Assembly (NCBI GenBank): GCA_023412805.1
Contig: JAEZRM010000095.1
Coordinates: 54,109-118,108, forward strand
Reading direction: 5' to 3'
Length of the DNA: 64,000 nt
Source of the DNA: Pseudomonadota bacterium
GTDB taxonomy: Bacteria > Pseudomonadota > Alphaproteobacteria > Rhizobiales > Hyphomicrobiaceae
Shown here: piece by piece, positions 1 to 64,000 of the stretch
How the letters are laid out: every line of letters begins with the position of its first letter
Position numbering within the stretch: position 1 is the first letter of the stretch
Position numbers and translations under genes: made by a program
The notes under the pieces: model-generated
Told to the model about the DNA's origin: nothing
The model's database searches: none
The model's input: only the letters and a program-made list of their open reading frames with translations

Positions 1-323
1 CACAATGTCGCAATCGGCGGCTTGATGAACTGCATGGTGTCGTAGATGGCCATGCCCGAGGTCACCACGCCGCCCGGCGAGTTGATGTACATGGCGATTT
101 CCTTCTTGGGGTTCTGGGCCTCCAGGAAGAGAAGCTGCATGCACACCGACGACGCCATGTGGTCCTCGATGGGACCGATCACGAAAATGATCCGCTCCTG
201 CAGCATCCGCGACGGCAGGTCGTAGGGCCGCTCGCCGCGCGCCGTCTGCTCGATCACCGTCGGCCAGTAGGTGGCGACAGGAGAGTTGTGGAGCCGATCG
301 GCGCCAAAGGGAGGAATAATCAT
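1..323 (-). CDS. clpP: ATP-dependent Clp protease proteolytic subunit ClpP (N-terminal part; gene runs off the left edge)
   Basis: Reverse-strand translation from ATG at 321-323: [103 protein letters not shown], a canonical ClpP N-terminal half. Not in the ORF track because it is truncated by the window edge. Confidence 0.95.
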
Positions 324-409
324 GGGAGCGTCCTGCGAGCTTGAGGAAGGCGGCTAAGCGAGCACGCGGCTTGCGCCGGGCGCTGGTCGAGAATCAGATC
401 ACCGACACT

Positions 410-542
410 GCATATATAGGACGCGACGGCAGGAGTTCATCCACTCCGACGTCACCGTCCCACTTTGACGTACCTCCCGGTACGCCGCGCGTCCGGCGCA
501 TATATAGGACGCGACGGCAGGAATTCATCCACTCCCGACGTC
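410..542 (-). repeat. Tandem direct repeat (44/45 bp, 88-bp period) in the clpP-tig spacer, each copy carrying a sigma32-like promoter on the clpP strand
   Basis: Copy 1 at 410-453 is gcatatataggacgcgacggcaggagttcatccactccgacgtc. Copy 2 at 498-542 is gcatatataggacgcgacggcaggaattcatccactcccgacgtc. On the minus strand each reads ATGAA(C/T)-N14-CCTATATAT, close to TTGAA-N13-15-CCCCATNT / CCTATNT heat-shock promoters. Copy 1 lies about 90 nt upstream of the clpP ATG. Confidence 0.55.
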
Positions 543-552
543 GCGACCTCGA

Positions 553-1926
553 TCACGCACCCGCGCCCGGAACGGCCGGCTCACCGTCGTCCGGCATCTT
601 GAGCAGCTCTTCGCGCGAAACCTTCTTGTCGGTCGGCTTGGCCTCGCCGAGGATGTGGTCGACGACCTTGTCCTCGTAGATCGGTGCGCGAAGCTGCTGC
701 ACGGCGCCCGGCGTCTTCTCGAAATACTCGTAGACCATGCGTTCCTGACCGGGAAAGCGGCGCGCCTCGCGGAAGAGCGCATTGCGCAGCTCCTCCTGCG
801 TGATTTCGACCTTCGCCTTGTCGCCGATCTCCGCCAGCACGAGTCCGAGGCGCACGCGGCGCTCGGCAAGGCCGCGGTATTCGGCCCGCGCGCTCTCCTC
901 CGTCTTGCCCTCGTCCTCGAAGGTCTTGCCGGATTGCTGCAGCGTGTTCGTCACCTGCCCCCAGATCTGATCGAACTCCTGGTTCACGAGCGCCTCTGGC
1001 AGCTCGAAGCTGTGCGCCTTGTCGAGCGCGTCGAGCAGGGAGCGCTTGATCTTCGTGCGCGAGAACTCGGCGAACTCGCCTTCGATGCGCTCGCGCATGA
1101 CCTTGCGCAGTGCGTCGAGCGAGTCGAGGCCGAAACCCTTCGCGAAATCCTCGTTGATCTCGGGCTTCACAGGCTTCGCGACCGATTTCACCTTGGTCGC
1201 GAACGAGGCGGCCTTACCCGCAAGATGCTCTGCCTGATAGGCCTCGGGGAACGTCACGGAGACTGTGCGCTCATCGCCGGCCTTGGCGCCCTTGAGCTGC
1301 TCCTCGAAGCCCGGAATGAAGCTGCCGCTGCCGATAACGAGGTCGGCGTCCTCGCCGGCACCGCCATCGAAAGGCGTGCCGTCGATCGAGCCGACAAAAT
1401 CGATCTTGAGCTGGTCACCTTCGGCAGCAACGCGGCCTTCTTCGACTTCGAAGGTCACATTGCGCTCGGCGAGATCGGCGACGGCCTTCTCGATCGTCTC
1501 GTCGTCGACATCGACAACTTCACGCTCGAGCTTCAGCGTCGAGAAATCAACGAGATCGATCTTCGGCAGCACTTCGAAGGACATGGTGTAGGCGAGGTCG
1601 GCCTTGCCATCCATCACCTTCTCGATCTCGTCCTTGTCCTCGCTGAAAGCAATCTCCGGCTGCATGGCCGGCCGCTCCTGGCGATCGGTCAGCGCCTGCT
1701 TCGACGACTTGTCGACGAGATCCTGCAGCACCTCGGCCATGAGCGAGCGGCCGTAGACCTTCTTGATGTGGCCAAGCGGAACCTTGCCGCGACGGAAGCC
1801 CTTGAGCTGGATGTTGCCCTTGACCTCGTCGAGGCGTGTCTCGAAGCGCTCGCTGAGCTCATTGGCGCCGACCACCACTTTGAGGGTCCGCTTCAGTCCG
1901 TCCGCACTCGTTTCCGTGACCTGCAT
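553..1926 (-). CDS. tig: Trigger factor (ribosome-associated peptidyl-prolyl isomerase)
   Basis: ORF 553..2106. Start placed at internal ATG 1924-1926 (MQVTETSADGLKRTLKVVVGANELS...), the usual trigger factor N-terminus. FKBP-like middle domain present; conserved position next to clpP. Confidence 0.93.
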   Translation of the reverse strand: MQVTETSADGLKRTLKVVVGANELSERFETRLDEVKGNIQLKGFRRGKVPLGHIKKVYGRSLMAEVLQDLVDKSSKQALTDRQERPAMQPEIAFSEDKDEIEKVMDGKADLAYTMSFEVLPKIDLVDFSTLKLEREVVDVDDETIEKAVADLAERNVTFEVEEGRVAAEGDQLKIDFVGSIDGTPFDGGAGEDADLVIGSGSFIPGFEEQLKGAKAGDERTVSVTFPEAYQAEHLAGKAASFATKVKSVAKPVKPEINEDFAKGFGLDSLDALRKVMRERIEGEFAEFSRTKIKRSLLDALDKAHSFELPEALVNQEFDQIWGQVTNTLQQSGKTFEDEGKTEESARAEYRGLAERRVRLGLVLAEIGDKAKVEITQEELRNALFREARRFPGQERMVYEYFEKTPGAVQQLRAPIYEDKVVDHILGEAKPTDKKVSREELLKMPDDGEPAVPGAGA

Positions 1927-2116
1927 GTCGTCCGTCATCCACTCGTAAGGCGGCAAGCGCCGCCGCTTTTTCGTTTTTCCCGCCGGCTGCTGGGAAGCCC
2001 TTTCGCACCACGAATGTGATGCCCTGCCGGCGGCGGCACTGCGCCACCCGATCTCAGTCTGCTGCATCCTCATGGGACGCAACGTGAATTCTTCATCGCG
2101 GCCCAATGAGGCCGGC

Positions 2117-2201
2117 TGGTGCGGACGGAGGGACTCGAACCCCCACGACTTGCGTCGCTGGAACCTAAATCCAGTGCGTCTACCAATTCCGCCACGCCCG
2201 C
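2117..2201 (-). tRNA. tRNA-Leu: tRNA-Leu (anticodon UAG)
   Basis: Reverse complement GCGGGCGTGGCGGAATTGGTAGACGCACTGGATTTAGGTTCCAGCGACGCAAGTCGTGGGGGTTCGAGTCCCTCCGTCCGCACCA. It has a 7-bp acceptor stem, anticodon loop TTTAGGT, a long variable arm and GGTTCGAGTCC T-loop; CCA is encoded. Confidence 0.93.
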
Positions 2202-2310
2202 CACCCGCGCTTACCGCCGTACCGGGCGCGATGGCGCCGACATATATCCGGCCCTGTTGCCCGGGATCAACGCTTAGTTTTGAGGGCGTCGGCCGAGCCG
2301 GTCGCTGGAG

Positions 2311-2856
2311 CTATGCCTTCTCCTTCTGGGGCAGCGCAAAAGAGAGCGGCAGGGCGGTCGTGTACTTGATCTGCTCCATGGCGAAAGCCGAAGAGACCTT
2401 GGTGATGTCGATCCGTGAGATGAGCTTCTTGTAGAACGCGTCATAGGCCGCAATATCCGGGACCACGACTCGCATAAGATAGTCCACCTCGCCGGACATG
2501 CGATAGAATTCAACGACTTCCGGCAGATCGACGACCGCTGCGTGAAAGCGCTCGAGCCATTCGAGATTGTGCTGGTCGGTCTTGATCGAGACGAACACCG
2601 TCACCCCGGTATTGACCTTCACCGGGTCGAGGACCGCCACCCTGCCGCGGATGACTCCGGCCTCGTCCAGCTTCTGGATACGCCTCCAGCAGGGTGTCGT
2701 GGAAAGGCCGACGATCTTGCCGATCTCCGCGATCGGCATGGTTGCATCTGCCTGCAGCAGGCCCAGGATCTTCAGATCCATTGCGTCGAATTCCACGATC
2801 AGCTCTCCGGGAGGAAATTTTTGCTCGATGCGGGCCAATAAGTAGAAATGCAGCAC
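2311..2856 (-). CDS. Lrp/AsnC family transcriptional regulator
   Basis: DAMDLKILGLLQADATMPIAEIGKIVGLSTTPCWRRIQKLDEAGVIRG... followed by a RAM domain, colinear with E. coli Lrp. Exact start uncertain; ATG at 2856 taken. Confidence 0.85.
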   Translation of the reverse strand: MLHFYLLARIEQKFPPGELIVEFDAMDLKILGLLQADATMPIAEIGKIVGLSTTPCWRRIQKLDEAGVIRGRVAVLDPVKVNTGVTVFVSIKTDQHNLEWLERFHAAVVDLPEVVEFYRMSGEVDYLMRVVVPDIAAYDAFYKKLISRIDITKVSSAFAMEQIKYTTALPLSFALPQKEKA

Positions 2857-2987
2857 TTCGCCGCACCATTCTGGCGATGTTCTAGTATTTTATTCTACAA
2901 ATTGCAACTCCTCCCCTTGCTTGCCCCAGCCAATACCGCCAAATTCAGGGTCTGCGGAGAATGCATTTGCCGCGCACAGGGATTCGC

Positions 2988-3491
2988 ATGGACAAGCCCA
3001 TCTACATCACGCCTCAGTTCGCCGTGACCTCGGCCCTCGCGCCCGAGGACTTCGCGGCCGCGGCCGCCATGGGCTTCCGTTCCATCCTCTCCAATCGCCC
3101 GGACGGCGAGGCCGAAGGCCAGCTCACCGGCCGCGCCGAGGCGGTTTTGTCGTGGCAGGCAGGACTTCAGTTCCGTCACGTTCCCGCCGGCAAGCTCGAT
3201 CTCTTCACGGACGAAGTCGTGGAGGGCATGGCCGACGCCGTCGCTACGCTGAAGGGCCCCATCCTCGCCCACTGCGCGAGCGGCATCCGCTCGGCGATCG
3301 CCTGGGCCGCCGCCAGCGCGCGCGGTGGCAACGTCGATTGCGTGCTGAAGGCGCTGGAGCAGGCCGGTTTCGATCTGGATTTCCTTCGCGACGACCTTGA
3401 AGGGCAGGCCGACCGCGCCCGCTGGATCAGCCCGCGCACGCCGGCCCTCGATTGCAGCGAAGCCCGCAAGCTCGACACGGCGGCAGCGTAA
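2988..3491 (+). CDS. TIGR01244/DUF442 family protein (phosphatase-fold, sulfur-transferase-associated)
   Basis: MDKPIYITPQFAVTSALAPEDFAAAAAMGFRSILSNRPDGEAEGQ...HCASGIRS. Start moved to internal ATG at 2988. Divergent from the Lrp gene. Confidence 0.7.
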   Translation: MDKPIYITPQFAVTSALAPEDFAAAAAMGFRSILSNRPDGEAEGQLTGRAEAVLSWQAGLQFRHVPAGKLDLFTDEVVEGMADAVATLKGPILAHCASGIRSAIAWAAASARGGNVDCVLKALEQAGFDLDFLRDDLEGQADRARWISPRTPALDCSEARKLDTAAA

Positions 3492-3800
3492 GCGTCAGTC
3501 GCGCCTTCGGCACGAGAGGGGCTACCGCCCCTTCGACCCCGTTCGGGGGACACCCCCGAACCCCCGTCTTTTATGGACTTGGAGCAAGCCGCGACGGAGA
3601 CAGATCCGCTCTCCCCGCGTGCGGGGAGAGCGCTAGGGTGAGGGGCGGCGGCATACGTCGACGTCGCGCAAGTTATCGCCGCTCATCCCGACCTTCTCCC
3701 CGTGAAGGACGGGGAGAAGGGGAAAAGCAGCAACCCGCACTACTTCATGAGCGCGCGACTGCGCGCCGGCCGGTAGGCCGAGCTAGGAAGAAAGACTACT
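3492..3800. repeat. REP/MITE-like hairpin-rich intergenic element (copy A)
   Basis: Module at 3499-3584 (cgcgccttcggcacgag...gttcgggggacacccccgaaccccc...ttatggacttggag) recurs at 52042-52120. There are also perfect hairpins gctctccccgc-gt-gcggggagagc (3608-3631) and ccttctccccgt-gaagg-acggggagaagg (3692-3720). Confidence 0.75.
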
Positions 3801-4463
3801 TTACTCCGCCGCCTTGACGCCCGTCCCGATCTGGCAGGCGACGCCCGTACCGCCGAGACCGCAATAACCGTGCGGAACCTTGTGCAGGTACTGCTGGTGA
3901 TAGTCCTCGGCGAAGTAGAAATCCGGCGCATCGAGGATCTCGGTGGTGATCGCACCGAAACCCTTCGCCTTGAGCGCCTTGCCGAACATCTCCTTCGATG
4001 CCTCGGCGGCGGCGCGCTGTGCCTCGTCGAAGACATAGATGCCGGAGCGATACTGTGTGCCGACATCATTGCCCTGGCGATTGCCCTGCGTCGGGTCGTG
4101 GCTCTCCCAGAAGGTCTTGAGCAACGTCTCGTAACTCATCTTCTTCGGGTCGAACACGACGAGCACGACTTCGTTGTGGCCCGTGAGGCCCGAGCAAACT
4201 TCCTCGTACGTCGGGTTCGGCGTGTAGCCCGCGGCATAGCCGACGGCCGTGATCCAGATGCCCTCCTCGAGCTCCCAGAACTTGCGCTCGGCGCCCCAGA
4301 AGCAGCCCAGGCCGAACATGGCCATCTGCATGCCCTCGGGATAGGGCCCTTTCAGCCCGTGACCATTGAGCGCGTGCGTGCGCGCGGTCGGGATCGGCTC
4401 TGCGCGGCCCCCGAGGGCCTGATCGCGCGAAATCATCTCTGCTTTCTTGCGGAAGAACAGCAT
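3801..4463 (-). CDS. msrA: Peptide-methionine (S)-S-oxide reductase MsrA
   Basis: [17 protein letters not shown] catalytic GCFWG motif; colinear with E. coli MsrA over its full length. Confidence 0.95.
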
Positions 4464-4581
4464 GTGTGTGTGCCTTGTCTCGTTGAAAGCTGCAATGCAC
4501 TATGTTGTCCCTAATATAAGCACGATCGCCCCTTCGCACCACGCCCCGCGCTGCCGGGGCATGCTTTCGTGACGCGGGAAG

Positions 4582-5385
4582 GTGGCGACGGACGGGGATG
4601 GCAGCGGCATGGTCACTGCGGCACAGTTCGAGCGCATTGTGTACCGCCCAGGCGGGACGCGCCGCTTTCTGCTCGCGATGACCATCCTGCTCCTGCTGCC
4701 GTTCGCGGCAAGCGTTCCGATCATGCTCTTCCAGCGCCTGAGCGCGGGCATTTGGCTCGGGACGGCCGGGCTCGCGCTGATGGGCATCGCCTTCGCGATC
4801 ATCCTCGCGCTTCTCATCATCCAATTCATCCACGCACTGCGCGCCCGCGTGATCCTCGGATCCGAAACTGTCGAGACGACGCTGCCGGCCGGGCGCTGGC
4901 TCACGCCTGCTCTCACCTACCAAAGCCGCATCGTGCGCTATGACGACATCCAGGCCGTCGAAACCCGCGGTGAGGTCTATGGCGGCCCCCTCGCGCCCGT
5001 GCTCATGCAGGGCGTGAGCCTCATCACGCGCGATGGCGAGAAGGTTCAGATCGGACACGTGAACGCGCACTGCGAGGATCCCTCCTTGCCGTGCCTGTCG
5101 ATCGGCTGCGAGATTGCGCGACGTGCCGGCATCGAGGTGCAGGACCGCGGTGCCGTGAACCGCAAGCTGCCGCAGCCCATGACAGGCATGGGGCTCATGG
5201 CTTCGGTCAGCACCGACACACCGCTGGCGCCCGAGGATATGGCGCGCATTTCAGCGCGGCACCGTCAGATCGTGATCGGTATCGCCGCAGGCCTCGCGAC
5301 GCTGCTGGTCGTCGGGCTCGCCATGGACATTGCCGGCGGCCCCGTAGGTGGCACGTCGGTGAAGGCAAGTAACGTCAAGAAGTGA
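4582..5385 (+). CDS. Hypothetical membrane protein (2 N-terminal TM, soluble middle, C-terminal TM)
   Basis: Long ORF with non-shadow amino-acid composition and clear hydrophobic helices (LLAMTILLLLPFAASVPIMLF, LALMGIAFAIILALLIIQFI, IVIGIAAGLATLLVVGLAM). Start uncertain (GTG 4582 or in-frame ATG 4609). No family recognised. Confidence 0.55.
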   Translation: MATDGDGSGMVTAAQFERIVYRPGGTRRFLLAMTILLLLPFAASVPIMLFQRLSAGIWLGTAGLALMGIAFAIILALLIIQFIHALRARVILGSETVETTLPAGRWLTPALTYQSRIVRYDDIQAVETRGEVYGGPLAPVLMQGVSLITRDGEKVQIGHVNAHCEDPSLPCLSIGCEIARRAGIEVQDRGAVNRKLPQPMTGMGLMASVSTDTPLAPEDMARISARHRQIVIGIAAGLATLLVVGLAMDIAGGPVGGTSVKASNVKK

Positions 5386-5421
5386 ACGCGTCGCCTATGG
5401 CCCGCGACAACCTACGTCGTC

Positions 5422-6180
5422 CTACGTCGGAATCTGACGCTTCTTGATCGCATCGCGCAGCGTGCTCAGCGCCGTCTTCAGCTCCTGGTCCGTCGTCGTC
5501 GAAATCTGCTGCGTCAACCTTTGGACCAACTCCTGCCGATGCTGATCCGTGATGAGCGGATCATAGCTGCGCAGCCCCTCGAGAGCGCCCCTGCTCATCG
5601 CCAGAATGTCGGACTTCTCATAGATGCTTGTTTCGGTCATGCGCTGCACCAGTCCGGCGTAGAGCTGAAGCGCTGAACCTTTCATCTGATTGAGGTCATC
5701 GACGTGCGTTTGATATCGCTTGTCCTTTGCGATGGATGAGAGATATGGATCGCCGAGCTCCAGCAGCATTCCTGCGATCTTCGCTTCATAGAGCATGAGC
5801 CGTGCGACTTCCGCGGCGTAGGGTTTCCCCTTCTGCATCTCGCTCGAATAGAGCGCCACGAGCTTGTTGACCGGGTGCAGGGCACTGCTCAGCTTCTGAA
5901 AGCGAATGGCTACCGCGAGCTTCGCATTGAGCCCGACACGCAGAGGGATATTGTCCTCGCGCACCATCCGCTCGAAGACCGGCTTCGTCGCAGCATCGGC
6001 GAGTGTCGGCAACGACAAGCCATCGTTCTCGAAGCGCTGGATCAAAGCCCTGTAGTCGGTTCCGTCCCACGCCTCTTCGATAGACGGATAGCGCTTCTGG
6101 GCCTCGGCTGATTGGGCGAGCAGCAGCAGGCACACGAGCAGCCAACCCGATGACGTCAATGCCTTGAGCAAATGTCTCAT
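5422..6180 (-). CDS. Hypothetical secreted protein
   Basis: Signal peptide MRHLLKALTSSGWLLVCLLLLAQSAEA-QK; balanced, K/E/L-rich helical composition unlike GC shadow ORFs. No family recognised. Confidence 0.6.
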   Translation of the reverse strand: MRHLLKALTSSGWLLVCLLLLAQSAEAQKRYPSIEEAWDGTDYRALIQRFENDGLSLPTLADAATKPVFERMVREDNIPLRVGLNAKLAVAIRFQKLSSALHPVNKLVALYSSEMQKGKPYAAEVARLMLYEAKIAGMLLELGDPYLSSIAKDKRYQTHVDDLNQMKGSALQLYAGLVQRMTETSIYEKSDILAMSRGALEGLRSYDPLITDQHRQELVQRLTQQISTTTDQELKTALSTLRDAIKKRQIPT

Positions 6181-6284
6181 GATAGCTCCCCGTTCGGCGC
6201 TGGCGGTGCGCCAAGGGAGCCTTATCTATGTGGCGGGAGTCTGGTCGCGGCGCTGCATGACCGCTGCACTCCCGCCACTTGCAC

Positions 6285-8378
6285 TCAAGAGCGACTTATC
6301 GATCGGCGAGCGACCTCCAGCGGTGGTGAACGCCGGATCAGCGTCAGCGCGAGCGCAAGCGTCGGCACGAGCACCACGACAGCCGTCGCCGTGATCTGCA
6401 GCTTCGAGTACGGCATGATGCCACCACCCGGCGTCGCCAGGATAATGCCACCGATGATCAGCGCGAACCGGATCGGCCACTCCAGTACGCCTGTTCGGCG
6501 GAGATCCCCGACGAACGCCTGATAGCCCTGAATGCCACCGCAGATGAAGAGCGTGCCGGTCACCACCAGCAGCGAGAGCCCGACCGCCTCCAGGTAGGGA
6601 TTGTCACCCTGGAGCACGAGCGCGGGATTCAGCACGAAGAAGAAGGGGAGGAAATAGATGATGCTGCCGACGCGCATGCTCTCCCAGCCGGTTTTCATCG
6701 CTGGCGAACCGGCAATGCCGGCCGCCGCGAACGATGCGATCGCAACCGGCGGTGTGATCGAGGAGAGCATCCCCCAATAGAAGATGAACATGTGCACGGC
6801 CATCTGATTGAGACCGAGCTTTTCGAGCGCGGGCGCGACAAGGATCGCAAGGAAGATGTAGCAGGCCGTCGTCGTCAGCCCGAGGCCGAGAATAAGGCTC
6901 GTGATGGCGCACATGGCCAGCAGCAGAAGGGCGTTGTTGCCGGCGATGCTGAGCAGATCATTGGCGAGCGACGACACGACGCCCGTCATCGAGAACGCAC
7001 CGATCAGCAAGCCGCAACCCGCGAGAATGGCAACCAACTCGACGAACGTGCGCCCATTGAGCTCCAGGAACTGCGGAATGCTGCGCCAGGTCCAACGCGT
7101 TTCCTTCGAGAAGAGCTGGTTCAGCAGCAGCAACAGCGCGGTCGCATAGAACGGCGCATGGCTCTCCCGCTTGAAGTGGAGCAGCATGACCACGAGCAGA
7201 ATGATCACGAAGACGTAGTACCAGCCCTCGCGAATGGTGGTCATCACGCTCGGCAGCTCGGCGCGCGGAATGCCGAGAAGACCGTGACGCGCAGCGTAGG
7301 AATCCACCTGCATGAACAGGCCGATGTAGTAGAGAACCGTCGGGATGATGGCGGCAACGACGACCTCGGCATAGCTCACATTGAGGAACTGCGCGATGAC
7401 GAAGGCCGTCGCTCCCATGACGGGCGGCGCGAGCACGGCGCCGGTCGCCGCGCAGGCTTCGATGGCACCCGCATAGGAGGGACGGAAGCCGGCCTTCTTC
7501 ATGGCCGGTATGGTCATGGTGCCGGTCGTAAGCACATTGGAGACAATACTGCCGGACATCATGCCAAGCAGCGCGCTCGCGAAAATGGCGACCTTGGCCG
7601 CGCCTCCGCGGAACGTCCCGCACAATGCGAACGCGAGGTTGATGAAGAACTTGCCGGCGCCCGTCAGCATCAGCGCGACGCCGAATACGAGGAAGCCGAT
7701 CACCGTATCGGCAAACGCCTGCACGGGAATGCCGAGCACGCTCTCGTTCGACAGCATGTGATAGGCGGTCGCCTGCTCCCAGTCCGACTGATGACCGCGC
7801 AGCGGCCCAAGCCAACGCGCATCGGCAATAAGCGGGTAGAGCGTGAACGGCAGCACGCTCAGCAGAAGGCTCCAGCCGCCCGTGCGGCGCAGCCCCTCCA
7901 TGAGCAGAGCCCACATGGCGAGCCCCGCGATGATGACAGGCATGGGTGCACCCGAGAACTCCCAGCCGAGCTCCGCAGCTTGGCGCACCTTGGACATGAG
8001 GAAGAGAGAAGCCGCAAGCGTCGCGATGAACAAGACGACGTCGTACCAGGGCACGCGATCGAGCGGCGCCTTCTCGCTGCCCGGGAAGATCAGGAACGTG
8101 AAAGGCAGCATGCACGCGATCAGCAGATAGAAGTATTCGGTGTTGAGCTGCGTGTAGCCGACGAAGAAGCGCAGCGTGAACTGCTGATTGATACACAGGA
8201 TGATGGTGACCGCGGTGGCGATGATCAGCGCCCAGCGCCAGAAACCGGTCAGCTTGCGTATGCGTGTCGTCTCCGCCTCGGCGGGACCGGAATGGATATC
8301 GGGCCCATCGAGTGAGAACCCATGAGACGATGAAGTTGCCGGCGCGGTGGCGCCGGTCTGGCCGGATGCTGACGTCAC
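6285..8378 (-). CDS. TRAP transporter fused permease (4TM/12TM, TAXI-associated)
   Basis: 697-aa polytopic membrane protein, GTG start with GAGG 9 nt upstream, immediately downstream of a TAXI-type receptor gene. Confidence 0.85.
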   Translation of the reverse strand: MTSASGQTGATAPATSSSHGFSLDGPDIHSGPAEAETTRIRKLTGFWRWALIIATAVTIILCINQQFTLRFFVGYTQLNTEYFYLLIACMLPFTFLIFPGSEKAPLDRVPWYDVVLFIATLAASLFLMSKVRQAAELGWEFSGAPMPVIIAGLAMWALLMEGLRRTGGWSLLLSVLPFTLYPLIADARWLGPLRGHQSDWEQATAYHMLSNESVLGIPVQAFADTVIGFLVFGVALMLTGAGKFFINLAFALCGTFRGGAAKVAIFASALLGMMSGSIVSNVLTTGTMTIPAMKKAGFRPSYAGAIEACAATGAVLAPPVMGATAFVIAQFLNVSYAEVVVAAIIPTVLYYIGLFMQVDSYAARHGLLGIPRAELPSVMTTIREGWYYVFVIILLVVMLLHFKRESHAPFYATALLLLLNQLFSKETRWTWRSIPQFLELNGRTFVELVAILAGCGLLIGAFSMTGVVSSLANDLLSIAGNNALLLLAMCAITSLILGLGLTTTACYIFLAILVAPALEKLGLNQMAVHMFIFYWGMLSSITPPVAIASFAAAGIAGSPAMKTGWESMRVGSIIYFLPFFFVLNPALVLQGDNPYLEAVGLSLLVVTGTLFICGGIQGYQAFVGDLRRTGVLEWPIRFALIIGGIILATPGGGIMPYSKLQITATAVVVLVPTLALALTLIRRSPPLEVARRSISRS

Positions 8379-8519
8379 GGACGTACCTCGGATGCTGGCG
8401 CTGACGCGCGCAACCGTCGGGGGTAGGTGCCGCCGGATCCTCCGGCCAAGAGGGCCGAAGGATTGGCATCAGCGCGCCCCAGCCGCCCGGCTGCGCATCA
8501 TGCAGCAGGATGGCAGGGC

Positions 8520-9680
8520 TTATTCGAAGATGACGTCCATGCCAGCCTTGCTGAGGGCCGCCTTGCGCGCACCCATCCAGGCCTTGGTGAAGTCCGCCTT
8601 CTCACCCGAGGGGTTCGTCTTGAGGAAGTCCGCCCAGGCTGCAGCCAGCGTGTCCTGACGTTTCACGAGCGCGTTGTTGTGCGTCTCGTGCTCGGCCTTC
8701 CAGACGCCCGCCTCCTTGAGCGCCTTCACCGCACCCTCGTGATAGGGCAGCACCCAGCTGAGGTTCTGGCGCTCGACAGCGAGGCCGGCCGCGCCCGGCG
8801 CGCCGTCTTTATAGTCCTTGTATCCGACGATCATCGCCTTCGTGAGATTGTAGACGAGGTCGGCAGGCTGCGAGGCATATGCCATGAAGATCGGATAGGG
8901 ATACGACGGCAATTCGAGCGAGGCGCCAGAAGAAAGGCCGGCCGCGCATGTCGTCTTGTGCGGATAGAAGTACGGACCGAGCTTGTTGAGGCGCGCCCAG
9001 CCTTCTTTGTCGGTGGCCGGCGTCTGCGGATAGGTAATGCCACGCGGCGATGTCTCGAGTTCCTTGACCTGACCGGAGATCGTCGAGGCGATAGCGGCGT
9101 CGACCTCGTTGTTGACCATGCCCTTCCACATGGCGCCGTAGCCGGAGAACTCGACCGGCTGGACGTCATCGCGAGAGAGGTTGCCGAAGGCCAGGATCGC
9201 GAGGGCGTTCTGGTTGAGCGCGGGCGAGCCGACCACCATGCCGATGCGTTTGCCTTTGAGATCCTTGACCTCTTTGACGCCGGTATCCTTCGCGACACCG
9301 AGCGTGATGGCATTGCAGTCCGTGACCGAGAGCAGGAGGCGCAGCGGCTGCGGACCCCAATCCTTGACGCCGAACTCGAACACGGCCTCTTGCGCGAAAT
9401 AGACGCCGACCCCCATGGCCGATGCCTGGGCGCGGTTCGCCCTCAATGGCGCAAGACGCGCCACGTCGTTGCCGGCCGGAAGCACGCGCACCTCGGCACC
9501 ATGGTTGTCCTTGAGCGCCTTGCCCACGGCGACGGCAATATTGAAGCCCGATGAGCCGGTATCGTATGCCGTCATTGTCAGGGTCTGCGGCAGCTTCACA
9601 TCCTGCGCAGCCGCAACCGTCGCCATCATCGGTGCGGCAAGAGCCAACGCACCTAATCCAATCCTTTTCATCACCGTCAT
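8520..9680 (-). CDS. TAXI family TRAP transporter solute-binding protein
   Basis: Start set at ATG 9678-9680 (GGGAGGA RBS): MTVMKRIGLGALALAAPMMATVAAAQD signal peptide. Periplasmic-binding fold typical of TAXI (Imp-like) receptors. Confidence 0.85.
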   Translation of the reverse strand: MTVMKRIGLGALALAAPMMATVAAAQDVKLPQTLTMTAYDTGSSGFNIAVAVGKALKDNHGAEVRVLPAGNDVARLAPLRANRAQASAMGVGVYFAQEAVFEFGVKDWGPQPLRLLLSVTDCNAITLGVAKDTGVKEVKDLKGKRIGMVVGSPALNQNALAILAFGNLSRDDVQPVEFSGYGAMWKGMVNNEVDAAIASTISGQVKELETSPRGITYPQTPATDKEGWARLNKLGPYFYPHKTTCAAGLSSGASLELPSYPYPIFMAYASQPADLVYNLTKAMIVGYKDYKDGAPGAAGLAVERQNLSWVLPYHEGAVKALKEAGVWKAEHETHNNALVKRQDTLAAAWADFLKTNPSGEKADFTKAWMGARKAALSKAGMDVIFE

Positions 9681-10252
9681 GAATTTTCCTCCCGTTGCAC
9701 CAGTTCTGCTTTTTTGGGCAGCGCACGGCCGCCATGGCTCAAACCTATTGAAATAGGAGGCCGTCGTCACCTGAAGGGCTTCTGCAGGCCCGAAGTTATC
9801 CTCTGGGCCGGCAGTCCGCGCGGAGATGGATCTCACCGTCGGCCACGACCGCCGCCGATTATTCAAGCAATATCAATGCCATTGAGAATCGACGCTCACA
9901 TTCGAACGAGCGTTGGGCCACACGCGTTGAGGAAGCATCCAGGCGTTGCAATGGTCGGAGGAGTGGCCTACTTCTCCATCCAGTACCTGTGTCTGTCGGA
10001 CGCAGATTGCTAACCGCTGAAGGGGATTGATCCCACGGGGGGCCGATGAGGCCACCATGCCAGCCGCTCTCGCGCATCCCGGCGCCGGACGCCGCCACAT
10101 AGTCAGCACTTCATCGAGTTCTGACCGCACGCCAGCGCCTGACGAGCGCCTCCAATCGCAGCACGACCCCGCCCCTCCGAGCACGCGCCATCCGGCTTCG
10201 TGCCCGCCCGCGCTCTTCGATTGCGATCCCGACAAACCAGCAGGAGGTTCAG

Positions 10253-11056
10253 ATGTCTCCCCACGACATGATCATGCCATTGGCACGAACGGATGAGCTG
10301 CCGGTGGTCCGCACAATCAGCTTCGACGACTTACGGCAAGCGCTGGCGCAAGGCTTTGCGGACTTCAAGGCGATGCCGACGCATGTCGTCTTTCTCAGCC
10401 TGATCTATCCGATTGTCGGCGTGAGCCTCTGGGCAGCCACCGCCGGTCTCAATCTGTTGGCGTTGCTCTATCCCCTCGCGACCGGCTTTGCCTTGCTCGG
10501 TCCATTCGCCGCGATCGGTCTCTATGAACTGAGCAGGCGCCGCGAGATGCATCTCGATACGTCGTGGCGGCATGCCTTCGACGTCGTGTACTCGCCGTCG
10601 TTCGGACCGATACTGATGCTCGGCCTGTTGCTTGTTATTGTCTTCCTGGTGTGGATCGCAGTCGCGCATGGGATATTCGTGGCGAACTTCGGCGATCATG
10701 AACCTGAAACGCTGGGTGCCTTCATCTCCGAAGTGCTCACCACGAAGGCCGGCCATAATCTGTTCATGGTCGGCAACGTCGTCGGCGCTGCGTTCGCGCT
10801 GTTCGTGTTCGTGATCAGCGTCGTTTCGTTCCCGCTGTTGCTGGAGCGGAACGTCGGGGTCGCGGTTGCGGTGACGACATCGCTCAAGGCGGTTGCTGTC
10901 AATCCGCTTGTGATGATGAGCTGGGCCGTGACGATCGCGGGTGGATTGCTGATCGGCTCGCTGCCCCTGCTGGTGGGATTGGCCGTCGTCATGCCCATTC
11001 TGGGGCATGCGAGTTGGCATCTCTATCGGCGGGTCGTCGAACCGAGGGAATTCTGA
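10253..11056 (+). CDS. DUF2189 integral membrane protein
   Basis: AGGAGG RBS before the ATG. ISFDDLRQALAQGFADFKAMPTHVVFLSLIYPIVG... multi-TM architecture typical of DUF2189. Confidence 0.7.
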   Translation: MSPHDMIMPLARTDELPVVRTISFDDLRQALAQGFADFKAMPTHVVFLSLIYPIVGVSLWAATAGLNLLALLYPLATGFALLGPFAAIGLYELSRRREMHLDTSWRHAFDVVYSPSFGPILMLGLLLVIVFLVWIAVAHGIFVANFGDHEPETLGAFISEVLTTKAGHNLFMVGNVVGAAFALFVFVISVVSFPLLLERNVGVAVAVTTSLKAVAVNPLVMMSWAVTIAGGLLIGSLPLLVGLAVVMPILGHASWHLYRRVVEPREF

Positions 11057-11107
11057 GTATTGCGGGAGTTAGAGCTGGCCGCCCAGTCTAGGGCGCGCGG
11101 TCTCGAA

Positions 11108-11192
11108 CGAACCACGATCAGTTCTCTGCGAGGCCATTGAAAACAATGGCGCGAGCGACGGGACTTGAACCCGCGGCCTCCGACGTGAAAGG
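11108..11192 (-). repeat. Duplicated 3' half of tRNA-Asp plus downstream flank (att-like island boundary, distal copy)
   Basis: 11125-11182 is identical (58/58) to 41836-41893. Identity continues with 2 mismatches to 11192/41903 and in degenerate form back to 11108/41819. It covers the tRNA 3' end (CCA, T-arm, 3' anticodon stem) plus 22 bp downstream. The offset between copies is exactly 30,711 bp. Confidence 0.85.
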
Positions 11193-11439
11193 ACATAATT
11201 ATGCAAACAATATCAAAGCCATTAGGAACGGATATTCAGGCGCAAAGGCATCTAACGCGCCCAAAGTTGCCGAGCCCACATCTCCACCTAGACGCCACAT
11301 CTTCACGCGTCAGGAGCTGTACGACCTTGTGTGGTCAGTGCCCATGATGAAGCTCGCGGTTCGGTTTGGCGTTTCCGGAAGAGGGTTGGCCAAAATCTGC
11401 GAACGGGCATCTGTGCCGTCGGCATCGCGCACTTCGTAA
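11185..11439 (+). pseudogene. Truncated remnant of a conserved hypothetical gene (ELYxLVWSxPM family)
   Basis: ...PRRHIFTRQELYDLVWSVPMMKLAVRFGVSGRGLAKICERASVP then a stop. Full-length relatives, as I remember them, continue with IPxPPRGYWAK and several hundred more residues. The ORF-track start at 11137 lies inside the tRNA fragment and is not credible. Confidence 0.35.
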
Positions 11440-11827
11440 GTGGGTTTCCCTCGTCGAGTTTCTGCGATCTGCGACCATCTGAGTGGAATTTCCTCGACCA
11501 GATCTGCGCTGCCGAACCGCGTTGGCTCCCAGGCTTCAACCACCCTCTTTGTCTTCAGGCCCAGATGGGCCGGTTCCGTCGCCATCGCTCCCGCCGTAGC
11601 CATCGCTCAGCCCTTCGCCGCCCTGACCTTTGCGACCTGGATCCCAGCTTCGATTTCTGGCCGGTTTCTCATCGGCCCCGCGCGATCCGCTTTCCCGATC
11701 AGGCTTCTGAGGCTTACTTGGGGCTCGCGTCATTCAAGACCTCTCTTGATCGATCAACTGGCACCGAAAAGCGTTAGCCGCCGCCACGTGAGCAATGGCT
11801 TGCTGCGTTTTCAAGAACGGTGCTCGC

Positions 11828-12190
11828 TTACGCCCAGTAAGGATGTGCGCGGTAATAGTCGTGGATTTGCTGCTCAGCCGCACGATCACGGAAAGGCTGA
11901 TCACCGGCGGCGAACGTCGGTGCGCCTTCGAGCTGCTCCCGTGTGAGGCCTACGACATAGCCACCCTGATTGGTGTCGTACTTCAACGTACCCCAGGGAA
12001 GCGGATGATACTGCTCGCCAATGCCAAGAAGGCCGCCGAACGACATCACCGCATAGGCTGTGCGGCCGGACCTCTTGTCGATCATCACATCGTAGATTTC
12101 GCCGAGCGTTTCGCCCGCAGTGTTGTAGACGTTGGTGCCGGTGACCTTGCCGGCGGAGATGAGCGAGGCATTCTCATCAAGGGTGATCAT
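11828..12190 (-). CDS. PRC-barrel domain protein
   Basis: LISAGKVTGTNVYNTAGETLGEIYDVMIDKRSGRTAYAVMSFGGLLGIGEQYHPLPWGTLKYD is a typical PRC barrel. A perfect EcfG-type promoter lies 37 nt upstream. Confidence 0.85.
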   Translation of the reverse strand: MITLDENASLISAGKVTGTNVYNTAGETLGEIYDVMIDKRSGRTAYAVMSFGGLLGIGEQYHPLPWGTLKYDTNQGGYVVGLTREQLEGAPTFAAGDQPFRDRAAEQQIHDYYRAHPYWA

Positions 12191-12226
12191 GGCGGAAACT
12201 CCAGGTTGTAGACAGACTACCTGTTG

Positions 12227-12251
12227 AACGTGTCGCGACCGCCAGCGTTCC
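12227..12251 (-). promoter_or_regulatory. sigma-EcfG-type promoter, GGAAC-N16-CGTT (perfect)
   Basis: Minus strand GGAACgctggcggtcgcgacaCGTT. The -10 element lies 37 nt upstream of the PRC-barrel ATG. Confidence 0.65.
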
Positions 12252-12354
12252 GCGATAGTTCGGCCCTTCTGCTAGCGATCTCGCATCGAGGTCGATTATT
12301 CGCTAACGCCGTCACGCGCTGGTTATGTCGAGGAAGCGAGAGATCGCGCGGCGG

Positions 12355-13464
12355 CTAGTTGGTCTGCCAGCTGCGGTATCTGGGATCATGGCAGTCATCG
12401 CGAAACTCGCGCAGTAGAAGATGATGATGCGCGGATAGCGCGCAAACGGGATCGGTGTTGACCGCGTCACCTGTGAGCGCCAGCGCCTGACAGCGGCAGC
12501 CGCCGAAGTCGATCTCCCTCTGCGGACAAGATCTGCAAGGTTCTTTCATCCATGACGTGCCGCGATAGGCCTGAAACGCTGATCCGCTGAACCAGGCATC
12601 ATGTAGGGAGTGATCGCGGACATTCTCGAATTTGAGGCCGGCTATCGATTGCGCACCATGGCACGGCAAGATCATTCCTGAAGGCGTCACGACCATGAAC
12701 CGTCGCCCCCATCCACCCATACAGGGCTTGGGCTGCACTGCGTAGTAATCCGGCACGACGAAGTCGATTGCGAGAATGCCACGCAGACGTTCGCGAGCAG
12801 CTGAGACAAGCTCCACTGACCGCTCCACCTGCTCCCGCGTCGGCAAGAGCGTTGCGCGGTTGCGGAGCGCCCAGCCAAGATACTGGACATGTGCCACCTC
12901 GAGCCTTTCGGCACCAACTTCAACTGCAAGTTCGATCATGGCCGGTAAGCGAGCGAGGTTGAGGCGATGAACCGGCGCGTTGATCGTGAGAGCCAGCCCT
13001 GCCTCGCGCACAATCCTCGCAGTCGCGATCTTGCGTTCGAGGCCTCGGCGGTACTTTGTTACGACCGCAGTGCCTTCCTCCGTAGTATCCTGCAGCGAGA
13101 TCTGCACATGATCCAGCCCCGCCTCGGCAAGTGCGCTGATGCGTTCACGTCCAAGAGAGACGCCAGCCGTTATGAGATTGGTGTAGAGGCCGGCTCGCAT
13201 TGCCCCGGCAACGAGCTGGACGATGTCCTTGCGCGCAGTAGGCTCTCCGCCCGACAGGTGGAGCTGCAGTACACCGAGTTTGGCGGCTTGCTGGAATACA
13301 TCCAGCCAAAGCTCGGTTGGAAGTTCTGCGCTCGCACGTTCGAGCTCCAATGGATTGGAGCAATAGAGGCATTGCAGCGGGCAACGATGGGTCAGCTCCG
13401 CGAGAAGTCCCACAGGCCGGCCGACGGCCGAGACGCGATTGGCGTGTGGGCTGCAATCGTTCAT
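12355..13464 (-). CDS. pqqE: PQQ biosynthesis radical SAM/SPASM enzyme PqqE
   Basis: LLAELTHRCPLQCLYCSNP (CxxxCxxC) plus a C-terminal SPASM Cys cluster. Last gene of the pqq operon; its ATG overlaps the pqqD stop (ATGA). Confidence 0.93.
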   Translation of the reverse strand: MNDCSPHANRVSAVGRPVGLLAELTHRCPLQCLYCSNPLELERASAELPTELWLDVFQQAAKLGVLQLHLSGGEPTARKDIVQLVAGAMRAGLYTNLITAGVSLGRERISALAEAGLDHVQISLQDTTEEGTAVVTKYRRGLERKIATARIVREAGLALTINAPVHRLNLARLPAMIELAVEVGAERLEVAHVQYLGWALRNRATLLPTREQVERSVELVSAARERLRGILAIDFVVPDYYAVQPKPCMGGWGRRFMVVTPSGMILPCHGAQSIAGLKFENVRDHSLHDAWFSGSAFQAYRGTSWMKEPCRSCPQREIDFGGCRCQALALTGDAVNTDPVCALSAHHHLLLREFRDDCHDPRYRSWQTN

Positions 13465-13784
13465 GGCTTCAATACACCGGCATCTGCGAGCCCTTGCAGG
13501 ACCGGCACTATGTCGCCGGCGATCGTGCCAGCTTCTGCATCATAGGTTTCCGCAAGCTGCGCGGCGATGTCGGCAACCGTGCGTTGACCATCGCATAGGC
13601 GAATTAGATCTGATGCCCACTCGTTCGGCGTCAAGATGCGCTCAGGCGCCAAGACCACCCAGCCGCCTCGAACGGGATCCGGCCGAAATCGAACATGAGG
13701 GCGCAATGCCGGGCGACTATCGAGGTCAATCGGCGCTATGGCGTCGCCGTTGATGTGCTTATTCATGCCGAGCTCCTGCTTCAA
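13461..13784 (-). CDS. pqqD: PQQ biosynthesis peptide chaperone PqqD
   Basis: About 100 aa located between pqqC and pqqE. LRPHVRFRPDPVRGGWVVLAPERILTPNEWASDLIRLCDGQRTVADIAAQL is a typical PqqD. Start could be 13766. Confidence 0.88.
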   Translation of the reverse strand: MKQELGMNKHINGDAIAPIDLDSRPALRPHVRFRPDPVRGGWVVLAPERILTPNEWASDLIRLCDGQRTVADIAAQLAETYDAEAGTIAGDIVPVLQGLADAGVLKP

Positions 13785-14499
13785 AAGCGCCCGGTGGTGG
13801 AATAGCTGGCGTCACATAGGCATGATGCAAGGCGTCGAGCTGCGCCCACAGTACGTTGCACTTGAAACGTACCGCCTCAACGCAGGCGTTCTGCGCGTCG
13901 AGGGAGGTGGCATTCTCCTTCACATAAGACAAAGCGAAATCTGCATCGCGATTGGCCTGCGATAGGCGGCGTCGGAAATAGGTGAGGACACGTTCGTCGA
14001 TGAAGTCGTAGTGCTCCAACATGCCCGCAATGCGCTGCTCGTGAATCGCGGGTGCAAACAATTCGGTCAATGACGACGCCACGGCCTCCACCAGCGAGCG
14101 CTCTCTGACAAACCTGACATAAGCCTCAACCGCGAAGCGCGTTGCGGGAAGTGCGCCGACCATAGATGTTACATAGGTGCGCTCGAGACCAAGTCCGTCT
14201 GTCAGGCGCAACCAGCGCTCAATGCCGCCTTCATCTTCGCCTATACCATCGTGATCGACGATCCGGCGCAGCCATTCGCGCCGCAGATACTGGTCACTTG
14301 TGCGGCTCATCAGCGCCGCATCCTTTCTTGGAACTGCTGCCTGATAGCAGTATCGGTTCAGCGCCCAAGCCTGCACTTGCTGCTTGTTGAGCTTGCCGCC
14401 ATGAAGGAGCCTATGGAACGGGTGCTTGTCGTGATACCGCTCGCGACCAACCTCCCGGATGACATCCTCGAACGCAGCCGGCGACATGGCTGGCTTCAT
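13759..14499 (-). CDS. pqqC: Pyrroloquinoline-quinone synthase PqqC
   Basis: RYHDKHPFHRLLHGGKLNKQQVQAWALNRYCYQAAVPRKDAALM is the conserved PqqC N-terminus. 246 aa. Confidence 0.93.
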   Translation of the reverse strand: MKPAMSPAAFEDVIREVGRERYHDKHPFHRLLHGGKLNKQQVQAWALNRYCYQAAVPRKDAALMSRTSDQYLRREWLRRIVDHDGIGEDEGGIERWLRLTDGLGLERTYVTSMVGALPATRFAVEAYVRFVRERSLVEAVASSLTELFAPAIHEQRIAGMLEHYDFIDERVLTYFRRRLSQANRDADFALSYVKENATSLDAQNACVEAVRFKCNVLWAQLDALHHAYVTPAIPPPGAFEAGARHE

Positions 14500-15410
14500 A
14501 TCCTCATCTCCATGCCGTCATGGGCGACTTCCCATCCTGCCTCCGCAATCGCCACTCGTTCCTGGCCGTCCTCTCTCAGCACCGGGTTCGAATTGTTGAG
14601 ATGGAGGAAGATGCGCCGGCCAACCTTTAAGCTCCGCAGGCGTGCGATGGAGCCTTCAGGGCCGCTCATGGAAACATGCCCCATCATGGCACCTGTCTTC
14701 TGTGAGAGACCCAGATCGATGAGTTCGCGATCTCGATAGAGCGTCCCATCGAAGAGTATCACGTCAACGCCGTCCAAGACACCGAGGACATCTTCTGTAA
14801 TTCGGGCGCAGCACGGCACATATGCGACGCTCCGATTGCTCTTGGCATCGCGAATGACGAGAGCAATTGAGCTCCCCTTGTCCAGCGAGCGCTCTGATCG
14901 ACGTTGAAGCGGCAACGGCACCTTGCCGGGCATCGGCTGCGGCGTAATTTCAATCGAAGCGCCATCGTGCGGCGAGGATGGCGATCCGAGGTGCATTTCT
15001 CTGCGGTGAACGACGGAACGCGACAACACGTTGAAGATTTCGTTGGTAGCGAGTGCCGCGTGAACAAACGCCGTTGCGTAAAGCCGAAATTCCTGCCCTT
15101 CACGCAGATTGAGGAGGCCACCCACTTGGTCGACTTCGAAGCCTGTGACTGCGACAGCCTTGATTGGACTCGACCTTGCGGCATCCTTCACCCTCGGCTG
15201 AAGCACAGGCGCAGCGGCGATCTGAGCCCGGAGGTCAGGCGTCGCATCTAGCAGGACCCAGTCATGCCCATTGCCAGATACGGCGATCGACGTCTGAGTG
15301 CGCGCAATGAATTTGTGATCACCTGAGCGGACGGCAGCACAATTCGCGCAGTTACAGTTCCACTGCGGAAAGCCGCCGCCCGCTGCGGAGCCGAGGATGC
15401 GGACAATCAT
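14496..15410 (-). CDS. pqqB: PQQ biosynthesis protein PqqB (MBL fold)
   Basis: MIVRILGSAAGGGFPQWNCNCANCAAVR is the hallmark PqqB N-terminus. 304 aa. Confidence 0.93.
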   Translation of the reverse strand: MIVRILGSAAGGGFPQWNCNCANCAAVRSGDHKFIARTQTSIAVSGNGHDWVLLDATPDLRAQIAAAPVLQPRVKDAARSSPIKAVAVTGFEVDQVGGLLNLREGQEFRLYATAFVHAALATNEIFNVLSRSVVHRREMHLGSPSSPHDGASIEITPQPMPGKVPLPLQRRSERSLDKGSSIALVIRDAKSNRSVAYVPCCARITEDVLGVLDGVDVILFDGTLYRDRELIDLGLSQKTGAMMGHVSMSGPEGSIARLRSLKVGRRIFLHLNNSNPVLREDGQERVAIAEAGWEVAHDGMEMRI

Positions 15411-15433
15411 TCAGTGTCCATCATCAGATGGCG

Positions 15434-15544
15434 CCTATTTGCGTAGCGTGGCGCTGGCGTAGCTGGTCACCTCCATGCCAGCCTGCTCGTCCTGGATGAT
15501 CGGCTTGCTCCAGGTGCGCTTCTTCTGCTTTGCGTTCTTCGTCA
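15434..15544 (-). CDS. pqqA: PQQ precursor peptide PqqA (36 aa; below ORF-track cutoff)
   Basis: Hand translation gives MTKNAKQKKRTWSKPIIQDEQAGMEVTSYASATLRK*. It contains the W-x-K-P and E-V-T-S-Y (Glu-X3-Tyr) PqqA signature. GGAAAGGAG RBS lies 5 nt upstream of the ATG, and the gene sits directly upstream of pqqB. Confidence 0.85.
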
Positions 15545-15575
15545 TCAAACTCTCCTTTCCGGGTTAGTGACGACT

Positions 15576-16964
15576 TCATTGAACGGTTTTGGGAGGCGTC
15601 ACAGGCGCATCGCGTTGGCCGTTCAGAGATTGCTGCCGCGTTGGTCCAGCAGGGCCTGTGACACGCCATATGGTGTCGCCGGCGTCGTCTGCCACAAGAA
15701 CCGCACCACTTCTATCGACGGCTACACCAACTGGGCGGCCGAAAACTTCTTTGCTGCCGTCATCATTCACGAAGCCTGCGAGCAAATCGATCGGCGGACC
15801 GTTCGGCTTTCCGTTCTCGAAGGGCACGAATACGACTTTGTAACCGCTGTAATTGCTACGATTCCATGAGCCGTGCTGGCCGATGATCATGCCACGTCGG
15901 AAAGGTTCTGGCAGAGCCGTCCCTTCATAGTAGGCGAGACCGAGCGCCGAAGTATGAGCACCGAGTGCATAGTCGGGCGTGATCGAGCGCGCGACGAGGT
16001 CGGGACGTTGCGGCTCGACACGCTGGTCGACAATCTTGCCCCAATAGCTGTACGGCCAGCCGTAAAACCCGCCATCGACGACTGAGGTCAAATAGTCGGG
16101 GGGCGTGTCATCGCCAATCTCGTCGCGCTCGTTGACTACGGTCCAAAGTGAGCCAGTTGTGGGCTCAAATGCCATGCCATTGGCGTTCCGAAGTCCGGAC
16201 GCAAATACGCGCACGCGCTCGGTGGCGACGTCATATTCCATGATCGTGCCACGGTCGACCTCAACGCCCATGCCTTTCTCGCCGATATTGCTGCCAGAGC
16301 CGACCGTAATGTAGAGCTTCGAGCCGTCGGGGCTTGCGATCAATGTCCGCGTCCAGTGGTGGCCGACGGGCAAGTCGACGACCTTGGTACCCTCGCCTGC
16401 GACGCGCATAACTCCGTCCTGGTAGGTGTACCTGACGACGCTATCGGTGTTCGCCACGTAAAACTGATCGCCGATGAGCGCCATCCCAAACGGCTGACGC
16501 AGGTTCTCGAGAAAAGTCTCACGCACTTCGGCCACGCCATCGCCGTCCGCATCTCTCAGGAGCGTGATGCGATTGGCATTCTCCGTGATGGAGCGTGCGC
16601 GACGCATGGCCCAATTTTGCGCAATCGCGCGGGGGTTCCAAGAGTCGGCGGGAAGACTGGCAGCTTCCGCCACCAGCACATCACCGTTGGGCAGAATGTG
16701 GATCCAGCGAGGATGTTTCAAATCCTTCGCGAACGCGGATACCTCCGCGCCGCCTGCAGGCCTGGGCTTGGTACCTTCGGGCCATGGGTTTACGCGAGCC
16801 CAATTGAGTGTGGGCAACCACGATTGCTTGGGCTGCGGCAGTTCCGGCTTGGGCCCATAGCCGGGAGTACCATTCGAGGAATACTGAGCAGATGCTGGAG
16901 CGATTGCCATGGCGAGCATTGCGCTGATGAGACACACTCCGACAGTTTGGATAGACGTTGGCAT
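15576..16964 (-). CDS. PQQ-dependent sugar (sorbosone/aldose) dehydrogenase, periplasmic
   Basis: Signal peptide MPTSIQTVGVCLISAMLAMAIAPASA. Beta-propeller YliI/sorbosone-dehydrogenase-like sequence (GYGWPYSYWG..., GDDTPPDYL). The stop is 31 nt upstream of pqqA, so co-transcription is probable. Confidence 0.8.
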   Translation of the reverse strand: MPTSIQTVGVCLISAMLAMAIAPASAQYSSNGTPGYGPKPELPQPKQSWLPTLNWARVNPWPEGTKPRPAGGAEVSAFAKDLKHPRWIHILPNGDVLVAEAASLPADSWNPRAIAQNWAMRRARSITENANRITLLRDADGDGVAEVRETFLENLRQPFGMALIGDQFYVANTDSVVRYTYQDGVMRVAGEGTKVVDLPVGHHWTRTLIASPDGSKLYITVGSGSNIGEKGMGVEVDRGTIMEYDVATERVRVFASGLRNANGMAFEPTTGSLWTVVNERDEIGDDTPPDYLTSVVDGGFYGWPYSYWGKIVDQRVEPQRPDLVARSITPDYALGAHTSALGLAYYEGTALPEPFRRGMIIGQHGSWNRSNYSGYKVVFVPFENGKPNGPPIDLLAGFVNDDGSKEVFGRPVGVAVDRSGAVLVADDAGDTIWRVTGPAGPTRQQSLNGQRDAPVTPPKTVQ

Positions 16965-17009
16965 TTGTCTCTCCGGATGCCGTTACTCTTCCGGGTCTAC
17001 TGATTGCGT

Positions 17010-17034
17010 AACAGCAAACGAGCGCAGCCGTTCC
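17010..17034 (-). promoter_or_regulatory. sigma-EcfG-type promoter, GGAAC-N16-TGTT
   Basis: Minus strand GGAACggctgcgctcgtttgcTGTT. The -10 element is 46 nt upstream of the sugar dehydrogenase ATG (first gene of the sdh-pqqABCDE unit). Confidence 0.45.
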
Positions 17035-17040
17035 ATTCAC

Positions 17041-17066
17041 GGAACGCCTCATCCGTGGGCCACGTT
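17041..17066 (+). promoter_or_regulatory. sigma-EcfG-type promoter, GGAAC-N17-CGTT (perfect), back-to-back with the previous one
   Basis: Plus strand GGAACgcctcatccgtgggccaCGTT. It is 185 nt upstream of the GSP26-like ATG, implying a long leader. Confidence 0.45.
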
Positions 17067-17194
17067 CTTCAATCGAGCTGATTGTACCCACCGACTGATC
17101 CTGAAGGCTCCGCCGCTGAAGCTCGTGGAGAACGGCAAGTTACTTCCCTGCAATCTTCGCTCTGAAGCCGGAACCTGAGACGGTCATTCGGAGA

Positions 17195-17219
17195 GGAACT
17201 TGCGCTGATCGCCTTGGTT
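17195..17219 (+). promoter_or_regulatory. sigma-EcfG-like promoter, GGAAC-N16-GGTT
   Basis: GGAACttgcgctgatcgccttGGTT. The -10 element is 32 nt upstream of ATG 17251, with one mismatch in the -10. Confidence 0.4.
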
Positions 17220-17250
17220 GTCCTTCAAAAGGCAACACAGGAGTAGATCG

Positions 17251-17736
17251 ATGCCGACACCGCAGGAGCTCGAAGCAAAATTCTGGAAATCTCTTCAGTC
17301 CGATATGACCATGATGCTCGGTCTCGACGGCTTGGAGGATGGGCACGTGCGCCCCATGACCGCTCAGGTCGAAGGCGCGCGCGGCCCGATCTGGTTCTTC
17401 TCGAGCAAGGACAATGCGTTGGTCGAGAAGCTACCTCAAGGCGACCGCGCTATCGCGACCTTTACTTCGAAGGGCCATGACCTCTTCGCTACTTTGCACG
17501 GTAAGCTCAGCCTCGACAACAATCCAGCCACAATAGACAGGTTGTGGAACCGGTACGTCGCCGCATGGTTCGAAGGCGGCAAGTCGGATCCGAAGCTGGC
17601 TCTTCTCCGCCTCGATCCCGAGCGCGCCGAAATATGGTTGGATGCATCGAGCATTGTTGCGGGTATCAAACTGCTTCTCGGTGCCGATCCGAAGGAACAG
17701 TACAAGGAGAACGTGGCCAAGGTGGAGCTTCGCTAA
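17251..17736 (+). CDS. General stress protein 26-like, pyridoxamine 5'-phosphate oxidase family
   Basis: Start at ATG 17251 (AGGAG RBS). MPTPQELEAKFWKSLQSDMTMMLGL...RPMTAQVEGARGPIWFFSSKDNALV...IDRLWNRYVAAWFEGGKSDPKLALLRLDPERAEIW matches the GSP26 pattern. Confidence 0.85.
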   Translation: MPTPQELEAKFWKSLQSDMTMMLGLDGLEDGHVRPMTAQVEGARGPIWFFSSKDNALVEKLPQGDRAIATFTSKGHDLFATLHGKLSLDNNPATIDRLWNRYVAAWFEGGKSDPKLALLRLDPERAEIWLDASSIVAGIKLLLGADPKEQYKENVAKVELR

Positions 17737-17781
17737 CTCGTGAGCTCGTCATTCATTCGGCTCAGAGCCGCTAGACGATTG

Positions 17782-17813
17782 TACCGGCGGCGAGATGGGT
17801 CTCGCCGCCGGTA
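17782..17813. terminator. Strong GC hairpin between convergent genes (no U-tract)
   Basis: taccggcggcgaga-tggg-tctcgccgccggta, a 14-bp perfect stem. It lies between the GSP26-like stop (17736) and the stop of the membrane protein gene (17834). Confidence 0.45.
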
Positions 17814-17833
17814 TGAACTTAGTAGACCACGGG

Positions 17834-18733
17834 CTACCAAAAGCGCGCGGCACCAAAGATGGACGGGTAGTGGCGCGTGCTCTGGTGCTCACGGCCCAAG
17901 CCTGCTGCCCACGTCGCGGCCACAAGCCCCATAAGCGATGCAGCGGCGGCAAGAAAGCCGGCAATGACCGCCTGCTTACGAGCGGTATCTGCCGCCTCTC
18001 GGACGCGCCGCTCCGCCGCTTCTTTCATGCCCTGCGCGCGAACGTACGTTTCATCTACGCGGCCTTGCGCATCCGCTTCGGACAAACCCGTGTGCCTGGA
18101 GACGATCTGCGCCAGATAAGCGCGATCACCACTATTGAGTGATCCCTCGGCCAAGCCGACCACGAAGATGCGACCGGCTTCCGCTATGACTGCAGGGTCC
18201 GGCCTGCTTTGTGTGGGAGGCGCAGGTGTCGCGCCCGGATCTGCGGCTTGCGCGCGGAATAGAGCATCGGCGACGTACGAGACATTCTCGGCAGATACAT
18301 TCGACGCCGCCTGCGCGACTCCCGAAGCAGCCTGGCCTGCGACTTCCGCTGTCGAACGAACGGCCGAACTCGCCGCGAGGGCCAGGAAGATCAATCCCAC
18401 TGCCGTTCCAAGTGCCCACACTAAGAAGCCGGTCGAACCCGCCCGGAACTGCGCCTCTTCAGCATCAAGATCGGGAACCTCCGACAACCGCCCAGCAAGA
18501 TAGCCGCCGGCGGCAAAGGCCCAGATGTGGACCATCACCATCCATATTGCCGCAGCAATCGCGAGGGTCATCACCGAGAGGCCGGAATTGCGATGGGCCG
18601 ATGTCAACGACAGGCCGATCGCTGTTCCAAAGGCCGTAAGAAGTCCGGAAATCGCAACCGCGGCAACCGCGCCCGCGATGATCGCCTTCCAATCCACACC
18701 GCTCACCCTGATGGGTGTCACCACACTTGCCAT
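17834..18733 (-). CDS. Hypothetical membrane protein (4 N-terminal TM plus Ala-rich helical C-terminal region and terminal TM)
   Basis: Start set at ATG 18731-18733 (GAGGTGAG RBS): MASVVTPIRVSGVDWKAIIAGAVAAVAISGLL... No family recognised. Confidence 0.6.
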   Translation of the reverse strand: MASVVTPIRVSGVDWKAIIAGAVAAVAISGLLTAFGTAIGLSLTSAHRNSGLSVMTLAIAAAIWMVMVHIWAFAAGGYLAGRLSEVPDLDAEEAQFRAGSTGFLVWALGTAVGLIFLALAASSAVRSTAEVAGQAASGVAQAASNVSAENVSYVADALFRAQAADPGATPAPPTQSRPDPAVIAEAGRIFVVGLAEGSLNSGDRAYLAQIVSRHTGLSEADAQGRVDETYVRAQGMKEAAERRVREAADTARKQAVIAGFLAAAASLMGLVAATWAAGLGREHQSTRHYPSIFGAARFW

Positions 18734-18738
18734 GACAC

Positions 18739-18813
18739 TCACCTCAAACCGAGAACGGAGAGGATAGCCATGACGACGACAATCAGACCGACAAGGTAAA
18801 TTATTCCGTCCAT
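18739..18813 (-). CDS. Candidate 24-aa single-TM micro-protein
   Basis: MDGIIYLVGLIVVVMAILSVLGLR*. GGAG lies 10 nt upstream, and the stop is 5 nt before the next gene's ATG. It lies downstream of the minus-strand EcfG-type site. Alternative in-frame start at 18828. Confidence 0.4.
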   Translation of the reverse strand: MDGIIYLVGLIVVVMAILSVLGLR

Positions 18814-18876
18814 AGCGCGCTGCTCCATGTGTAGCTCGGCCGAACCGTGATTTTCCATGCACGGTCCGTTGCCGAC

Positions 18877-18903
18877 GGAACAGATGACCAAACAATTCGT
18901 TCC
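18877..18903. promoter_or_regulatory. Palindromic bidirectional sigma-EcfG-type promoter
   Basis: GGAACagatgaccaaacaattcGTTCC. The plus strand reads GGAAC-N16-CGTT (perfect, toward the 18993 operon). The minus strand reads GGAAC-N16-TGTT (toward 18813/18733). Confidence 0.6.
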
Positions 18904-18992
18904 GTTACTAACTGACGCGCGCGACGGGAATCGCAGCTTGGTGGCGGCGCGCTGGCGAGCGCGCGTTCGCCCAGGAAAGGAGATGCGCACTC

Positions 18993-19256
18993 ATGACACC
19001 GCGAAGATTTGCGATTGTCGATGGCCCGGATAAACCCGCTCTTCAACGATCCCTCGCCCACTCCGGCGTGAATGACGTGCATTTCCGTGTCGAAGGCGAT
19101 GCGTTCGATGCGGACATTCAGCGCATGGATGAGGAGGCGGACGGCTTCACATTCAAGCTGTTGGGTCGTCTGACGTCAGGACGCGACCGTGGAGCTTCTT
19201 TCCATGGCATCTACAGTATCGAGAGCCGATCCGGATGGCTCGAACTCGGAGATTAA
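18993..19256 (+). CDS. Hypothetical 87-aa protein (first gene of EcfG-type operon)
   Basis: AAGGAG RBS. Acidic soluble composition: MTPRRFAIVDGPDKPALQRSLAHSGVNDVHFRVEGDAFDADIQRMDEEADGFTFKLLGRL... No family recognised. Confidence 0.55.
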   Translation: MTPRRFAIVDGPDKPALQRSLAHSGVNDVHFRVEGDAFDADIQRMDEEADGFTFKLLGRLTSGRDRGASFHGIYSIESRSGWLELGD

Positions 19257-19270
19257 TTGAGGAGCCCCCC

Positions 19271-19492
19271 ATGGCCAAATGCGATGTATGCGGAAATGAC
19301 TATGACAAGGCCTTCAAGGTTATTCAGGGTCAGCGCGAGATGACTTTCGACAGTTTCGAATGCGCGGTTCATGCAATGGCGCCGCGTTGTGAGCATTGTG
19401 AGTGCCGCATCATCGGCCACGGTGTCGAAGCTGGAGGGAAGTTATTCTGTTGTGCGCATTGTGCGACCCACGAGGCGGGCCATGCGCACTAG
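19271..19492 (+). CDS. Cys/His-rich small metal-binding protein (73 aa)
   Basis: Start at ATG 19271 (GAGGAG RBS). MAKCDVCGNDYDKAFKVIQGQREMTFDSFECAVHAMAPRCEHCECRIIGHGVEAGGKLFCCAHCATHEAGHAH has 9 Cys in CxxC / CxC / CCxxC arrangements. It belongs to a conserved but uncharacterised family that I recognise only by pattern. Confidence 0.7.
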   Translation: MAKCDVCGNDYDKAFKVIQGQREMTFDSFECAVHAMAPRCEHCECRIIGHGVEAGGKLFCCAHCATHEAGHAH

Positions 19493-19934
19493 ACAGCTGC
19501 ACGAGATCGATGGAAAGCGCACTTTTGCGGTCGTCCTCAGCGTCGGCGACGAAGCAATGGCGTGCCTGAAGGAATTTGCGGCATCTCAGAATATCGGGAG
19601 TGCCCAGATAACCGCGATAGGAGCGCTTTCCGCTGCCGAGATCGCGTTCTTCGATTGGGAGAGCAAGAAATATCTGCCAATCGAGATCGATGAGCAGGTT
19701 GAGGTCGCCTCCCTCATTGGCGACATCGCGCGCGATCCCGATGGCACGGCGGCGGTGCACGTTCATGCCGTCTTGTCGGATCGAACGGGAGCCGCGCGGG
19801 CCGGGCATCTCAACAAGGGTTATGTACGCCCCACTCTCGAAGCCATCGTCACCGAGACCCCTGCTCATCTGCAGAAAGTCCATGACCCCGAAAGTGGTCT
19901 TGCGCTCATCAAGCTTGCGCAGAGTGCCACTTAG
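19482..19934 (+). CDS. PPC (DUF296) domain protein
   Basis: The ATG overlaps the upstream gene by 11 nt. MRTRQLHEIDGKRTFAVVLSVGDEAMACLKEFAASQNIGSAQITAIGALSAAEIAFFDWESKKY...HVHAVLSD is a typical PPC/DUF296 layout. Confidence 0.75.
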   Translation: MRTRQLHEIDGKRTFAVVLSVGDEAMACLKEFAASQNIGSAQITAIGALSAAEIAFFDWESKKYLPIEIDEQVEVASLIGDIARDPDGTAAVHVHAVLSDRTGAARAGHLNKGYVRPTLEAIVTETPAHLQKVHDPESGLALIKLAQSAT

Positions 19935-19986
19935 GGCGGCCCTCGCCCGCCGCGGTAATACTTGAGACACTGGAACGGTCCCAGAC

Positions 19987-22560
19987 GTGGAAACTGACGC
20001 GATCGAAAATCGCACCGAGAGCGGGGAGAGCGAGCAGCCGCGGAGCGTCGTCGTGATCACGGGCGCAAGTGGCTTCATCGGACGCGCCCTGGCGACAGAG
20101 TTGGCGGGCCAGTACGATGTCATCGGCCTCGACTTCGCTTTGCCTGATGCTCCCTCATCCACGTTTGAAGCGATCCGCGTTGATCTAACCTCCGACCAGA
20201 GCGTCAAGGCAGCGTTCGGCCGTATCCGCGCCGCCTACGGCAATCGCATAGCGAGCGTCATTCATCTGGCCGGCTACTACGATCTTTCTGGCGATCCCAA
20301 TCCCAAATACGAAGCGGTCACCGTGCGCGGCACTGAGCGGCTTCTCCGGGCGCTGGATGATTTCGATGTCGAGCAGTTCATCTACGCCAGCACCATGCTG
20401 GTGCACGGCCCGACCGATCGCGGACGACCGATCGACGAGGATGCACCGCTGCAGCCGAAGACACCCTATCCTCAATCGAAGGCGGATACGGAGCATCTGC
20501 TCCGTGAAAAGCGCGGAGATATCCCGCTCATCATACTGCGTCTCGCGGGCGTGTATGATGAGCGCTGCCGTGCCGCATTTCTCGCCCAGCAGATTGCCAA
20601 TATCTACGAGCGGCAGTTCGTCAGCTACGTCTATCCCGGCGATCCAGAAAGCGGACAACCCTATCTTCACCTCGACGATCTTACTGATGCGGTCGTCCGC
20701 CTGATCGAGCGCAGATCCGATCTCTCCGAAGACATGACGTTGCTGCTCGGCGAGCCGGAGACGATGGGCTATGCCGATCTGCAAAAGGACATCGGTCGAT
20801 TGCTTCACGGTGAGGAATGGGAAACGCAGCAGATCCCCGCCCCACTCACCAAAACCGGCCAATGGCTGCAGGAGGATGTACTCGATCAGGATCCTTTCGT
20901 TCAGCCATGGATGATCGACCAGGCAAGCGACCACTACGAGATCGACATCTCACATGCCAAGGAGACGCTGGCTTGGTGGCCCAAGCATCGGCTTCGGCAG
21001 ACACTCCCCAAGATCATTGAAGCCCTCAAGGCCGATCCACCAGGATGGTACACGGCGAACAAACTGAATGCGGCACAGGTCGCGGCGTCCGATCCGGTCC
21101 TCGAGGAGGCCAAGATCCGCACGGAACGGCTGTCACGCAAGGATCGCCTGCGGGTAGAGGAAGAGCTGAACACGCAGCACAGCCAGACAACTTGGGCCCA
21201 CCTCGCCAATGCGGCGCTCGGTTTGTGGCTCGTCGCGAGCCCGTTCGCGCTAGGCCTGTTCGATCCGATTGGCAATGTCGCATCGCCCCCGGCGGCGGGA
21301 CACGCGCTCGCTGCCGCGGAACTCCGAAATCTGCGGCTCGGCGTCAGCGAAATGATCAGCGGCGCCGCAATTGTCCTCTTATCGCTGCTGGCCCTGAACC
21401 GCGCCAGATCGTGGGCACAGTGGGCGAGCGCCGCCGTCGGGGTGTGGATCCTGTTCGCCCCGCTCGTGTTCTGGACGACCAGCCCCGCGGCCTATGCCAG
21501 CGACACGCTGATCGGGATGCTGGTCATCGTGCTAGCCGTGATCGTTCCAGCGCAGCCCGGCATCAGCCGTGAGGCCCTCGCCTCACCTGCCGACGTTCCA
21601 TTGGGGTGGAGCTATTCGCCCTCGAGCTATTCGCAGCGCATGCCCATCGTTGCGCTCGCGTTCATCGGGCTCTTCATCTCCCGCTATCTTGCTGCCTACC
21701 AGCTGGGCCATATCGACGGCACCTGGGATCCGTTCTTTCAGGGCATCGAGGACCAGCAGAATGGAACGGAAGCGGTAATCACGTCGGCTGTGTCCAAAGC
21801 CTTCCCGATTGCCGATGCCGGCTTCGGTGCCATTGCCTACGCGCTCGACATTCTCACCGGTGCGATCGGCGATCGACGGCGCTGGCGCACAATGCCCTGG
21901 CTCGTACTCATTTTCGGCCTGCTCATCATTCCGCTCGGGCTCGTCAGCGTCGGCTTCATCATCATCCAGCCAACCGTCATCGGGACCCTGTGTGCACTCT
22001 GCCTCATGCAGGCAGCGGTCACGATCATCCTTGTCCCCTATTCGATCGACGAGGTGATCGCGACACTCCAGTACCTTCTCCAAAGCCGCCGAGCCGGGCG
22101 CTCGCTCTGGAAGACGCTATTTGTCGGTGGACCGGCGTTCGATGAACGCCGCGGAGCCGATGAGGACATGAGCAAGCTCGGCGACACAGTACGCGATTTC
22201 TTTCGGGGGGGCGTGACCTACCCATGGACGCTGGTTGCGACGGTCGGTGTCGGTATTTTGCTGATGTCCTCGCCGTTGATCGCCGGCAGCACCGGCACGC
22301 TGTATTTCAGCGATCATATTGCAGGGTGCCTGGCGATCACCATTGCAGTCACCGCTTTTGCGGAGGTCGCGCGTGCGGCGCGATTCCTGAATATTCCTCT
22401 CGGTTTGTGGGTAATGGCCTCGCCGTTTCTACTGACCGGCAGTTCAGCCTTAGCAACGGTTCTGAGCATAGCCGCGGGCTTGGCGCTCGTCGCATTGAGC
22501 CTGCCTCGCGGCACGTTGAGCGGCGAACACTATGGCGGCTGGGATCGGATGATCGTCTAG
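19987..22560 (+). CDS. Tri-domain fusion: NAD-dependent epimerase/dehydratase (SDR) plus SPW-repeat membrane domains plus VKOR-like membrane domain
   Basis: GTG start. VVVITGASGFIGRAL Rossmann motif, with an SDR catalytic YxxxK candidate at PYPQSK. It is followed by more than 12 predicted TM helices with SPW-like repeats (GLWLVASPFALGLF, GLWVMASPFLLTG, LLMSSPLIAG) and a TM CxxC (IGTLCALCLMQAAV) in a VKOR-like 4-5 TM block. The usual VKOR loop Cys pair is not evident. Confidence 0.6.
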   Translation: METDAIENRTESGESEQPRSVVVITGASGFIGRALATELAGQYDVIGLDFALPDAPSSTFEAIRVDLTSDQSVKAAFGRIRAAYGNRIASVIHLAGYYDLSGDPNPKYEAVTVRGTERLLRALDDFDVEQFIYASTMLVHGPTDRGRPIDEDAPLQPKTPYPQSKADTEHLLREKRGDIPLIILRLAGVYDERCRAAFLAQQIANIYERQFVSYVYPGDPESGQPYLHLDDLTDAVVRLIERRSDLSEDMTLLLGEPETMGYADLQKDIGRLLHGEEWETQQIPAPLTKTGQWLQEDVLDQDPFVQPWMIDQASDHYEIDISHAKETLAWWPKHRLRQTLPKIIEALKADPPGWYTANKLNAAQVAASDPVLEEAKIRTERLSRKDRLRVEEELNTQHSQTTWAHLANAALGLWLVASPFALGLFDPIGNVASPPAAGHALAAAELRNLRLGVSEMISGAAIVLLSLLALNRARSWAQWASAAVGVWILFAPLVFWTTSPAAYASDTLIGMLVIVLAVIVPAQPGISREALASPADVPLGWSYSPSSYSQRMPIVALAFIGLFISRYLAAYQLGHIDGTWDPFFQGIEDQQNGTEAVITSAVSKAFPIADAGFGAIAYALDILTGAIGDRRRWRTMPWLVLIFGLLIIPLGLVSVGFIIIQPTVIGTLCALCLMQAAVTIILVPYSIDEVIATLQYLLQSRRAGRSLWKTLFVGGPAFDERRGADEDMSKLGDTVRDFFRGGVTYPWTLVATVGVGILLMSSPLIAGSTGTLYFSDHIAGCLAITIAVTAFAEVARAARFLNIPLGLWVMASPFLLTGSSALATVLSIAAGLALVALSLPRGTLSGEHYGGWDRMIV

Positions 22561-22630
22561 CTCAGCAGCCGTAGCCCGAGCCAGTAGCGCTTTCGCTTCT
22601 ATGGTGGCTGTCGTGCTCGATATGTCAACA

Positions 22631-23143
22631 CTAGCTGGATTGATGCCGTTTGGCCTTGATGACACTCAGGTGCCCGCTATGCTCCACGTAGGCGACGTTG
22701 ACTTCCCCGATGTCGTCGATCCCCTGCTCTCGCAGGGCTGCGAGGAGCTCATCTTCGGTCAGCATTTCCCGCTGCATGTTCTCTCTCAGCATTTGACCTC
22801 CGGAGACAACCCTGAGAGGTGCTGACTGTAACCAAGGGCGCAACGTGGGATAGCGCCACCCGAGCCAGTCGAGGACGTACTCCCAACCCACTATGGTCAG
22901 AACCAGCACGATTCCTTCGGTGACGGACTGATACTCCTTTGCAAGTCCGTTCTGGGCCGCATCCGCGATCAATACGATCACAAGCAGATCCGCAGTGCCG
23001 AAGCGCCCGGACTGTCTCCTCGCGACAAAGCGGAGGATCACGAACAGCGCGAGGTACATAATGGTCCCGCGCACGATCACTTCCAGCAGCCCCATCGAGG
23101 GTTGGAACAACGAATACCAGTCTATGTGGAAAGCGCCCACCAT
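22631..23143 (-). CDS. DUF421 (YetF-like) membrane protein
   Basis: LEVIVRGTIMYLALFVILRFVARRQSGRFGTADLLVIVLIADAAQN...MLTEDELLAALREQGIDDIGEV.AYVEHSGHLSV is the typical DUF421 pattern. Confidence 0.8.
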   Translation of the reverse strand: MVGAFHIDWYSLFQPSMGLLEVIVRGTIMYLALFVILRFVARRQSGRFGTADLLVIVLIADAAQNGLAKEYQSVTEGIVLVLTIVGWEYVLDWLGWRYPTLRPWLQSAPLRVVSGGQMLRENMQREMLTEDELLAALREQGIDDIGEVNVAYVEHSGHLSVIKAKRHQSS

Positions 23144-23178
23144 CGGCCCTCGCAGGAATGGGCATCACTTGCCCCTTT

Positions 23179-23203
23179 AACACCATCTGCAGCACCGAGT
23201 TCC
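23179..23203 (-). promoter_or_regulatory. sigma-EcfG-type promoter, GGAAC-N16-TGTT
   Basis: Minus strand GGAACtcggtgctgcagatggTGTT. The -10 element is 36 nt upstream of the DUF421 ATG. Confidence 0.45.
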
Positions 23204-23256
23204 TGATCGAACCTCGAGCGCCTCCGCCGCTGCAACGACACTGACGCTTGCTCCAG

Positions 23257-23281
23257 GGAACTTTAGGATTGGCAGCGCGAT
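23257..23281 (+). promoter_or_regulatory. Weak sigma-EcfG-like site, GGAAC-N16-CGAT
   Basis: GGAACtttaggattggcagcgCGAT lies only about 20 nt upstream of the UdgX-like ATG. There is a mismatch in the -10 and the leader is very short. Confidence 0.25.
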
Positions 23282-23300
23282 TTCTCGTTGCGAGGCAACC

Positions 23301-23948
23301 ATGACAAACGAGCCAAACATCCGATCTGCCCCTGCGGAAACAGACGGAGAAGAGCCGAGAGCTCTTGCCGACCTCAATGCGCTGATCCTGTCAGCCCGGC
23401 ATTTGATCACCGGATCGACACGCGCCGTACTGGGTGAAGGGCCGATCGGCGCTCCCATAGCGCTGGTCGGCGAGCAGCCTGGTGATCAGGAGGATCTGCA
23501 GGGTCGCCCATTCGTAGGCCCTGCGGGGCGTCTTCTCGACCGCGCCCTCGCGGAGGCAGGCATCAATCGCAAACGCGCGTATGTGACGAATGCCGTCAAG
23601 CATTTCAAGTTCGAGGAGCGCGGCAAGCGACGTCTTCACAAAAAGCCCTCGGCGGGCGAGGTCCGTCACTATCGCTGGTGGCTGCGAAAGGAGCTGGAGC
23701 TTGTGCACCCGCGGATCGTCGTCGCGCTTGGTGCCACGGCCGTGCTTGCCCTCGCGGGAAAGGCACTGGCAATCGGCCGCTTCAGGGGGCCAGCCGACTT
23801 CGATGGCCAGGCGGGTTACATCACCGTCCATCCCTCCTATCTGCTGCGCCTGCGGGGAGAGAAAGCGCGCGACCTCGGCTTCGCTTCGTTCGTGGCAGAC
23901 TTGAATAGGGTTCGCGCGCTTGCAGCGCCTTCACGCGCGAAGCAGTGA
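23301..23948 (+). CDS. UdgX-like uracil-DNA-binding protein (UDG superfamily, family-4 related)
   Basis: GEQPGDQEDLQGRPFVGPAG motif A. VKHFKFEERGKRRLHKKPS insertion matches, from memory, the KRRIH loop unique to mycobacterial UdgX. HPSYLLR motif B. Confidence 0.7.
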   Translation: MTNEPNIRSAPAETDGEEPRALADLNALILSARHLITGSTRAVLGEGPIGAPIALVGEQPGDQEDLQGRPFVGPAGRLLDRALAEAGINRKRAYVTNAVKHFKFEERGKRRLHKKPSAGEVRHYRWWLRKELELVHPRIVVALGATAVLALAGKALAIGRFRGPADFDGQAGYITVHPSYLLRLRGEKARDLGFASFVADLNRVRALAAPSRAKQ

Positions 23949-24686
23949 AAGCAGCCGCCGGGCGTCTTTAGGTGCGGCGCTCTTTTGATCATTGTCGAAG
24001 TAGACGAAGATCTCACGACCGCCCCGTCTCCATCGCCGGATATCATCGGCCCAGGAGCTTAGGACTTTCTCGGGATATCGGCCCGTGTAGCGCCCCCCCG
24101 GCCCATGACCGCGTACGTACACGTGGCGCGCCGTCACCTTCCATGGTGCAGGAGCATCGTGATGATCCGAGAGGCAAAGCGCGGCATCATGCTCACGAAG
24201 GAGCCGGAGGATCTTCGCAGCATACCAACTCTCATGCCGAAACTCGAAGACGTAGCGGCGCCGCCGAGGCAGCATCGCGAGGAAAGCCTCCAAGCGACCG
24301 GCATCTTCCTGAAAGTTCGCGGGAAGCTGAAACAGCACCGGCCCGAGCTTGCGGCCGAGCCCGCGCAATCTCGTGCTCATCAGCTTGATCGAGCTGGGGC
24401 TTGCCTCCCCGAGGCGCTTCCAGTGCGTTATGTACTTCGACGCCTTCCAAGCGAACAGAAATCCATCGGGCGTATTGCTTCGCCACTCGCGTATGATCGC
24501 AAGTGACGGTGTGCGATAGAATGAACCGTTGATCTCAGTCGTCGCGAACTGCGTAGCGTACCACCCGAGCCAATTCCGTTTGGCGACGTCGGGCGGGTAG
24601 AATGGCCCGCGCCAGCCGTCGTACGTCCAGCCGGACGTTCCAATCCAGATGTTGCTGAGACCCTTCTCCTTCCGTGGTGCGGCCAT
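23931..24686 (-). CDS. DUF72 (YecE-like) protein
   Basis: Start at ATG 24684-24686. IWIGTSGWTYDGWRGPFYPPDV...EINGSFYRTP...VFEFRHESW is typical of DUF72. The ORF-track entry 23931..25124 reads through into the upstream SDR gene region and is too long. Its 3' end overlaps the convergent UdgX-like gene by 18 nt. Confidence 0.85.
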   Translation of the reverse strand: MAAPRKEKGLSNIWIGTSGWTYDGWRGPFYPPDVAKRNWLGWYATQFATTEINGSFYRTPSLAIIREWRSNTPDGFLFAWKASKYITHWKRLGEASPSSIKLMSTRLRGLGRKLGPVLFQLPANFQEDAGRLEAFLAMLPRRRRYVFEFRHESWYAAKILRLLREHDAALCLSDHHDAPAPWKVTARHVYVRGHGPGGRYTGRYPEKVLSSWADDIRRWRRGGREIFVYFDNDQKSAAPKDARRLLSLLRA

Positions 24687-24697
24687 AGAGGACGATC

Positions 24698-25558
24698 CTA
24701 GAGGAGCGGCCGTCCTCCTGTAACGGCGATGGTGGCGCCGGAGACGTAGCTCGATAAGGGATCTGCCAGCATGACGAAGGCCGTCGCGAGCTCCGCCGGC
24801 TGGCCAGGACGCTTCATTGGGACCTGCTTGCCGAAGTTGGCCACTGACTCTTCTGGAAGCGTAGAAGGTATGAGCGGCGTCCAGATCGGCCCCGGCGCGA
24901 CGGCATTGGCGCGGATGCCCTTCTCGGCGAGCAGTTGCGCGAGGCCAGCGGTAAAATTCTGGATCGCTCCCTTGGTCGTCGCATACGCGAGCAGACTGGG
25001 GTTCGGCATGTCGGAGTTGATCGACGCGGTGTTGATGATCGCACTTCCCGCCTTCATATGGGACACAGCGGCCTTGGTCAGATAAAACATGGCATGGATA
25101 TTGACCTTGAAGGTCAAGTCCCACTCCTCGTCCGAGATATCCGTGATGTCGTCGAAGCTCGCCTGATGTGCGGCGTTGTTCACGAGGATATCGATACCGC
25201 CGAGTTCCCTTACGGCCCGCTCGACGATCGCCCGGCAGTGGGCTGGCTCCTGAATATCCCCGGCCATGAGCACGGCCTTTCGGCCTGCATCTTCGACATG
25301 CCCCATGGTCTCCTTGGCATCCTCATGCTCTTCGAGATAGGAAATGAGCACATCCGCACCCTCGCGGGCGAAGGCGATAGCCACGGCGCGACCAATGCCG
25401 CTGTCGCCCCCCGTGATGATGGCTTTCTTGCCCTCGAGACGCCCCGCGCCTTTGTAGCTGCTCTCGCCGTGATCCGGCCTCGGCTTCATCTTGGCGGTCA
25501 CGCCAGGCATGGGCTGCTTCTGCTTCGGGAAGGGCGGCTCGGGTAACTTGGGTTCCAT
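24698..25558 (-). CDS. SDR family oxidoreductase (YghA / general stress protein 39-like)
   Basis: KKAIITGGDSGIGRAVAIAFAREGADVLISYL, NNAA, YATTKGA catalytic Y-x3-K. The N-terminal extension is typical of the YghA/YhxC group. Confidence 0.88.
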   Translation of the reverse strand: MEPKLPEPPFPKQKQPMPGVTAKMKPRPDHGESSYKGAGRLEGKKAIITGGDSGIGRAVAIAFAREGADVLISYLEEHEDAKETMGHVEDAGRKAVLMAGDIQEPAHCRAIVERAVRELGGIDILVNNAAHQASFDDITDISDEEWDLTFKVNIHAMFYLTKAAVSHMKAGSAIINTASINSDMPNPSLLAYATTKGAIQNFTAGLAQLLAEKGIRANAVAPGPIWTPLIPSTLPEESVANFGKQVPMKRPGQPAELATAFVMLADPLSSYVSGATIAVTGGRPLL

Positions 25559-25624
25559 GACGATCTCCTGCTGATGCGCGAGTACCGGTGGCGAGCGTCT
25601 CTCCGCTCGCCGAATCCGCCCTGC

Positions 25625-26128
25625 TCAGGCGGCCTTCTTCGCGCGAACATTGGCCAGGGATTGCGCCAACGATGTCAGGTCTTCGTCCGTCGCGGCCTCT
25701 TCCAGCAGTGTCTCGCCGAGCAAAGCTGCCGCATCCTTCATGCCGAGCTCGATAGCCCACTGCTTCAGCGTGCCGTAGCGCGTGATCTCGTAGTGCTCAA
25801 CAGCTTGGGCGGCCGATATCAGGCCTGCGTCAAGTGCGGGCGCCCCTTTGAACTCCTCAGCGATCTCGCCGCCTTCGGCGATGATCCCTTCGATGGCGTC
25901 ACACGTCTTTCCGCGGGCAGCCTTGCCCATCATCTCGAATACCTGCTCGAGGCGCTCGACGTGCCCTTCGGTCTGGGCCTCATGCTTTTCGAAAGCGGCC
26001 TTTAGCTCCTTTGATGCCGCCGCGCGGCGCATCTTGGGCAGAGCCTTGAGGACTTTTTTCTCTGCGTAGTAGATATCCCGAAGTGTATCGTGAAACAGGT
26101 CTTCCAATGTCTTTGCTTTGCTCGCCAT
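25625..26128 (-). CDS. YciE/YciF (DUF892) ferritin-like stress protein
   Basis: LEDLFHDTLRDIYYAEKKVLKALPKMRRAAASKELKAAFEKHEAQTEGHVERLEQVFEMMG is typical of DUF892. Confidence 0.88.
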   Translation of the reverse strand: MASKAKTLEDLFHDTLRDIYYAEKKVLKALPKMRRAAASKELKAAFEKHEAQTEGHVERLEQVFEMMGKAARGKTCDAIEGIIAEGGEIAEEFKGAPALDAGLISAAQAVEHYEITRYGTLKQWAIELGMKDAAALLGETLLEEAATDEDLTSLAQSLANVRAKKAA

Positions 26129-26164
26129 CGTCGATCTCCGCAGCAGAGGTTACGTTGATCCTCT

Positions 26165-26189
26165 AACAACTGCAGCGATAGGTGGTTCC
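26165..26189 (-). promoter_or_regulatory. sigma-EcfG-type promoter, GGAAC-N16-TGTT
   Basis: Minus strand GGAACcacctatcgctgcagtTGTT. The -10 element is 37 nt upstream of the yciF-like ATG, heading a probable yciF-SDR-DUF72 unit. Confidence 0.45.
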
Positions 26190-26246
26190 CGTGATCGATA
26201 CTTCGTGCAGCGCGCTTCCAGAATCGCGGCGTGGGTGCGCAGCGGT

Positions 26247-27542
26247 TCAGTTTCCCCGCCTTACCCGAAGAATTCTCGATGATCCGATGTCTCGATCATC
26301 GGTGAGAGCGTAGACAGCACCGTCCGGCCCGATGCGCACATCCCGCACGCGAGCGTTCAATGGCACACGCTCCTCGTAGGCAACGCGATCGCCCATCATA
26401 TGGAGCACGACGAGTCCCGTCGAGACCAGCCCGCCGACAATGAATGCGCCTCGCCATCCCGGAAACTCGTCACCTTCGTACAGGGCCATTCCGGATGGGC
26501 CGATGACCGGATCCCAATAGTATACGGGCTGCTCGGTCCCGGATTTTGCGGTTGTCCCCTTACCGACTGGCTTGCCGGAATATTCCACGCCGTAGGTCGC
26601 ATCAGGCCAGCCGTAATTGAGCCCCGCCTCCGGGCGGTTCAGCTCATCTCCTCCTTTCGGGCCGTGCTCGACGATCCAAAGCCGGCCATCTCGATCGAGT
26701 GCGGCGGATTGGGTATTGCGATGGCCGTAGCTCCAGATTTCGGGCAGAGCGCCTTTTGTCTCGACGAAAGGATTGTCGGACAGCGGCTTTCCGCTCTGAT
26801 CGATCCTGAAAACCTTGCCGAGGCCGCTGCCGAGATCCTGTGCCTGCGTGCGCACTTTCGCGTCCGACCGCTCGCCTACGGTCACGAACAGCTCACCGCT
26901 GGAACCAAACACAAGGCGCGAACCGTAGTGCTTATCACCATCGTAAGTGGGCATCTGCTGGAATATGACATCGACGTTCGTCAGCGCGCCACTGCCGCTG
27001 TCGTCGAGGGCCAATGTCGCGGAGGCGACGCTGGTTGCGTTGCCGCCTTCGCGCGGCTCAGAGAACGAGAAGAAAATGCGGTTCGAGGTGTCGAAGTCTG
27101 GCGCCAGGACAACATCGAGCAGTCCGCCCTGCCCTTTGCTGTCGACCTTGGGGACTCCAGAGAACGGCTCACCGGCACGGCCGTCCCGCGAAATAACATA
27201 CATACGGCCATCCTTTGCAGTCGCCAGAAGGCGGCCGTCTGGAAGAAAGCGTATTGCCCACGTCAGAGGCAATTGCTCAGCAAACATTGATGTCGTCGTT
27301 CGCACCATCTCAGCCGGCTGCGGAGCTCGCGTCTGCCCGGCAAACGCTGGCTTCTGGTGGGGCGCATTGGGCGGCTGCGTTTCGACTGATTCAGCCGCGT
27401 CTCCCGCCCGCGCTCCCTTTGCCGGAGGTGCTCCTTCCGCTTCTTTACTGGGCGACGTACCACCGCCCGATTGCGCAAGAATGGGGAGGGCAAAAAGAGA
27501 AGATAGGATGGTGCCCACCAATAGGGGGATGGCGCGAGGCAT
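26247..27542 (-). CDS. PQQ-dependent sugar dehydrogenase (YliI/soluble aldose dehydrogenase-like), second copy
   Basis: Signal peptide MPRAIPLLVGTILSSLFALPILAQS. HRNTQSAALDRDGRLWIVEHGPKGGDELNRPEAGLNYGWP is typical of sGDH/YliI propellers. Confidence 0.85.
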   Translation of the reverse strand: MPRAIPLLVGTILSSLFALPILAQSGGGTSPSKEAEGAPPAKGARAGDAAESVETQPPNAPHQKPAFAGQTRAPQPAEMVRTTTSMFAEQLPLTWAIRFLPDGRLLATAKDGRMYVISRDGRAGEPFSGVPKVDSKGQGGLLDVVLAPDFDTSNRIFFSFSEPREGGNATSVASATLALDDSGSGALTNVDVIFQQMPTYDGDKHYGSRLVFGSSGELFVTVGERSDAKVRTQAQDLGSGLGKVFRIDQSGKPLSDNPFVETKGALPEIWSYGHRNTQSAALDRDGRLWIVEHGPKGGDELNRPEAGLNYGWPDATYGVEYSGKPVGKGTTAKSGTEQPVYYWDPVIGPSGMALYEGDEFPGWRGAFIVGGLVSTGLVVLHMMGDRVAYEERVPLNARVRDVRIGPDGAVYALTDDRDIGSSRILRVRRGN

Positions 27543-27759
27543 GAAGCTCCTCCTTCACCGGTCTGACGACTGCTGCCGCACCCCCTCCGCTGCGCCGCAT
27601 ATCAGCCTAAGACGATGAAGGACCATCTGTTCCACGCTCCTTGATCAACTAATCTTTATATCCAGGCGTGGACGTAGTTCGATGACACCGTGTGCACGGC
27701 GCGCGTCAATCGATGTGAGAAGGGTTCGGACCTCGCACCACGGATGGGGTTGTTCAAGG

Positions 27760-28035
27760 TCAGTCGGAGGCACCGCGCGCCCTTCGTCGTTGCTGCTCCC
27801 AAGCGCTGCATAGACCCGCGAACGGCACGATGGCCGCTACTGCCATCAACGTCCTGGCTCGCTCGTACTTGCTGAGGTGGTCGACGCCGCGTCGATATTG
27901 CTCGTTCCCATCGTAGAACACGAACATAAGCGCGGCGGTTATGGCAATGGAGGCTAAGAACCCCGCTACCACGGGGATTATCGAGAAGGCATGGGCATGA
28001 ACCCGATATGCCGTCTTGCCGGCTTCCATAGCCAC
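27760..28035 (-). CDS. Hypothetical 2-TM small membrane protein (91 aa)
   Basis: Hydrophobic helices FSIIPVVAGFLASIAITAALMFVF and LMAVAAIVPFAGLCSAW. No family recognised. Confidence 0.4.
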   Translation of the reverse strand: MAMEAGKTAYRVHAHAFSIIPVVAGFLASIAITAALMFVFYDGNEQYRRGVDHLSKYERARTLMAVAAIVPFAGLCSAWEQQRRRARGASD

Positions 28036-28095
28036 GGCACTATCCTCATCGGCTCCAACTGCTTCGGAAGCCGATGCCGACGAAGTTCGCAGCGG

Positions 28096-28296
28096 CTAGA
28101 AATCGCGCACCAGCACGATGCCATCATCATATCGGCGGATCTCGACTTTCCCGGATCCGATATCGGCGCACAACTGCGTGTATTCTTCGACCGTGAACAG
28201 TCGCTCTGCGAGCATCAGCAACGCCACGTGCTCGTTCGCATCGCCAGCACCGGGTGGGTCGTTACGCTGTGAAATGCGATCAGGTCTCATACTCAC
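28096..28296 (-). CDS. Hypothetical 66-aa protein
   Basis: GAGGTGAG RBS directly upstream of the ATG. Composition is not Arg/Ala-shadow-like. No family recognised. Confidence 0.4.
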   Translation of the reverse strand: MSMRPDRISQRNDPPGAGDANEHVALLMLAERLFTVEEYTQLCADIGSGKVEIRRYDDGIVLVRDF

Positions 28297-28462
28297 CTCA
28301 CTGCAGCATTGCTGGCGTATTCCACACCATGCAGGACTAAGCTGGGAGACACGCCTTTAGTTCCGAACTTGCGCTGCGCTCGCCACACTCAGCTCGAAGG
28401 GAACAGAAGGTCGAGCAGAATGCCGATGTCGTGGACCAACAGTCTGCTCTGTGGTCAGCGGA

Positions 28463-29632
28463 TCAAGGGCGCAACACGACTTTCACGCATCCGTCGGCGC
28501 GCGCGTTGAACGTCTTGTACAGCTCGGGCCCCTCCTCGAGCTTTCCACTGTGCGTCACGACGAAGGAGGGATCAATCTCGCCCTTTTCGATGCGCTCGAG
28601 CAGGCACGGCAGATAGTGTTGCACAGGCGTCTGCGCCATGCGGAAGGTCAAGCCGCGGTTGATCGCCGAGCCCATCGGGATCTTGTCGAGGTATCCGCCA
28701 TACACGCCGACGATCGAGACGGTGCCGAAGTTGCGGCAGCAGTGAATGGCCTGGCGTAGGACATGCGGACGGTCGGTGCCGAGGTATGTCGCCACCTTCA
28801 CGCGGTCGATCATGGAGTCGAGGCTCGCCGTGGCATCCGCCTCCGTGCCGACGGCATCGATGCAGGCGTCTGCGCCGCGGCCGTTAGTGAGCTCCATGAT
28901 GTTCTCGTAAATGTCGTGATCGCGGAAATTGAGTGTTTTTGCGCCCGCGGCTTCGGCAAGCGCAAGCCGCTCCGGCACGGCGTCGATCGCGATCACGCGC
29001 CCCGCGCCGAGCAGGAACGCACTGCGAATGGCGAACTGACCGACGGGGCCGCAACCCCACACGGCGATCGTATCGCCCGCCTGAATATTGCAGTAGTCGG
29101 CCGCCATGTAGCCGGTCGGGAAGATATCCGAGAGAAACAGGACCTGATCGTCACTGAGACTGTCAGGCACCTTGATCGGTCCGACATCAGCGTATGGTAC
29201 GCGCAGATATTCCGCCTGACCGCCCGAGTAGCCGCCAAGCAAGTGCGAATATCCGAAAAGACCCGCGGGAGAATTGCCCCAGAGCTCGGCAGCCTTGTCT
29301 CGATCCGGATTCGTACGCTCGCAGGCGGAGTGGTAGCCGCGTTGGCAGAAGAAGCACTCGCCACATGCAATAGTGAACGGAACGACGACGCGGTCACCGA
29401 CTTTAAGCTTGGTGTTCTCCCGCCCGACCTCGACCACCTCGCCCATGGTCTCATGGCCGATGATGTCGCCACTCTCCATATTCGGGATAATGCCATTGTA
29501 GATATGGAGATCCGATCCGCATATGGCGCAGGCCGTCACCTTGATGATCGCGTCGCGCGGATGCTCAATCTTAGGATCGGGCACTGTCTCGCAGCGCACA
29601 TCGTTCTTGCCGTGCCAGCACAGGGCTTTCAT
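28463..29632 (-). CDS. Zinc-dependent alcohol dehydrogenase (glutathione-independent formaldehyde dehydrogenase-like)
   Basis: [57 protein letters not shown] zinc ligands; GCGPVG Rossmann motif. Confidence 0.9.
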
Positions 29633-29642
29633 ATCGCGCTCC

Positions 29643-30431
29643 TCAGTGCTTGGCGGATCCGGGTGCGGCCTGCTGGCGATGCGCTTCGGCGAGCAGAGAA
29701 GCAGGCGTCACGTTGGCAATGGCCGACTGCAGCTTGTTGTGCCATCCGCTGACCACATCGCCGTCGCCATTCATCATGGCGCGGAAGCCCGTTGCAGCCA
29801 CATCGGCGGGGTCGTCCTTCTGGCTCTGACCAACCTTGGTATCGAGCATATCGGCCCGTTCGAAGAAGTCGGTCTCCGTGGCGCCCGGCATCAGGCATGT
29901 GACCGTCACGCCGCTGTCGGCAAGCTCTGCCCGCAATGCGAACGAAAAGGAGTCGAGGAACGCCTTGCTCGCGTTGTAGACCGCTTGATAGGTTCCCGGG
30001 ATGAACCCCGCAATCGATCCGACGATAAGAACGCGTCCCTTCCCACGCTCACGCATATCGCGACCGACGCTCTGTATCAGATAGAGCGTCCCGCTGATGT
30101 TGGTATTAACGACATGGATGACGTCATTGAAGTCCTGATCGAGAAAACCTTTGCCGAGGCCCCGCCCGGCGTTCGCCAGGAGCGCGTCCACCGGTCGGCC
30201 ACCGATAGCTCCCAGAAGCTTGTCGACGCCTTCGAGCGTGCTGAGATCTGCTTCTACAGCCTCGCAACGAACACCTATCGTCTTGAACTGCTCCGCTGCC
30301 GACTGGATTTGCGCTTCGTCCGCTGCCACGACGAGATCGAAGCCTTCGCGCGCACAGCATATCGCAAGTTCATACCCAATCCCCGTGGACGCTCCAGTTA
30401 CGACGGCAAGGGGTCTATCGAGCTTTGCCAT
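29643..30431 (-). CDS. SDR family oxidoreductase
   Basis: Start at ATG 30429-30431 (GGAGGA RBS). [23 protein letters not shown]; YNASKAF catalytic motif. The stop is 10 nt before the ADH start, so this is probably an operon. Confidence 0.88.
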
Positions 30432-30486
30432 GCTGTCCTCCAATACGGTTTCTCGACATCGCCCGCTCCGTCTCACTGACGAAACG

Positions 30487-30514
30487 GGAACGTATGCGCA
30501 TTCATCTCCGTTCC
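30487..30514. promoter_or_regulatory. Palindromic bidirectional sigma-EcfG-type promoter (perfect on both strands)
   Basis: GGAACgtatgcgcattcatctcCGTTCC. The plus strand reads GGAAC-N17-CGTT (toward yihY-like). The minus strand reads GGAAC-N17-CGTT (toward SDR-ADH, with the -10 element 58 nt from ATG 30431). Confidence 0.65.
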
Positions 30515-30559
30515 CGCTCGGACCACCCTGCTTTCACAGCGGTGACTTGGTGCTTCGCG

Positions 30560-31411
30560 ATGTGGAACGTCTTCGTAACTGCGGGTAACGATTGGCTGCG
30601 CCACCGTGATGCGCGGCTTGGTGCGGCGCTGGCCTACTACTCTGTGTTCTCTCTGGGCCCCTTGCTGCTCATTGTCGTGAGCATTGCCGGCGTGTTCTTC
30701 GGCCGTGAGACCGTCTCCACTGCGCTCAACGATCAGCTCCGCTCGCTGCTTGGCCCCGCGGGCAGTCAGGCAGTGGAGGCCATGCTTCAAGGTGCCGGCT
30801 CGCAGACAGGAGGCGCGATAGCAGCGGTAATCGGCGTTCTCCTCCTACTGATTGCAGCGCTCGGCGTCGTCGCCCAGCTCAAGGATGCCTTGAACACGAT
30901 CTGGGAGACGAAGGAGCCGGAGCATGGTGGGATCTGGGCATACATCCGCACGTACCTCGTCTCCTTCGCCGGGATACTCGCCCTTGGTTTCCTGCTAGCC
31001 GTATCGCTGGTCGTCAGCACCGCGTTATCAGGCCTCTCCGTTTGGCTCGGCGCCGGCGAAAGCCTCATATGGTCGGCGCTAAACTTCATTGTCTCCCTTG
31101 GCGTTCTGTCAGCGCTCTTCGCCATGCTGTTCAAGTGGTTTCCCGATGCCGAGGTGGCGTGGCGGGATGCCTGGATCGGAGGGCTCACCACAGCCGTGCT
31201 GTTCAACATCGGGAAGGCCGCCATTTCCTGGTACATCGGCACGCAGGGCCTGGCGTCGACGTACGGCGCCGCCGCATCCCTCGTCGTTCTGCTGATTTGG
31301 GTCTACTACTCCGCGCAAATCCTGCTCTATGGCGCCGAGGTCACGCACGTGCTCGGACGTATGGACCCGTCGCCAGCCAGCACTTCCATTCCTTCCGACC
31401 AGCTCCTCTGA
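30560..31411 (+). CDS. YihY/BrkB family membrane protein
   Basis: WLRHRDARLGAALAYYSVFSLGPLLLIVVSIAG... is typical of YihY. The start is moved downstream of the promoter to ATG 30560 (MWNVF...). The ORF-track start at 30425 would overlap the divergent gene and the promoter. Confidence 0.8.
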   Translation: MWNVFVTAGNDWLRHRDARLGAALAYYSVFSLGPLLLIVVSIAGVFFGRETVSTALNDQLRSLLGPAGSQAVEAMLQGAGSQTGGAIAAVIGVLLLLIAALGVVAQLKDALNTIWETKEPEHGGIWAYIRTYLVSFAGILALGFLLAVSLVVSTALSGLSVWLGAGESLIWSALNFIVSLGVLSALFAMLFKWFPDAEVAWRDAWIGGLTTAVLFNIGKAAISWYIGTQGLASTYGAAASLVVLLIWVYYSAQILLYGAEVTHVLGRMDPSPASTSIPSDQLL

Positions 31412-31441
31412 CCGGAAGCGCGTATCCGCCGCCGGCCGCGC

Positions 31442-31466
31442 GGAACAGTGCGTGCTTTGGCGCGTT
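31442..31466 (+). promoter_or_regulatory. sigma-EcfG-type promoter, GGAAC-N16-CGTT (perfect)
   Basis: GGAACagtgcgtgctttggcgCGTT. The -10 element is 34 nt upstream of the cinA-like ATG. Confidence 0.65.
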
Positions 31467-31499
31467 CGCCGATCAAGGACTTGAGCTCAGGGGCAATCG

Positions 31500-32006
31500 A
31501 TGTCGCAAGGCATCGCCATCACGGATCTTTCAGCTCGCGTTGTGGACGCAGCGCGAACATCCAAGACCAGGCTCATTACTGCCGAGTCCTGCACTGCGGG
31601 GGCATTGACGACACTCCTTGCCGACACACCCGGCGCAGGAGACGTACTGGTCGGCGGCGTCGTCACCTATTCGAAGTCTTGCAAGGTGGACCTGCTCGGC
31701 ATTCCGCCAAGCCTCATCGCATCGTGCTCGGCCGTCAGCGCAAAGGTAGCCGCGGCGATGGCACAAGGGGCACTCGACAAATGCCCTTCGGCCGATATCG
31801 CCATCGCAGTCACGTGTGTCGGGGGCCCCAAGCCTGACGATGACGGCAATCCCGTCGGGCTCGCATATCTTGCCGTGCAACGGCGCGGCGCCGCAATAAA
31901 TGTGCGCCACCTCCTAATCGAGGCGCAAAGCTCAGGCCGTATTCGCGGAGACGTGCTCGCTCGCGCGTTGTCTCTGCTGCTCGAGGTCCTGACGTCGAAA
32001 GGCTAG
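31500..32006 (+). CDS. CinA-family (PncC-type nicotinamide-nucleotide amidase domain) protein
   Basis: LITAESCTAGALTTLLADTPGAGDVLVGGVVTYSKSCKVDLLGI...VSAKVAAAMAQGAL is the canonical CinA C-terminal domain. Confidence 0.88.
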   Translation: MSQGIAITDLSARVVDAARTSKTRLITAESCTAGALTTLLADTPGAGDVLVGGVVTYSKSCKVDLLGIPPSLIASCSAVSAKVAAAMAQGALDKCPSADIAIAVTCVGGPKPDDDGNPVGLAYLAVQRRGAAINVRHLLIEAQSSGRIRGDVLARALSLLLEVLTSKG

Positions 32007-32080
32007 CCGCGCCGCCACTACTCCGCCAGCGAAGGGCCGCCAGTCATGCCGGCATACTCCTGCGAAGCTGAGCCGATCCG

Positions 32081-34369
32081 CTACGCGCCATGCTGAGGAC
32101 GAACCCTGACCGGTACGGACTTGGCTGCCGGGGTCTTGCTTTGCTCGGCGAACTGCCAGAGCGGGACGAGCGGGTTGCACTCCGGAAAGTAAGCCGCGCA
32201 GTTGCCGGGAGGAATATCGTACTCCAATGCCTTCAAGCCGGTGACATTCCGATGCACGCCATCATCGACGGCCGTCGTCAGCTCGATCTCGGCTTCGTGC
32301 GAGATGCCCATGCGAAGCATGTCGTCCTTGTTCATCATGACGATCATGCGGGAGCCGTAGATTCCACGGAACCGGTCATCGTATCCATAAACCGTCGTAT
32401 TGAACTGGTCGTTCGACCGCAGGGTTATGAGGCGCAGCACGTCGCCGTCGCTGCCATCATCGAAACTTGCGGAAAGCGCCTTGGGAATTTTGAAGTTTGC
32501 GCGCTTGGTATCGGTTTCCCATACCCTGTCACGCGCAGCGATCGGCCGAGCAAATCCACCCGGCGTATCGAGGCGCGCATTGAAATCGCGAAACTGATCC
32601 GGATAGGTCTTCTCTATCGCATCGCGGACGAGGGCGTAGTCGGCCACCCAGTCGTCCCACGGAACGCGCGGATTGGACGGCAGCGTCGCCTTCGCGAGCT
32701 CCGCGATGATGCGGGGCTCGGACAGCAAATGCTCACTGGCCGGACTGGCAACACCGCGCGAGGCATGAATGCAGGTGGTCGAGTCCTCGACAGTCACGAT
32801 CTGCGGCCCGGAGGCCTGTTCATCAATCTCCGTCCGAGCAAGACATGGGAGCAGGTACGTCGTTCGCGCAGTTATCAAATGCGTGCGATTGAGCTTCGTG
32901 GCGATCTGGACTGAGAGGTCAAGATTCCGCCAAGCAGGCTCCATGACGCCATGGTCCGGAATAGCGCGAACGAAGTTGCCGCCGAGCCCGATGAACGCAC
33001 GCACGTCGCCGGAGATCACACCCTCACAAGCTCCGATAGTTGCCAGGCCTTCCTTCTGCGGCGGCGCGAACCCGTAGAGATCGGCCAATCGATCGAGAGG
33101 AACCAATTCAGGCTTTTCGGCGATGCCTACCGTTCGCTGCCCCTGGACGTTCGAGTGGCCTCGGATCGGGCATATTCCTGCACCCGGCTTACCGATATTT
33201 CCGCGCAGCAGCATGAAGTTGACGAGCATCTGAACATTGTTGACGCCAAGCCGATGCTGCGTGAGGCCCATGCCATACACCGCAATCACGGACTGGGCCG
33301 AATTGTAGGTCTTCGCCGCGGCTTCCAGGGCGGCACGCGTAAGTCCGCTCTCCTTTTCTATGTCGTCCCACGTCGTCGCTGTGACGAAAGCCAGAAACTC
33401 TTCGAAGCCGTGGGTGTGCGTTTTGATGAATGCCGTATCCAGCACCGCATCCTGATCGCGTCCGGACGTCTCGGCCCACTGGAACAGCGCCTTCGACAGG
33501 CCGATCAGAGCGGCAATGTCGCCGCCGGCCCGCACCTGGTAGTACTGCGTAGCAATGTTCGTCGTGTCATGCGTGAGCATCTGACCGGGCCGCTGGGGAT
33601 TGATGAATTCCTCCCAGCCCTTCTCACGGAGCGGATTGAAGACAACGATCGGAACGCCACGCTCACGCGCCTCCTGCAAATTGTGGAGCAGACGCGGAGA
33701 GTTGGTTCCGACGTTCTGCCCGAAGGCGAAGATGCAATCCGTCTTCGAAAAATCCTCGATGAGGACTGTGCCGACAGGCGTGCCAATGCTCTGTGGGAGA
33801 GCTACCGACGTCGTCTCGTGACACATGTTCGAGCTATCGGGCAGGTTGTTGCTGCCGTATAGGCGGGCTAGAAGCTGGTACATGTACGACGCTTCGAGCG
33901 ACGCCCTGCCGGACGCGTAGAAGATGACCGACTCCGGCTCGCAGGTTGCCAATTTCGTGCCGATATCGGCAAAAGCCTCTTCCCACGTCACCGGAACGTA
34001 TCGGTCGATGCCGGCATCGTATCGCATCGGATGCGTCAGCCGCCCCTCGTTCTCAAGGTCGAAGTCCGTCCATTGCAGGAGTTCAGACACGGCGTGCCGG
34101 TCGAAGAATTCCGGGGTCGTTCGCTTCGACGTCATCTCCCAGAAGGCGGCCTTTGCTCCATTCTCGCAGAACTCGGCAGTGTGCGGCTCGGCGGGCTTCG
34201 CCCATGCGCAACTACTGCACATGTAGCCCCGGACCTTGTTGTGATGACGTAAGAGGTCAGGCGCGGTGCTGATCGCACCCTGTCGAGTGGAGTGACGTAT
34301 CAGCGATTTAACCGATCCCCAGCCTCCCGCCGGGCCATCATATGCCTTGAACTCCACATCGTCGGTCAT
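32081..34369 (-). CDS. FdhF/YdeP family molybdopterin oxidoreductase
   Basis: 762 aa. N-terminal YDGPAGGWGSVKSL..., Cys cluster MCSSCAWAKP, and MopB domains typical of YdeP. Confidence 0.88.
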   Translation of the reverse strand: MTDDVEFKAYDGPAGGWGSVKSLIRHSTRQGAISTAPDLLRHHNKVRGYMCSSCAWAKPAEPHTAEFCENGAKAAFWEMTSKRTTPEFFDRHAVSELLQWTDFDLENEGRLTHPMRYDAGIDRYVPVTWEEAFADIGTKLATCEPESVIFYASGRASLEASYMYQLLARLYGSNNLPDSSNMCHETTSVALPQSIGTPVGTVLIEDFSKTDCIFAFGQNVGTNSPRLLHNLQEARERGVPIVVFNPLREKGWEEFINPQRPGQMLTHDTTNIATQYYQVRAGGDIAALIGLSKALFQWAETSGRDQDAVLDTAFIKTHTHGFEEFLAFVTATTWDDIEKESGLTRAALEAAAKTYNSAQSVIAVYGMGLTQHRLGVNNVQMLVNFMLLRGNIGKPGAGICPIRGHSNVQGQRTVGIAEKPELVPLDRLADLYGFAPPQKEGLATIGACEGVISGDVRAFIGLGGNFVRAIPDHGVMEPAWRNLDLSVQIATKLNRTHLITARTTYLLPCLARTEIDEQASGPQIVTVEDSTTCIHASRGVASPASEHLLSEPRIIAELAKATLPSNPRVPWDDWVADYALVRDAIEKTYPDQFRDFNARLDTPGGFARPIAARDRVWETDTKRANFKIPKALSASFDDGSDGDVLRLITLRSNDQFNTTVYGYDDRFRGIYGSRMIVMMNKDDMLRMGISHEAEIELTTAVDDGVHRNVTGLKALEYDIPPGNCAAYFPECNPLVPLWQFAEQSKTPAAKSVPVRVRPQHGA

Positions 34370-34562
34370 TCATCACTCCAAGGACACGCGAGCCGCCAGC
34401 ATCACCTCTTTGGGCTAATCCGAGAGAATGCAGATGGTTCCGAGGCAGGAGCGATGGCGCTCGACGACGGCTGACCTCCAAAAACTGCGGAAACGATGGG
34501 TACATGGTGACGGCGCGGGCAACCAAAGGGCCGCATTCCTTCTTCGGATGGAACTCCAGCGT

Positions 34563-34587
34563 GCAACATACCTGCGGGCGACGCGTT
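34563..34587 (+). promoter_or_regulatory. Near-consensus sigma-EcfG-like site, GCAAC-N16-CGTT
   Basis: GCAACatacctgcgggcgacgCGTT lies 87 nt upstream of the katE ATG, with one mismatch in the -35. Confidence 0.3.
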
Positions 34588-34673
34588 AGAGGTCGAAGGA
34601 CCGAGTCCTAGTCAGTCGCTGTCTAACAGGCAATTCGAGCCGGCAAGCGCAGCGCAGCATCGCAGGTGCCAGA

Positions 34674-36800
34674 ATGACCGCCCGAAAATCCAAGCCTCAC
34701 GGCAACAAGCCTAACGGCAAGAAGCCCCCGAGCTCGTCGAAGTTGCGTACAGGCAAAGGGGGGGAGTTGCACCAGACGGCAACGATACCCGATGAGCGGT
34801 TGACGACCAATCATGGGGTGCCGTTGAGCGACAATCAAAACTCGCTCAAGGGGGGATCGCGCGGCCCGACACTTCTCGAAGACATGATCCTCCGCGAGAA
34901 GATCCAGCACTTCGACCACGAGCGCATTCCCGAGCGCATCGTTCATGCCAGGGGCTCCGGCGCTCATGGCTATTTTGAGCTGACGAAGTCTTTGGCGAAG
35001 CATTCGCGCGCCAAGGTGCTCACCGAAGTGGGGACCAAGACTGAAGTATTTGTTCGCTTCTCGACAGTGGCTGGCGGCGCGGGCTCCGTGGACACGCCGC
35101 GTGACGTGCGCGGGTTTGCCGTCAAGTTCTATACCAAGGAGGGCAACTGGGATCTGGTCGGCAACAACATTCCCATCTTCTTCATCCAGGACGCCATCAA
35201 GTTTCCTGACCTCATCCACGCCGTGAAGATGGAGGCCGATCGCGGCTATCCGCAAGCCGCGAGCGCCCACGATACATTCTGGGACTTCGTTGGACTCATG
35301 CCCGAGTCGACACACATGGTCACATGGGCGATGTCCGATCGGACAATTCCGCGCTCGTTTCGGACCATGGAGGGTTTCGGCGTCAACACGTTCCGGCTCG
35401 TGAATGGCAAAGGCGAAGGCACGTTCGTCAAGTTCCATTGGAAGCCTAGGCTTGGTCTGCAGTCCACGTGCTGGGATGAAGCGGTCAAGATCGCGGGCGC
35501 CGATCCCGATTACCACCGCCGCGATCTCTTTGAAGCCATTGCCGCCGGTGACTTCCCGGAATGGGACTTCGGCGTGCAACTGATCAGCGAGGAGCAGGCA
35601 GCTAAGCTTCCTTTCGACATCCTCGATGCGACCAAGCTCATACCGGAGGAGCTCATCCCCATTCAGATCGTCGGTCGCCTCGTTCTCGATCGCAATCCCG
35701 ACAATTTCTTTGCGGAGACGGAGCAGGTCGCATTCCTGCCGACCAACATCCCGCCGGGCATCGACTTCTCGGAGGACCCGCTGCTTCAGGGCCGGCTGTT
35801 TTCCTATCAAGACACGCAGCTTTCCCGTCTCGGGACGGTCAACTTCCATCAGATCCCCGTCAATCGCGCGAAGGGTTGCCCGTTCCAGAACCTGCAACGT
35901 GATGGCCAGATGCAGACGCAGGTGTTCAAGGGCCGCGCCAATTACGAGCCCAACAGTCTGGGTGAAGTGGGTGAAGCGGGCGGGCCGCGTGCCGACCCGG
36001 AAGGCGGCTTCCGCTCGTTCCAGTTGCCAGTCGAGGATCGGAAGGTGCGACTGCGCTCGGAAAGCTTCGGCGACCACTACAGCCACGCGCGCCTTTTCTA
36101 TCGATCGCAAAGCGAAGTCGAACAGGCACATATTGCGAGCGCCTTTGTATTCGAGCTGTCAAAGGTCAGCTTGGAGCACGTGCGAAAGCGCGTTCTGGCA
36201 AACTGGCGGAATGTGGACGAGGACTTGGCTCGGAGAATTGCTGACGGGCTCGGGATGGAGCTTCCTGCGAAATCGAAAGCCTTCGTTGAACCGAAGGAGC
36301 TGGAGCCCTCCCCGGACCTCCGCATTATCGGGAAGTATGCGCCGAGCTTAAAAGGCCGGACCATAGCGCTGCTTGTTACAGAAGGCGCGGACGGGAAGAT
36401 TGTGAAAGCACTCTCCCAGCAAGCGGGCGCGGACGGAGCCACCGTCAAGATTGTCGCGCCAAGAGTGGGCGGCGTGGCGTTGAAGGGCGGAGGACGTGTC
36501 TCCGCTGACGGCCAGCTCGCTGGAATGCCTTCCGTGCTTTTCGACGCTGTTGTGCTCGTGTTGTCGGACGAGGGCTGCAGTGAACTTCTTAAGGAAAGCG
36601 CTGCCGTGGAATTCGTCCAGCACGCCTTCGCTCATCTGAAGGCCATCGGCTACACCCGCCTGGCGATGCCGCTTCTCGAGAAGGCCAATGTGACGACCGA
36701 TGAGGGTATTGTCGATGTCGGCGAGGACGTGGCGGGCTTCCTATCGCAGGCGCGCACGCGCATTTGGGCGCGAGAGCCGGGGGTACGTACGTTGAGCTGA
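34674..36800 (+). CDS. katE: Large-subunit monofunctional catalase HPII
   Basis: 708 aa. [34 protein letters not shown] and a C-terminal flavodoxin-like/DJ-1-like extension typical of KatE. Confidence 0.95.
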
Positions 36801-36996
36801 CAGTGAGACGCGCAAGGTCCGCGCCCAGCCCATGGCCAACGCCCTCTGAAATTGGAAGCGGGGCGCCGCGTGGGATGCCTGGAGACCGAGCGGCTCACGC
36901 AACCGAGCCGATCGGGCTGAGCAGAGGCACATCTACCAGTCGCGCAAACGGCCTACTGGCAACCACGAGCCATTCGATGTGGCGCCAAGGTTGGCT

Positions 36997-37021
36997 GGAA
37001 CTTTGCGTCGATATGCCTGTT
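36997..37021 (+). promoter_or_regulatory. sigma-EcfG-type promoter, GGAAC-N16-TGTT
   Basis: GGAACtttgcgtcgatatgccTGTT. The -10 element is 36 nt upstream of ATG 37057 of the 2Fe-2S subunit gene. Confidence 0.45.
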
Positions 37022-37056
37022 GTCCAAGGATCGTCCACTAAAATGCGGATCCGGCC

Positions 37057-37566
37057 ATGCGCTTTATTGTCAATGATCGGAGCGTGGAGCTTGAGATCGA
37101 TCCTCGCACCTCGGTGCTCGATCTGCTCCGCGACCATCTCGGACTAACCGGCACCAAGAAGGGCTGCGATCAGGGGGCGTGCGGCGCCTGTACGGTGCTT
37201 GCGGACGGCGAGCGCATCAACGCCTGTCTAGCTCTGGCCATGCAATATCACGACCGCCGGATCGTCACCGTTGAAGGCCTGGGGTCTATCAACGATCTGC
37301 ACCCGCTCCAACAAAGTTTCATCAGCCACGACGGCTTCCAGTGCGGCTACTGTACGCCCGGGCAGATCTGCTCCGCCGTCGGCATGAGAAGCGAGATGCA
37401 GCGCGGTATTCCGAGCGCTGTCAGTTCCGATCTCGCGGTCACGAGTATCAATCCGACCGACGATGAGCTGCGCGAAAGGATGAGCGGCAATCTGTGCCGT
37501 TGCGGTGCCCACAACGGCATCATCGACGCTGTGCGCGACATGTTGACATCGGGAGAGCGCCCGTGA
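37057..37566 (+). CDS. Xanthine dehydrogenase family (PaoA/YagT-like) 2Fe-2S subunit, no Tat signal
   Basis: GCDQGACGACTV and CGYCTPGQ ...CRCG iron-sulfur motifs. 169 aa. Confidence 0.9.
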   Translation: MRFIVNDRSVELEIDPRTSVLDLLRDHLGLTGTKKGCDQGACGACTVLADGERINACLALAMQYHDRRIVTVEGLGSINDLHPLQQSFISHDGFQCGYCTPGQICSAVGMRSEMQRGIPSAVSSDLAVTSINPTDDELRERMSGNLCRCGAHNGIIDAVRDMLTSGERP

Positions 37567-38555
37567 CCCCATTTGAATATGTCCGCGCCAACGACCCGCA
37601 TCACGCGATTGGTCAACTGCAGACCCGGCAATCCGCCAAGTATCTTGGCGGGGGCACAAATCTTGTCGATTTGATGCGCGAGGGCATAGAGCAGCCTCAA
37701 GCGCTGATCGATGTCACGCGTTGCTCATCTGACATCCTCGAGCGTGCGGATGGCAAATTGATCGTCGGTGCCGGCGTCACCAATACCGCTCTGGCCTCGC
37801 ACGAGAGCGTCAGGTCGAAGCTCCCGCTGCTTTCGCGCGCAATTCTATCGGGCGCGTCCGCGCAGATCCGCAACATGGCGACGGTCGGCGGCAACCTGCT
37901 GCAACGGACGCGATGCGCGTACTTCTACGACGACGCCTCGCGCTGCAACAAGCGGTCACCCGGTGCAGGATGCGATGCCGTTGACGGATTCACGCGTTAT
38001 CACGCAATTCTAGGTGCCTCGCCATCCTGCGTCGCGGTGCATCCGTCCGATATGTGTGTGGCGCTCGCCGCCCTCGATGCGACTGTCCACCTCAGTCATC
38101 CGCATGGCGCGCGAAGCCTGCCTTTTCTGGACCTGCATCGCTTGCCGGAAGACGCGCCGCACATCGAGACCGCGCTCGAGCCCGGCGAGCTGATCACGCA
38201 CCTTGAAATTGCACCGCTCGAGGCGAACAGCCGCTCGACCTACCGGAAAGTGCGCGACCGCGCGAGCTATGCCTTTGCGCTGGTCTCTGTCGCCGCGGTG
38301 CTGCGTGTCGACCGCGCAGGCAACATCGAAGAGGTGCGTATTGCCCTTGGCGGCGTTGCCCATAAACCATGGCGCGCGCGAAGCGCCGAAGCGTCACTGC
38401 TCGGCAAGCCAGCATCCGAAGAGCCTTTCAGAGCCGCCGCCGAAGCCGAGCTTGTGAGTGCGAAGCCGTTGCGAGACAACGCCTTCAAGGTCGAGCTCAC
38501 GAAACGAGCCATCGTTGCGACATTGCGCGAGTTGGTCGCGGAGGTGCATCCATGA
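37563..38555 (+). CDS. Xanthine dehydrogenase family (PaoB/YagS-like) FAD-binding subunit
   Basis: The GTG start overlaps the upstream stop (GTGA). VTPFEYVRANDPHHAI..LGGGTNLVDLM is typical of CO-dehydrogenase flavoprotein-like subunits. Confidence 0.88.
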   Translation: MTPFEYVRANDPHHAIGQLQTRQSAKYLGGGTNLVDLMREGIEQPQALIDVTRCSSDILERADGKLIVGAGVTNTALASHESVRSKLPLLSRAILSGASAQIRNMATVGGNLLQRTRCAYFYDDASRCNKRSPGAGCDAVDGFTRYHAILGASPSCVAVHPSDMCVALAALDATVHLSHPHGARSLPFLDLHRLPEDAPHIETALEPGELITHLEIAPLEANSRSTYRKVRDRASYAFALVSVAAVLRVDRAGNIEEVRIALGGVAHKPWRARSAEASLLGKPASEEPFRAAAEAELVSAKPLRDNAFKVELTKRAIVATLRELVAEVHP

Positions 38556-40825
38556 GCATCCTTCAACGAGCAGTCGATACGGTCATCCGCCACCTGCCCG
38601 ATCGGTTCGACGATCCTCTCATCGACGACGCGCGCGAGGTCGGGCAAGCCCACGCCCGGGTCGACGGCCCTGCAAAGGTCAGCGGCACCGCGCGGTTTGC
38701 GGCGGAGATGCTCTACGACAATCTGGCCCATGGCGCGCTCGTCTACAGCAGCATCGCGCGCGGAAAAATCTCGACGATCGACACCGCTCAAGCCGAACAG
38801 GCCTCGGGCGTGTTGCTCGTAATGACCCACCTCAACGCGCCGCGCATGAAAGCGCCGCCGACGATGGACGAACAGGGCGCGGCGGCCAGCTCACTTCCGG
38901 TGTTGCAAACTGCCGACGTTCATTGGAATGGCCAACCGGTCGCCATGGTCGTTGCAGAAACTCAGGAGCAAGCCGACTATGCGGCATCGCTGGTACGGGT
39001 AACCTTTGATGCCGAGCCGTCGGTGACGGAATTTGCACGGGCACGGGCGTCCGCGCGTTCGCCCGGCGATATCGTCGGCGAACCTGCTGACGTGCTTATC
39101 GGCGATGCGGAGGCGGCGCTACGCGCCGCGGAGTTCGCGATCGATCATGTCTATCACACGCCGCGACACAACCACGGCGCCATCGAGCTCCATGCCGTAA
39201 CCGTCGCGTGGCAGGATGATCGTCTGCTCGTTCATGACGCAACTCAGGCAGTCAATCTCACCCGGACGACGCTTGCGAAGGCATTCGGGCTTGCCGAAGA
39301 CAAGGTGCGCGTGCTGTCACCCTTCGTTGGCGGAGGGTTTGGCAACAAGACACTTTGGAACCATCATATCCTGGCGGTCGCAGCGGCCAGGCAAATCGGG
39401 CGGCCCGTGCGTATGGTCCTTACGCGCGAAGGCGTCTTTCGCACGACCGGCGGGCGGACTTTGACCGAGCAACGCGTAGCGCTCGGAGCGAACCGAGAGG
39501 GCCCGCTCGCCGCTTTGATACATACTGGCATCGCGGGAATGACAGCCCATAACAACTGTCCCGAGCAGTTCACCTTCCCGGCCCGCCACCTTTATGCAGC
39601 CGACACGTTGAAGCTCGAGCAGCGTGTCGCCGACATGGACATGGTACCCAATACTTGGATGCGGGCGCCTGGTGAGTCGATCGGCACATTCGCTCTTGAA
39701 TCGGCAATCGATGAATTGGCGGTCCAGTTGGATGTCGATCCCATAGCTCTCCGTCGACGACTGGAGCCCGAGACGGACCCCGTCAGCGGTCTGGCCTTTT
39801 CATCGCGTCACATTATCGAGGCCTACGATCGAGGTGCGGAGCGCTTCGGATGGAGCAACCGCGCCGCTCCGGGATCGCGTCGCGAGGGCGATTGGCTCTT
39901 CGGGATGGGCGTCGCTACCGCCACGTACCCCTATTATCGCATGCCCGGCGGCTCCGCCCGCATATGTCTGCGCGCCGACGGCCGCGCCGTGGTGAAGATG
40001 GCAGCTCATGAGATGGGCATGGGCACTGCGACGGTACAGGCCCAGGCCGCAGCCGACCGCCTCGCCCTCCCCGTCGAAATGGTCGCGTTTGAGTATGGCG
40101 ATACCGATCTACCATCCGGAACCATAGCCGGCGGCTCCTCACAGACTGCATCGATCGCTGCCGCCGTGATGGCCGCGAGCGAGGCCTTGTTCAAGGAACT
40201 CCTGCAACTTGCCGGAAACCATTCGCCGCTCGCCGGTCTCAAGGCTGGCGAGGTCGTCGCCCATGACAGCGGATTGGCCAGCCGCGCCGACGCGACACGC
40301 CATGAGAGCTATGTCTCCATACTGGAGCGTTCGGGACGGGAGGAGGTCGTCGTCGAAGCGGCTGCGTCGATGCCGCTCGAAATCAAGCAATACTCGATGC
40401 ATTCCTATGGTGCGCAGTTCTGCGAGCTCAAAGTCAACGAAATGACGGGCGAGGTTCGAGTCATACGCTGGCTCGGCTCGTTCGACACCGGCCGTATTCT
40501 CAATCCGAAGACTGCGGCCAGCCAGTTCCGCGGCGGTATCATCATGGGTCTGGGCCTGGCCCTGATGGAAGATACGCTGTTCGACGAACGCACCGGACGC
40601 ATCATGAACCCGTCGATGGCCGAGTATCATATTCCGTCTCACCTGGATGTACCGAAGATCGATGTGATCTGGAACGACATCCCGGATCCCCGAACTCCGT
40701 TCGGTTTGCGCGGGATCGGAGAGATCGGCATCACCGGCGTGGGCGCCGCCGTCGCCAACGCGGTCTACAACGCCACCGGGAAGCGCATCCGCGATTTGCC
40801 GATCACATTGGATAAGCTGCTCTAG
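38552..40825 (+). CDS. Xanthine dehydrogenase family (PaoC/YagR-like) molybdopterin-binding subunit
   Basis: The ATG overlaps the upstream stop (ATGA). RVDGPAKVSGTARFAAE..., GGGFGNK, and C-terminal GIGEIGITGVGAAVANAV. Confidence 0.9.
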   Translation: MSILQRAVDTVIRHLPDRFDDPLIDDAREVGQAHARVDGPAKVSGTARFAAEMLYDNLAHGALVYSSIARGKISTIDTAQAEQASGVLLVMTHLNAPRMKAPPTMDEQGAAASSLPVLQTADVHWNGQPVAMVVAETQEQADYAASLVRVTFDAEPSVTEFARARASARSPGDIVGEPADVLIGDAEAALRAAEFAIDHVYHTPRHNHGAIELHAVTVAWQDDRLLVHDATQAVNLTRTTLAKAFGLAEDKVRVLSPFVGGGFGNKTLWNHHILAVAAARQIGRPVRMVLTREGVFRTTGGRTLTEQRVALGANREGPLAALIHTGIAGMTAHNNCPEQFTFPARHLYAADTLKLEQRVADMDMVPNTWMRAPGESIGTFALESAIDELAVQLDVDPIALRRRLEPETDPVSGLAFSSRHIIEAYDRGAERFGWSNRAAPGSRREGDWLFGMGVATATYPYYRMPGGSARICLRADGRAVVKMAAHEMGMGTATVQAQAAADRLALPVEMVAFEYGDTDLPSGTIAGGSSQTASIAAAVMAASEALFKELLQLAGNHSPLAGLKAGEVVAHDSGLASRADATRHESYVSILERSGREEVVVEAAASMPLEIKQYSMHSYGAQFCELKVNEMTGEVRVIRWLGSFDTGRILNPKTAASQFRGGIIMGLGLALMEDTLFDERTGRIMNPSMAEYHIPSHLDVPKIDVIWNDIPDPRTPFGLRGIGEIGITGVGAAVANAVYNATGKRIRDLPITLDKLL

Positions 40826-40920
40826 GCGCATGAGCGCCGATTTGGCACGCTCCTCTTCTGTCTAAACGGCGTGCGCACTAGGCAGGCCTTCTCGCGATTT
40901 CGCCGCGCAGTTGCGGCGCG

Positions 40921-41286
40921 CTCGCCTGGTCGAGGCAAGGGCATGGTCACCGCCCGCCAGCGGGACTGCAATCCGTTGCAGCGGCAGCCTCTTACGTCAG
41001 CAGCGAGACGGCCGATGGCACCCGGGAGGACGTTGCGAGCTATGTCGCCCAGATCTGCACGCTTGTGAAAAACCGCACCGGCCATGATTTCAGCCAGTAT
41101 AAGACCAAGACACTCATTCGCCGCATCCAACGGCGGATGCAGCTCGTGCAGCTCGAGACGGACCCTGACTACATCCGCCTTCTGCGCAAAGATGCACGCG
41201 AAAGTCAACTTCTGGTCCGTGATCTGCTGATCAACATCGTATTTTTGCCCGTCGTACTGGCCTCGAGCGAACAGCTCACTTCGTAG
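40921..41286 (+). pseudogene. Fragment of a CheR-type methyltransferase (N-terminal helical domain only)
   Basis: Frame-1 translation gives ...EDVASYVAQICTLVKNRTGHDFSQYKTKTLIRRIQRRMQLVQLETDPDYIRLLRKDARESQLLVRDLLINI. It then diverges (expected VTxFFRD) and stops. There is no upstream start or downstream SAM-binding domain. Confidence 0.5.
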
Positions 41287-41818
41287 CTCAGCCCACTTGC
41301 GCCGAATTCGATCTTTGGCGGCGCATCACAATTCTCGGCCATGGCTCTCTCCAGCACCACGCATCTCGCGCATTACGCAAATCGTCTGCAGAGATTTTGC
41401 GACGTTCTGCGTGCCGGCAATGGATCGTTGCTTCGACTATCGTGCATGCGTTCGTTGATTTTCCCAGTTCTCAGGAACGCGCTTCATGACGAAGGTTGAG
41501 CCCTTCGTGAGAGTTGATCCCGTGAAAGCCGTGCAGCAGTGGACAGGCTACGGTCGTCCAGCTTCACGGCTCAGCGCTGCCTAAATCATCCGTCCCGGCA
41601 CCGTGAAATTCATGACTTGGCCGGTGTGGCTTCCCTCTTCCTCTTCCGATGTCATCGGACAGCCAACCGTTTGCACAAGACCTACGGACCGGTGCAGTTG
41701 GCGTCGGTGCGGGATGCGGATGAAGCGCGTCAGAAGGGACGCGCGAAATTTCGGGCGGTTCAGGCGCCCGGCAAACAAAGGCCGGACAAAAATTCCCGGA
41801 TCCCGGCCGGAAAGTTCC

Positions 41819-41934
<116 letters not shown>

Positions 41935-42107
41935 AGAGATAGAAACGCGCGCCGAGTTGGGCGCGTCAGAGTGGGTGGGAGATACGCGAGGCTCGGGGGA
42001 TAGTCAAGGGCAGAGGCACCAATCCCGCAGCCTATCTTAGAGGCCGGCTCAAAGTGCTCCGGGAACATGCTAAAATGCTCGGAACGCCTCAGACCGGATG
42101 CCCATCT

Positions 42108-42500
42108 ATGCCCATTCGCATCGTCCAGCTCGGCAGCCCGCGCCACGCAGACGAGGGAACGCGCATCGGCACCGTGCGGCGGCCGCCACGCGGCGTGCGC
42201 AAGGAGCGCTACGCCGCCGACAACTGGTACGACGTCTGGCTGCCGGAGTTGGCGCCAAGCGAAGAGCTGGTGGCGAAGGCGCGCGCTGCCGAGACGGAAA
42301 AGGAATGGTCCGCCTTCATGCGCGCCTATCGCAGTGAGATGAAGGCGCCGACCGCCAGCCGGACGCTCGACCTGCTGGCTGCCCTCTCGAAGGAGAGCAA
42401 CTTCTCCGTCGGCTGCTACTGCGAGAACGAGGCGCGCTGCCACCGCTCGGTACTGCGCGAGCTCCTCCGCGAGCACGGCGCGCAACTCACCGAGGCTTAA
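42108..42500 (+). CDS. DUF488 family protein
   Basis: Start at ATG 42108. MPIRIVQLGSPRHADEGTRIGTVRRPPRGVRKE...WLPELAPSEEL...SVGCYCENEARCHRSVL is the DUF488/YeaO-like pattern. Confidence 0.8.
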   Translation: MPIRIVQLGSPRHADEGTRIGTVRRPPRGVRKERYAADNWYDVWLPELAPSEELVAKARAAETEKEWSAFMRAYRSEMKAPTASRTLDLLAALSKESNFSVGCYCENEARCHRSVLRELLREHGAQLTEA

Positions 42501-42501
42501 C

Positions 42502-43080
42502 TCACTCCGCCATGTCCAGCTCGCGCACGCGGCCGAGCTGCGTCATCCAATCCACGTACTGGGGCTTGGCGCGGACCTGAAAGCCGTAGTGTCGGCGCAG
42601 CGCCGCGACGAGTCGGCCGTCGCGGCCGAGAATGTCATCCGCATAGCCGACCATGAGCGAGTTCGGCCAGGCTTGTGGACGGATGGCACGCAAGCGCTCG
42701 AAAAGCTGATTCTCGCCCTCCTCGGGATTGACCTGCGCCATGAGCGAGAGCATGGCCGCCGTCGAGCGCGAGATGCCCATGTGGCAGTGGACGAGCAGAT
42801 GGCGATCCGAGCGCGCCTCGGCCTCCGCCGCGAGTTGGCTGCCGAAGGCGAGAATTTCGCCGACATGCTCGCGCGTCGGCAACACGCGCCCGTATCCGGG
42901 ATCGATGATGTCGTGAAAGCGCAGCGTCGTGCGGCGATGCTCGCCATAGCTGCCGAAGCTCGTGAGTTCCGGCCAGTTCGGATCGAGCAGGGACAGCACA
43001 TGCGTCACCGCACGCGGTCCGTGCTCGGGAAGCTCATCGATCCCGCAGATCGTGAGCACTGAAACGCCGATCGGCTTCAT
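42502..43080 (-). CDS. Protein-tyrosine/dual-specificity phosphatase-like protein
   Basis: P-loop VHCHMGISRSTA (HCxxGxxRS). 192 aa. Confidence 0.75.
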   Translation of the reverse strand: MKPIGVSVLTICGIDELPEHGPRAVTHVLSLLDPNWPELTSFGSYGEHRRTTLRFHDIIDPGYGRVLPTREHVGEILAFGSQLAAEAEARSDRHLLVHCHMGISRSTAAMLSLMAQVNPEEGENQLFERLRAIRPQAWPNSLMVGYADDILGRDGRLVAALRRHYGFQVRAKPQYVDWMTQLGRVRELDMAE

Positions 43081-43124
43081 GGCTCAATGCCGGGCGGCCT
43101 TCACCGCCCGGTCCCAGAATGCAC

Positions 43125-44993
43125 TCAGAATGCCTTCGCGGCATTCGGACGGTACTTGTTCTTCGGCACATGGCCCGAGCGTGTCGCCTCGCGACGCTCG
43201 CGCACCCAGACCTCGCGGTTCGGATGCAGGCCACCGCCGCGCGTCGCCGGCACAGCCGTATGGCGCGCACGATGGAGAAGCCGCGTATCGGCGGCACCGC
43301 AGTTCGGATGCACACCGCCATTGTCCGCGACGACCTTCTCCCAGGCCGCCTTGCGCTTTGCGACGATGGCAGGATCGCTCAGCACCGTGCAGTTCAGCTC
43401 GTTCTTGTTGAGGTCGATGACGATCTCGTCGCCGTCCTCGATGAAGGCGATCGGACCGCCGAGCGCCGCCTCGGGACCGACGTGGCCGATGACGAGACCA
43501 ACCGAGCCGCCGGAGAAGCGCGCATCCGTCATGAGCGCGACGACGATGCCGCGCTCGCGGCAAAGCGCCGTGATGCGCGAGGTCGGATCGAGCATCTCGG
43601 GCATGCCCGGCGCACCGCTCGGCCCCTCATAGCGCACGATGACCGTGTCGTGGTTCTGGAACTGCTCGGGCGCGCTGTCGAGTGCGTTGAGCAAGCCCTG
43701 CTCGCCCTCGAAGACGCGTGCCTTGCCGCGGAAGACGTTGTCCTCGAGCCCGCCCTCGACGCCCGCAAGCTTGAGGATCGCGGAGAACTCCGGCGAGAGG
43801 TTGCCGCCGAGCACACGCAGGCCACCCGTCGGCTTGTAGGGCTTTTCGACGGGATAGATGACCTTGCCGTCGGCCTTCTTCGCACCGAGGCGCTCGACCT
43901 GCTGTGCGAGCGTCTCGCCCGTACAGGTCAGCACATTGCCGTTGAGCAGGCCCGCATCGAGCAGCTCGCGCACGATGACCTGCACGCCGCCCATGGCATC
44001 GATGTCGACCATGGAATACTTGCCGTAGGGCCGCGCGTCCGTGAGCACGGGCACGATGTTCTGCGAGAGGTGATTGAACTCCTCCGGCGTCATGATCTCC
44101 TTCCAGAAATCGGCATAACCGGCGGCGCGCGCGATTTCCGGCGCGTGCAGCGTCACGTTCGTCGATCCGCCGATGGCCATGGCGACGATGACGGCATTGC
44201 GCAGCGAGTCGCGCACCACGATGTCGCGCGGCTTGATGTCCTTCTCCATCATCATGGCGAGGTGTTCGACGAGTTCGTCGGCGAACTCGTTCACGCGGCG
44301 CGGATCATCCGACGGTGGCGCCACCATATGCAGCGGCTGCATGCCGACGACGCCGATGAAGGTCTGCATCGTGTTGTACGTGAAAATCCCGCCGCAGCTC
44401 CCGATGCCGGGGCAGGCATGGCAGGAAATATGATCGCGGTATTCGGCATCCGGATGTCCGGCAACCTGATAGGCGGTCACGAGATCGATCGCCTCACCCG
44501 TCTTCGGATCGTGGCCCGGATGGATCGAGCCGTCGGACATTATGATAGACGGCTGGTTGTGCTCGAGCAGCGCCGCGAGCGTGCCGACGGGCGGCTTGTC
44601 GCAAGCGACGATCGCGATCGTACCGGCAAGCCCGCTGGCCTCGAGATGTTCACAAAGGGCATCGTTGGTCACGTCGCGGCCGATGAGCGAATAGCGCATC
44701 TCGCGCGTGCCATTGCGGATGCCGTCCGAGGTCGCGATCGTGTACTCGGGCTGGACGAGGCGCAGCTTGAGCTTGCCCGGCCCCATACCGATCTTCGCCT
44801 TGAGGCGCTCGTGCACGGCTTCGACCTTGTCGAGAACGCCGAGATAGCACTGGCTGTCGCCCTTCGTGCCCACCACGCCGACCGACGGCTCGTGAATGAG
44901 ATCCGGGTCGGTCCCGAGCGCGCGGGCAATGCCCAGGGTCTGGGTCGAGCGGCCCGGATGGCGGTCGATGAGGACGATCTTGGAATTGGACAC
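43125..44993 (-). CDS. IlvD/Edd family dehydratase (dihydroxy-acid dehydratase-like)
   Basis: 622 aa. CDKPPVG, PGIGSCGGIFTYNTM (Fe-S Cys) and ALMTDARFSGGS motifs. Substrate was not assigned. It has a basic C-terminal tail of about 50 aa. Confidence 0.85.
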   Translation of the reverse strand: MSNSKIVLIDRHPGRSTQTLGIARALGTDPDLIHEPSVGVVGTKGDSQCYLGVLDKVEAVHERLKAKIGMGPGKLKLRLVQPEYTIATSDGIRNGTREMRYSLIGRDVTNDALCEHLEASGLAGTIAIVACDKPPVGTLAALLEHNQPSIIMSDGSIHPGHDPKTGEAIDLVTAYQVAGHPDAEYRDHISCHACPGIGSCGGIFTYNTMQTFIGVVGMQPLHMVAPPSDDPRRVNEFADELVEHLAMMMEKDIKPRDIVVRDSLRNAVIVAMAIGGSTNVTLHAPEIARAAGYADFWKEIMTPEEFNHLSQNIVPVLTDARPYGKYSMVDIDAMGGVQVIVRELLDAGLLNGNVLTCTGETLAQQVERLGAKKADGKVIYPVEKPYKPTGGLRVLGGNLSPEFSAILKLAGVEGGLEDNVFRGKARVFEGEQGLLNALDSAPEQFQNHDTVIVRYEGPSGAPGMPEMLDPTSRITALCRERGIVVALMTDARFSGGSVGLVIGHVGPEAALGGPIAFIEDGDEIVIDLNKNELNCTVLSDPAIVAKRKAAWEKVVADNGGVHPNCGAADTRLLHRARHTAVPATRGGGLHPNREVWVRERREATRSGHVPKNKYRPNAAKAF

Positions 44994-45199
44994 GGAAGGC
45001 TCCTTCCTTCGGCACGGCGCGCCTCACTCCTGGCGGGACCGCCAAGTAAAGGCAATTGGGAGGCTTTATGGCGGCGAATGGCCATCAGTGGCAAGGGCCG
45101 GTAACGCCCACGCGGACCTGCTCGGCGCTTCTGCCATGCAACAAGCTCCGGACCCCAGACATTACATCGAGGAGCTGCCGATCACGGAGAGGGGAAACC

Positions 45200-46351
45200 A
45201 TGAGCTATCGAGTTGTCCTTTGGGGGATTGCCAGCGTTGTCGTGGTGCTCGTGGCCGGGAGCGCGGCCTGGATCCTCTCGCTGCCGCCCAATCCGCCGGC
45301 TACGGCCGCGCCGCTCGTCCCGCAGCAAGAGAGCGAGGCGGCGCTTGCCGCGCTGAAGCCGCCGAAGCGCCAGCGCCCCCTCGTCGCCATCATCGGCATC
45401 AACGACGCGACCGAGACCACCGACTATCTGATGCCGTACGGCATTCTCCGGCGCGCGGACGTTGCCGATGTCTTGACGGTCGCGACAGAGCCGGGGTCGG
45501 TTGCGCTCTACCCGGCGCTCAAAGTAGAGCCGAACACCACCGTCGCCGATTTCGATCAGCAGCATCCTACAGGCGCGGATTACGTCATCGTGCCCGCCAT
45601 GAGCCGCGACGATGATCCGAAGGTCATGACATGGCTCAAGGCCCAAGCGGATAAGGGAGCGGTCATCATCGCCGTGTGCGCCGGCGCCAAGGTCGCCGCC
45701 GCTGCCGGACTGCTCGACGGCCATCTCGCGACCACGCACTGGTATTTCTTGAACGAGCTGCGCCAGGAGCACCCATCGATCCGGTATGTCGCGGATCGGC
45801 GCTTCATCGTCGATGGCCCGCGCGCAACGACAACGGGCATCACAGCGTCCATGCCCATGATGATCACGCTCGTCGAGGCCATTGCCGGGCGGAACCGCGC
45901 CGAGGCTCTCGCCAAGGACCTCGGCCTCGTGAGCTGGGACGCGCGCCACGACAGTGACGCCTTCAAGCTCACGCGGCCCTTTGCAACGACCGTGCTGCGC
46001 AATCTCTTCTCGTTCTGGCAGTGGGAAAAACTCGGCATCGAGCTCACGCCCGGCATGGACGAGGTATCGCTGGCGCTCAGCGCCGATGCCTGGTCGCGAA
46101 CCTATCGTTCGCGCGCCTATACGTTCGCAAGCACTGCAGAAGCAATGGAGAGCCGCAACGGCATCCGCATTCTGCCTGATGAGATCGTCAATAGCTGGCC
46201 CGTAGAGAGCCGCCTTCCTTCGATCAACGACCGGCTGCCGGCCCAAGCGCTCGACCAGACACTGCGCAGCATCGCATCACGCTACGGCCGGCGCACGAGC
46301 GCCATCGTCGCGATGCAACTCGAATATCCGAGGAAGCCGATCGAGCAATAG
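45200..46351 (+). CDS. Membrane-anchored DJ-1/PfpI family protein with extra C-terminal domain
   Basis: Start at ATG 45200 (GGAGAGGGG RBS). N-terminal TM MSYRVVLWGIASVVVVLVAGSAAWIL. VIIAVCAGAKVAAAAGLL nucleophile-elbow Cys context, plus about 180 extra residues. Confidence 0.7.
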   Translation: MSYRVVLWGIASVVVVLVAGSAAWILSLPPNPPATAAPLVPQQESEAALAALKPPKRQRPLVAIIGINDATETTDYLMPYGILRRADVADVLTVATEPGSVALYPALKVEPNTTVADFDQQHPTGADYVIVPAMSRDDDPKVMTWLKAQADKGAVIIAVCAGAKVAAAAGLLDGHLATTHWYFLNELRQEHPSIRYVADRRFIVDGPRATTTGITASMPMMITLVEAIAGRNRAEALAKDLGLVSWDARHDSDAFKLTRPFATTVLRNLFSFWQWEKLGIELTPGMDEVSLALSADAWSRTYRSRAYTFASTAEAMESRNGIRILPDEIVNSWPVESRLPSINDRLPAQALDQTLRSIASRYGRRTSAIVAMQLEYPRKPIEQ

Positions 46352-46361
46352 ACGCGCAGCT

Positions 46362-46988
46362 CTATTCCTCCAGCACGAGCACGCCGCGGCTCATTTCGGC
46401 GCGGCGGAGCTGGCCGAGGAAACTCATGCCGAGCAACGTCTTCGTGAGCTTACCGGGCTCGGCAACGGCAGCGCGCACATCCCGCACGACGATGTCCTCG
46501 ATGGCTACGCTGTCGAGGGTGACCATGGCGACGCGGGCTATGCCGTTGGCCGTGCTGACGCGATGGGTGTAGTCGCCGTCGCGAATATGGATGCCGGCGG
46601 CGCGGGCATCGTCATAGGTCAGCGCCACGATCGACGCGCCAGTATCGACCATGGCCTGCACGGCGCGTCCGTTGACATGAACGCGCGAGTAGAAGTGGCC
46701 GTACGCGCCGGCCTTGAGCTGGACCATGCGGCCGGCGGAAGCCGGAGCAGCCGGCTCCTCGTCGCTCGCCTCGCCGCCCTGTTCGTCACCACCGCGCTCG
46801 ATTTGCTCGGGGGCGCCGATGGCATCGTCGGCCGGCGCACCTTCCTGGTATTCGAATTTCAGTCCGAGCAGATCGCGCACGAGATCGGCATTCATGGCGC
46901 CGATGATGCCGAAGCCGGCGAGCGCGGCCCAGACAGCCGCCAGCTTCAGGGCATTCGATGCGGAAAGCGACAACGCCATGACCGACAA
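46362..46988 (-). CDS. Retropepsin-like clan AA aspartic protease (TIGR02281-like), membrane anchored
   Basis: N-terminal TM; HFYSRVHVNGRAVQAMVDTGASIVALTYDDARAAGI has the DTGA active-site motif. Confidence 0.8.
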   Translation of the reverse strand: MSVMALSLSASNALKLAAVWAALAGFGIIGAMNADLVRDLLGLKFEYQEGAPADDAIGAPEQIERGGDEQGGEASDEEPAAPASAGRMVQLKAGAYGHFYSRVHVNGRAVQAMVDTGASIVALTYDDARAAGIHIRDGDYTHRVSTANGIARVAMVTLDSVAIEDIVVRDVRAAVAEPGKLTKTLLGMSFLGQLRRAEMSRGVLVLEE

Positions 46989-47036
46989 GTTCCCGCCTGA
47001 CTGAACAGCCGGGCCTGCCGTGGAGCTTCAGATGTA

Positions 47037-47738
47037 TCAGCTCCTCAGCGTCAGAAAGTCCCCGGAGAATTCATAAGAGCGCAGGCGGCTTAAAAAACTC
47101 ATACCGAGGAGGTTCTCGCGCAGCGCCCCGGGCTTGGAGACGAGCGCATCGACGCCGTCGACTTGTATGGACCCGATTGCGATGCTGGTGAGGCGCACAT
47201 GGGCCGCATAGGTGATGCCGTTGGCGGTCTGGACGGGCACCGTATAGCGCAGCCGGCTCGTGTCGACGCCAAGCCGCGAGGCATCCGCCTCTCGGATAAC
47301 AACGGTCGAGGCGCCGGTATCGACGAGCATGGGCATATTCTGCCCGTTGACGCGGGCATTGACTGTGAAGTGGCCATCGCGGCGCTTGCGGATGCGGACG
47401 GCCTGGGCGCCCTGCGTGCTCGGCTCGATGGATACGGCCGTGCCGGGCGGGGTCAGCTCACCGCGCACGCGATAGGCAATCTCCGTGAGCTCGTCACGAT
47501 AGCTGTAGCCGGCGACGAGAACGAAGGCGATCGCGGCCCAGGTCAGAAAATCACGCGCCGCCTGCATGGTGCGCCCGCGATAGGAGCCGGCCAGCGAAAG
47601 CGTGATCACGATCAGGAACGCGGCGAGGAAGCCGGCGGCCGCAAGGTCCGGCCAGTCGAGACCGAACAGCGTCGCATCGCCCGCGATGAGCAGGCCGAGC
47701 GCGCCGATGAGGACCATCAGTAGAATGAGCCAGCCCAT
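47037..47738 (-). CDS. Retropepsin-like clan AA aspartic protease (TIGR02281-like), paralog
   Basis: Start at internal ATG 47738 (MGWLILLMVLIGALGLLIAG; 3 TM). HFTVNARVNGQNMPMLVDTGASTVVIREADASRLGV. Confidence 0.8.
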   Translation of the reverse strand: MGWLILLMVLIGALGLLIAGDATLFGLDWPDLAAAGFLAAFLIVITLSLAGSYRGRTMQAARDFLTWAAIAFVLVAGYSYRDELTEIAYRVRGELTPPGTAVSIEPSTQGAQAVRIRKRRDGHFTVNARVNGQNMPMLVDTGASTVVIREADASRLGVDTSRLRYTVPVQTANGITYAAHVRLTSIAIGSIQVDGVDALVSKPGALRENLLGMSFLSRLRSYEFSGDFLTLRS

Positions 47739-47742
47739 TGCC

Positions 47743-47931
47743 TCAATCTCCGGTGCCGGATGGCGCAGCAGCCTCGGCCACGCGCCGTCCCGGCAAGAGA
47801 GCCATGATTCTGCGGCGCTCTGCGGGCGCATACGTGCTCCAGGCAGCAATCTCCGCAATTGTCCGCGCACACCCCGCGCAAAACCCCGATCGCGGCTCGA
47901 TCACGCAAACCTGAATGCACGGACTTTCCAT
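47743..47931 (-). CDS. DUF1289 (YdhL-like) Cys-rich protein
   Basis: SPCIQVCVIEPRSGFCAGCARTIAEIAAWSTYAPAERRRIM is the canonical DUF1289. Confidence 0.8.
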   Translation of the reverse strand: MESPCIQVCVIEPRSGFCAGCARTIAEIAAWSTYAPAERRRIMALLPGRRVAEAAAPSGTGD

Positions 47932-48092
47932 TTTGCTCCCGAATGACCCGCGCGGCGCAGCGGCGATCGCGAGGGGCCCCAGTGGCCGGGATCGGTGTCG
48001 CCTCGTGCGGTTAGATAAGATCAGGAGAGGCGCGTGGCAATGTCTGGGCGAGCTTCGCGCCCAAAACGGGGAGGCGGACGTTCAGTCTCCGT

Positions 48093-49658
48093 TCAGCCCA
48101 TCATGGCCGCGTGGGGCGCCCGGCCGGCCGTGCGGGAGGGCCGTTCCCACTCGGCGCGACCGCCATGGCTCGGCAGGGAGCGATGGCGTTCCTGGCCGAG
48201 TGGCTGGAGAGGCGCCAGCGCCTCCATGACGCGCTGACGCGGCAGCGAAACCAGCACTTCCGTCCCCTTGCGCAGCTCGGAGCGCAACTCGAAGACGCCC
48301 TCGTGCAGCTCCACGAGGCTCTTCACGATCGGCAGGCCGAGGCCCGTCCCGCCTTCGGCATTCTCATGCGCCAGCGAGCCCTGGCCGAAAGCCTGCATGA
48401 TCCGCGGTATTTCCTCGCGTGGAATGCCGGGGCCGGTGTCGCGAATGCTGAGCGTCTGGCCGCCGAGCGAGTCGCGATAGACGCGCACGGTGATCCGCCC
48501 GCCCTTCGGCGTGAACTTGAGGGCGTTGGACAACAGATTGAGACAGATCTGGCGGAGCGCGCGCTCGTCCGCCCATATCATCGGCAGTGTCTGGTCGAGA
48601 TCCATCTCGATCGTCAGATTTTTGTTCTCGGCGCGCAGCTTCAGCAGGCGGTAGCAATCGTCGGCGACATCGATGAGGCGGATCGCCTCCTCGTTGAGGT
48701 CGTAGCGTCCGGCCTCGATGCGGGAGATGTCGAGGATCTCGTTGATGAGATGGAGGAGATGGCTGCCGCTGTAATGCACGTTGGCGGCGTACTCCTTGTA
48801 GGTCGGGTTCTTGAGCGGCCCGAGCAGCTCCGCCTTCATCACCTCCGAGAAACCGAGGATCGCGTTGAGCGGCGTCCTCAGCTCATGGCTCATGGTGGCC
48901 AGAAAGCGCGACTTGGCGATGTTGGCCGATTCCGCACGACGGCGCGCCTCGTCGGACGTGGCTTTTTCCTGCTCGAGCTCGGCGATGAGCGCGTCCTTCT
49001 CGGCCCGGTATTCGAGCATGGCAAGCGCGGTCGAGTTGAGACCCTTGGCCAGGAATATGAAGTAGACGTGTACGCCGAGCGCCATCGAGGCCATGGCCCA
49101 GTAGAAGGGATGACCGAGCATGAGCAAGCGCACGACGACTGCGATCGTCATCGGGATCGTACCGACATAGAGGATCGGAAGCGCAGTCGAGGCGAACGTC
49201 ATGCGGATCGCGAGCACGACGATCAGCGAGGCGAACAGGAAGACATGGGACGCGGAATCGGTGGCCCCCATGCCGACGAGCGCGAAGCCCGCCCAGACGA
49301 CACCGTTGATGGTCTCGGCCAGGATGAGCCGGCGGCGCCAGACCGTGATGTCGATTTCGCTGCGCGGCAGTGCGACGAAGCGACGGCAGAGTTCGAGCAG
49401 CGCCACCTTGGCGCCGATCACCATGACGAGCCAGAGGACGGCCTCGGTCTTGGTCGCCCAGAACATCGAGGCAAGCGAGAAGATCACGGCGAGAAGCTGA
49501 ATGGTCGCCACCGCACTGAGCTCGTTGCGCACGAACATCAGCAGCATCTCGTACTCGAAACCGGGCTTGCTCTCGCCGTCGAGCGCCAGGCGGCGCCGCG
49601 TGTCGCGAACCTGGAAGCCCTGATGCGCGCGCACGATCCGCGGCCGGCGAGGGCTCAC
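48093..49658 (-). CDS. Membrane-bound sensor histidine kinase (HisKA + HATPase_c)
   Basis: Five to six N-terminal TM helices, then ANIAKSRFLATMSHELRTPLNAILGFSEVM (H-box) and N/G1/G2 boxes (NLLSNALKFTP, IRDTGPGIP, GGTGLGLPIV). Start uncertain: the ORF extends to TTG 49793. GTG 49658 was chosen because GAGGAA lies 7 nt upstream. Confidence 0.85.
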   Translation of the reverse strand: MSPRRPRIVRAHQGFQVRDTRRRLALDGESKPGFEYEMLLMFVRNELSAVATIQLLAVIFSLASMFWATKTEAVLWLVMVIGAKVALLELCRRFVALPRSEIDITVWRRRLILAETINGVVWAGFALVGMGATDSASHVFLFASLIVVLAIRMTFASTALPILYVGTIPMTIAVVVRLLMLGHPFYWAMASMALGVHVYFIFLAKGLNSTALAMLEYRAEKDALIAELEQEKATSDEARRRAESANIAKSRFLATMSHELRTPLNAILGFSEVMKAELLGPLKNPTYKEYAANVHYSGSHLLHLINEILDISRIEAGRYDLNEEAIRLIDVADDCYRLLKLRAENKNLTIEMDLDQTLPMIWADERALRQICLNLLSNALKFTPKGGRITVRVYRDSLGGQTLSIRDTGPGIPREEIPRIMQAFGQGSLAHENAEGGTGLGLPIVKSLVELHEGVFELRSELRKGTEVLVSLPRQRVMEALAPLQPLGQERHRSLPSHGGRAEWERPSRTAGRAPHAAMMG

Positions 49659-50012
49659 TCCTGCTTCCTCTGCGCTGACGCTGATCGATGACACGCCAAG
49701 ACCCCGAAATTCCTGTCGGAGGCCAGCAGCACATCGAACCCGGCTCTGTCGCACCCGCCTCGCGACCGGCCGCGCCCCGTGCGTGCCTCCCAATTTTCCT
49801 CAGTATGAGAGTGATCTGTAAATCCTAACTTCGCGTTTACTCTGACCTGAAGGTTGTAATCACATTTGCTGCAATATGAATTCGGCCTTCATGATTGCGG
49901 CTTTCCTGCCTCGTCGGTCCGACAGGCCTGCCGCGCTCCGGCCGCCGTTGCACGCACCGGGCCGGTCGACTAGGACTAGGCTAATTGCTCCCCCTGCCCG
50001 GAGATCCCCACC

Positions 50013-50624
50013 ATGAAGCTTCTCGAGACCCGGATGGCGCCCAATCCGCGGCGCGTGCGCATCTTCCTTGCCGAGAAGGGAATTCAAGTTCCGACCGAGG
50101 AGCTAGATCTCATGAAGGGAGAGCTTCAAAGGGAGAGTTTCACCAAACTGAACGCCCTTCAACGGGTTCCGGTGCTGCAGCTCGATGACGGCACGGCCAT
50201 CTGCGAGTCGATGGCCATCTGTCGCTACTTCGAAGAGTTGCATCCAGAACCGCCGCTTTTCGGGACAGGCGCCCTCGGTAAAGCCATGGTCGAGATGTGG
50301 CAACGGCGCATGGAACTGGGCCTCATGTCCGCCGTTACGTCGGCGTTCCGCCACCTGCATCCCGCGATGGCCGAACGTGAGGTCCCGCAGGTCGCGGCCT
50401 GGGGCGAGGCGAACAAGCCGAGAGCTCTCGAAATGCTGCGCATCCTCGACGAGCAACTCGCGGGCAACCGCTTCGTAGCCGGCGACGCCTACTCTGTTGC
50501 CGACATCACGGCGCTCGTCACCGTGGACTTCATGAAACCCGCGCGCGTGCAGCGGCCCGAAGGGCTCGCAAACCTCGACCGCTGGTACAAGGAAGTCGCC
50601 TCACGGCCGAGCGCCAAGGCCTGA
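50013..50624 (+). CDS. Glutathione S-transferase
   Basis: 203 aa. The N-terminal thioredoxin-like domain has RVPVLQLDDGTAICESMAICRYFEE. C-terminal helical domain present. Confidence 0.88.
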   Translation: MKLLETRMAPNPRRVRIFLAEKGIQVPTEELDLMKGELQRESFTKLNALQRVPVLQLDDGTAICESMAICRYFEELHPEPPLFGTGALGKAMVEMWQRRMELGLMSAVTSAFRHLHPAMAEREVPQVAAWGEANKPRALEMLRILDEQLAGNRFVAGDAYSVADITALVTVDFMKPARVQRPEGLANLDRWYKEVASRPSAKA

Positions 50625-50658
50625 CAGCGCGCACGAACAAGAGGCTGAGACGCCCGTG

Positions 50659-51402
50659 ATGAAACTGACGATCGTCGGATGCGGTGATGCCTTCGGCGCC
50701 GGGGGACGGCTGCAGACGGGCTATCACGTCGACCTCGGGCATCACCGCTTTCTCATCGACTGCGGTGCGACGAGCCTGATCGGCCTCAACAAGCTCGGCA
50801 TCGACCCGAACGGCATCTCGACGATCTTCCTCTCGCATCTGCACGGCGACCATTATTCGGGCCTCGTGTGGTGGATGCTCCACGCGCAGCACGTTGCCAA
50901 ACGGACCGATCCGCTCACCGTCATCGGACCACCCGGCGTCGAGGATCGCGTGCTACAGACGGCGGAGCTGATGTTTCCGGGATCGACGAAGATCGAGCGG
51001 CGCTATCCGCTGATCTTCAAGGAGTGCCGTGCGGGTGAGCCGCTTATCGAAGGCCCCGTCATGGTGACGGCCTGGGAAGTCTCGCATCCCTCGGGCGCGC
51101 CTTCGCACGCGCTGCGCTTCGAGACGGGCGGCAAGGTACTGTCCTTCTCCGGCGATACGGAATGGGTCGATGCGCTCGTGCCCGTGAGCGCCGGCGCCGA
51201 CCTGTTCATTACAGAGTGCTACGCGTTTGATGGCCCTGTGCGCTATCACACGAGCTGGAAAATCCTCGAGGAGAACCTGCCGCGGATCGCAGCGAAGCGC
51301 ATTCTCCTCACGCACATGAATCCGTCCATGCTGGCGCGCCGCCACGAGATCGACCGGCCGAACATCCTGCTCGCCGAGGACTGCCTCGTCATCGACGTGT
51401 AA
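50659..51402 (+). CDS. MBL-fold metallo-hydrolase
   Basis: MKLTIVGCGDAFG...FLSHLHGDHYSGL (HxHxDH). 247 aa. Confidence 0.85.
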   Translation: MKLTIVGCGDAFGAGGRLQTGYHVDLGHHRFLIDCGATSLIGLNKLGIDPNGISTIFLSHLHGDHYSGLVWWMLHAQHVAKRTDPLTVIGPPGVEDRVLQTAELMFPGSTKIERRYPLIFKECRAGEPLIEGPVMVTAWEVSHPSGAPSHALRFETGGKVLSFSGDTEWVDALVPVSAGADLFITECYAFDGPVRYHTSWKILEENLPRIAAKRILLTHMNPSMLARRHEIDRPNILLAEDCLVIDV

Positions 51403-52040
51403 TGCGCACGAAGCGAGTACCTTCGAAGCGTCGCGCACTCGATGCGCTCGTCGCGGACATTCGCGCCTGCCGCCTTTGCCGAGATGAGCCTCGGGGTGCG
51501 CCTCTGCCGCACGAGCCACGTCCCGTTCTGCGTGTGAGTACAACCGCGCGCATCGGCGTATTCGGGCAAGCGCCGGGAACGCGCGTCCATGCCTCCGGCA
51601 CACCTTTCACGGATCCTTCCGGCGTGCGCCTGCGCCAATGGATGGGCGTGACGGACGACGAATTCTACGACGTCAGCCGCATCGCCGTCATTCCCATGGG
51701 CTTCTGCTTTCCGGGCCTCGATGCCAAAGGTGGAGACTTGCCGCCACGCCGTGAATGCGCGCCGCTCTGGCGTGCGCGCCTGATGGCGGCACTGCCGAAC
51801 CTCGAACTGATGCTGCTCGTCGGGCAGTATGCCCAGCGCTGGCATCTGGGACAGGATAGTCGACGCGATCTGACGAGCACCGTGCAGCGCTGGCGTGAGA
51901 TCGTCGCGCGGCCGGATGGCCCGGTGATGGTGCCGCTGCCGCATCCATCATGGCGCAACAACGCCTGGATCAAGAAGCATCCGTGGTTCGACGCGGAGCT
52001 GCTGCCGTGGCTGCGCGAGGCTGTGCGAGCGCATCTCTAG
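51402..52040 (+). CDS. Uracil-DNA glycosylase superfamily protein
   Basis: The ATG overlaps the upstream TAA by 1 nt. CRLCRDEP...IGVFGQAPGTRVHASGTPFTDPSG...MVPLPHPSWRN is a UDG-fold motif A/B arrangement. Confidence 0.75.
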   Translation: MRTKRVPSKRRALDALVADIRACRLCRDEPRGAPLPHEPRPVLRVSTTARIGVFGQAPGTRVHASGTPFTDPSGVRLRQWMGVTDDEFYDVSRIAVIPMGFCFPGLDAKGGDLPPRRECAPLWRARLMAALPNLELMLLVGQYAQRWHLGQDSRRDLTSTVQRWREIVARPDGPVMVPLPHPSWRNNAWIKKHPWFDAELLPWLREAVRAHL

Positions 52041-52345
52041 TTCGCGCCTTCGGCGCGAGTGGGCTGCCGCCCACACCCGCTCGGGGAGACCCCGAACCCC
52101 CTTCTATTTATGACTTGGAGTTGCCGCGAACTCGACCGGTCCTTTCTCTCCGCGAAGAACGGGGAGAGGGAAAAATGGAGCGCGAGCCGCGCACTCCAAG
52201 TGACAAAAAGGAGGGGGTCCGGGGTCTCCCCGGTTGGGGCCAGGGGCGAAAGCCCCGTCGCGCCAGCGGCGCGAGGGCGGCTGCAGTCGAGTTCGACACT
52301 GACGCCGAGCATCAGCACCTCTTCTCAGCAGCCCGCGGCAAACAG
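52041..52345. repeat. REP/MITE-like hairpin-rich intergenic element (copy B) with 40-bp imperfect inverted arms
   Basis: 52042-52120 is related to 3499-3584. The arm 52081-52120 (tcggggagaccccgaacccccttctatttatgacttggag) pairs with 52194-52233 (33 of 40 positions). These arms flank the hairpin tctctccg-cgaagaa-cggggaga. Confidence 0.75.
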
Positions 52346-52350
52346 AAAAA

Positions 52351-53778
52351 CTAGCTCAGCTCATGAATGCGGAAGTTGAGACCGCCGCGCGGTGTCAGCG
52401 TCACCGTCGCGTTGATGCCGGGGTGCTCGGCAGCCGGTGCATGCTTGTTGCCCACATATTCGGGACGGAAGCGGCGCAGCAGCATCGAGAGCGCGAGCGT
52501 GTTCTCGACCTGGCTCATGGCGCCGCCGATGCAGGAGCGCTTGCCGCCGCCGAACGGAATGTACGTGTAGGGCCGGCGCTTCTTCGCGGCCTCGCCCATG
52601 AAGCGTTCGGGGCGGAAGCTCTCGGGCTCCTCCCAGAAGCGCGGATCATGATGCGCACCGTAGGCAAAGAGGACGACGCGATCGCCTGCCTTGATCTGCT
52701 TGCCGCCGATCTCGTCGTCCTTCGCGGCGACGCGGATGAGGCCCCAGATCGGCGGATAGAAGCGCATGGTCTCCTGGATCACGGCGCGCGTGTAGGCGAG
52801 CCCCGAATAGTCGGCCGCCGTCGGCTCGCGCGAGCCATAGACTTCCTCGCCCTCGCGGCGAATGCGCTCGACGATCTCGGGATTGCGCGACGCTTCGTAG
52901 AGCGCCCAGGCGAGTGTCAGCGCCGTCGTCTCGGTGCCGGCCCAGAGATACTGCTTCAGCTCGTCGACGGCCTGCTGCTCGTCGAACTCCGGCACGTTCG
53001 GATCGGCGGTTACGGCCTGGATCATCTTCAACAGCGTGCGCTCGCGCTCCTCGCGCGGGTTCGCCGCGAAGATCGACGGCGGCACGCCTGCCCAGGCTTC
53101 CATAGCCTTGGCGATGCTGTCCTCGGAGATCTCGAAGTCCGCGTCCGACATCTTCTTCATGCGAAGATCTTTGTGGCTTGGGACGTCGGTGTAGGTCTTC
53201 ACGCACTTGAAGATGAAGTGCGGATTGAAAGGCATGTCGCGATCGAACAAAGCCTTGCAGATCATGTCGGCCGCGAGCGTCCAGGTCTGCTCGACCATCT
53301 CGACGCTCTCGCCCGTGCGCGCGAGCTCGGCCCAGATATCCATCTTCTGGCGGATCGCGGTCAGGAAGTACGGGATGTACTCCGCGAACATGTCCGGATG
53401 GAAAGCCGGCTGCTGCGGCATCCGGATCTTCTGCCAGAGAGCGCCGTCGTGCGTGATCATCGACTTGCCGAAGACCGGACGCAGGCCGTCGAAGTACTTC
53501 ACATAGTCGTCGACCTTCGTGACGAGCACGCGCTTGAAATGATCGGGCTCGGAAAGGAAGACCACGCGTTCGTTGGCCATGGTCACGGCGATGACGCCAC
53601 CGTAGCGTTGCGTGAGCTGCTGCAGGATCGTCATCGGGTTCGCCGCCGTGCCCTTCTGCAGGGCGGTCAGCTTGAACCAGATGCTCTCCTGCTCACCGAG
53701 GCCCTGCGTGTGCTGGCCAGGTGTTGTGGCATTTGCCTGCTGCAGACCATCATTGGTCGGCGTATGGATCGCAGTCAT
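52351..53778 (-). CDS. Cytochrome P450
   Basis: Heme-ligand loop FGGGKRSCIGGAMS, ETMRFYPP (ExxR/K-helix) and AGTETT I-helix. Start set at ATG 53778. Confidence 0.9.
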   Translation of the reverse strand: MTAIHTPTNDGLQQANATTPGQHTQGLGEQESIWFKLTALQKGTAANPMTILQQLTQRYGGVIAVTMANERVVFLSEPDHFKRVLVTKVDDYVKYFDGLRPVFGKSMITHDGALWQKIRMPQQPAFHPDMFAEYIPYFLTAIRQKMDIWAELARTGESVEMVEQTWTLAADMICKALFDRDMPFNPHFIFKCVKTYTDVPSHKDLRMKKMSDADFEISEDSIAKAMEAWAGVPPSIFAANPREERERTLLKMIQAVTADPNVPEFDEQQAVDELKQYLWAGTETTALTLAWALYEASRNPEIVERIRREGEEVYGSREPTAADYSGLAYTRAVIQETMRFYPPIWGLIRVAAKDDEIGGKQIKAGDRVVLFAYGAHHDPRFWEEPESFRPERFMGEAAKKRRPYTYIPFGGGKRSCIGGAMSQVENTLALSMLLRRFRPEYVGNKHAPAAEHPGINATVTLTPRGGLNFRIHELS

Positions 53779-54004
53779 AGCGTGCGTTCCTACCGTCCAC
53801 GCGCAATGCACGCGGACAATCGAGGTTGTCTCAGCCGACCGGCGTTTCCCCACCCATGGCGCTCGAAGGCATCTGACGTGCCGTTAGCTGCCTAAAGGTC
53901 TCGTAACATCCGCTCGGCGGCAATGTCCACGCACGGTCACTTGACCGCTGCATTTTGGCGCGGCCTGTGTCCGAAACGCGAACTTTTGCCAGATTTTAGC
54001 CCGG

Positions 54005-54661
54005 TCACGCCTCTTCAGGCGAGATCATGCAGGACGCTTGGTTAACGGCGGTCAGAATGCGCACGCGCCCATCTTCGAGTCGGGCCGCGTCTGAAGCGAC
54101 CAGGGCAAGGGCCTGCGGATACAGAACATGTTCCACACGGAGTATCCGTGCGGCGAGGCTTGCGGGTGTATCGCCGTCCAAGACCGGTACCGCCCCCTGG
54201 GCGATGATGGGCCCGGCATCCATCTCGGCGATCACATGATGCACGGTGCAGCCGGCGATTCGCACACCATCCGCGAGCGCCCGTGCGTGTGTGTGAAGTC
54301 CCGGGTAGAGCGGCAGCAGCGAAGGGTGGATGTTGATCATGCGCCCGGCCCAGCGCGCGACGAAACCACCTGTCATAATGCGCATGAAACCGGCCAACGC
54401 GACCAGTTCGACCCCCTCCCTTTCGAGCACGGCCTGGATCGCCTCCTCGAAGGCCTCGCGGGTTGCATAAGCCTTGTGATCGACCGCGTGGGCGGCAATG
54501 CCCTGCTCGCGGGCCCAGGCAAGCCCGGCGGCCTGCGGGCGATTGGATATCACGCAGACGATCTCGGCCGGATAGTCCGCCGCGCGCGACGCCGCCACGA
54601 GCGCCATCATGTTCGAGCCGCGGCCCGAAATGAGGATGCCGACGCGCCGGCGCGGCTTCAC
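54005..54661 (-). CDS. purN: Phosphoribosylglycinamide formyltransferase
   Basis: [23 protein letters not shown], and conserved purM-purN order with an ATGA overlap. Confidence 0.93.
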
Positions 54662-55806
54662 GATGGGTACCTCAACTGACCGGTGTAGTGCACGGCCTCG
54701 GTCTGGCCCTTGCCCTTGGCGTCGCTCAGGACGCCGCGCGGCGGCGCTATTCGGCCGATGATCATCGGAGACTCGCCAGCTTCGCGAAGCTCCTTCAGCA
54801 CGAGTCCAGCGCGGTCGCGCGATGCCACGATCACGAGGCCGATACCGCAGTTGAACGTGCGCAGCATCTCGGTGTCATCGAGATTGCCGGCGGCTTTGAG
54901 CCAGCCGAACACAGCCGGCGGTATCCAGGCGCCAAGATCGATCTCGGCACCAATCTGGTCGGATAGAACGCGCGGCACGTTCTCTGAAAGGCCACCACCC
55001 GTGATGTGGGCCAGTGCCTTGATCGCGCCCTCGGGGCCGCTGCCGCCGGTCGCGCGCAGCGCCGCCAGCACGGGCTTGACGTAGATGCGCGTCGGCGTGA
55101 GCAGGCTTGCTGCCAGCGACACGTCGGGCGCGTAGGGGGCCGGCGTCTCCCACTCGAGACTGGCGCCGGCGACAAGCTTGCGCACGAGCGAGTAGCCATT
55201 CGAGTGCACACCCGACGAGGGCAGGCCAATCAGCAGGTCGCCGACGTCGATATCGGCACGCGGCAGCACGCCACCACGCTCGACGGCGCCGACGCAAAAG
55301 CCGGCGAGATCGTAGTCACCGCCGCCGTACATACCGGGCATCTCGGCCGTTTCGCCGCCGATGAGCGCGCAGCCTGCCTCATGGCACCCGGCCGCAATCC
55401 CGGCGATCACCTCGCGGGCAACCTCCACATCGAGCTTGCCGGTCGAGAAATAGTCGAGGAAGAACAACGGCTCAGCGCCCTGCACGATCAGATCGTTGAC
55501 GCACATGGCGACGAGATCGACGCCGATCGTCGCGTGCTGGCCGGTCTCGATGGCGATCTTGAGCTTGGTGCCGACACCGTCATTGGCAGCGACGAGGATG
55601 GGATCCTTATAGCCCGCCGCCTTCAGATCGAAGAGACCGCCGAAGCCGCCGAGATCCGCATCGGCGCCGGCGCGCCGCGTCGCGCGCACCAGCGGCTTGA
55701 TGGCGGCCACGAGGGCATTGCCGGCATCGATATCGACGCCGGAATCACGGTAGGTGACGGACGCATTCGGGTCCGTACCTGCGCCGTTGTGGCCAATGGA
55801 CGTCAT
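54658..55806 (-). CDS. purM: Phosphoribosylformylglycinamidine cyclo-ligase (AIR synthetase)
   Basis: Start at ATG 55804-55806 (GAGGGTGAAA RBS). [31 protein letters not shown]. Confidence 0.93.
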
Positions 55807-56073
55807 TTTCACCCTCGCAGAGGTGGACCGCTGCCCTCGGGCTCGGCGTTCGTGCCACGGCGGACCAGGAACTCGGGGACGGTCAAGCCAGGAGGCGCAA
55901 TGCTCGCAGCCGAACCCTACTTTTGCCCCAATGGTCATGGCCCAAGTGGTGATGCCCAACTGATGGGTATTGTGCGGGGCAATAGCAATCCGTGGGGCGT
56001 TCGGCAACTCACGGAAAGGCTATGTTGTCCCCAATTCCGGATGAATTGGCTAAGCGTGGGACCGTTGGGCACC

Positions 56074-57351
56074 ATGAGAAGGCTTTTGGGCAACACCGAC
56101 CTAGCAACGGGCATCGGCGCGAATAGCGGCAGGCGGGCGCGGCGAGCCTTAGCAGGCTCGCTTGCGGCGGCGTTTCTCGGCCTCGCGCCGGGGGCTGCGA
56201 CGGCCGAGGATTCGAAAGTCTTCATCATCGGGAACTATCCCGTGGAGGCCCGCGCAGCCGATGCCGTGACCGCCAAAGAGCAGGCCATTGCCGACGGCCA
56301 GCAGGCAGCCTTCCGCTCGCTTCTGAAGCGCATCGTGCCCGTGACCTCCTACGCGCGCCTGAAGCAGGTTCGCGCCACCCCTGCCGCGCCGATGATCGAA
56401 GGCTTCTCGGTCCGCTCCGAGCGCAACTCGGCGACGGAATACATCGCGAGCTACGACTTCTCCTTCCAGCCGGCGGCGGTGCAGCAGCTGCTCGAACGCA
56501 ACGGCATTCCGTACGTCGACAAGCAGGCACCGCGCATCGTGATCGTGCCGATCTATCGCGCCGAGCGCCAGCCGCAGAACGTGACGGCAGAGGCCAGCGA
56601 CACCTGGATGTACGCGTGGCGCAGTCTCGATCTCGCCAACACGCTGACGCCGGCGACGATCTCGCAACCGAAGAAGACGCTGAATCCCGACACGGTTAAA
56701 GCCGCACTCGAAGGTGAAGGCGGCGCGCAGCGCGCGATCGCCGGTGAATACCAGACATCGCTGGTCGTGCTCGCGGTCATCGAGCCGAGTGCCGACGGCA
56801 AGAAAGCGACCGTCACGCTTAGCGGGCAGGATTCTGTCGGTCCGTTCTCGCTCGCGCGCAACTATCGCCTCGACGGCGACATTGCCTACACATCCGAGCT
56901 TGCGGCAGTCGTCGGGCTCGGCGTGCTGGAAGGGCGCTGGAAGGCCGCGAATTCGCATCTGAGCACGGCGAGTGCGCCGGCGCAGAACAACTTCGCTCCA
57001 GCACCGGGCGGTGGCGGTAGTGGCTACGGCTGGGGCGCAAGCCCTGGTGCGAGCCCGGGCTACGGCGAGGGCCCGTCGAGCTATGGCGCTCGCGGCAGTC
57101 AGCCCGGTGGCGGCGCGCCGATCCGCCTCTCGGTGTCGTTCCAGGGCATGAACGAATGGCAGCAGATCAGCCAGCGCCTATCCGCGGTGCCGGGTGTCGG
57201 TAATCTCGAAGTGGAAGGCCTTTCCGCGCGCAGTGCCCGCATTGCGCTGAGCTTTCCTGGCAGCCCCGACGATCTTGCCCGTGCGCTTTCCCAGCAGGGG
57301 CTGAGCCTGCGCAGCGGACCCGACGGATTGATCCTGAGCGGCGGACGCTGA
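56074..57351 (+). CDS. DUF2066-like secreted protein with Gly/Ser/Pro-rich linker
   Basis: Only the 3' part of ORF 55006..57351 is credible; the rest is antisense to purM. MRRLLGN...GRRARRALAGSLAAAFLGLAPGAATA signal, then FIIGNYPVEARAADAVTAKEQAIADGQQAAFRSLLKRIVP. The start could be 56041. The family label is from memory. Confidence 0.6.
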   Translation: MRRLLGNTDLATGIGANSGRRARRALAGSLAAAFLGLAPGAATAEDSKVFIIGNYPVEARAADAVTAKEQAIADGQQAAFRSLLKRIVPVTSYARLKQVRATPAAPMIEGFSVRSERNSATEYIASYDFSFQPAAVQQLLERNGIPYVDKQAPRIVIVPIYRAERQPQNVTAEASDTWMYAWRSLDLANTLTPATISQPKKTLNPDTVKAALEGEGGAQRAIAGEYQTSLVVLAVIEPSADGKKATVTLSGQDSVGPFSLARNYRLDGDIAYTSELAAVVGLGVLEGRWKAANSHLSTASAPAQNNFAPAPGGGGSGYGWGASPGASPGYGEGPSSYGARGSQPGGGAPIRLSVSFQGMNEWQQISQRLSAVPGVGNLEVEGLSARSARIALSFPGSPDDLARALSQQGLSLRSGPDGLILSGGR

Positions 57352-57352
57352 T

Positions 57353-57802
57353 CTACGGTTGAAACAGCCGCATGTCCCACGCGACGGGGTGTTCGAGCCC
57401 GGGCCGTATGCGCGGCGCTTCGGGATGTCCGCAGTTGATGATCACGTTCTCCTCGATGCGGGCCACGAACGACGGCACGATCAGGATCGCCGATCGCTTC
57501 TCATGGTACCATTTCGAGCCGGCGGCCCGCGCCTTGGCGAGGTCCAGCCATCCAGGCACGGTGTCCTTCGTGAAGATCTCGTAGGAAATACCGGCCGGAA
57601 TCTCGATCTCGATGTAGTGCTGGTTCGACGGCAGTACGCCATTGAAGTGCGCGAGCTTTTCGAGGAGCGCGGTGGCGTAGTGCCGCGAGGTATAGATGAC
57701 CTCCTGACCCTTCTCGTGCCAGCGGCCCTCGATGCGCGCCGCGCCTTCGCCGCTGTAGATGGGATAAGTGCCCTGCGGATCGCCGATGCGATAGGCGCGC
57801 AT
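57353..57802 (-). CDS. RES-domain toxin (RES-Xre/MbcT-type, predicted NAD+-degrading)
   Basis: MRAYRIGDPQGTYPIYSGEGAARIEGRWHEKGQEVIYTSRHYATALLE...SAILIVPS shows the R-E-S residues in the usual spacing. It lies directly downstream of a DUF2384 antitoxin gene. An alternative GTG start is at 57817. Confidence 0.8.
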   Translation of the reverse strand: MRAYRIGDPQGTYPIYSGEGAARIEGRWHEKGQEVIYTSRHYATALLEKLAHFNGVLPSNQHYIEIEIPAGISYEIFTKDTVPGWLDLAKARAAGSKWYHEKRSAILIVPSFVARIEENVIINCGHPEAPRIRPGLEHPVAWDMRLFQP

Positions 57803-57818
57803 CGGCTCCGCGAGAACT

Positions 57819-58268
57819 CTAGACCGCGACGCCGGCATCGGCTTTGGCCAGCAGCTTGAGGACGAGATCGGCGCCCGCAATCGATTCCTTGGCGAGATCG
57901 ATCGGCGTGCGGCCGCCGAGCATGGGATGCTCCTGGATCATGAAGCGCGCGGCCCGTCCCGCATCATCGTGATAGACGCGCAGCACCTCGTAGAAGACCT
58001 TCGAAAGCGCCCAGACCTTTTCGCTCTCGTCCTTGGTGAGGGCGTGCTTCCGACGATGGAGCGTCGACTTCGGAATGATGTCCGTCGCGCGGACGAACTT
58101 CCCCTGCGGATCGATCCGTTCCATGACGACCGTCGCCGTCTTGACCGGAAAGCCCTTGGCAAGCCGCTCCACCAGCCCAAGATCATCCACTTTGGCCCAG
58201 TCCGACAGGCCCATGAATTTGGCGATCCGTCGGGCCTCGGAAACGGCCCCACTTTCAGCCGTCGGCAT
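57819..58268 (-). CDS. Xre-like/DUF2384 antitoxin (MbcA/ParS-type)
   Basis: ...LTKDESEKVWALSKVFYEVLRVYHDDAGRAARFMIQEHPMLGGRTPIDLAKESIAGADLVLKLL is the canonical DUF2384 C-terminal domain. Confidence 0.8.
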   Translation of the reverse strand: MPTAESGAVSEARRIAKFMGLSDWAKVDDLGLVERLAKGFPVKTATVVMERIDPQGKFVRATDIIPKSTLHRRKHALTKDESEKVWALSKVFYEVLRVYHDDAGRAARFMIQEHPMLGGRTPIDLAKESIAGADLVLKLLAKADAGVAV

Positions 58269-58424
58269 GGCAGCACCTCCGCTATTCCACATGGAACAGA
58301 TATAGTCTCATTTGGCACCAACCACAAGGCCCAGGCGGGCGCGCGCATCTGCCTGTTGCGCTTGGGCTGGAACGTGCTATGCCCAGGCCACCCCCCAATT
58401 CTGTCCGGGTTCAGTACTGCCGCG

Positions 58425-59582
58425 ATGAATGTCGTCACTTCGACCGACGGGCTTGCCGCCCTTTGCCGCGAGCTCGCACAAAGCCGCTATGTCGCTGTCG
58501 ACACAGAGTTCATGCGCGAGCAGACCTTCTGGCCGAAGCTGTGCCTCGTGCAGCTCGCCGGCCCTGATGCCGAGGCTGTTGTCGATCCGCTCGCCGAAGG
58601 CCTCGACCTCGCGCCCTTCTGGGATCTGATGACGGACCGCGACGTGGTGAAGGTTTTCCACGCCGCACGCCAGGATCTCGAAATCGTGCACGTCAAGACG
58701 GGCGCGCTGCCGGCCCCCGTGTTCGATACGCAAGTCGCGGCCATGGTCTGCGGGTTCGGTGACAGCATCAGCTACGTCAATCTGGTCAAGCGCATCAGCG
58801 GCGAGGATCTCGATAAAAGCTCTCGCTTCACGGACTGGAGCCGCCGCCCGCTCAGCCAGAAGCAGCTCCAGTACGCGCTCGGCGACGTGACGCACCTGCG
58901 TAAGGTCTATACGAGCCTGCAGAAAATGCTCGAAACCTCGGGCCGCGCGCACTGGCTCGACGAAGAAATGGCGACACTGCTCGATCCCGGCACGTACGAG
59001 ACGCATCCCGAGGACGCCTGGCGCCGCCTCAAGCTGAAGGTGCGCGGGCGCAAGTCCCTCGCCGTGCTGATCGAGCTTGCTGCATGGCGCGAGCGCGGGG
59101 CCCAGGGCCAGGACGTGCCGCGCAGCCGCATCATCCGCGACGAGGCGCTGTACGACATCGCGAATCAGATGCCGACGGAGACGAAGCAGCTCGCCGAGCT
59201 GCGCACGCTGAGCGACGGCTTCTCGCGCTCCCAGCGCGCGAAAGAAATCATCGACGCCGTCAAACGCGGTCTGGCGCGCGATCCGGCCACGCTCCCCTCG
59301 GTCAGCTCGCACGCGCCGTCCTCGGGCGACGTCAACGCGCTTTGCGATATGCTGCGGGTGCTGCTCAAGGCGGCGGCCCAGCGTCATAAGGTGGCGCCGC
59401 GGCTCATTGCCGATGCCGATGACATCGAAGCCATCGCAAGCCAGCGCAATCCGGATGTACCGGCCCTCAAGGGCTGGCGGCGGGAGCTCTTCGGGGAGGA
59501 TGCCCTGCGCCTCAAAGCCGGCGAGCTGGCGCTCACGGTCCGCAATGGCGAGGTCATCGCCATTCCGACGACGAAGAAATAG
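58425..59582 (+). CDS. rnd: Ribonuclease D
   Basis: Start at ATG 58425. VAVDTEFMREQTFWPKLCLVQLAG (DEDD exo I), VFHAARQDLE, YALGDVTHL, and HRDC region. Confidence 0.92.
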   Translation: MNVVTSTDGLAALCRELAQSRYVAVDTEFMREQTFWPKLCLVQLAGPDAEAVVDPLAEGLDLAPFWDLMTDRDVVKVFHAARQDLEIVHVKTGALPAPVFDTQVAAMVCGFGDSISYVNLVKRISGEDLDKSSRFTDWSRRPLSQKQLQYALGDVTHLRKVYTSLQKMLETSGRAHWLDEEMATLLDPGTYETHPEDAWRRLKLKVRGRKSLAVLIELAAWRERGAQGQDVPRSRIIRDEALYDIANQMPTETKQLAELRTLSDGFSRSQRAKEIIDAVKRGLARDPATLPSVSSHAPSSGDVNALCDMLRVLLKAAAQRHKVAPRLIADADDIEAIASQRNPDVPALKGWRRELFGEDALRLKAGELALTVRNGEVIAIPTTKK

Positions 59583-59809
59583 CCCGTCCGCTACCGGCCG
59601 CATCGGGATCTGCGCGCCTGCCCAAAAATGCGCCCCTGATCTTGCGCGCGACCGGCTAGCGGAGGCCGCTGCGTCGCTTTATAAGGCTTCCAATCGCCCG
59701 GTCACCGTCCGCCCGTCCCGCCTGACGAACGGTGCTTGCCGTGCACTCACGTGCCCGGGTCCCGACAACCTCGATCGACTGCCGGATCGCTGCAGGAGAC
59801 GTGCCCGTC

Positions 59810-62503
<2,694 letters not shown>

Positions 62504-62558
62504 GGTCCAGATGCCAATCGGGTGCGGGCAGAGCTCGCACCCCCTCAGATGGTTAAGA

Positions 62559-62594
62559 AGCTCCTGTCCGATCGGACAGGAGCTTTTTTCTTTT
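62559..62594 (+). terminator. Rho-independent terminator of acnA
   Basis: agctcctgtcc-gatc-ggacaggagct followed by ttttttctttt. Confidence 0.8.
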
Positions 62595-62688
62595 GCCTCA
62601 TGCACATTATGAGCGTGTCGCCGCACCCCTCGGCGGCATGAAGAAGAGACCCTACTCTGACTTTGCTTCCGCCTCCCCCTCGAGAAGC

Positions 62689-62714
62689 AAAAAGGGCCGC
62701 CCGCTGGGCGGCCC
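62689..62714 (-). terminator. Rho-independent terminator of the porin gene
   Basis: Minus strand gggccgcc-cagc-gggcggccc followed by ttttt. It is located 33 nt downstream of the porin stop. Confidence 0.7.
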
Positions 62715-62746
62715 TTTCCGTAAGTTCTTGTCGCTAACCGATCCGA

Positions 62747-64000
62747 TTAGAAGCGGATGCGGGTACCGGCGAGGACGAGGTGGAGGTCTTCCGCCGAATC
62801 TCCACCAGTGGCGCTGCAGAGATCGCAACCGCCGCTCAGGCTGTAGTTCTTGTAGACCAGCCAGAACTCCATCGCAGCCGCATCGACATGCTGCACAACA
62901 CCGACGCCCCAATGGGTCAGCTTGTCGCTCGACGTTGCGTCAATAAAGGTGTCCTGCGAGTTGCCCTTCCACTGGCTGTACTCGCCGAACAGAACCGTGT
63001 CGCCGAGGCCGAAGAAGTTCCGAGCAACACCGCCTGAGAGATAGTAGAAGCTCGAGCTGAAGTCCGCATCGGGAGCCGCCGTCGGCGCAGGCGCCGTGGA
63101 AGCGCGAAGACCGCCGAGATGGGTAACCCCGCTGTAGTCACGATCACCGGCGGCACCCGTGAAGAACAGTCCCGTCGGCATGTGGCGGATCGAGAGTGAA
63201 CCGGCGAGTTGCTCCAACTCCTTGGAGCAATTCTCCGCGCAGGTGAACGCCCCTGTGGGACCATCGTACTCGGACCGAACACTGTAGCCGATACCAGCGG
63301 CGATGCGGACACCGTTGAACTCGCCCGCGTAGCGCAGCGCGACATCCCAATAGTTGTCCTCGCCGACCGAGGCTCCGAGCGTGAAGCCCGCAATCGTCGG
63401 TGTGCGATACTGGATGTGCTGGTTGCGCTCGTTCAGCCAGTCACCCGACGAGCCCTGGAAGAAATTTCCCCAGGTCGCATTGGAGAAGCCGCCGTCCCGC
63501 GTACGGATATTGAACCCCGACGAGTGCAGCCGCACGTCGTTCGACGCGCCCATGCCCTTGCCGGACAGGTCGATCAGGATGATGTTGTTCGCAGCCGACG
63601 AGCCATGACCGAGCGAGACGCGACCAAGACGGCTATGCTCTACCCACGCCATGGCCTCACGCAGGTTATGCCCCGAACCGCCGGCGTCGTCGCCGGCTGT
63701 ACCGTTCACGGTCATGCCGTTGCCATTGGCCTGGTTCACGGCCGACGAGTTGCTGCCGAACGCCTCGAACTCGTAGAGGAAGCCGGCTGTGATCTCAGGC
63801 GAGATCTTGGCCGAGCCGCTCATGCGCCAGCGCGAGTTGGACTGCGTCGGTCCCGCGACGTACATATCGCTCTGGATACCATCGTCCCAGAACATGAGCT
63901 GCTGCGAGATCTGACCCGAGATGGTCAGCGAGACCTTCCGATTGCCCTTGCGGGCCGTCGTCGCCTCGAGCTCAGCAACACGCTCCTCGAGGTCGGCGCA
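62747..64000 (-). CDS. Outer-membrane porin (alphaproteobacterial porin family), 5' end beyond the window
   Basis: The reading frame continues upstream of the ORF-track Met: ...CADLEERVAELEATTARKGNRKVSLTISGQISQQLMFWDDG, the typical coiled-coil N-terminus of this porin family. The C-terminus ends LAGTRIRF (terminal Phe). Confidence 0.85.
   Translation of the reverse strand, partial: CADLEERVAELEATTARKGNRKVSLTISGQISQQLMFWDDGIQSDMYVAGPTQSNSRWRMSGSAKISPEITAGFLYEFEAFGSNSSAVNQANGNGMTVNGTAGDDAGGSGHNLREAMAWVEHSRLGRVSLGHGSSAANNIILIDLSGKGMGASNDVRLHSSGFNIRTRDGGFSNATWGNFFQGSSGDWLNERNQHIQYRTPTIAGFTLGASVGEDNYWDVALRYAGEFNGVRIAAGIGYSVRSEYDGPTGAFTCAENCSKELEQLAGSLSIRHMPTGLFFTGAAGDRDYSGVTHLGGLRASTAPAPTAAPDADFSSSFYYLSGGVARNFFGLGDTVLFGEYSQWKGNSQDTFIDATSSDKLTHWGVGVVQHVDAAAMEFWLVYKNYSLSGGCDLCSATGGDSAEDLHLVLAGTRIRF

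Follow-up and report, generated by a model that had tools for sequence, protein, structure and literature searches.

The window analysed here is a stretch of 64,000 nucleotides from an uncultured alphaproteobacterial host, whose best AcnA and Tig matches belong to Hyphomicrobiales. It contains a 30.6-kb genomic island (11193-41818 of the window) that carries some 30 genes, arranged in roughly 16 transcription units. The following features lie at the borders of the island:

11108..11192: left att repeat, an orphan copy in which the 3'-terminal 46 nt of tRNA-Asp are followed by 39 nt of downstream sequence (85-nt direct repeat)
41819..41903: right att repeat, 93% identical to 11108-11192; it overlaps the complete tRNA-Asp gene
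41858..41934 (-): tRNA-Asp (GTC), the integration target (ARAGORN; Rfam tRNA, 73.5 bits)
40882..41286 (+): truncated CheR N-terminal domain fragment, a pseudogene (Pfam)

Insertion at tRNA-Asp and cargo of the island

Both att repeats contain the 3' half of tRNA-Asp, the 3' end of which points toward the island. A precise empty site is present in the sister lineage L021 (flanks at ~92% nucleotide identity), where DUF2189, tRNA-Asp and DUF488 are directly adjacent, the island is absent and the junction is visible in the alignment. GC3 ranges from 0.61 to 0.77 in the island vs 0.78 to 0.88 in the flanks, and overall GC is ~0.60 vs 0.63-0.66. The locus thus combines tRNA 3'-end adjacency, a direct repeat, an empty site in a relative and deviating composition. 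Horizontal acquisition, as proposed in the initial annotation, is directly demonstrated by the 85-nt tRNA-Asp repeat, the L021 empty site and the lower GC3. Near-identical copies are present in several metagenomes.

The island would have come in through site-specific recombination at the 3' end of tRNA-Asp, its integrase since lost or never carried. Pfam detected no domain of an integrase, transposase, relaxase or T4SS in the island ORFs scanned or in the unannotated ends, and in view of these missing mobility functions a classification as autonomous integrative element (ICE, IME or prophage-like) was rejected. The CheR_N fragment, the only feature that Pfam gave in the unannotated ends, is located near the tRNA, at that end of the island where an integrase would be expected.

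The gene names of the initial annotation were confirmed by Pfam and, for UdgX, by PDB matches. The cargo includes oxidative stress proteins (KatE, YciF), PQQ synthesis with two PQQ-type sugar dehydrogenases, proteins for DNA and protein care (UdgX, CinA) and molybdoenzymes (PaoABC-like, YdeP-like), next to PRC-barrel, GSP26, DUF421 and YihY proteins, several SDRs, a Zn-ADH and small membrane proteins. No transcription-factor gene was found by Pfam in the island ORFs scanned. Among the window ORFs scanned, we found neither a sigma factor, anti-sigma factor or PhyR domain nor a phyR, nepR or ecfG gene, in agreement with what had been reported for these three genes.

The symbiosis island of Mesorhizobium at tRNA-Phe is a tRNA-integrated genomic island. 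The present island resembles this type in its insertion at a tRNA 3' end, its direct repeat, its deviating composition and its absence from a close relative. In contrast, genes for an integrase, excisionase, transposase or conjugation did not turn up here, and the cargo forms a homogeneous set in both function and regulation. ICE3 of Sphingopyxis granuli TFA is likewise a tRNA-associated alphaproteobacterial mobile element with stress-responsive cargo (bioRxiv 10.64898/2025.12.11.693706). This conjugative element of 213 genes encodes sigma/anti-sigma factors of its own, regulators of the MarR and XRE types and defence systems, and its expression is not ascribed to EcfG promoters in that paper (bioRxiv 10.64898/2025.12.11.693706). 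The island is without ICE3's conjugative, sigma/anti-sigma, MarR/XRE and defence modules.

Promoter-like sites upstream of the transcription units

We searched for the motif GGAAC-N16/17-YGTT, with a perfect match having both boxes exact. The predicted promoters and candidate sites are the following:

12227..12251 (-): EcfG-type promoter of the PRC-barrel gene (11828-12190); GGAAC-N16-CGTT, 36 nt from the ATG
17010..17034 (-): EcfG-type promoter of the sugar-dehydrogenase-pqqABCDE (sdh-pqqABCDE) operon (16964 down to 12355, pqqA read at 15411-15575); GGAAC-N16-TGTT, 45 nt from the ATG
17041..17066 (+): distal EcfG-type promoter of the GSP26-like gene (17251-17736); perfect, 184 nt from the start, back-to-back with the sdh promoter at 6 nt
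17195..17219 (+): proximal GSP26 site, candidate; GGAAC-N16-GGTT, one mismatch, 31 nt from the ATG
18877-18901 (+)/18879-18903 (-): palindromic site with two perfect promoters, GGAAC-N17-GTTCC; (-) precedes a 39-aa micro-protein and a 299-aa membrane protein, (+) precedes orf87-orf73-PCC-epimerase/SPW/VKOR, 91 nt from the orf87 start
23179..23203 (-): EcfG-type promoter of DUF421/YetF (22631-23143); perfect, 35 nt from the ATG
23257..23281 (+): weak candidate for the UdgX-like gene (23301-23948); GGAAC-N16-CGAT, one mismatch, 19 nt from the gene
26165..26189 (-): EcfG-type promoter of yciF(DUF892)-SDR-DUF72 (26128 down to 23931); perfect, 36 nt from the ATG
27609..27633 (-): weak candidate for the second PQQ-type sugar dehydrogenase (26247-27542); GGAAC-N16-TCTT, 66 nt, alone not significant
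30487-30512 (+)/30489-30514 (-): palindromic site with two perfect promoters, GGAAC-N18-GTTCC; (-) precedes SDR-ZnADH, 57 nt from the ATG at 30431, (+) precedes yihY/BrkB, 47 nt from the ATG at 30560
31442..31466 (+): EcfG-type promoter of cinA (31500-32006); perfect, 33 nt from the ATG
34417..34441 (-): weak candidate for the YdeP/FdhF-type Mo-oxidoreductase (32081-34369); GGAAC-N16-GATT, two mismatches, 47 nt
34563..34587 (+): variant promoter of katE (34674-36800); GCAAC-N16-CGTT, one mismatch, 86 nt
36997..37021 (+): EcfG-type promoter of the paoABC/coxSML-like molybdo-flavoprotein operon (37057-40825); perfect, 35 nt from the ATG

The scan of the window reproduced all site coordinates of the initial annotation, along with its claim of correctly oriented sites upstream of most units: 11 perfect sites lie in the island, and 11 of the ~16 units have one, with a conserved GCAAC variant at katE instead. 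All 11 are intergenic and co-oriented with the downstream gene, including four tandem intergenic regions in which the site is on the correct strand every time. The distance from -10 box to start codon, put earlier at 32-58 nt in most cases, was measured at 33-57 nt for most sites (seven); it spans 20-91 nt at 10 of the 11 sites and reaches 184 nt at the distal GSP26 site. The long distances of this site and of the orf87 site (91 nt) count against the promoter reading. The 30487-30514 element is indeed perfect on both strands, and the weaker sites named for UdgX and katE have one mismatch each (CGAT and GCAAC, respectively). For GSP26, two sites had been listed, of which the distal one is perfect and the proximal one is a candidate only. 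Single one-mismatch matches of this kind are compatible with chance, which places one within 60 nt of a start in ~5% of cases. Four or five units (UdgX, second GSDH, Mo-oxidoreductase, orf64, orf89) have no convincing site; the first three display weak candidates only, and for two small ORFs of the island no candidate was found.

The window contains 12 perfect matches vs 1.2 +/- 1.1 expected, a number that none of 100 shuffles reached. The intergenic DNA of the island (4,457 bp, between 12.2 and 37.0 kb) holds 11 of them vs 0.09 expected, as obtained by composition-matched resampling of this same DNA (maximum of 3 in 2000 resamplings). In contrast, the flank intergenic DNA (7,120 bp) has no match, consistent with the earlier remark that no such site had been noticed upstream of the flanking housekeeping genes inspected. 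The island coding DNA (26.4 kb) has none either, and the twelfth match lies in the flank coding DNA (26.1 kb), inside a GST gene at 50312-50336. The enrichment over shuffled controls and over other intergenic DNA that had been put forward as a check is thus present within the window (12 vs 1.2, and 11 vs 0 in flank intergenic DNA). With the spacer varied from 12 to 22 nt, the counts are 0, 2, 1, 0, 9, 3, 0, 0, 0, 2 and 2, so that the excess is restricted to spacers of 16 and 17. Spacer sequences are unrelated between sites, indicating that the motif is not a repeat element, and 7 of 9 site regions are non-palindromic. Sigma-70-consensus sites are depleted in the island, with none in intergenic DNA. 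The genome-wide background was estimated from no more than ~33 kb of flank and ~85 kb of relatives' DNA.

Conservation and taxonomic distribution of the boxes

Two diverged homologous clusters, L027 and L033 (75-88% nucleotide identity), allow for a comparison of boxes and spacers. Across both, 54 of 54 box positions are identical vs 58 of 97 spacer positions (~60%), and this invariance of the boxes beside diverged spacers argues for continuing purifying selection. The PRC-barrel site keeps its boxes in L027, where the DNA further upstream is unalignable. The sdh-pqqABCDE site is kept in both clusters, 44 nt from the ATG in L033, and the back-to-back sdh/GSP26 pair is kept in L027. L033 retains the 30487 palindrome, both clusters retain the variant katE boxes, and the window and L033 share the block of the Mo-oxidoreductase candidate. 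In L033, however, the cinA site is degenerate and reads CGAAC..ATGTC.

Outside these clusters, the fusion-gene and PCC orthologues of Desertibaculum have one perfect site each, and one-mismatch sites lie 29-56 nt from the start at the Stella orthologue, the Rhizobium acidisoli plasmid ADH (GGAAC..GGTT at 35 nt) and the Sphingomonas LK11 plasmid katE (GCAAC-N17-CGTT at 29 nt). No site was found at four non-alphaproteobacterial orthologues, comprising Comamonas katE and beta-proteobacterial and planctomycete fusion orthologues. Alphaproteobacterial non-island loci (85 kb) gave no match and non-alphaproteobacterial loci (137 kb) gave one. The motif therefore follows orthologues in at least three alphaproteobacterial orders and is absent from the non-alphaproteobacterial ones examined, which is the distribution of EcfG itself. 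With the exception of cinA in L033, the boxes thus appear to be under selection and restricted to Alphaproteobacteria.

Proposed recognition by sigma-EcfG and alternative readings

Sigma-EcfG (ECF15) is the general-stress sigma factor of Alphaproteobacteria. Boxes, spacing, orientation, distance, conservation and taxon distribution support a resemblance of the sites to promoters of this factor, and a pre-wired stress-regulon island read by sigma-EcfG of the host is the best explanation, with a probability of roughly 0.8. At least 12 of the ~16 units would start from a GGAAC/(C/T)GTT promoter, the recognition sequence of sigma-EcfG. Since nearly every unit bears this signature, the island resembles a portion of a stress regulon gained in one step, with stress-protection genes and no regulator of their own. 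The earlier description as essentially one EcfG regulon module is supported, with a perfect site at 11 of the ~16 units and no convincing site at four or five. As no regulator is encoded on the island, we infer that its expression depends on the PhyR-NepR-EcfG partner switch of the host. Upon stress, phosphorylated PhyR would bind NepR, and the EcfG thereby freed, likely supplied by the host, would guide RNA polymerase to the island promoters, leading to induction of the island as a block. The same boxes precede orthologous units in other lineages, which indicates that the promoters travelled with the genes; the island would then have been compatible with the recipient's regulon on arrival. 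The locus adds a well-supported example to a known type of promoter and regulon, and the purity of the island as a regulon is unusual.

Published EcfG regulons share with the island the GGAAC -35 box, the spacer of 16-17 nt, the CGTT/GTT -10 box and the combination of rigid -35 and flexible -10, as in the S. granuli consensus GGAAC-N16-CGTT (PMC7083833). They also share target families, many small hypothetical and membrane proteins, and sites less than 100 nt upstream, the region in which the motif is enriched before coding sequences of Sphingomonas melonis Fr1 (PMC6599016). The EcfG regulon of this strain includes PRC-barrel, GSP26, catalases, CoxSML homologues, Zn-ADH, family-4 UDG and glucose/sorbosone dehydrogenase (PMC6599016), and with seven gene families in common the overlap anticipated in the initial annotation is confirmed. 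Its family-4 UDG is EcfG-dependent with a likewise weak -10 box, and GCAAC variants occur among its EcfG-dependent genes (PMC6599016). In contrast to these regulons, which are dispersed over the genome (79 operons in S. granuli, for example; PMC7083833), the island presents at least 12 such putative units in 30.6 kb, within one tRNA-bounded insertion, and the window ORFs scanned gave no regulator gene.

The sites might instead be ECF-type promoters read by another ECF sigma factor, be it an EcfG paralogue that serves a specialised regulon or a member of an unrelated ECF group. ECF promoters generally share an AAC -35 and a CGT -10 box, which fits such a reading, and because these boxes are common to many ECF sigma factors, the EcfG assignment rests on gene content and taxon distribution. 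Several Alphaproteobacteria have between two and six paralogues of EcfG whose target sets differ in part (PMC7083833, PMC3892343), which would fit it as well. However, the exact boxes and 16-17 nt spacing equal the published EcfG consensus, seven of the island's families belong to an EcfG regulon defined by experiment, and the motif has the distribution of EcfG itself, with sites at orthologues from three or more alphaproteobacterial orders and none at those from outside the class, making another ECF factor unlikely.

It is very unlikely that the sites are relics of donor EcfG promoters and that the island is silent or otherwise driven in this host. Signs of decay can be seen in the missing integrase, the truncated CheR fragment and the decayed cinA site of L033, yet 11 of 11 perfect sites are intact despite intergenic spacers at ~60% identity between lineages, all ~30 open reading frames are intact, and near-identical copies occur in several metagenomes. 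The two palindromic sites, a form common in operators, and the island GC below that of the flanks might hint at an artefact of chance or composition, or at the trace of a repeat element, of an operator for a dimeric transcription factor or of a recombination site. These readings are effectively refuted by the shuffles, the intergenic resampling (11 vs 0.09) and the spacer-length counts with their excess only at 16 and 17, as well as by unrelated spacer sequences, 7 of 9 non-palindromic regions and an orientation that always fits the downstream gene.

Two palindromes lie between divergent units, at 18877-18903 (N17) and 30487-30514 (N18). In both compact intergenic regions, the divergent units would share one GGAAC-N17/18-GTTCC element as bidirectional promoter. 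A bidirectional palindromic EcfG promoter has been described for Erythrobacter litoralis nepR-ecfG / gsrP (Fiebig et al. 2019, bioRxiv 10.1101/641647), and the bidirectional-promoter hypothesis goes back to Staron et al. 2009, as cited in bioRxiv 10.1101/641647. There too, a single GGAAC-N17-GTTCC lies between divergent genes, with -35 and -10 readable on both strands, so both island palindromes are further putative examples of this promoter type. The E. litoralis element is situated at a regulatory locus, whereas the island elements precede cargo genes, and the N18 palindrome is one nucleotide longer than the N17 type of E. litoralis.

Gene content and insertion at the tRNA-Asp gene

The island occupies 30.6 kb (11193-41818) and adjoins a tRNA-Asp gene. 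Its gene map was curated from a GC3-based choice of open reading frames, Pfam assignments and the genes called on metagenome contigs of identical sequence. Contigs identical to the window include ENA ERZ24910803 NODE_7 (215 kb) and an NCBI contig of 466 kb, and the island is present in the metagenome samples ERZ24910803, ERZ28593685 and ERZ27269047. The gene content proposed in the initial annotation agrees with this Pfam-based map.

Features of the insertion and genes of the island (assignments by Pfam where indicated)
41858-41934, minus strand: tRNA-Asp, 3' end towards the low-GC3 block
11108-11192 and 41819-41903: 85-nt direct repeat, 93% identity, made of the 3' 46 nt of the tRNA and 39 nt downstream
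Island: PRC-barrel protein (Pfam)
Island: sdh, a PQQ-type sugar dehydrogenase, then pqqA and pqqBCDE (Pfam; pqqA read from sequence)
Island: GSP26-like protein, pyridoxamine-oxidase fold
Island: 39-aa micro-protein and 299-aa membrane protein
Island: orf87, orf73 (Cys/His-rich), PCC-domain protein and 857-aa epimerase-SPW-VKOR fusion
Island: DUF421/YetF (Pfam)
23301-23948, plus strand: UdgX-like UDG with a KRRLH loop; top PDB relatives M. smegmatis UdgX (3e-42)
Island: YciF/DUF892, SDR and DUF72 (Pfam)
Island: GSDH, a second gene of the sdh type (Pfam)
Island: SDR and Zn-ADH (Pfam)
Island: YihY/BrkB (Pfam)
Island: CinA (Pfam)
Island: YdeP/FdhF-type molybdoenzyme (Pfam)
Island: KatE (Pfam)
Island: PaoABC/CoxSML-like enzyme (Pfam)

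The initial annotation had proposed horizontal acquisition, and several lines of evidence bear this out. A contig from a sister lineage (L021; ERZ28595025 scaffold_101), which shares ~92% nucleotide identity with the window across the syntenic stretch running from clpP and tig via TAXI to DUF2189, carries the empty site, with DUF2189, tRNA-Asp and DUF488 directly adjoining. The three-way alignment places both island junctions exactly at the att-type 85-nt repeat, and GC3 is lower inside the island (0.61-0.77) than outside (0.78-0.88). These features identify the island as a genuine insertion. A plasmid location of the island was considered and rejected, as megablast of 11.1-36 kb against PLSDB returned single-gene matches only, at 70-78% identity and with no matching block.

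Integrases of such islands usually lie at the tRNA-proximal end. A search for integrase remnants, with Pfam at E<=1 on the open reading frames of both island ends, returned only a CheR_N fragment. This truncated CheR_N (40882-41286, plus strand), devoid of a methyltransferase domain, lies at the tRNA-proximal end and probably represents a decayed pseudogene. In the island, Pfam detected no genes for transcription factors, sigma factors or mobility functions. As had been noted from the sequence, no copy of phyR, nepR or ecfG turned up among the window ORFs scanned, and the Rfam search of the window returned only the two tRNAs and no sRNA of the general stress response type.

The synteny with L021 (window 42500-64000 against L021 11535-20804) stops right after DUF488. 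Beyond this gene, L021 has LysE, glpX and a luciferase-like gene, whereas the window has a DSPc-like phosphatase, an IlvD-family dehydratase and a DJ-1 protein. This difference in gene content, with GC3 at core level, points to a second rearrangement or a variable region adjoining the tRNA-Asp locus. Two further loci (L018 and L020) were tried as syntenic comparators; their DUF2189 is >=90% identical but they lack synteny, and they served as background DNA. Host AcnA and Tig are 66-68% and 47-52% identical, respectively, to their Hyphomicrobiales counterparts and far less similar to those of other classes, which, judged by protein identity, makes the host an alphaproteobacterium nearest Hyphomicrobiales. 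The core flank also holds a second UDG-superfamily gene (51402-52040, plus strand) and, between a DUF2066 gene and rnd, a RES-domain gene (57353-57880, minus strand); RES proteins typically act as toxins in RES-Xre toxin-antitoxin pairs.

Distribution and geometry of EcfG-type sites

Sites of the form GGAAC-N16/17-YGTT, the type recognized by the alphaproteobacterial general-stress sigma factor EcfG, were proposed in the initial annotation to precede the island units almost one by one. Within the window these sites are strongly enriched. Both strands of the 64 kb contain 12 matches, compared with 1.2 +/- 1.1 (maximum 4) in 100 dinucleotide-preserving shuffles, none of which reaches 12. Eleven of the 12 fall within 12,227-37,021, exactly at the positions first assigned to them. 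All 11 lie in the 4,457 bp of island intergenic DNA; first-order Markov resampling of these segments yields 0.09 matches (never more than 3 in 2000). Neither the 26.4 kb of island coding DNA nor the 7,120 bp of intergenic DNA in the flanks contains a match, the latter in keeping with the earlier inspection of flanking genes. The 26.1 kb of flank coding DNA contains one, the sole perfect match outside the island (50312-50336, plus strand), which lies within a GST coding sequence and fits chance (~1 per window).

The spacer profile offers a control that preserves both composition and half-site frequency. For GGAAC-Nx-YGTT with x from 12 to 22, the counts are 0, 2, 1, 0, 9, 3, 0, 0, 0, 2 and 2, indicating that the excess is confined to 16-17 nt, the established EcfG spacing. 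No sequence is common to the spacers, and hence the sites are not a dispersed repeat.

Seven sites have their -10 box 33-57 nt ahead of the start codon, close to the 32-58 nt first given for most cases. The micro-protein, with an uncertain start codon, has its box at 20 nt, orf87 at 91 nt and the distal GSP26 site at 184 nt. In tandem intergenic regions the strand of the site is correct in four of four. The unit-by-unit wiring holds for most of the island: perfect sites are present in 11 of ~16 units, and katE, with a conserved variant carrying GCAAC in place of GGAAC, is the twelfth. It does not extend to UdgX, the second GSDH and the Mo-oxidoreductase, where the sites are weak, or to the small ORFs orf64 and orf89, which have none.

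Weaker elements upstream of island genes
UdgX: candidate site with CGAT in the -10 box, one mismatch
Second GSDH: candidate site with TCTT in the -10 box, one mismatch
Proximal GSP26: candidate site with GGTT in the -10 box, one mismatch
Mo-oxidoreductase: GGAAC-N16-GATT, two mismatches at best, conserved in L033

The first three are candidates only, since one-mismatch matches are common (45 in the window, ~1.8e-4 per position). Sites of sigma-70 consensus fall below expectation (1 vs 5.8 and 1 vs 3.2) and none is intergenic. Consensus scans for sigma-70 perform poorly in GC-rich Alphaproteobacteria, and the scarcity of such alternatives weakly favors the EcfG-type reading. A scan for intrinsic terminators that could delimit transcription units gave no clear excess over shuffles (19 vs 13.7 and 12 vs 9.9 expected).

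Two compact divergent regions, of 128 and 134 bp, contain one palindromic element each. Here the -35 box on one strand overlaps with the -10 box on the opposite strand; a bound polymerase would therefore be committed to a single direction, and a single element would serve both divergent units in each region. We do not regard this architecture as novel, as it is already published: the bidirectional palindromic EcfG promoter is a proposal of Staron et al. (2009), as cited in bioRxiv 10.1101/641647, and RNA-seq read starts support it for nepR-ecfG/gsrP of E. litoralis (bioRxiv 10.1101/641647). The island palindromes are additional examples rather than a discovery.

Conservation of the sites and the proposed EcfG assignment

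Two diverged homologous clusters, L027 and L033, display 75-85% and 75-88% nucleotide identity to the island. At the PRC, sdh, distal GSP26 and katE sites, all 54 of 54 box nucleotides are kept in this comparison, against 58 of 97 in the spacers. Upstream of the PRC -35 box, the window and L027 are unalignable. The back-to-back sdh/GSP26 site pair is kept in L027 and the SDR/yihY palindrome in L033, where the cinA site is degenerate. The window has ~150 nt more than L027 upstream of GSP26, including the proximal imperfect site. In L027 (3283-3317), just 8 nt separate the -10 box of a perfect site from the called GSP26 start downstream, indicating either a leaderless mRNA or a mis-called start. 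L033 harbors an extra 158-aa gene of unknown function (4598-5074, minus strand) between yihY and the SDR-ADH operon; its start lies 37 nt from the conserved palindrome, whose minus-strand promoter it takes over, and the operon has its own one-mismatch site. This insertion is an example of unit-level reshuffling.

Orthologues in more distant taxa follow the class boundary. In Desertibaculum, a perfect site precedes the ATG of the fusion orthologue by 37 nt, and the PCC orthologue, on the opposite strand, has its own perfect site. One-mismatch sites precede the orthologues in Stella (56 nt), the Rhizobium acidisoli plasmid ADH (35 nt), which shares 80% amino-acid identity with the island ADH, and the Sphingomonas plasmid katE (29 nt). 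No site was found upstream of Comamonas katE or of the beta-proteobacterial and planctomycete fusion orthologues. Perfect matches number one in 137 kb of non-alphaproteobacterial loci and zero in 85 kb of alphaproteobacterial non-island loci. A separate locus from a Geminicoccaceae MAG (L016) carries five perfect sites in 10.8 kb, among them one palindromic pair before a PRC-barrel gene (625-652) and another 31 nt before a dehydrogenase E1 component (8179-8203); dense clusters of such sites thus occur in other Alphaproteobacteria too.

The proposed overlap of the gene set with known EcfG regulons also stands. The experimentally defined regulon of S. melonis Fr1 lists PRC-barrel, GSP26, two catalases, CoxS/M/L homologues, Zn-ADH, a family-4 UDG and a glucose/sorbosone dehydrogenase (PMC6599016), families that recur in the island. 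Its motifs are concentrated <100 nt upstream of coding sequences and include GCAAC variants (PMC6599016), like the island katE site. The S. granuli consensus, GGAAC-N16-CGTT, combines a rigid -35 with a flexible -10 (PMC7083833), matching the invariant GGAAC and the mix of CGTT and TGTT in the island. Footprints, taxon specificity, gene content and the few alternative promoters support, in silico, the island sites as functional EcfG-type promoters. The island is best explained as a set of stress genes integrated at tRNA-Asp whose integrase is no longer present, and release of EcfG by the host PhyR-NepR switch would allow EcfG-RNA polymerase to transcribe its units.

Island acquisition and possible exchange of promoter-plus-gene units

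How acquired genes join the host regulatory network is a long-standing question; such genes are usually pictured as silenced at first and then slowly rewired. The locus offers a clean natural case of the opposite, with ~30 acquired genes under a class-wide sigma-factor promoter signature. Neither rewiring nor an imported regulator would be needed, because the genes already carry the promoter of a class-conserved sigma factor. We consider it somewhat better than an even bet (roughly 0.55) that the island is a portable slice of a regulon, free of regulator and mobility genes, whose at least 12 EcfG-promoter units came under the recipient PhyR-NepR-EcfG at once upon a single tRNA-Asp integration, the promoter code being conserved across the class, and that such regulons grow via exchanged and reshuffled pre-wired units. 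The same promoter-plus-gene units recur, differently ordered and in different surroundings, in L027, L033, Desertibaculum and the Rhizobium plasmid, which suggests that this unit may be what Alphaproteobacteria exchange. The precise island limits and the isogenic-like empty site in the sister lineage make pre-wired acquisition directly testable.

Earlier work already describes the motif, its sigma factor and the logic of the regulon, as well as bidirectional sites and tRNA islands. In the literature on EcfG/PhyR with genomic islands or horizontal transfer, we found no tRNA-bounded, strain-variable island free of regulator and mobility genes and made of nearly all EcfG-promoter units. The stress ICE of S. 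granuli differs in being conjugative and self-regulated (bioRxiv 10.64898/2025.12.11.693706). S. granuli has 79 direct general stress response operons genome-wide (PMC7083833), compared with at least 12 such units in 30.6 kb here, and the organization of the island is unusually regulon-pure.

PQQ synthesis, UdgX, DUF72, the epimerase-SPW-VKOR fusion, YihY and the PaoABC-like enzyme are added as candidate members of the general stress response. The 857-aa fusion (19987-22560, plus strand) joins an NAD-epimerase domain, SPW repeats and a VKOR domain. No close relative of it was found among GTDB species representatives (best <=56% identity), and its relatives are patchy, with Stella, Desertibaculum and Burkholderiaceae MAGs at 54-56% and Planctomycetes and Chlamydiae at 37-42% identity. 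The 73-aa orf73 (19271-19492, plus strand), in the operon downstream of a palindromic promoter, bears a faint likeness to prokaryotic metallothionein that stays below the Pfam cutoff (E = 0.009).

Follow-up and report, generated by a model that had tools for sequence, protein, structure and literature searches.

What do four tightly packed genes behind an EcfG-type promoter motif have in common, when the last of them encodes a dehydrogenase-like domain fused to a large membrane bundle? The question arises in a 64,000-nucleotide stretch of Pseudomonadota DNA, here called the window, where an initial annotation saw the four genes as one uncharacterized membrane redox system. Comparison with other genomes and loci suggests that the locus is probably composite. 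An EcfG-motif module of genes 1-3 is followed by a separate gene 4, which would be reached by read-through and whose short-chain dehydrogenase/reductase (SDR) domain and membrane bundle would play a role in stress. The features are as follows.

18877-18901 (+): EcfG-type motif GGAAC-N16-CGTT, an exact match 92 nt 5′ of the gene 1 ATG
18993-19256 (+): gene 1, 87-aa protein, an ORF call with an AAGGAG ribosome-binding site
19271-19492 (+): gene 2, 73-aa Cys9/His protein, an ORF call
19482-19934 (+): gene 3, 150-aa PCC/DUF296 protein, an ORF call with PF03479
19935-19986 (+): 52-nt spacer between genes 3 and 4, with a homology breakpoint at 19964 against the same-genus genome G001
19987-22560 (+): gene 4, 857-aa SDR-SPW-VKOR-like-SPW inner-membrane protein with a GTG start, from Pfam
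20041-21066 (+): extended-SDR domain of gene 4, aa 19-360, with GxxGxxG, Asp49, S135/T136 and Y161xxxK165
21187-21546 (+): first SPW repeat domain, TM1-4, aa 401-520, with SPF at 418-420 (PF03779)
21643-22047 (+): VKOR-like four-helix core, TM5-8, aa 553-687 (PF07884)
21991-22002 (+): C669-A-L-C672 at the outer (periplasmic) end of TM8, from the translation
22225-22506 (+): second SPW repeat domain, TM9-12, from the AlphaFold helices
22315-22329 (+): H777 and the clade-specific C781 in TM10, from the family alignment, listed under the second SPW domain

The four genes and the domains of gene 4 are real. The open reading frames expected from the initial annotation (87 aa, 73 aa with nine Cys, PPC/DUF296 and 857 aa) were recovered, and PF03479, PF01370, PF03779 and PF07884 all match over their curated cut-offs. 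The genes are co-directional, with intergenic distances of 14, -11 and 52 nt, the ATG of gene 3 lying 11 nt inside the 3′ end of gene 2. Public gene calls already give the same starts for the 73-aa and 150-aa products. In the spacer at 19935-19986, a terminator scan and an EcfG motif search found neither element.

The promoter described as perfect is indeed an exact match, and comparison lends it weight. A nearly identical motif occupies the same position in G001, and across the source genome 148 GGAAC/CGTT pairs occur at the correct spacing versus 86 with the same half-sites at wrong spacings. In the window, GGAAC-N16-CGTT is found seven times for 1.15 expected. The motif upstream of gene 1 fits the GGAAC-N16/17-CGTT pattern in the right orientation, and the genome encodes NepR of the PhyR-NepR-EcfG system. 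Gene 4 would here be transcribed by read-through from this promoter, and so would stay under stress control.

Genes 1-3 form a recurring unit that does not require gene 4. Without the fusion, they are found together in G001 and again in four or more metagenomic contexts; an EcfG-type motif lies upstream of most copies. In G001, the three proteins are 97, 99 and 92% identical to those of the window (genes 1, 2 and 3, respectively) and are followed by a convergent pqqE; in L039-L042, the corresponding identities are 63, 85 and 71%. Further copies lacking the fusion occur in L057, L058 and G008 (L073). DNA homology between the window and G001 (blastn) spans 17193-19964 and ends 23 nt before the start of the fusion. 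Wherever gene order was compared, genes 1-3 stay together and gene 4 never adjoins them outside this genome. No other locus examined has the four genes in synteny, so the idea of one four-gene system fails. What emerges is a conserved three-gene module, apparently of the stress response, behind which the fusion has been placed in this genome only. Their adjacency here could nevertheless reflect a locally evolved functional link.

Within this module, the gene 1 protein is mildly acidic (net charge about -4) and has no Pfam or NCBIfam model. Its family is rare, with 28 clusters and 41 representatives among 1.84 billion proteins; within the genus 7 of 14 genomes encode a member, and 27 other relatives all lack one. 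Gene 3 is a member of the PCC/DUF296 family, scoring 90.7 bits against PF03479 (cut-off 25, E=1.1e-25), with relatives of solved fold in 3hwu, 2h6l and 2dt4 (E about 1e-12; 4e-12 for 3hwu and 2h6l). To our knowledge, the bacterial PCC/DUF296 family has no established function.

The gene 2 protein carries its nine Cys in 73 aa as C4xxC7, C31, C40xxC43xC45 and C60C61xxC64, and all nine together with H50 are invariant in the alignment. Its family is very large: 7,997 of the 8,000 candidates scored reach E<=0.001, and the best 120 relatives listed share 71-88% identity over several phyla. The AF2 model (pLDDT 91) shows two beta-hairpin-helix units, and its fold has only weak counterparts in the PDB (LIM, MYND, TRASH and the Pseudomonas metallothionein 6gv6, the last at E=1.1). 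Against the prokaryotic metallothionein model PF02069 the protein scores 16.6 bits (E=0.009), under the cut-off of 33. No signal peptide was found, hence a cytoplasmic location is predicted. Gene 2 thus appears to encode a cytoplasmic double zinc-finger-like metal binder with a distribution of its own, much wider than that of the fusion. The earlier proposal of a dedicated partner for the fusion does not hold for it: in the loci examined the synteny is missing, and a cytoplasmic protein is set against a CxxC at the outer end of a transmembrane helix.

Gene 4 combines three kinds of domain. Its SDR part matches Epimerase PF01370 with 97 bits over aa 22-244 (cut-off 20.9), and G26, G29, G32, S135/T136, Y161 and K165 are invariant in alignment A1, the catalytic residues being kept in 22 of 23 family members. 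Asp49 after beta2 indicates, by sequence, a preference for NAD. Foldseek aligns the domain with nucleotide-sugar epimerases/dehydratases at TM 0.7-0.8 and 16-23% identity; the best PDB sequence match is the UDP-GlcA 4-epimerase 6zl6 (E=3.5e-11), and every match to NCBIfam equivalogs is far under its cut-off. The SPW model PF03779 is matched in two stretches (78.7 bits, cut-off 31.5), with S418-P419-F420 and S812-P813-F814 as signatures and P419, P492 and P813 conserved. In the AF2 model (pLDDT 83.6), the helices of the first SPW domain span 402-421, 444-468, 476-495 and 500-519. The membrane bundle announced earlier is thus present, but with exactly 12 predicted TM helices and not the more than 12 first counted.

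The VKOR-like core matches PF07884 over model positions 2-134 of 134 (85.9 bits, cut-off 27.5; 91.4 bits in the six-frame genome search), and no PDB VKOR was reached from it by sequence or profile. The CxxC noted in TLCALCLM is present at 21985-22008: C669ALC672, where the fourth core helix (670-702) begins, aligns with CLFC/CLLC of VKOR-Trx proteins. The reported absence of the loop cysteine pair, the shuttle Cys between core helices 1 and 2, extends to 48 + 23 family members, and G and T occupy the two positions in the alignment with canonical VKOR-Trx proteins. A Trx or DsbA domain was sought in the gene 4 protein and its neighbours, and none was found. C669 and C672 are conserved in the clade of the window, clade C, and both are replaced in six members of other sub-clades, namely those of Sphingobium, L052, L056, Microvirga, Mesorhizobium and Chlamydiae. 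The membrane core has strongly conserved polar residues (H575, W580, T594, S600, S603, R632, W633 and H777); H777 is kept in 22 of 23 members, and C781 occurs in clade C only.

Homologues of gene 4 with the same architecture number 1,538 among 8,000 candidates scored. The fusion is carried by 136 plasmids or chromids; within the genus 1 of 14 genomes has it, within the class 8 of 301. The family is a separate accessory one, widespread but patchily distributed. The fusion lies behind Pyrid_ox_like in L035 (76% identity), behind a 77-aa ORF in L036, and alone in Sinorhizobium (L037), with a GT4 glycosyltransferase gene divergently upstream. The architecture is already in databases and is mentioned in PMC8078820; the statement that no system of this composition has been characterized still holds, although the fusion alone is thus not new to databases.

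Putative stress control of the fusion recurs in other Alphaproteobacteria. A perfect EcfG motif lies less than about 150 nt 5′ of the fusion in 5 of 11 independent alphaproteobacterial loci (L003, L037, L053, L054 and L055), for a chance expectation of ~0.001 per site. In L035 and the window, the perfect motif precedes the upstream co-directional gene and not the fusion itself; none was found in alphaproteobacterial L050, L052 and L056, or in L036. In Sinorhizobium meliloti, SMb20012 is the fusion, as identified by counting gene order from katC, and is up on RpoE2 overexpression (log2FC 0.70, adjusted P 0.014; PMC6180224 supplement 2). The effect of RpoE2 on SMb20012 is small.

Other lineages place the family among metal genes. 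Of 8 annotated plasmid loci, 6 have copper/metal genes next to the family member. CopC/CopD are directly upstream in Sphingobium, CopA/CopB and a copper-binding four-helix-bundle protein are near in Cupriavidus, as is CopD in Alteromonas; cupredoxin and DUF5602 adjoin the member on Microvirga and Mesorhizobium plasmids, and RND and CDF transporters are near in Aurantiacibacter. Three clade A members have Met-rich patches. Clade C has neither feature: no copper neighbours occur in L035, L036 and L037, nor in L001 and L004 (read as raw ORFs only), the annotated flanks of the window hold no copper genes, and no Met-rich patch is found in the clade. The suggested part in metal handling thus gains some support from loci elsewhere and none from the clade C loci read, and the clade of the window may thus fall outside the copper theme.

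Several other explanations compete with the composite locus. In the relay first proposed, NAD(P)H would feed the SDR, then the VKOR-like CxxC and finally the Cys-rich partner, with the PCC and 87-aa proteins as accessories. Co-directional genes packed behind a single EcfG motif with no terminator-like site, and nine invariant Cys in gene 2, fit such a design. It is contradicted by the missing synteny in the loci examined, by a gene 2 family common outside fusion lineages (7,997 versus 1,538 matches, each of 8,000 scored), by the absence of a signal peptide from a protein that would have to meet a CxxC at the periplasmic end of TM8, and by the homology breakpoint at the gene 3-4 junction. A dedicated four-protein redox relay is therefore not supported and is very unlikely. 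Even harder to believe is that gene 4 encodes a canonical VKOR/DsbB enzyme reoxidizing a periplasmic thioredoxin-fold protein via quinone. The full-length Pfam match and the CxxC at the equivalent position are what this explanation predicts, but no member has the loop Cys pair, a Trx/DsbA domain is neither fused nor adjacent, the VKOR-Trx proteins of the same phylum are clearly different, and the genome already has two DsbB homologues, gene 4 being its sole VKOR domain.

Two further alternatives keep the fusion as an enzyme of another kind. It is unlikely that it is a membrane metalloreductase or metal-handling oxidoreductase whose adjoining Cys/His binder and PCC protein reflect a shared metal theme. 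The neighbours in the six genera above and the Met-rich patches of clade A speak for it; clade C, devoid of both in the loci read, is under the general stress sigma factor as judged from motifs, with no visible metal regulator, and the flanks of the window add no copper genes. Distinctly unlikely is a membrane-anchored nucleotide-sugar or glycolipid epimerase/dehydratase that would remodel the envelope under stress, the VKOR/SPW bundle being only a lipid-binding anchor. By sequence and by fold, the SDR comes closest to UDP-sugar 4-epimerases and dTDP/GDP-sugar dehydratases, a GT4 gene is the divergent neighbour in Sinorhizobium, and the CxxC is dispensable in some sub-clades. Yet SDR identity is low, all NCBIfam matches fall far short, and the strongly conserved polar residues of the membrane core and the clade-wide CxxC would be left unexplained.

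As a best guess, gene 4 of the composite locus would encode a membrane oxidoreductase linked to NAD(H), whose target during stress is a lipid-soluble substrate or metal. It is not a canonical VKOR/DsbB relay, because the shuttle Cys pair is absent family-wide and the CxxC is replaced in several sub-clades; since both Cys of the CxxC are lost there, thiol chemistry cannot be the core function of the family. A possible, still tentative mechanism pairs an NAD(H)-dependent SDR with a ligand-holding membrane bundle. The cytoplasmic SDR would use NAD(H) and work together with the bundle, which would hold a lipid-soluble ligand (quinone or isoprenoid) or a metal. In the clade of the window, C669xxC672, H777 and C781 may form an extra redox or metal site in the outer leaflet. 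The likely role would be to guard the redox state of the membrane or envelope, or metal (copper) balance, under stress. It is tempting, if unlikely to be right, to see in the family a new type of trans-membrane reductase made of an SDR and a VKOR core that has no relay. In the bundle, a quinone or other ligand would be reduced by cytoplasmic NADH and would pass reducing power to an outer-leaflet site, in this clade the CxxC/His. This might serve Cu(II)/Cu(I) detoxification, repair of oxidized quinones or lipids, or upkeep of periplasmic thiols under stress; the general stress regulon of Alphaproteobacteria would have taken the family up, as would the copper islands of other lineages. The logic would resemble that of eukaryotic STEAP/FRE metalloreductases or of the DsbD/ScsB reducing pathways, but the parts would differ.

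The accepted view of VKOR/DsbB enzymes is that of quinone-linked thiol relays. A large bacterial VKOR-like branch (>1,500 protein clusters, with many plasmid and chromid copies) has shed the relay Cys and in some clades the CxxC, and its constant pairing with an NAD-dependent SDR points to a different chemistry in an old fold. With the general stress response of Alphaproteobacteria on one side and copper/metal islands on the other, its regulatory settings offer concrete testable phenotypes. The locus also sets apart two unstudied stress-regulon families, the very widespread Cys9/His mini-protein without a family model and the rare 87-aa protein.

The module proteins can be placed beside known ones. 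Gene 3 is a clear relative of the solved PCC/DUF296 proteins (3HWU, 2H6L, 2DT4 and 3HTN), from which it differs by its place in a module under motif-based stress-sigma control. Gene 2 resembles BmtA/SmtA (PF02069) and LIM-type double zinc fingers in being small, in its nine Cys and its His, all conserved, and in a G-x-hydrophobic-F/Y-C-C-x-x-C-A element, with weak similarity by HMM and by fold, but it stays below the HMM cut-off with no significant fold match. Conservation of its sequence across phyla (70-88%) far exceeds that of ordinary metallothioneins, suggesting a defined fold with a specific role.

The fusion is homologous over the whole four-helix core to VKOR homologues (PF07884), such as the VKOR-thioredoxin/DsbA-like fusions in L074 and L082; Synechococcus VKOR is another bacterial homologue. 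Like them, it carries a CxxC that opens the fourth helix and faces the periplasm, and it has a conserved loop Ser. Unlike them, it has both loop Cys replaced and no Trx-like partner domain, which canonical members of the same phylum carry; a four-helix SPW module lies on either side of its core, which is joined to a cytoplasmic SDR, several of its sub-clades have no CxxC, and it is too divergent for a sequence or profile match to a solved VKOR. With extended SDRs (PF01370), such as the Bacillus cereus UDP-glucuronate 4-epimerase (6ZL6) and RmlB (1G1A), it shares the Rossmann fold, GxxGxxG, Ser/Thr-Tyr-Lys and the Asp after beta2, but its SDR domain, at 16-23% identity, is covalently tethered to a 12-TM module. 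A further comparison is with SMb20012, carried on pSymB in S. meliloti, and with other orthologues from rhizobia, which have the same architecture (57.5% identity) and fall in the same clade C of the tree. SMb20012 stands alone with its own promoter, an EcfG-like site that is imperfect (GTTT in place of CGTT), whereas the fusion of the window lies behind a three-gene module, and it provides a tractable model for the fusion family.

The gene layout given in the initial annotation is accurate. Four co-directional genes are closely packed, and a terminator scan found no terminator-like sites between them. The features are as follows:

18877-18901, plus strand: EcfG-type motif GGAAC-N16-CGTT, 92 nt ahead of the start codon (ATG) of gene 1
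18993-19256, plus strand: gene 1, 87 aa
19271-19492, plus strand: gene 2, 73 aa, 14 nt after gene 1, with the start of the public gene-call product
19482-19934, plus strand: gene 3, 150 aa, gap to gene 2 of -11 nt (overlap), with the start of the public gene-call product
19987-22560, plus strand: gene 4, 857 aa, GTG start, 52 nt after gene 3
21985-22008, plus strand: TLCALCLM motif encoded within gene 4

All domains named from the sequence exceed the curated Pfam cut-offs, namely PCC in gene 3 (90.7 bits) and Epimerase (97 bits, aa 22-244), SPW (78.7 bits in two stretches) and VKOR (85.9 bits, aa 553-687, whole model covered) in gene 4. Genes 1 and 2 have no match among Pfam or NCBIfam models. 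An alternative ORF of 187 aa (19371-19934) represents a misleading longer start of the PCC gene that overlaps gene 2, as in the public contig L057.

The proposal that the four genes constitute one membrane redox relay is unsupported, since they form no conserved unit. Genes 1-3 are found together without gene 4 in four contigs from metagenomes or MAGs (L039-L042; identities of 63, 85 and 71% for genes 1, 2 and 3), in the contigs L057 and L058, where a gene 2 missed by gene callers is 87% identical (tblastn), in genome G008, and in the same-genus genome G001 (97, 99 and 92%). In G001, a convergent pqqE directly follows this three-gene module, and nucleotide homology with the window (17193-19964) ends 23 nt before the start of gene 4. 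Of the 14 genomes of the genus, 7 have gene 1, but only that of the window has the fusion encoded by gene 4. The nearest relatives of the fusion have other neighbours: a 76% identical copy (locus L035) is preceded by a Pyrid_ox_like gene and followed by a convergent pqq operon, another (L036) lies behind a 77-aa ORF, and the Sinorhizobium copy stands alone. In none of the loci examined besides the window do genes 1 or 2 adjoin the fusion. Because genes 1-3 and the fusion occur apart elsewhere, synteny of the four is contradicted. The slot between the Pyrid_ox_like gene and the convergent pqq operon is occupied by the three-gene module in G001 (L071) and by the fusion in L035; in the window, of which 12355-19964 was compared with these two loci, module and fusion stand together and the pqq operon lies upstream instead. 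This stress island is probably rearranging among close relatives.

The perfect EcfG-type motif upstream of gene 1 withstands scrutiny. The match is exact, a nearly identical motif (GGAACAGATGACCAACCAATTCGTT) stands at the equivalent place in G001, and NepR is encoded in the genome of the window. Genome-wide, 148 correctly spaced GGAAC/CGTT motifs contrast with 86 in which the same half-sites are spaced by N8-10 or N25-27; the surplus, about 60 sites, matches a general stress regulon of typical size. A promoter upstream of gene 1 and an operon of genes 1-4 are thus well-supported predictions. Seven such motifs occur in the window versus 1.15 expected, six of them, all perfect, besides that of gene 1:

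12227-12251, minus strand
17041-17066, plus strand
30487-30514, both strands
31442-31466, plus strand
50312-50336, plus strand

Judged from its sequence, the region would be a general-stress island of high density, with Pyrid_ox_like, pqq, katE and UDG genes among its members. The promoter site itself (18877-18903) is nearly palindromic (GGAAC-N17-GTTCC), and its minus strand reads GGAAC-N16-TGTT toward a membrane-protein gene at 17834-18733; in G008, a homologue of this membrane protein is encoded closely after the three-gene module (L073 2725-4059). Neither gene 3 nor the spacer provides gene 4 with an EcfG motif of its own: a GGAAC occurs at about 19972, but it lacks a correctly spaced CGTT. 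Most likely, transcription reading through from the preceding module would keep gene 4 under stress control here.

Elsewhere, the fusion often has a motif of its own. In 5 of 11 independent alphaproteobacterial loci (L003/L051, L037/L038, L053, L054 and L055), a perfect EcfG motif precedes the fusion by no more than about 150 nt; by chance, about 0.001 per 150 nt would be expected from the genome-wide motif count. In L035 and in the window, the perfect motif stands before the upstream co-directional gene instead. In Sinorhizobium meliloti, pSymB carries a match with 57.5% identity (16480-19014, minus strand). It is the fifth gene after katC (SMb20007) and an ATP-dependent ligase gene (SMb20008), and since gene order from katC fits the locus numbering, it is identified as SMb20012. 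A literature search gave no main-text match for this gene and one supplementary-table entry, which is in an RpoE2-overexpression array (log2FC 0.70, adjusted P 0.014; PMC6180224, supplementary file 2). The site upstream of SMb20012 reads GGAAC-N17-GTTT (L088, S. meliloti 2011 pSymB, about 8945-8975), and the weak RpoE2 response may be due to GTTT replacing the CGTT that is perfect in the other Sinorhizobium copy (L037). Collectively, the upstream motifs and the RpoE2 induction point to recurrent membership of the fusion in the general stress regulon.

Metal handling, which the initial annotation also envisaged, is a real theme at the level of the fusion family. On annotated plasmids, the fusion has CopC/CopD directly upstream in Sphingobium, CopA/CopB and a copper-binding four-helix-bundle protein nearby in Cupriavidus, CopD in Alteromonas, cupredoxin and DUF5602 in Microvirga and Mesorhizobium, and RND and CDF transporters in Aurantiacibacter; no relevant metal genes are near it on those of Glaciecola and Limimaricola. 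In the tree, the copies with copper or metal neighbours belong to clades A and B, whereas clade C, which includes the copy of the window, shows no copper genes near the fusion in the loci examined for neighbours, nor a Met-rich patch. For the copy of the window, the sole established context is general stress. In a betaproteobacterial MAG (L004 8575-9541), the fusion is convergent with msrA/msrB-like ORFs, and in genome G186 (L052 700-1362) it is followed on the same strand by a 1-Cys peroxiredoxin-like ORF; identified from N-terminal sequences of raw ORFs, these are putative oxidative-stress neighbours.

Taken individually, the genes of the module differ in distribution. Gene 2 belongs to a very large family of striking conservation, with 7,997 of 8,000 candidates scored at E<=0.001; its best 120 relatives, 71-88% identical, come from Pseudomonadota, Actinomycetota and Armatimonadota. 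All nine cysteines and H50 are invariant. The AlphaFold model (pLDDT 91) displays two beta-hairpin-helix units with weak fold matches to LIM, MYND, TRASH and a Pseudomonas metallothionein, and the protein has no signal peptide. A true BmtA metallothionein was considered and discarded, as the PF02069 score is below cut-off and fold scores give no support. Neighbourhoods vary (an SDR in Xanthomonas, secreted small proteins elsewhere), and one copy that stands alone carries an EcfG motif of its own. The gene is uncalled in two public contigs (L057 4777-4995 and L058 4761-4952), and in at least L057 gene callers chose the longer overlapping PCC-gene start instead; systematic annotation loss may in part explain why the family has no model. 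Gene 1 is rare (41 representatives among 1.84 billion proteins), with a second, 49% identical paralogue in the genome of the window (G000:C159:14534-14782) and two copies in G008. Gene 3 is a standard PCC/DUF296 protein, of which a stand-alone copy in Desertibaculum has its own EcfG motif. The most economical guess is a cytoplasmic metal-binding or metal-buffering role of the module under stress.

For gene 4, AlphaFold2 on a 48-sequence alignment (mean pLDDT 83.6) predicts an extended SDR (aa 19-360), two linker helices and 12 transmembrane (TM) helices. The SDR, SPW and VKOR-like domains of the initial annotation stand, but not its count of more than 12 helices. The membrane part is arranged as follows:

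aa 402-519: SPW-1 TM helices
aa 548-702: VKOR-like core, with a cytoplasmic loop next
aa 747-838: SPW-2 TM helices

In the SDR, GxxGxxG, Asp49 after beta2, S135/T136 and Y161xxxK165 are all invariant in the clade of the window. By the general Rossmann-fold rule, an Asp after beta2, here Asp49, indicates NAD preference. A fold search with the whole fusion returned only SDR matches; the nearest solved relatives are nucleotide-sugar epimerases/dehydratases (TM 0.7-0.8, 16-23% identity), and all NCBIfam scores of the SDR are far below cut-off.

The family is widespread and patchy. A search gave 1,538 homologues among the 8,000 candidates scored, and the best 120 all share the same architecture. 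They stem from many Alphaproteobacteria (Inquilinus, Sinorhizobium, Mesorhizobium, Bradyrhizobium, Microvirga, Paracoccus and others), and from Burkholderiaceae, Planctomycetota and Chlamydiota. Within the class, 8 of 301 genomes have the fusion, and it appears in 136 plasmid or chromid records. An SPW-repeat modelling paper mentions its domain combination (PMC8078820), and no functional study was found in the literature on VKOR with EcfG, RpoE2, epimerase or SPW. Both the fusion family and the Cys9/His mini-protein encoded by gene 2 are already visible in databases; the remaining interest lies in the former itself and in the latter as a very widespread unmodelled protein.

How the fusion relates to known VKORs is best seen from its cysteines and conserved residues. 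Neither sequence nor profile searches of the PDB gave a match to the VKOR-like region, even at E<=10, so canonical VKOR-Trx proteins for comparison came from a genome sample of the phylum. A wider comparison, with a tree, covered 23 fusion-family sequences across three clades. The absence of the usual loop cysteine pair is borne out: loop cysteines are absent from all 23 members. Six of them (Sphingobium, L052, L056, the plasmid copies of Microvirga and Mesorhizobium, and one from Chlamydiota) have other residues in place of both CxxC cysteines, and C781 and C194 are restricted to the clade of the window. H575, W580, T594, S600, S603, R632, W633 and H777 are kept almost everywhere, and 22 of the 23 retain the SDR Tyr and Lys. 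Only Cupriavidus pMTS3 (L090 5963-9547) departs, with Leu and Met at these positions and a second, separate SDR gene 21 nt upstream; the fused domain appears functionally replaced by this stand-alone SDR. This pattern of loss and retention suggests that the conserved core is the SDR with a membrane bundle lined by polar residues rather than cysteine chemistry. It is very unlikely that the fusion acts as a canonical disulfide oxidase, given the missing loop cysteines, the six CxxC replacements and two DsbB homologues in the genome of the window. VKOR domains occur in 15 of 401 genomes of the phylum sample, 4 as this fusion and 11 as canonical VKOR-Trx. As in canonical VKOR, the CxxC is predicted at the periplasmic end of TM8, because the SDR is cytoplasmic and Arg-rich loops lie inside. 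It coincides with that of the VKOR-Trx proteins, whose two loop cysteines are G and T in gene 4. Within the VKOR fold, the fusion family represents a branch that lacks the relay and is coupled to an SDR; it is widespread and uncharacterised, under general-stress or copper-island control.

Follow-up and report, generated by a model that had tools for sequence, protein, structure and literature searches.

Within the window, by which we mean the whole 64-kb stretch of DNA that was analysed, a spacer of 128 bp separates a leftward operon encoding a short-chain dehydrogenase (SDR) and a Zn-dependent alcohol dehydrogenase (ADH) from a rightward gene of the YihY/BrkB family, and a symmetric 28-bp site is found in this spacer. 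The features at the locus are:

28463 to 29632, minus strand: Zn-dependent alcohol dehydrogenase of the SDR operon (Pfam ADH_N and ADH_zinc_N)
29643 to 30431, minus strand: SDR, first gene of the leftward unit (Pfam adh_short, 1.7e-40)
30487 to 30514, both strands: symmetric EcfG-type promoter core of 28 bp, GGAACG-N16-CGTTCC (pattern search and alignment of five loci)
30489 to 30514, minus strand: predicted leftward promoter (-35 GGAAC at 30514-30510, -10 CGTT at 30492-30489)
30487 to 30512, plus strand: predicted rightward promoter (-35 GGAAC at 30487-30491, -10 CGTT at 30509-30512)
30560 to 31411, plus strand: YihY/BrkB-family inner membrane protein, rightward unit (Pfam Virul_fac_BrkB, 2e-49)
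31442 to 31466, plus strand: one-way EcfG-type motif upstream of a CinA-like gene at 31500-32006 (pattern search and Pfam)

The Zn-ADH gene starts 10 nt downstream of the SDR gene, whose own ATG at 30431 is preceded by a GGAGGA ribosome-binding site, and the YihY protein scores 113.7 bits against the NCBIfam model TIGR00765 (cut-off 73). The rightward unit probably consists of yihY alone, the CinA-like gene having a motif of its own. The earlier note had placed the start of yihY at 30560, and this assignment is supported: homologues begin with MWN(V) and one gene caller gives a protein of 283 aa. In some YihY homologues (L002 to L004) an upstream gene ends in a stop codon 12-15 nt ahead of the corresponding ATG. 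The GTG at 30542 may serve as an alternative start. An in-frame ATG at 30494-30496 was taken as the yihY start by gene callers on two public contigs, which yields 305 aa instead of 283 aa; since this codon falls in the spacer of the palindrome, inside the predicted promoter, the 305-aa model is probably wrong.

Both a direct reading of the sequence and a pattern search identify the site, GGAACgtatgcgcattcatctcCGTTCC, as a perfect GGAAC-N17-CGTT on each strand. It is made up of GGAAC (30487-30491), a 17-nt spacer gtatgcgcattcatctc (30492-30508), and CGTTCC (30509-30514), and each arm of the inverted repeat actually extends over 8 bp (cgggaacg at 30485-30492 and cgttcccg at 30509-30516). GTT, which is the core of the -10 element, is also found within the reverse complement of GGAAC, and any -10 with CC after it therefore supplies the opposite strand with a -35 at the correct spacing of 17 nt. 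The promoter elements of both orientations lie on the same base pairs, each -35 overlapping the opposite -10. The EcfG consensus that we used, GGAAC followed 16-17 nt later by CGTT (core GTT), was taken from PMC6599016 and 10.1101/641647. As expected of a promoter of the EcfG (ECF15) type, the site combines a GGAAC -35 and a CGTT -10 at a spacing of 16-17 nt with a position less than about 100 bp upstream of coding sequences of the regulon type, the distance from the 5' end of the motif to the ATG being 83 nt for SDR and 73 nt for yihY. It also has the attributes of a shared symmetric promoter, namely coincident elements and divergent genes within reach on each side, SDR on the left and yihY on the right. 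The claim of the earlier note that a perfect EcfG-type consensus can be read on both strands between divergent units is confirmed by the sequence and by the pattern searches.

Shuffled 64-kb sequences have an expectation of 0.06 GGAAC-N18-GTTCC palindromes each, and 6 of 100 shuffles contained one. Neither strict nor relaxed pattern searches found a second EcfG motif inside the 128-bp spacer, a scan of positions 30300-30700 returned no sigma-70-like promoter and no terminator-like site, and megablast of 29600-31500 gave no match in the plasmid collection.

Stress genes and EcfG-type motifs in the window and in relatives

The motif GGAAC-N16/17-CGTT occurs seven times in the window against 0.76 expected, an excess of about 9-fold, and none of 100 shuffles reached seven occurrences. 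A cluster of stress genes extends from about 10 to 41 kb and encodes a PRC-barrel protein, a PNPOx-like protein of the 'general stress protein 26' (GSP26) type, a DUF892 protein, a second SDR, two glucose/sorbosone-dehydrogenase-like (GSDH) proteins, a DUF421 protein, a large catalase, and CoxS/CoxL-like proteins. Strict and relaxed (NGTT) motifs stand directly upstream of the PRC-barrel, PNPOx-like (GSP26-type), CinA, DUF892, DUF421, and CoxS-like genes. This gene content matches the EcfG regulon that was determined experimentally in Sphingomonas melonis, which includes PRC-barrel, GSP26, Ku, topoisomerase IB, catalase, Zn-ADH, and CoxLMS and whose motif is GGAAC-N17-20-GTT (PMC6599016). None of ecfG, nepR, and phyR is found among the about 34 open reading frames of the 64-kb window. 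The host presumably possesses an EcfG sigma factor, as suggested by the enrichment of the motif and by relatives labelled Alphaproteobacteria; within the species-representative genome set, the closest ones are MAGs with the labels Alphaproteobacteria, Hyphomicrobiales, Hyphomicrobiaceae, or Bauldia. The window sequence is part of metagenome contigs, e.g., ENA ERZ24910803 NODE_7 (215 kb).

Two of the motifs in the stress cluster stand back to back:

17034 to 17010, minus strand: one-way EcfG-type motif GGAACGGCTGCGCTCGTTTGCTGTT, directed at the gene for a 462-aa GSDH-like dehydrogenase (15576-16964)
17041 to 17066, plus strand: one-way EcfG-type motif GGAACGCCTCATCCGTGGGCCACGTT, directed at the PNPOx-like gene (17218-17736)

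The -35 elements of this pair (17010-17066) are 6 bp apart, as they are in loci L084 and L086. The near-palindromic sequence at 17041-17068 was considered as a fused site and rejected, as it is half of this back-to-back promoter pair.

The genes on either side of the 30487 site were followed into relatives. Around YihY homologues 80 loci were fetched and the strict motif was sought upstream in the same sense; it was present in 9 of them (L005, L015, L041, L059, and others), at positions from -34 to -195 relative to the ATG and mostly at about -55. A second sample of 80 metagenomic loci, fetched around SDR homologues, contained GGAAC-N16/17-NGTT in the same sense in about 19 cases, within about 160 nt of the ATG and mostly between -55 and -80, chiefly -55 to -69. 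By base counting, chance would provide about 0.006 motifs per 200-nt strand. The recurrence of one-way motifs upstream of both sets of homologues argues that each flanking unit is a recurrent target of EcfG type in relatives. The earlier note had the site driving both units, and the one-way motifs carried by homologues of each, some 55 to 90 nt upstream of the ATG (about -55 to -90), agree well with both being members of an EcfG regulon. The closest metagenomic homologue of the SDR (86% identical, locus L081, about 1000-1236) has a small Cys-rich open reading frame before the SDR gene and no palindrome, and this reading frame is homologous to positions 19235-19492 of the window. Heavy reshuffling of general-stress genes is seen between close relatives.

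Conservation and frequency of the palindrome

Including the window, the palindrome was aligned from five loci, with arrows of transcription given in words:

Window: GGAACGTATGCGCATTCATCTCCGTTCC (28 bp, perfect); SDR then ADH leftward, yihY rightward
L001 (YihY 85% identical): GGAACGTATGTGCGCCAATCCCGTTCC (27 bp, perfect); membrane protein, SDR, then ADH leftward, yihY rightward
L002: GGAACGTATGGCTACTCAAGCAGTTCC; membrane protein leftward, SDR then ADH rightward
L082: GGAACGTATGCGCAACGAAGCCGTTCC (perfect); membrane protein leftward, SDR rightward
L087: GGAACGTACGCGCTGACTGTCAGTTCC; membrane protein leftward, SDR rightward

Absence of the palindrome from orthologous spacers was one of the outcomes that the earlier note had named as speaking against its reading. 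What is found is retention of the palindrome in four related loci (L001, L002, L082, and L087), where it stands between divergent genes every time and in two further gene arrangements, the five loci together representing two or three independent lineages only. In L001 the leftward neighbour is the gene of a 158-aa membrane protein, followed by SDR and ADH, and this same membrane-protein gene lies on the left of the site in L002, L082, and L087. The same palindrome thus stands in three arrangements, i.e., between a small membrane gene and SDR-ADH, between ADH-SDR-membrane gene and yihY, and between ADH-SDR and yihY.

In the five-way alignment of the spacers, whose mean column identity is 42%, the site accounts for 15 of the 18 invariant columns (GGAACGTA.G ... 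C.GTTCC). All five loci keep the outer GG and CC unchanged, bases that are dispensable for a promoter working one way only. The arm CATACGTTCC, which forms the leftward -10 region, is kept in L001, L002, and L082 and reads CGTACGTTCC in L087. The two sides are not conserved quite equally: the leftward -10 context C(A/G)TACGTTCC is fixed in 5/5 loci and the rightward -10 is either CGTT or AGTT. The arms are spaced by 15 or 16 nt across orthologues, and the base outside each arm changes symmetrically, from G/C in the window and L001 to A/T in L002, L082, and L087.

Locus L001, from the closest relative, has its membrane-protein gene (3405-3881, minus strand) enclosed between two GGAAC...GTTCC sites, at 3269-3296 and 3917-3943, one of which is the promoter of the SDR gene itself; the window has neither that site nor the membrane gene. 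Between the window and L001 the SDR-proximal leader is homologous for about 40 nt only, and this leader homology suggests a deletion or an insertion as the source of the difference. A recombination between the two palindromes of L001 as the origin of the window arrangement was rejected: a clean deletion from site to site is at odds with the distances and with the alignment.

The frequency of such palindromes was surveyed over 1.01 Mb, made up of the window and 160 loci. Counts of GGAAC-Nk-GTTCC form a sharp peak at k = 17 (10 sites) and k = 18 (6 sites), whereas other spacings have about 1.3 sites each. The dinucleotide CC follows GGAAC-N16/17-CGTT in 17 of 134 cases (12.7%), to be compared with a background P(CC|CGTT) of 10.2%, so that nothing points to a general selection for palindromes; the peak at N17/18 results from the abundance of EcfG sites multiplied by the chance of a following CC. 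For a genuine one-way EcfG site to match in reverse as well, its -10 need just be followed by CC and its -35 by G, and roughly 3-4% of real sites should by this reckoning match perfectly in reverse. Genes lie on both sides at about half of the 16 palindromic sites, the other half being one-sided. Symmetry by itself is no sign of selection for two-way use, and fused sites arise easily because the motif is self-complementary. One independent perfect palindrome, GGAACGCCAGCAAGATGATATCGTTCC, is located at 658-684 of L018, a locus of a Hyphomicrobiaceae MAG, between ku (minus strand) and ligD (plus strand) as identified with Pfam, and ligD there has a second one-way motif of its own at 704-729, 20 bp further on.

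A candidate promoter shared by two divergent units

ECF sigma factors recognise the -35 element in duplex form through region 4, and the -10 element on the melted non-template strand through region 2. We regard it as probable, from the sequence and its context, that the 28-bp site is a single promoter for the general-stress sigma factor EcfG (ECF15 group) that works both ways. The holoenzyme bound in one orientation would transcribe SDR-ADH leftward and, in the other, yihY rightward, and SDR-ADH and yihY would be co-induced by one PhyR-NepR-EcfG signal. As either orientation has its -35 nested within the opposite -10, two holoenzymes are presumably not bound at once, and the two binding modes, using the same base pairs, would be mutually exclusive at any instant; the outcome would be a shared site and not a regulatory switch.

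The idea of a two-way EcfG promoter is not new. As cited in 10.1101/641647, Staroń et al. (2009) noted that the -35 and -10 elements of EcfG promoters are near-palindromic and suggested that expression could go both ways, and for Erythrobacter litoralis DSM 8509 Fiebig et al. (2019) provided RNA-seq evidence that nepR-ecfG and gsrP are both expressed from one GGAAC-N17-GTTCC site (bioRxiv 10.1101/641647). RNA-seq reads at this site start 13-14 bp beyond each end of the motif (10.1101/641647). Transposed to the window, the E. litoralis geometry predicts start sites at about 30473-30481 on the minus strand and 30520-30528 on the plus strand, about 40-55 bp apart, with leaders of about 40-50 nt for SDR and 30-40 nt for yihY; with starts so placed, the ATG at 30494 would be excluded as start codon of yihY and the GTG at 30476 as that of SDR. 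The window site resembles that of E. litoralis in its self-complementary GGAAC...GTTCC core, in its location between divergent general-stress genes, and in being the sole EcfG motif of its spacer. The two differ in geometry, N18 separating GGAAC from GTTCC in the window (equal to N17 up to CGTT in both senses) instead of the N17 of E. litoralis, which L001, L002, L082, and L087 share exactly. They differ also in the genes served, since the site in the window stands before effector genes (SDR-ADH and yihY) and is known from sequence, whereas that of E. litoralis serves a regulatory locus and is backed by RNA-seq.

The sigma-70 symmetry promoters of Warman and Grainger reportedly have AT-rich -10 elements that coincide and start sites about 18 bp apart. 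The window site departs from them in nesting a -35 in the opposite -10, in its ECF sigma factor, and in predicted starts about 40-55 bp apart. Bidirectional sigma-70 promoters have key elements that coincide on opposite strands through an inherent symmetry, as two reports describe them (10.1101/2020.01.31.928960; NAR 2026, PMC12825309), and the likeness is one of a pseudo-symmetric site with two orientations, in which one binding excludes the other (Warman et al. 2020; PMC12825309). Nearer at hand are the back-to-back EcfG pairs of the window (17010-17034, minus, and 17041-17066, plus) and of L084, L086, L007, and L010, which would likewise co-induce divergent stress units from a short spacer. 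Unlike the 30487 site, which is the fully fused version, these consist of two separate sites, with -35 elements 6 to about 20 bp apart, that could both be occupied simultaneously.

A strand that carries a perfect consensus ought to be bound even if selection played no part in it, and this already weighs against the unlikely, though by no means negligible, case of a one-way EcfG promoter, most likely leftward, whose reverse match would be accidental and whose other gene would be expressed from an unrecognised promoter or by read-through. Such an accident is in keeping with the survey, where palindromes are near the chance rate among EcfG sites (12.7% vs 10%) and about half of them have a gene on one side only; it would also fit the leftward -10 context being fixed in 5/5 loci while the rightward -10 varies, as well as the separate second motif of ligD in L018. 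Nevertheless, YihY homologues repeatedly have an EcfG motif of their own, the spacer contains no alternative EcfG motif or sigma-70-like promoter, the outer GG and CC are invariant in all five loci, and a two-way precedent supported by RNA-seq exists (10.1101/641647). It is also very doubtful that the site acts as a competitive or stochastic switch, a possibility raised in the earlier note. Single cells would then express either SDR-ADH or yihY in an anticorrelated manner; the proposal refines the two-way reading and is not an alternative to it. The full overlap of -35 and -10 elements does imply mutual exclusion, and at bidirectional promoters of the sigma-70 type RNA polymerases were found to compete, but only if transcription one way was strongly activated; the same source gives a basal activity too low for competition at 5/5 sigma-70 promoters tested (PMC12825309). 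Moreover, both orientations have identical cores and the same sigma factor, with no known bias of choice, palindromes are not enriched beyond chance, and relatives, like the window elsewhere, use separate back-to-back promoters for similar gene pairs (window 17010-17066, L084, and L086), from which co-induction, not alternation, looks to be what is selected; the switch is accordingly not borne out.

That the palindrome is no sigma-factor site at all, and acts instead as the operator of a dimeric transcription factor or as a DNA or RNA hairpin, strikes us as highly improbable. The half-motifs are abundant in one-way, non-palindromic form upstream of stress genes, and the spacing of the arms varies between 15 and 16 nt, which sigma promoters tolerate and fixed dimeric operators usually do not; against this one may set the 8-bp arms and the symmetric change of the base outside each arm between lineages. 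The single strand of the site folds at -9.9 kcal/mol (z = -2.1), a marginal value since 7 of 200 shuffles fold as well, there is no terminator-like site nearby, and at the Rfam gathering threshold the window yields two tRNAs only, with no match at the site. As both predicted start sites fall beyond the repeat, the hairpin would be absent from both transcripts.

Read as an EcfG promoter used in both orientations, the 30487 site would stand beside the single two-way EcfG case supported by RNA-seq as a conserved example outside the regulatory locus. It shows with what ease the self-complementary GGAAC and GTT give rise to two-way sites, and it opens no new mechanism. In practice, motif scans of alphaproteobacteria should score both strands and assign both neighbours to the regulon. 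It is tempting to speculate, although we hold it for rather improbable, that the palindromic site is a portable module functional in either orientation, whose mutual exclusion perhaps shapes the cell-to-cell partitioning or noise of both stress operons; such a module would keep driving the genes that land on either side of it after rearrangement.

Further candidate sites and genes of the window

Besides the 30487 site, one more near-palindromic sequence may be a fused promoter site:

18877 to 18903, both strands: second fused near-palindromic candidate GGAACAGATGACCAAACAATTCGTTCC, perfect on the plus strand and with a TGTT -10 on the minus strand, with long leaders

Its neighbours are a membrane protein without Pfam match on the left (17834 to about 18733, minus strand) and, on the plus strand, a small open reading frame at 18993-19256 followed by the Cys-rich reading frame of 85 aa at 19235-19492. 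The near-palindromic sequence at 12225-12251 was examined as a two-way site and rejected, since pqqE converges on it and leaves it with no rightward gene.

This pqqE gene (12355-13464) and pqqB (14496-15410), both recognised by NCBIfam equivalog matches, adjoin the two dehydrogenases of the GSDH family, which may be PQQ-dependent. An EcfG-type motif lies upstream of the one at 15576-16964, and none was found upstream of the other, at 26247-27542. Within the stress cluster, positions 19987-22560 encode an 857-aa fusion of an NAD-dependent epimerase domain, SPW repeats, and a VKOR (vitamin K epoxide reductase) domain. Near the right end of the cluster stands a tRNA gene (41861-41934, minus strand), with housekeeping genes, among them purN and purM, downstream, and this tRNA may mark the boundary of an island. 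Two adjacent paralogous genes for retropepsin-like (gag-asp_proteas) aspartyl proteases are found at 46362-47870, and a pair composed of a RES-domain toxin and an Xre/MbcA/ParS-type antitoxin at 57353-58292.
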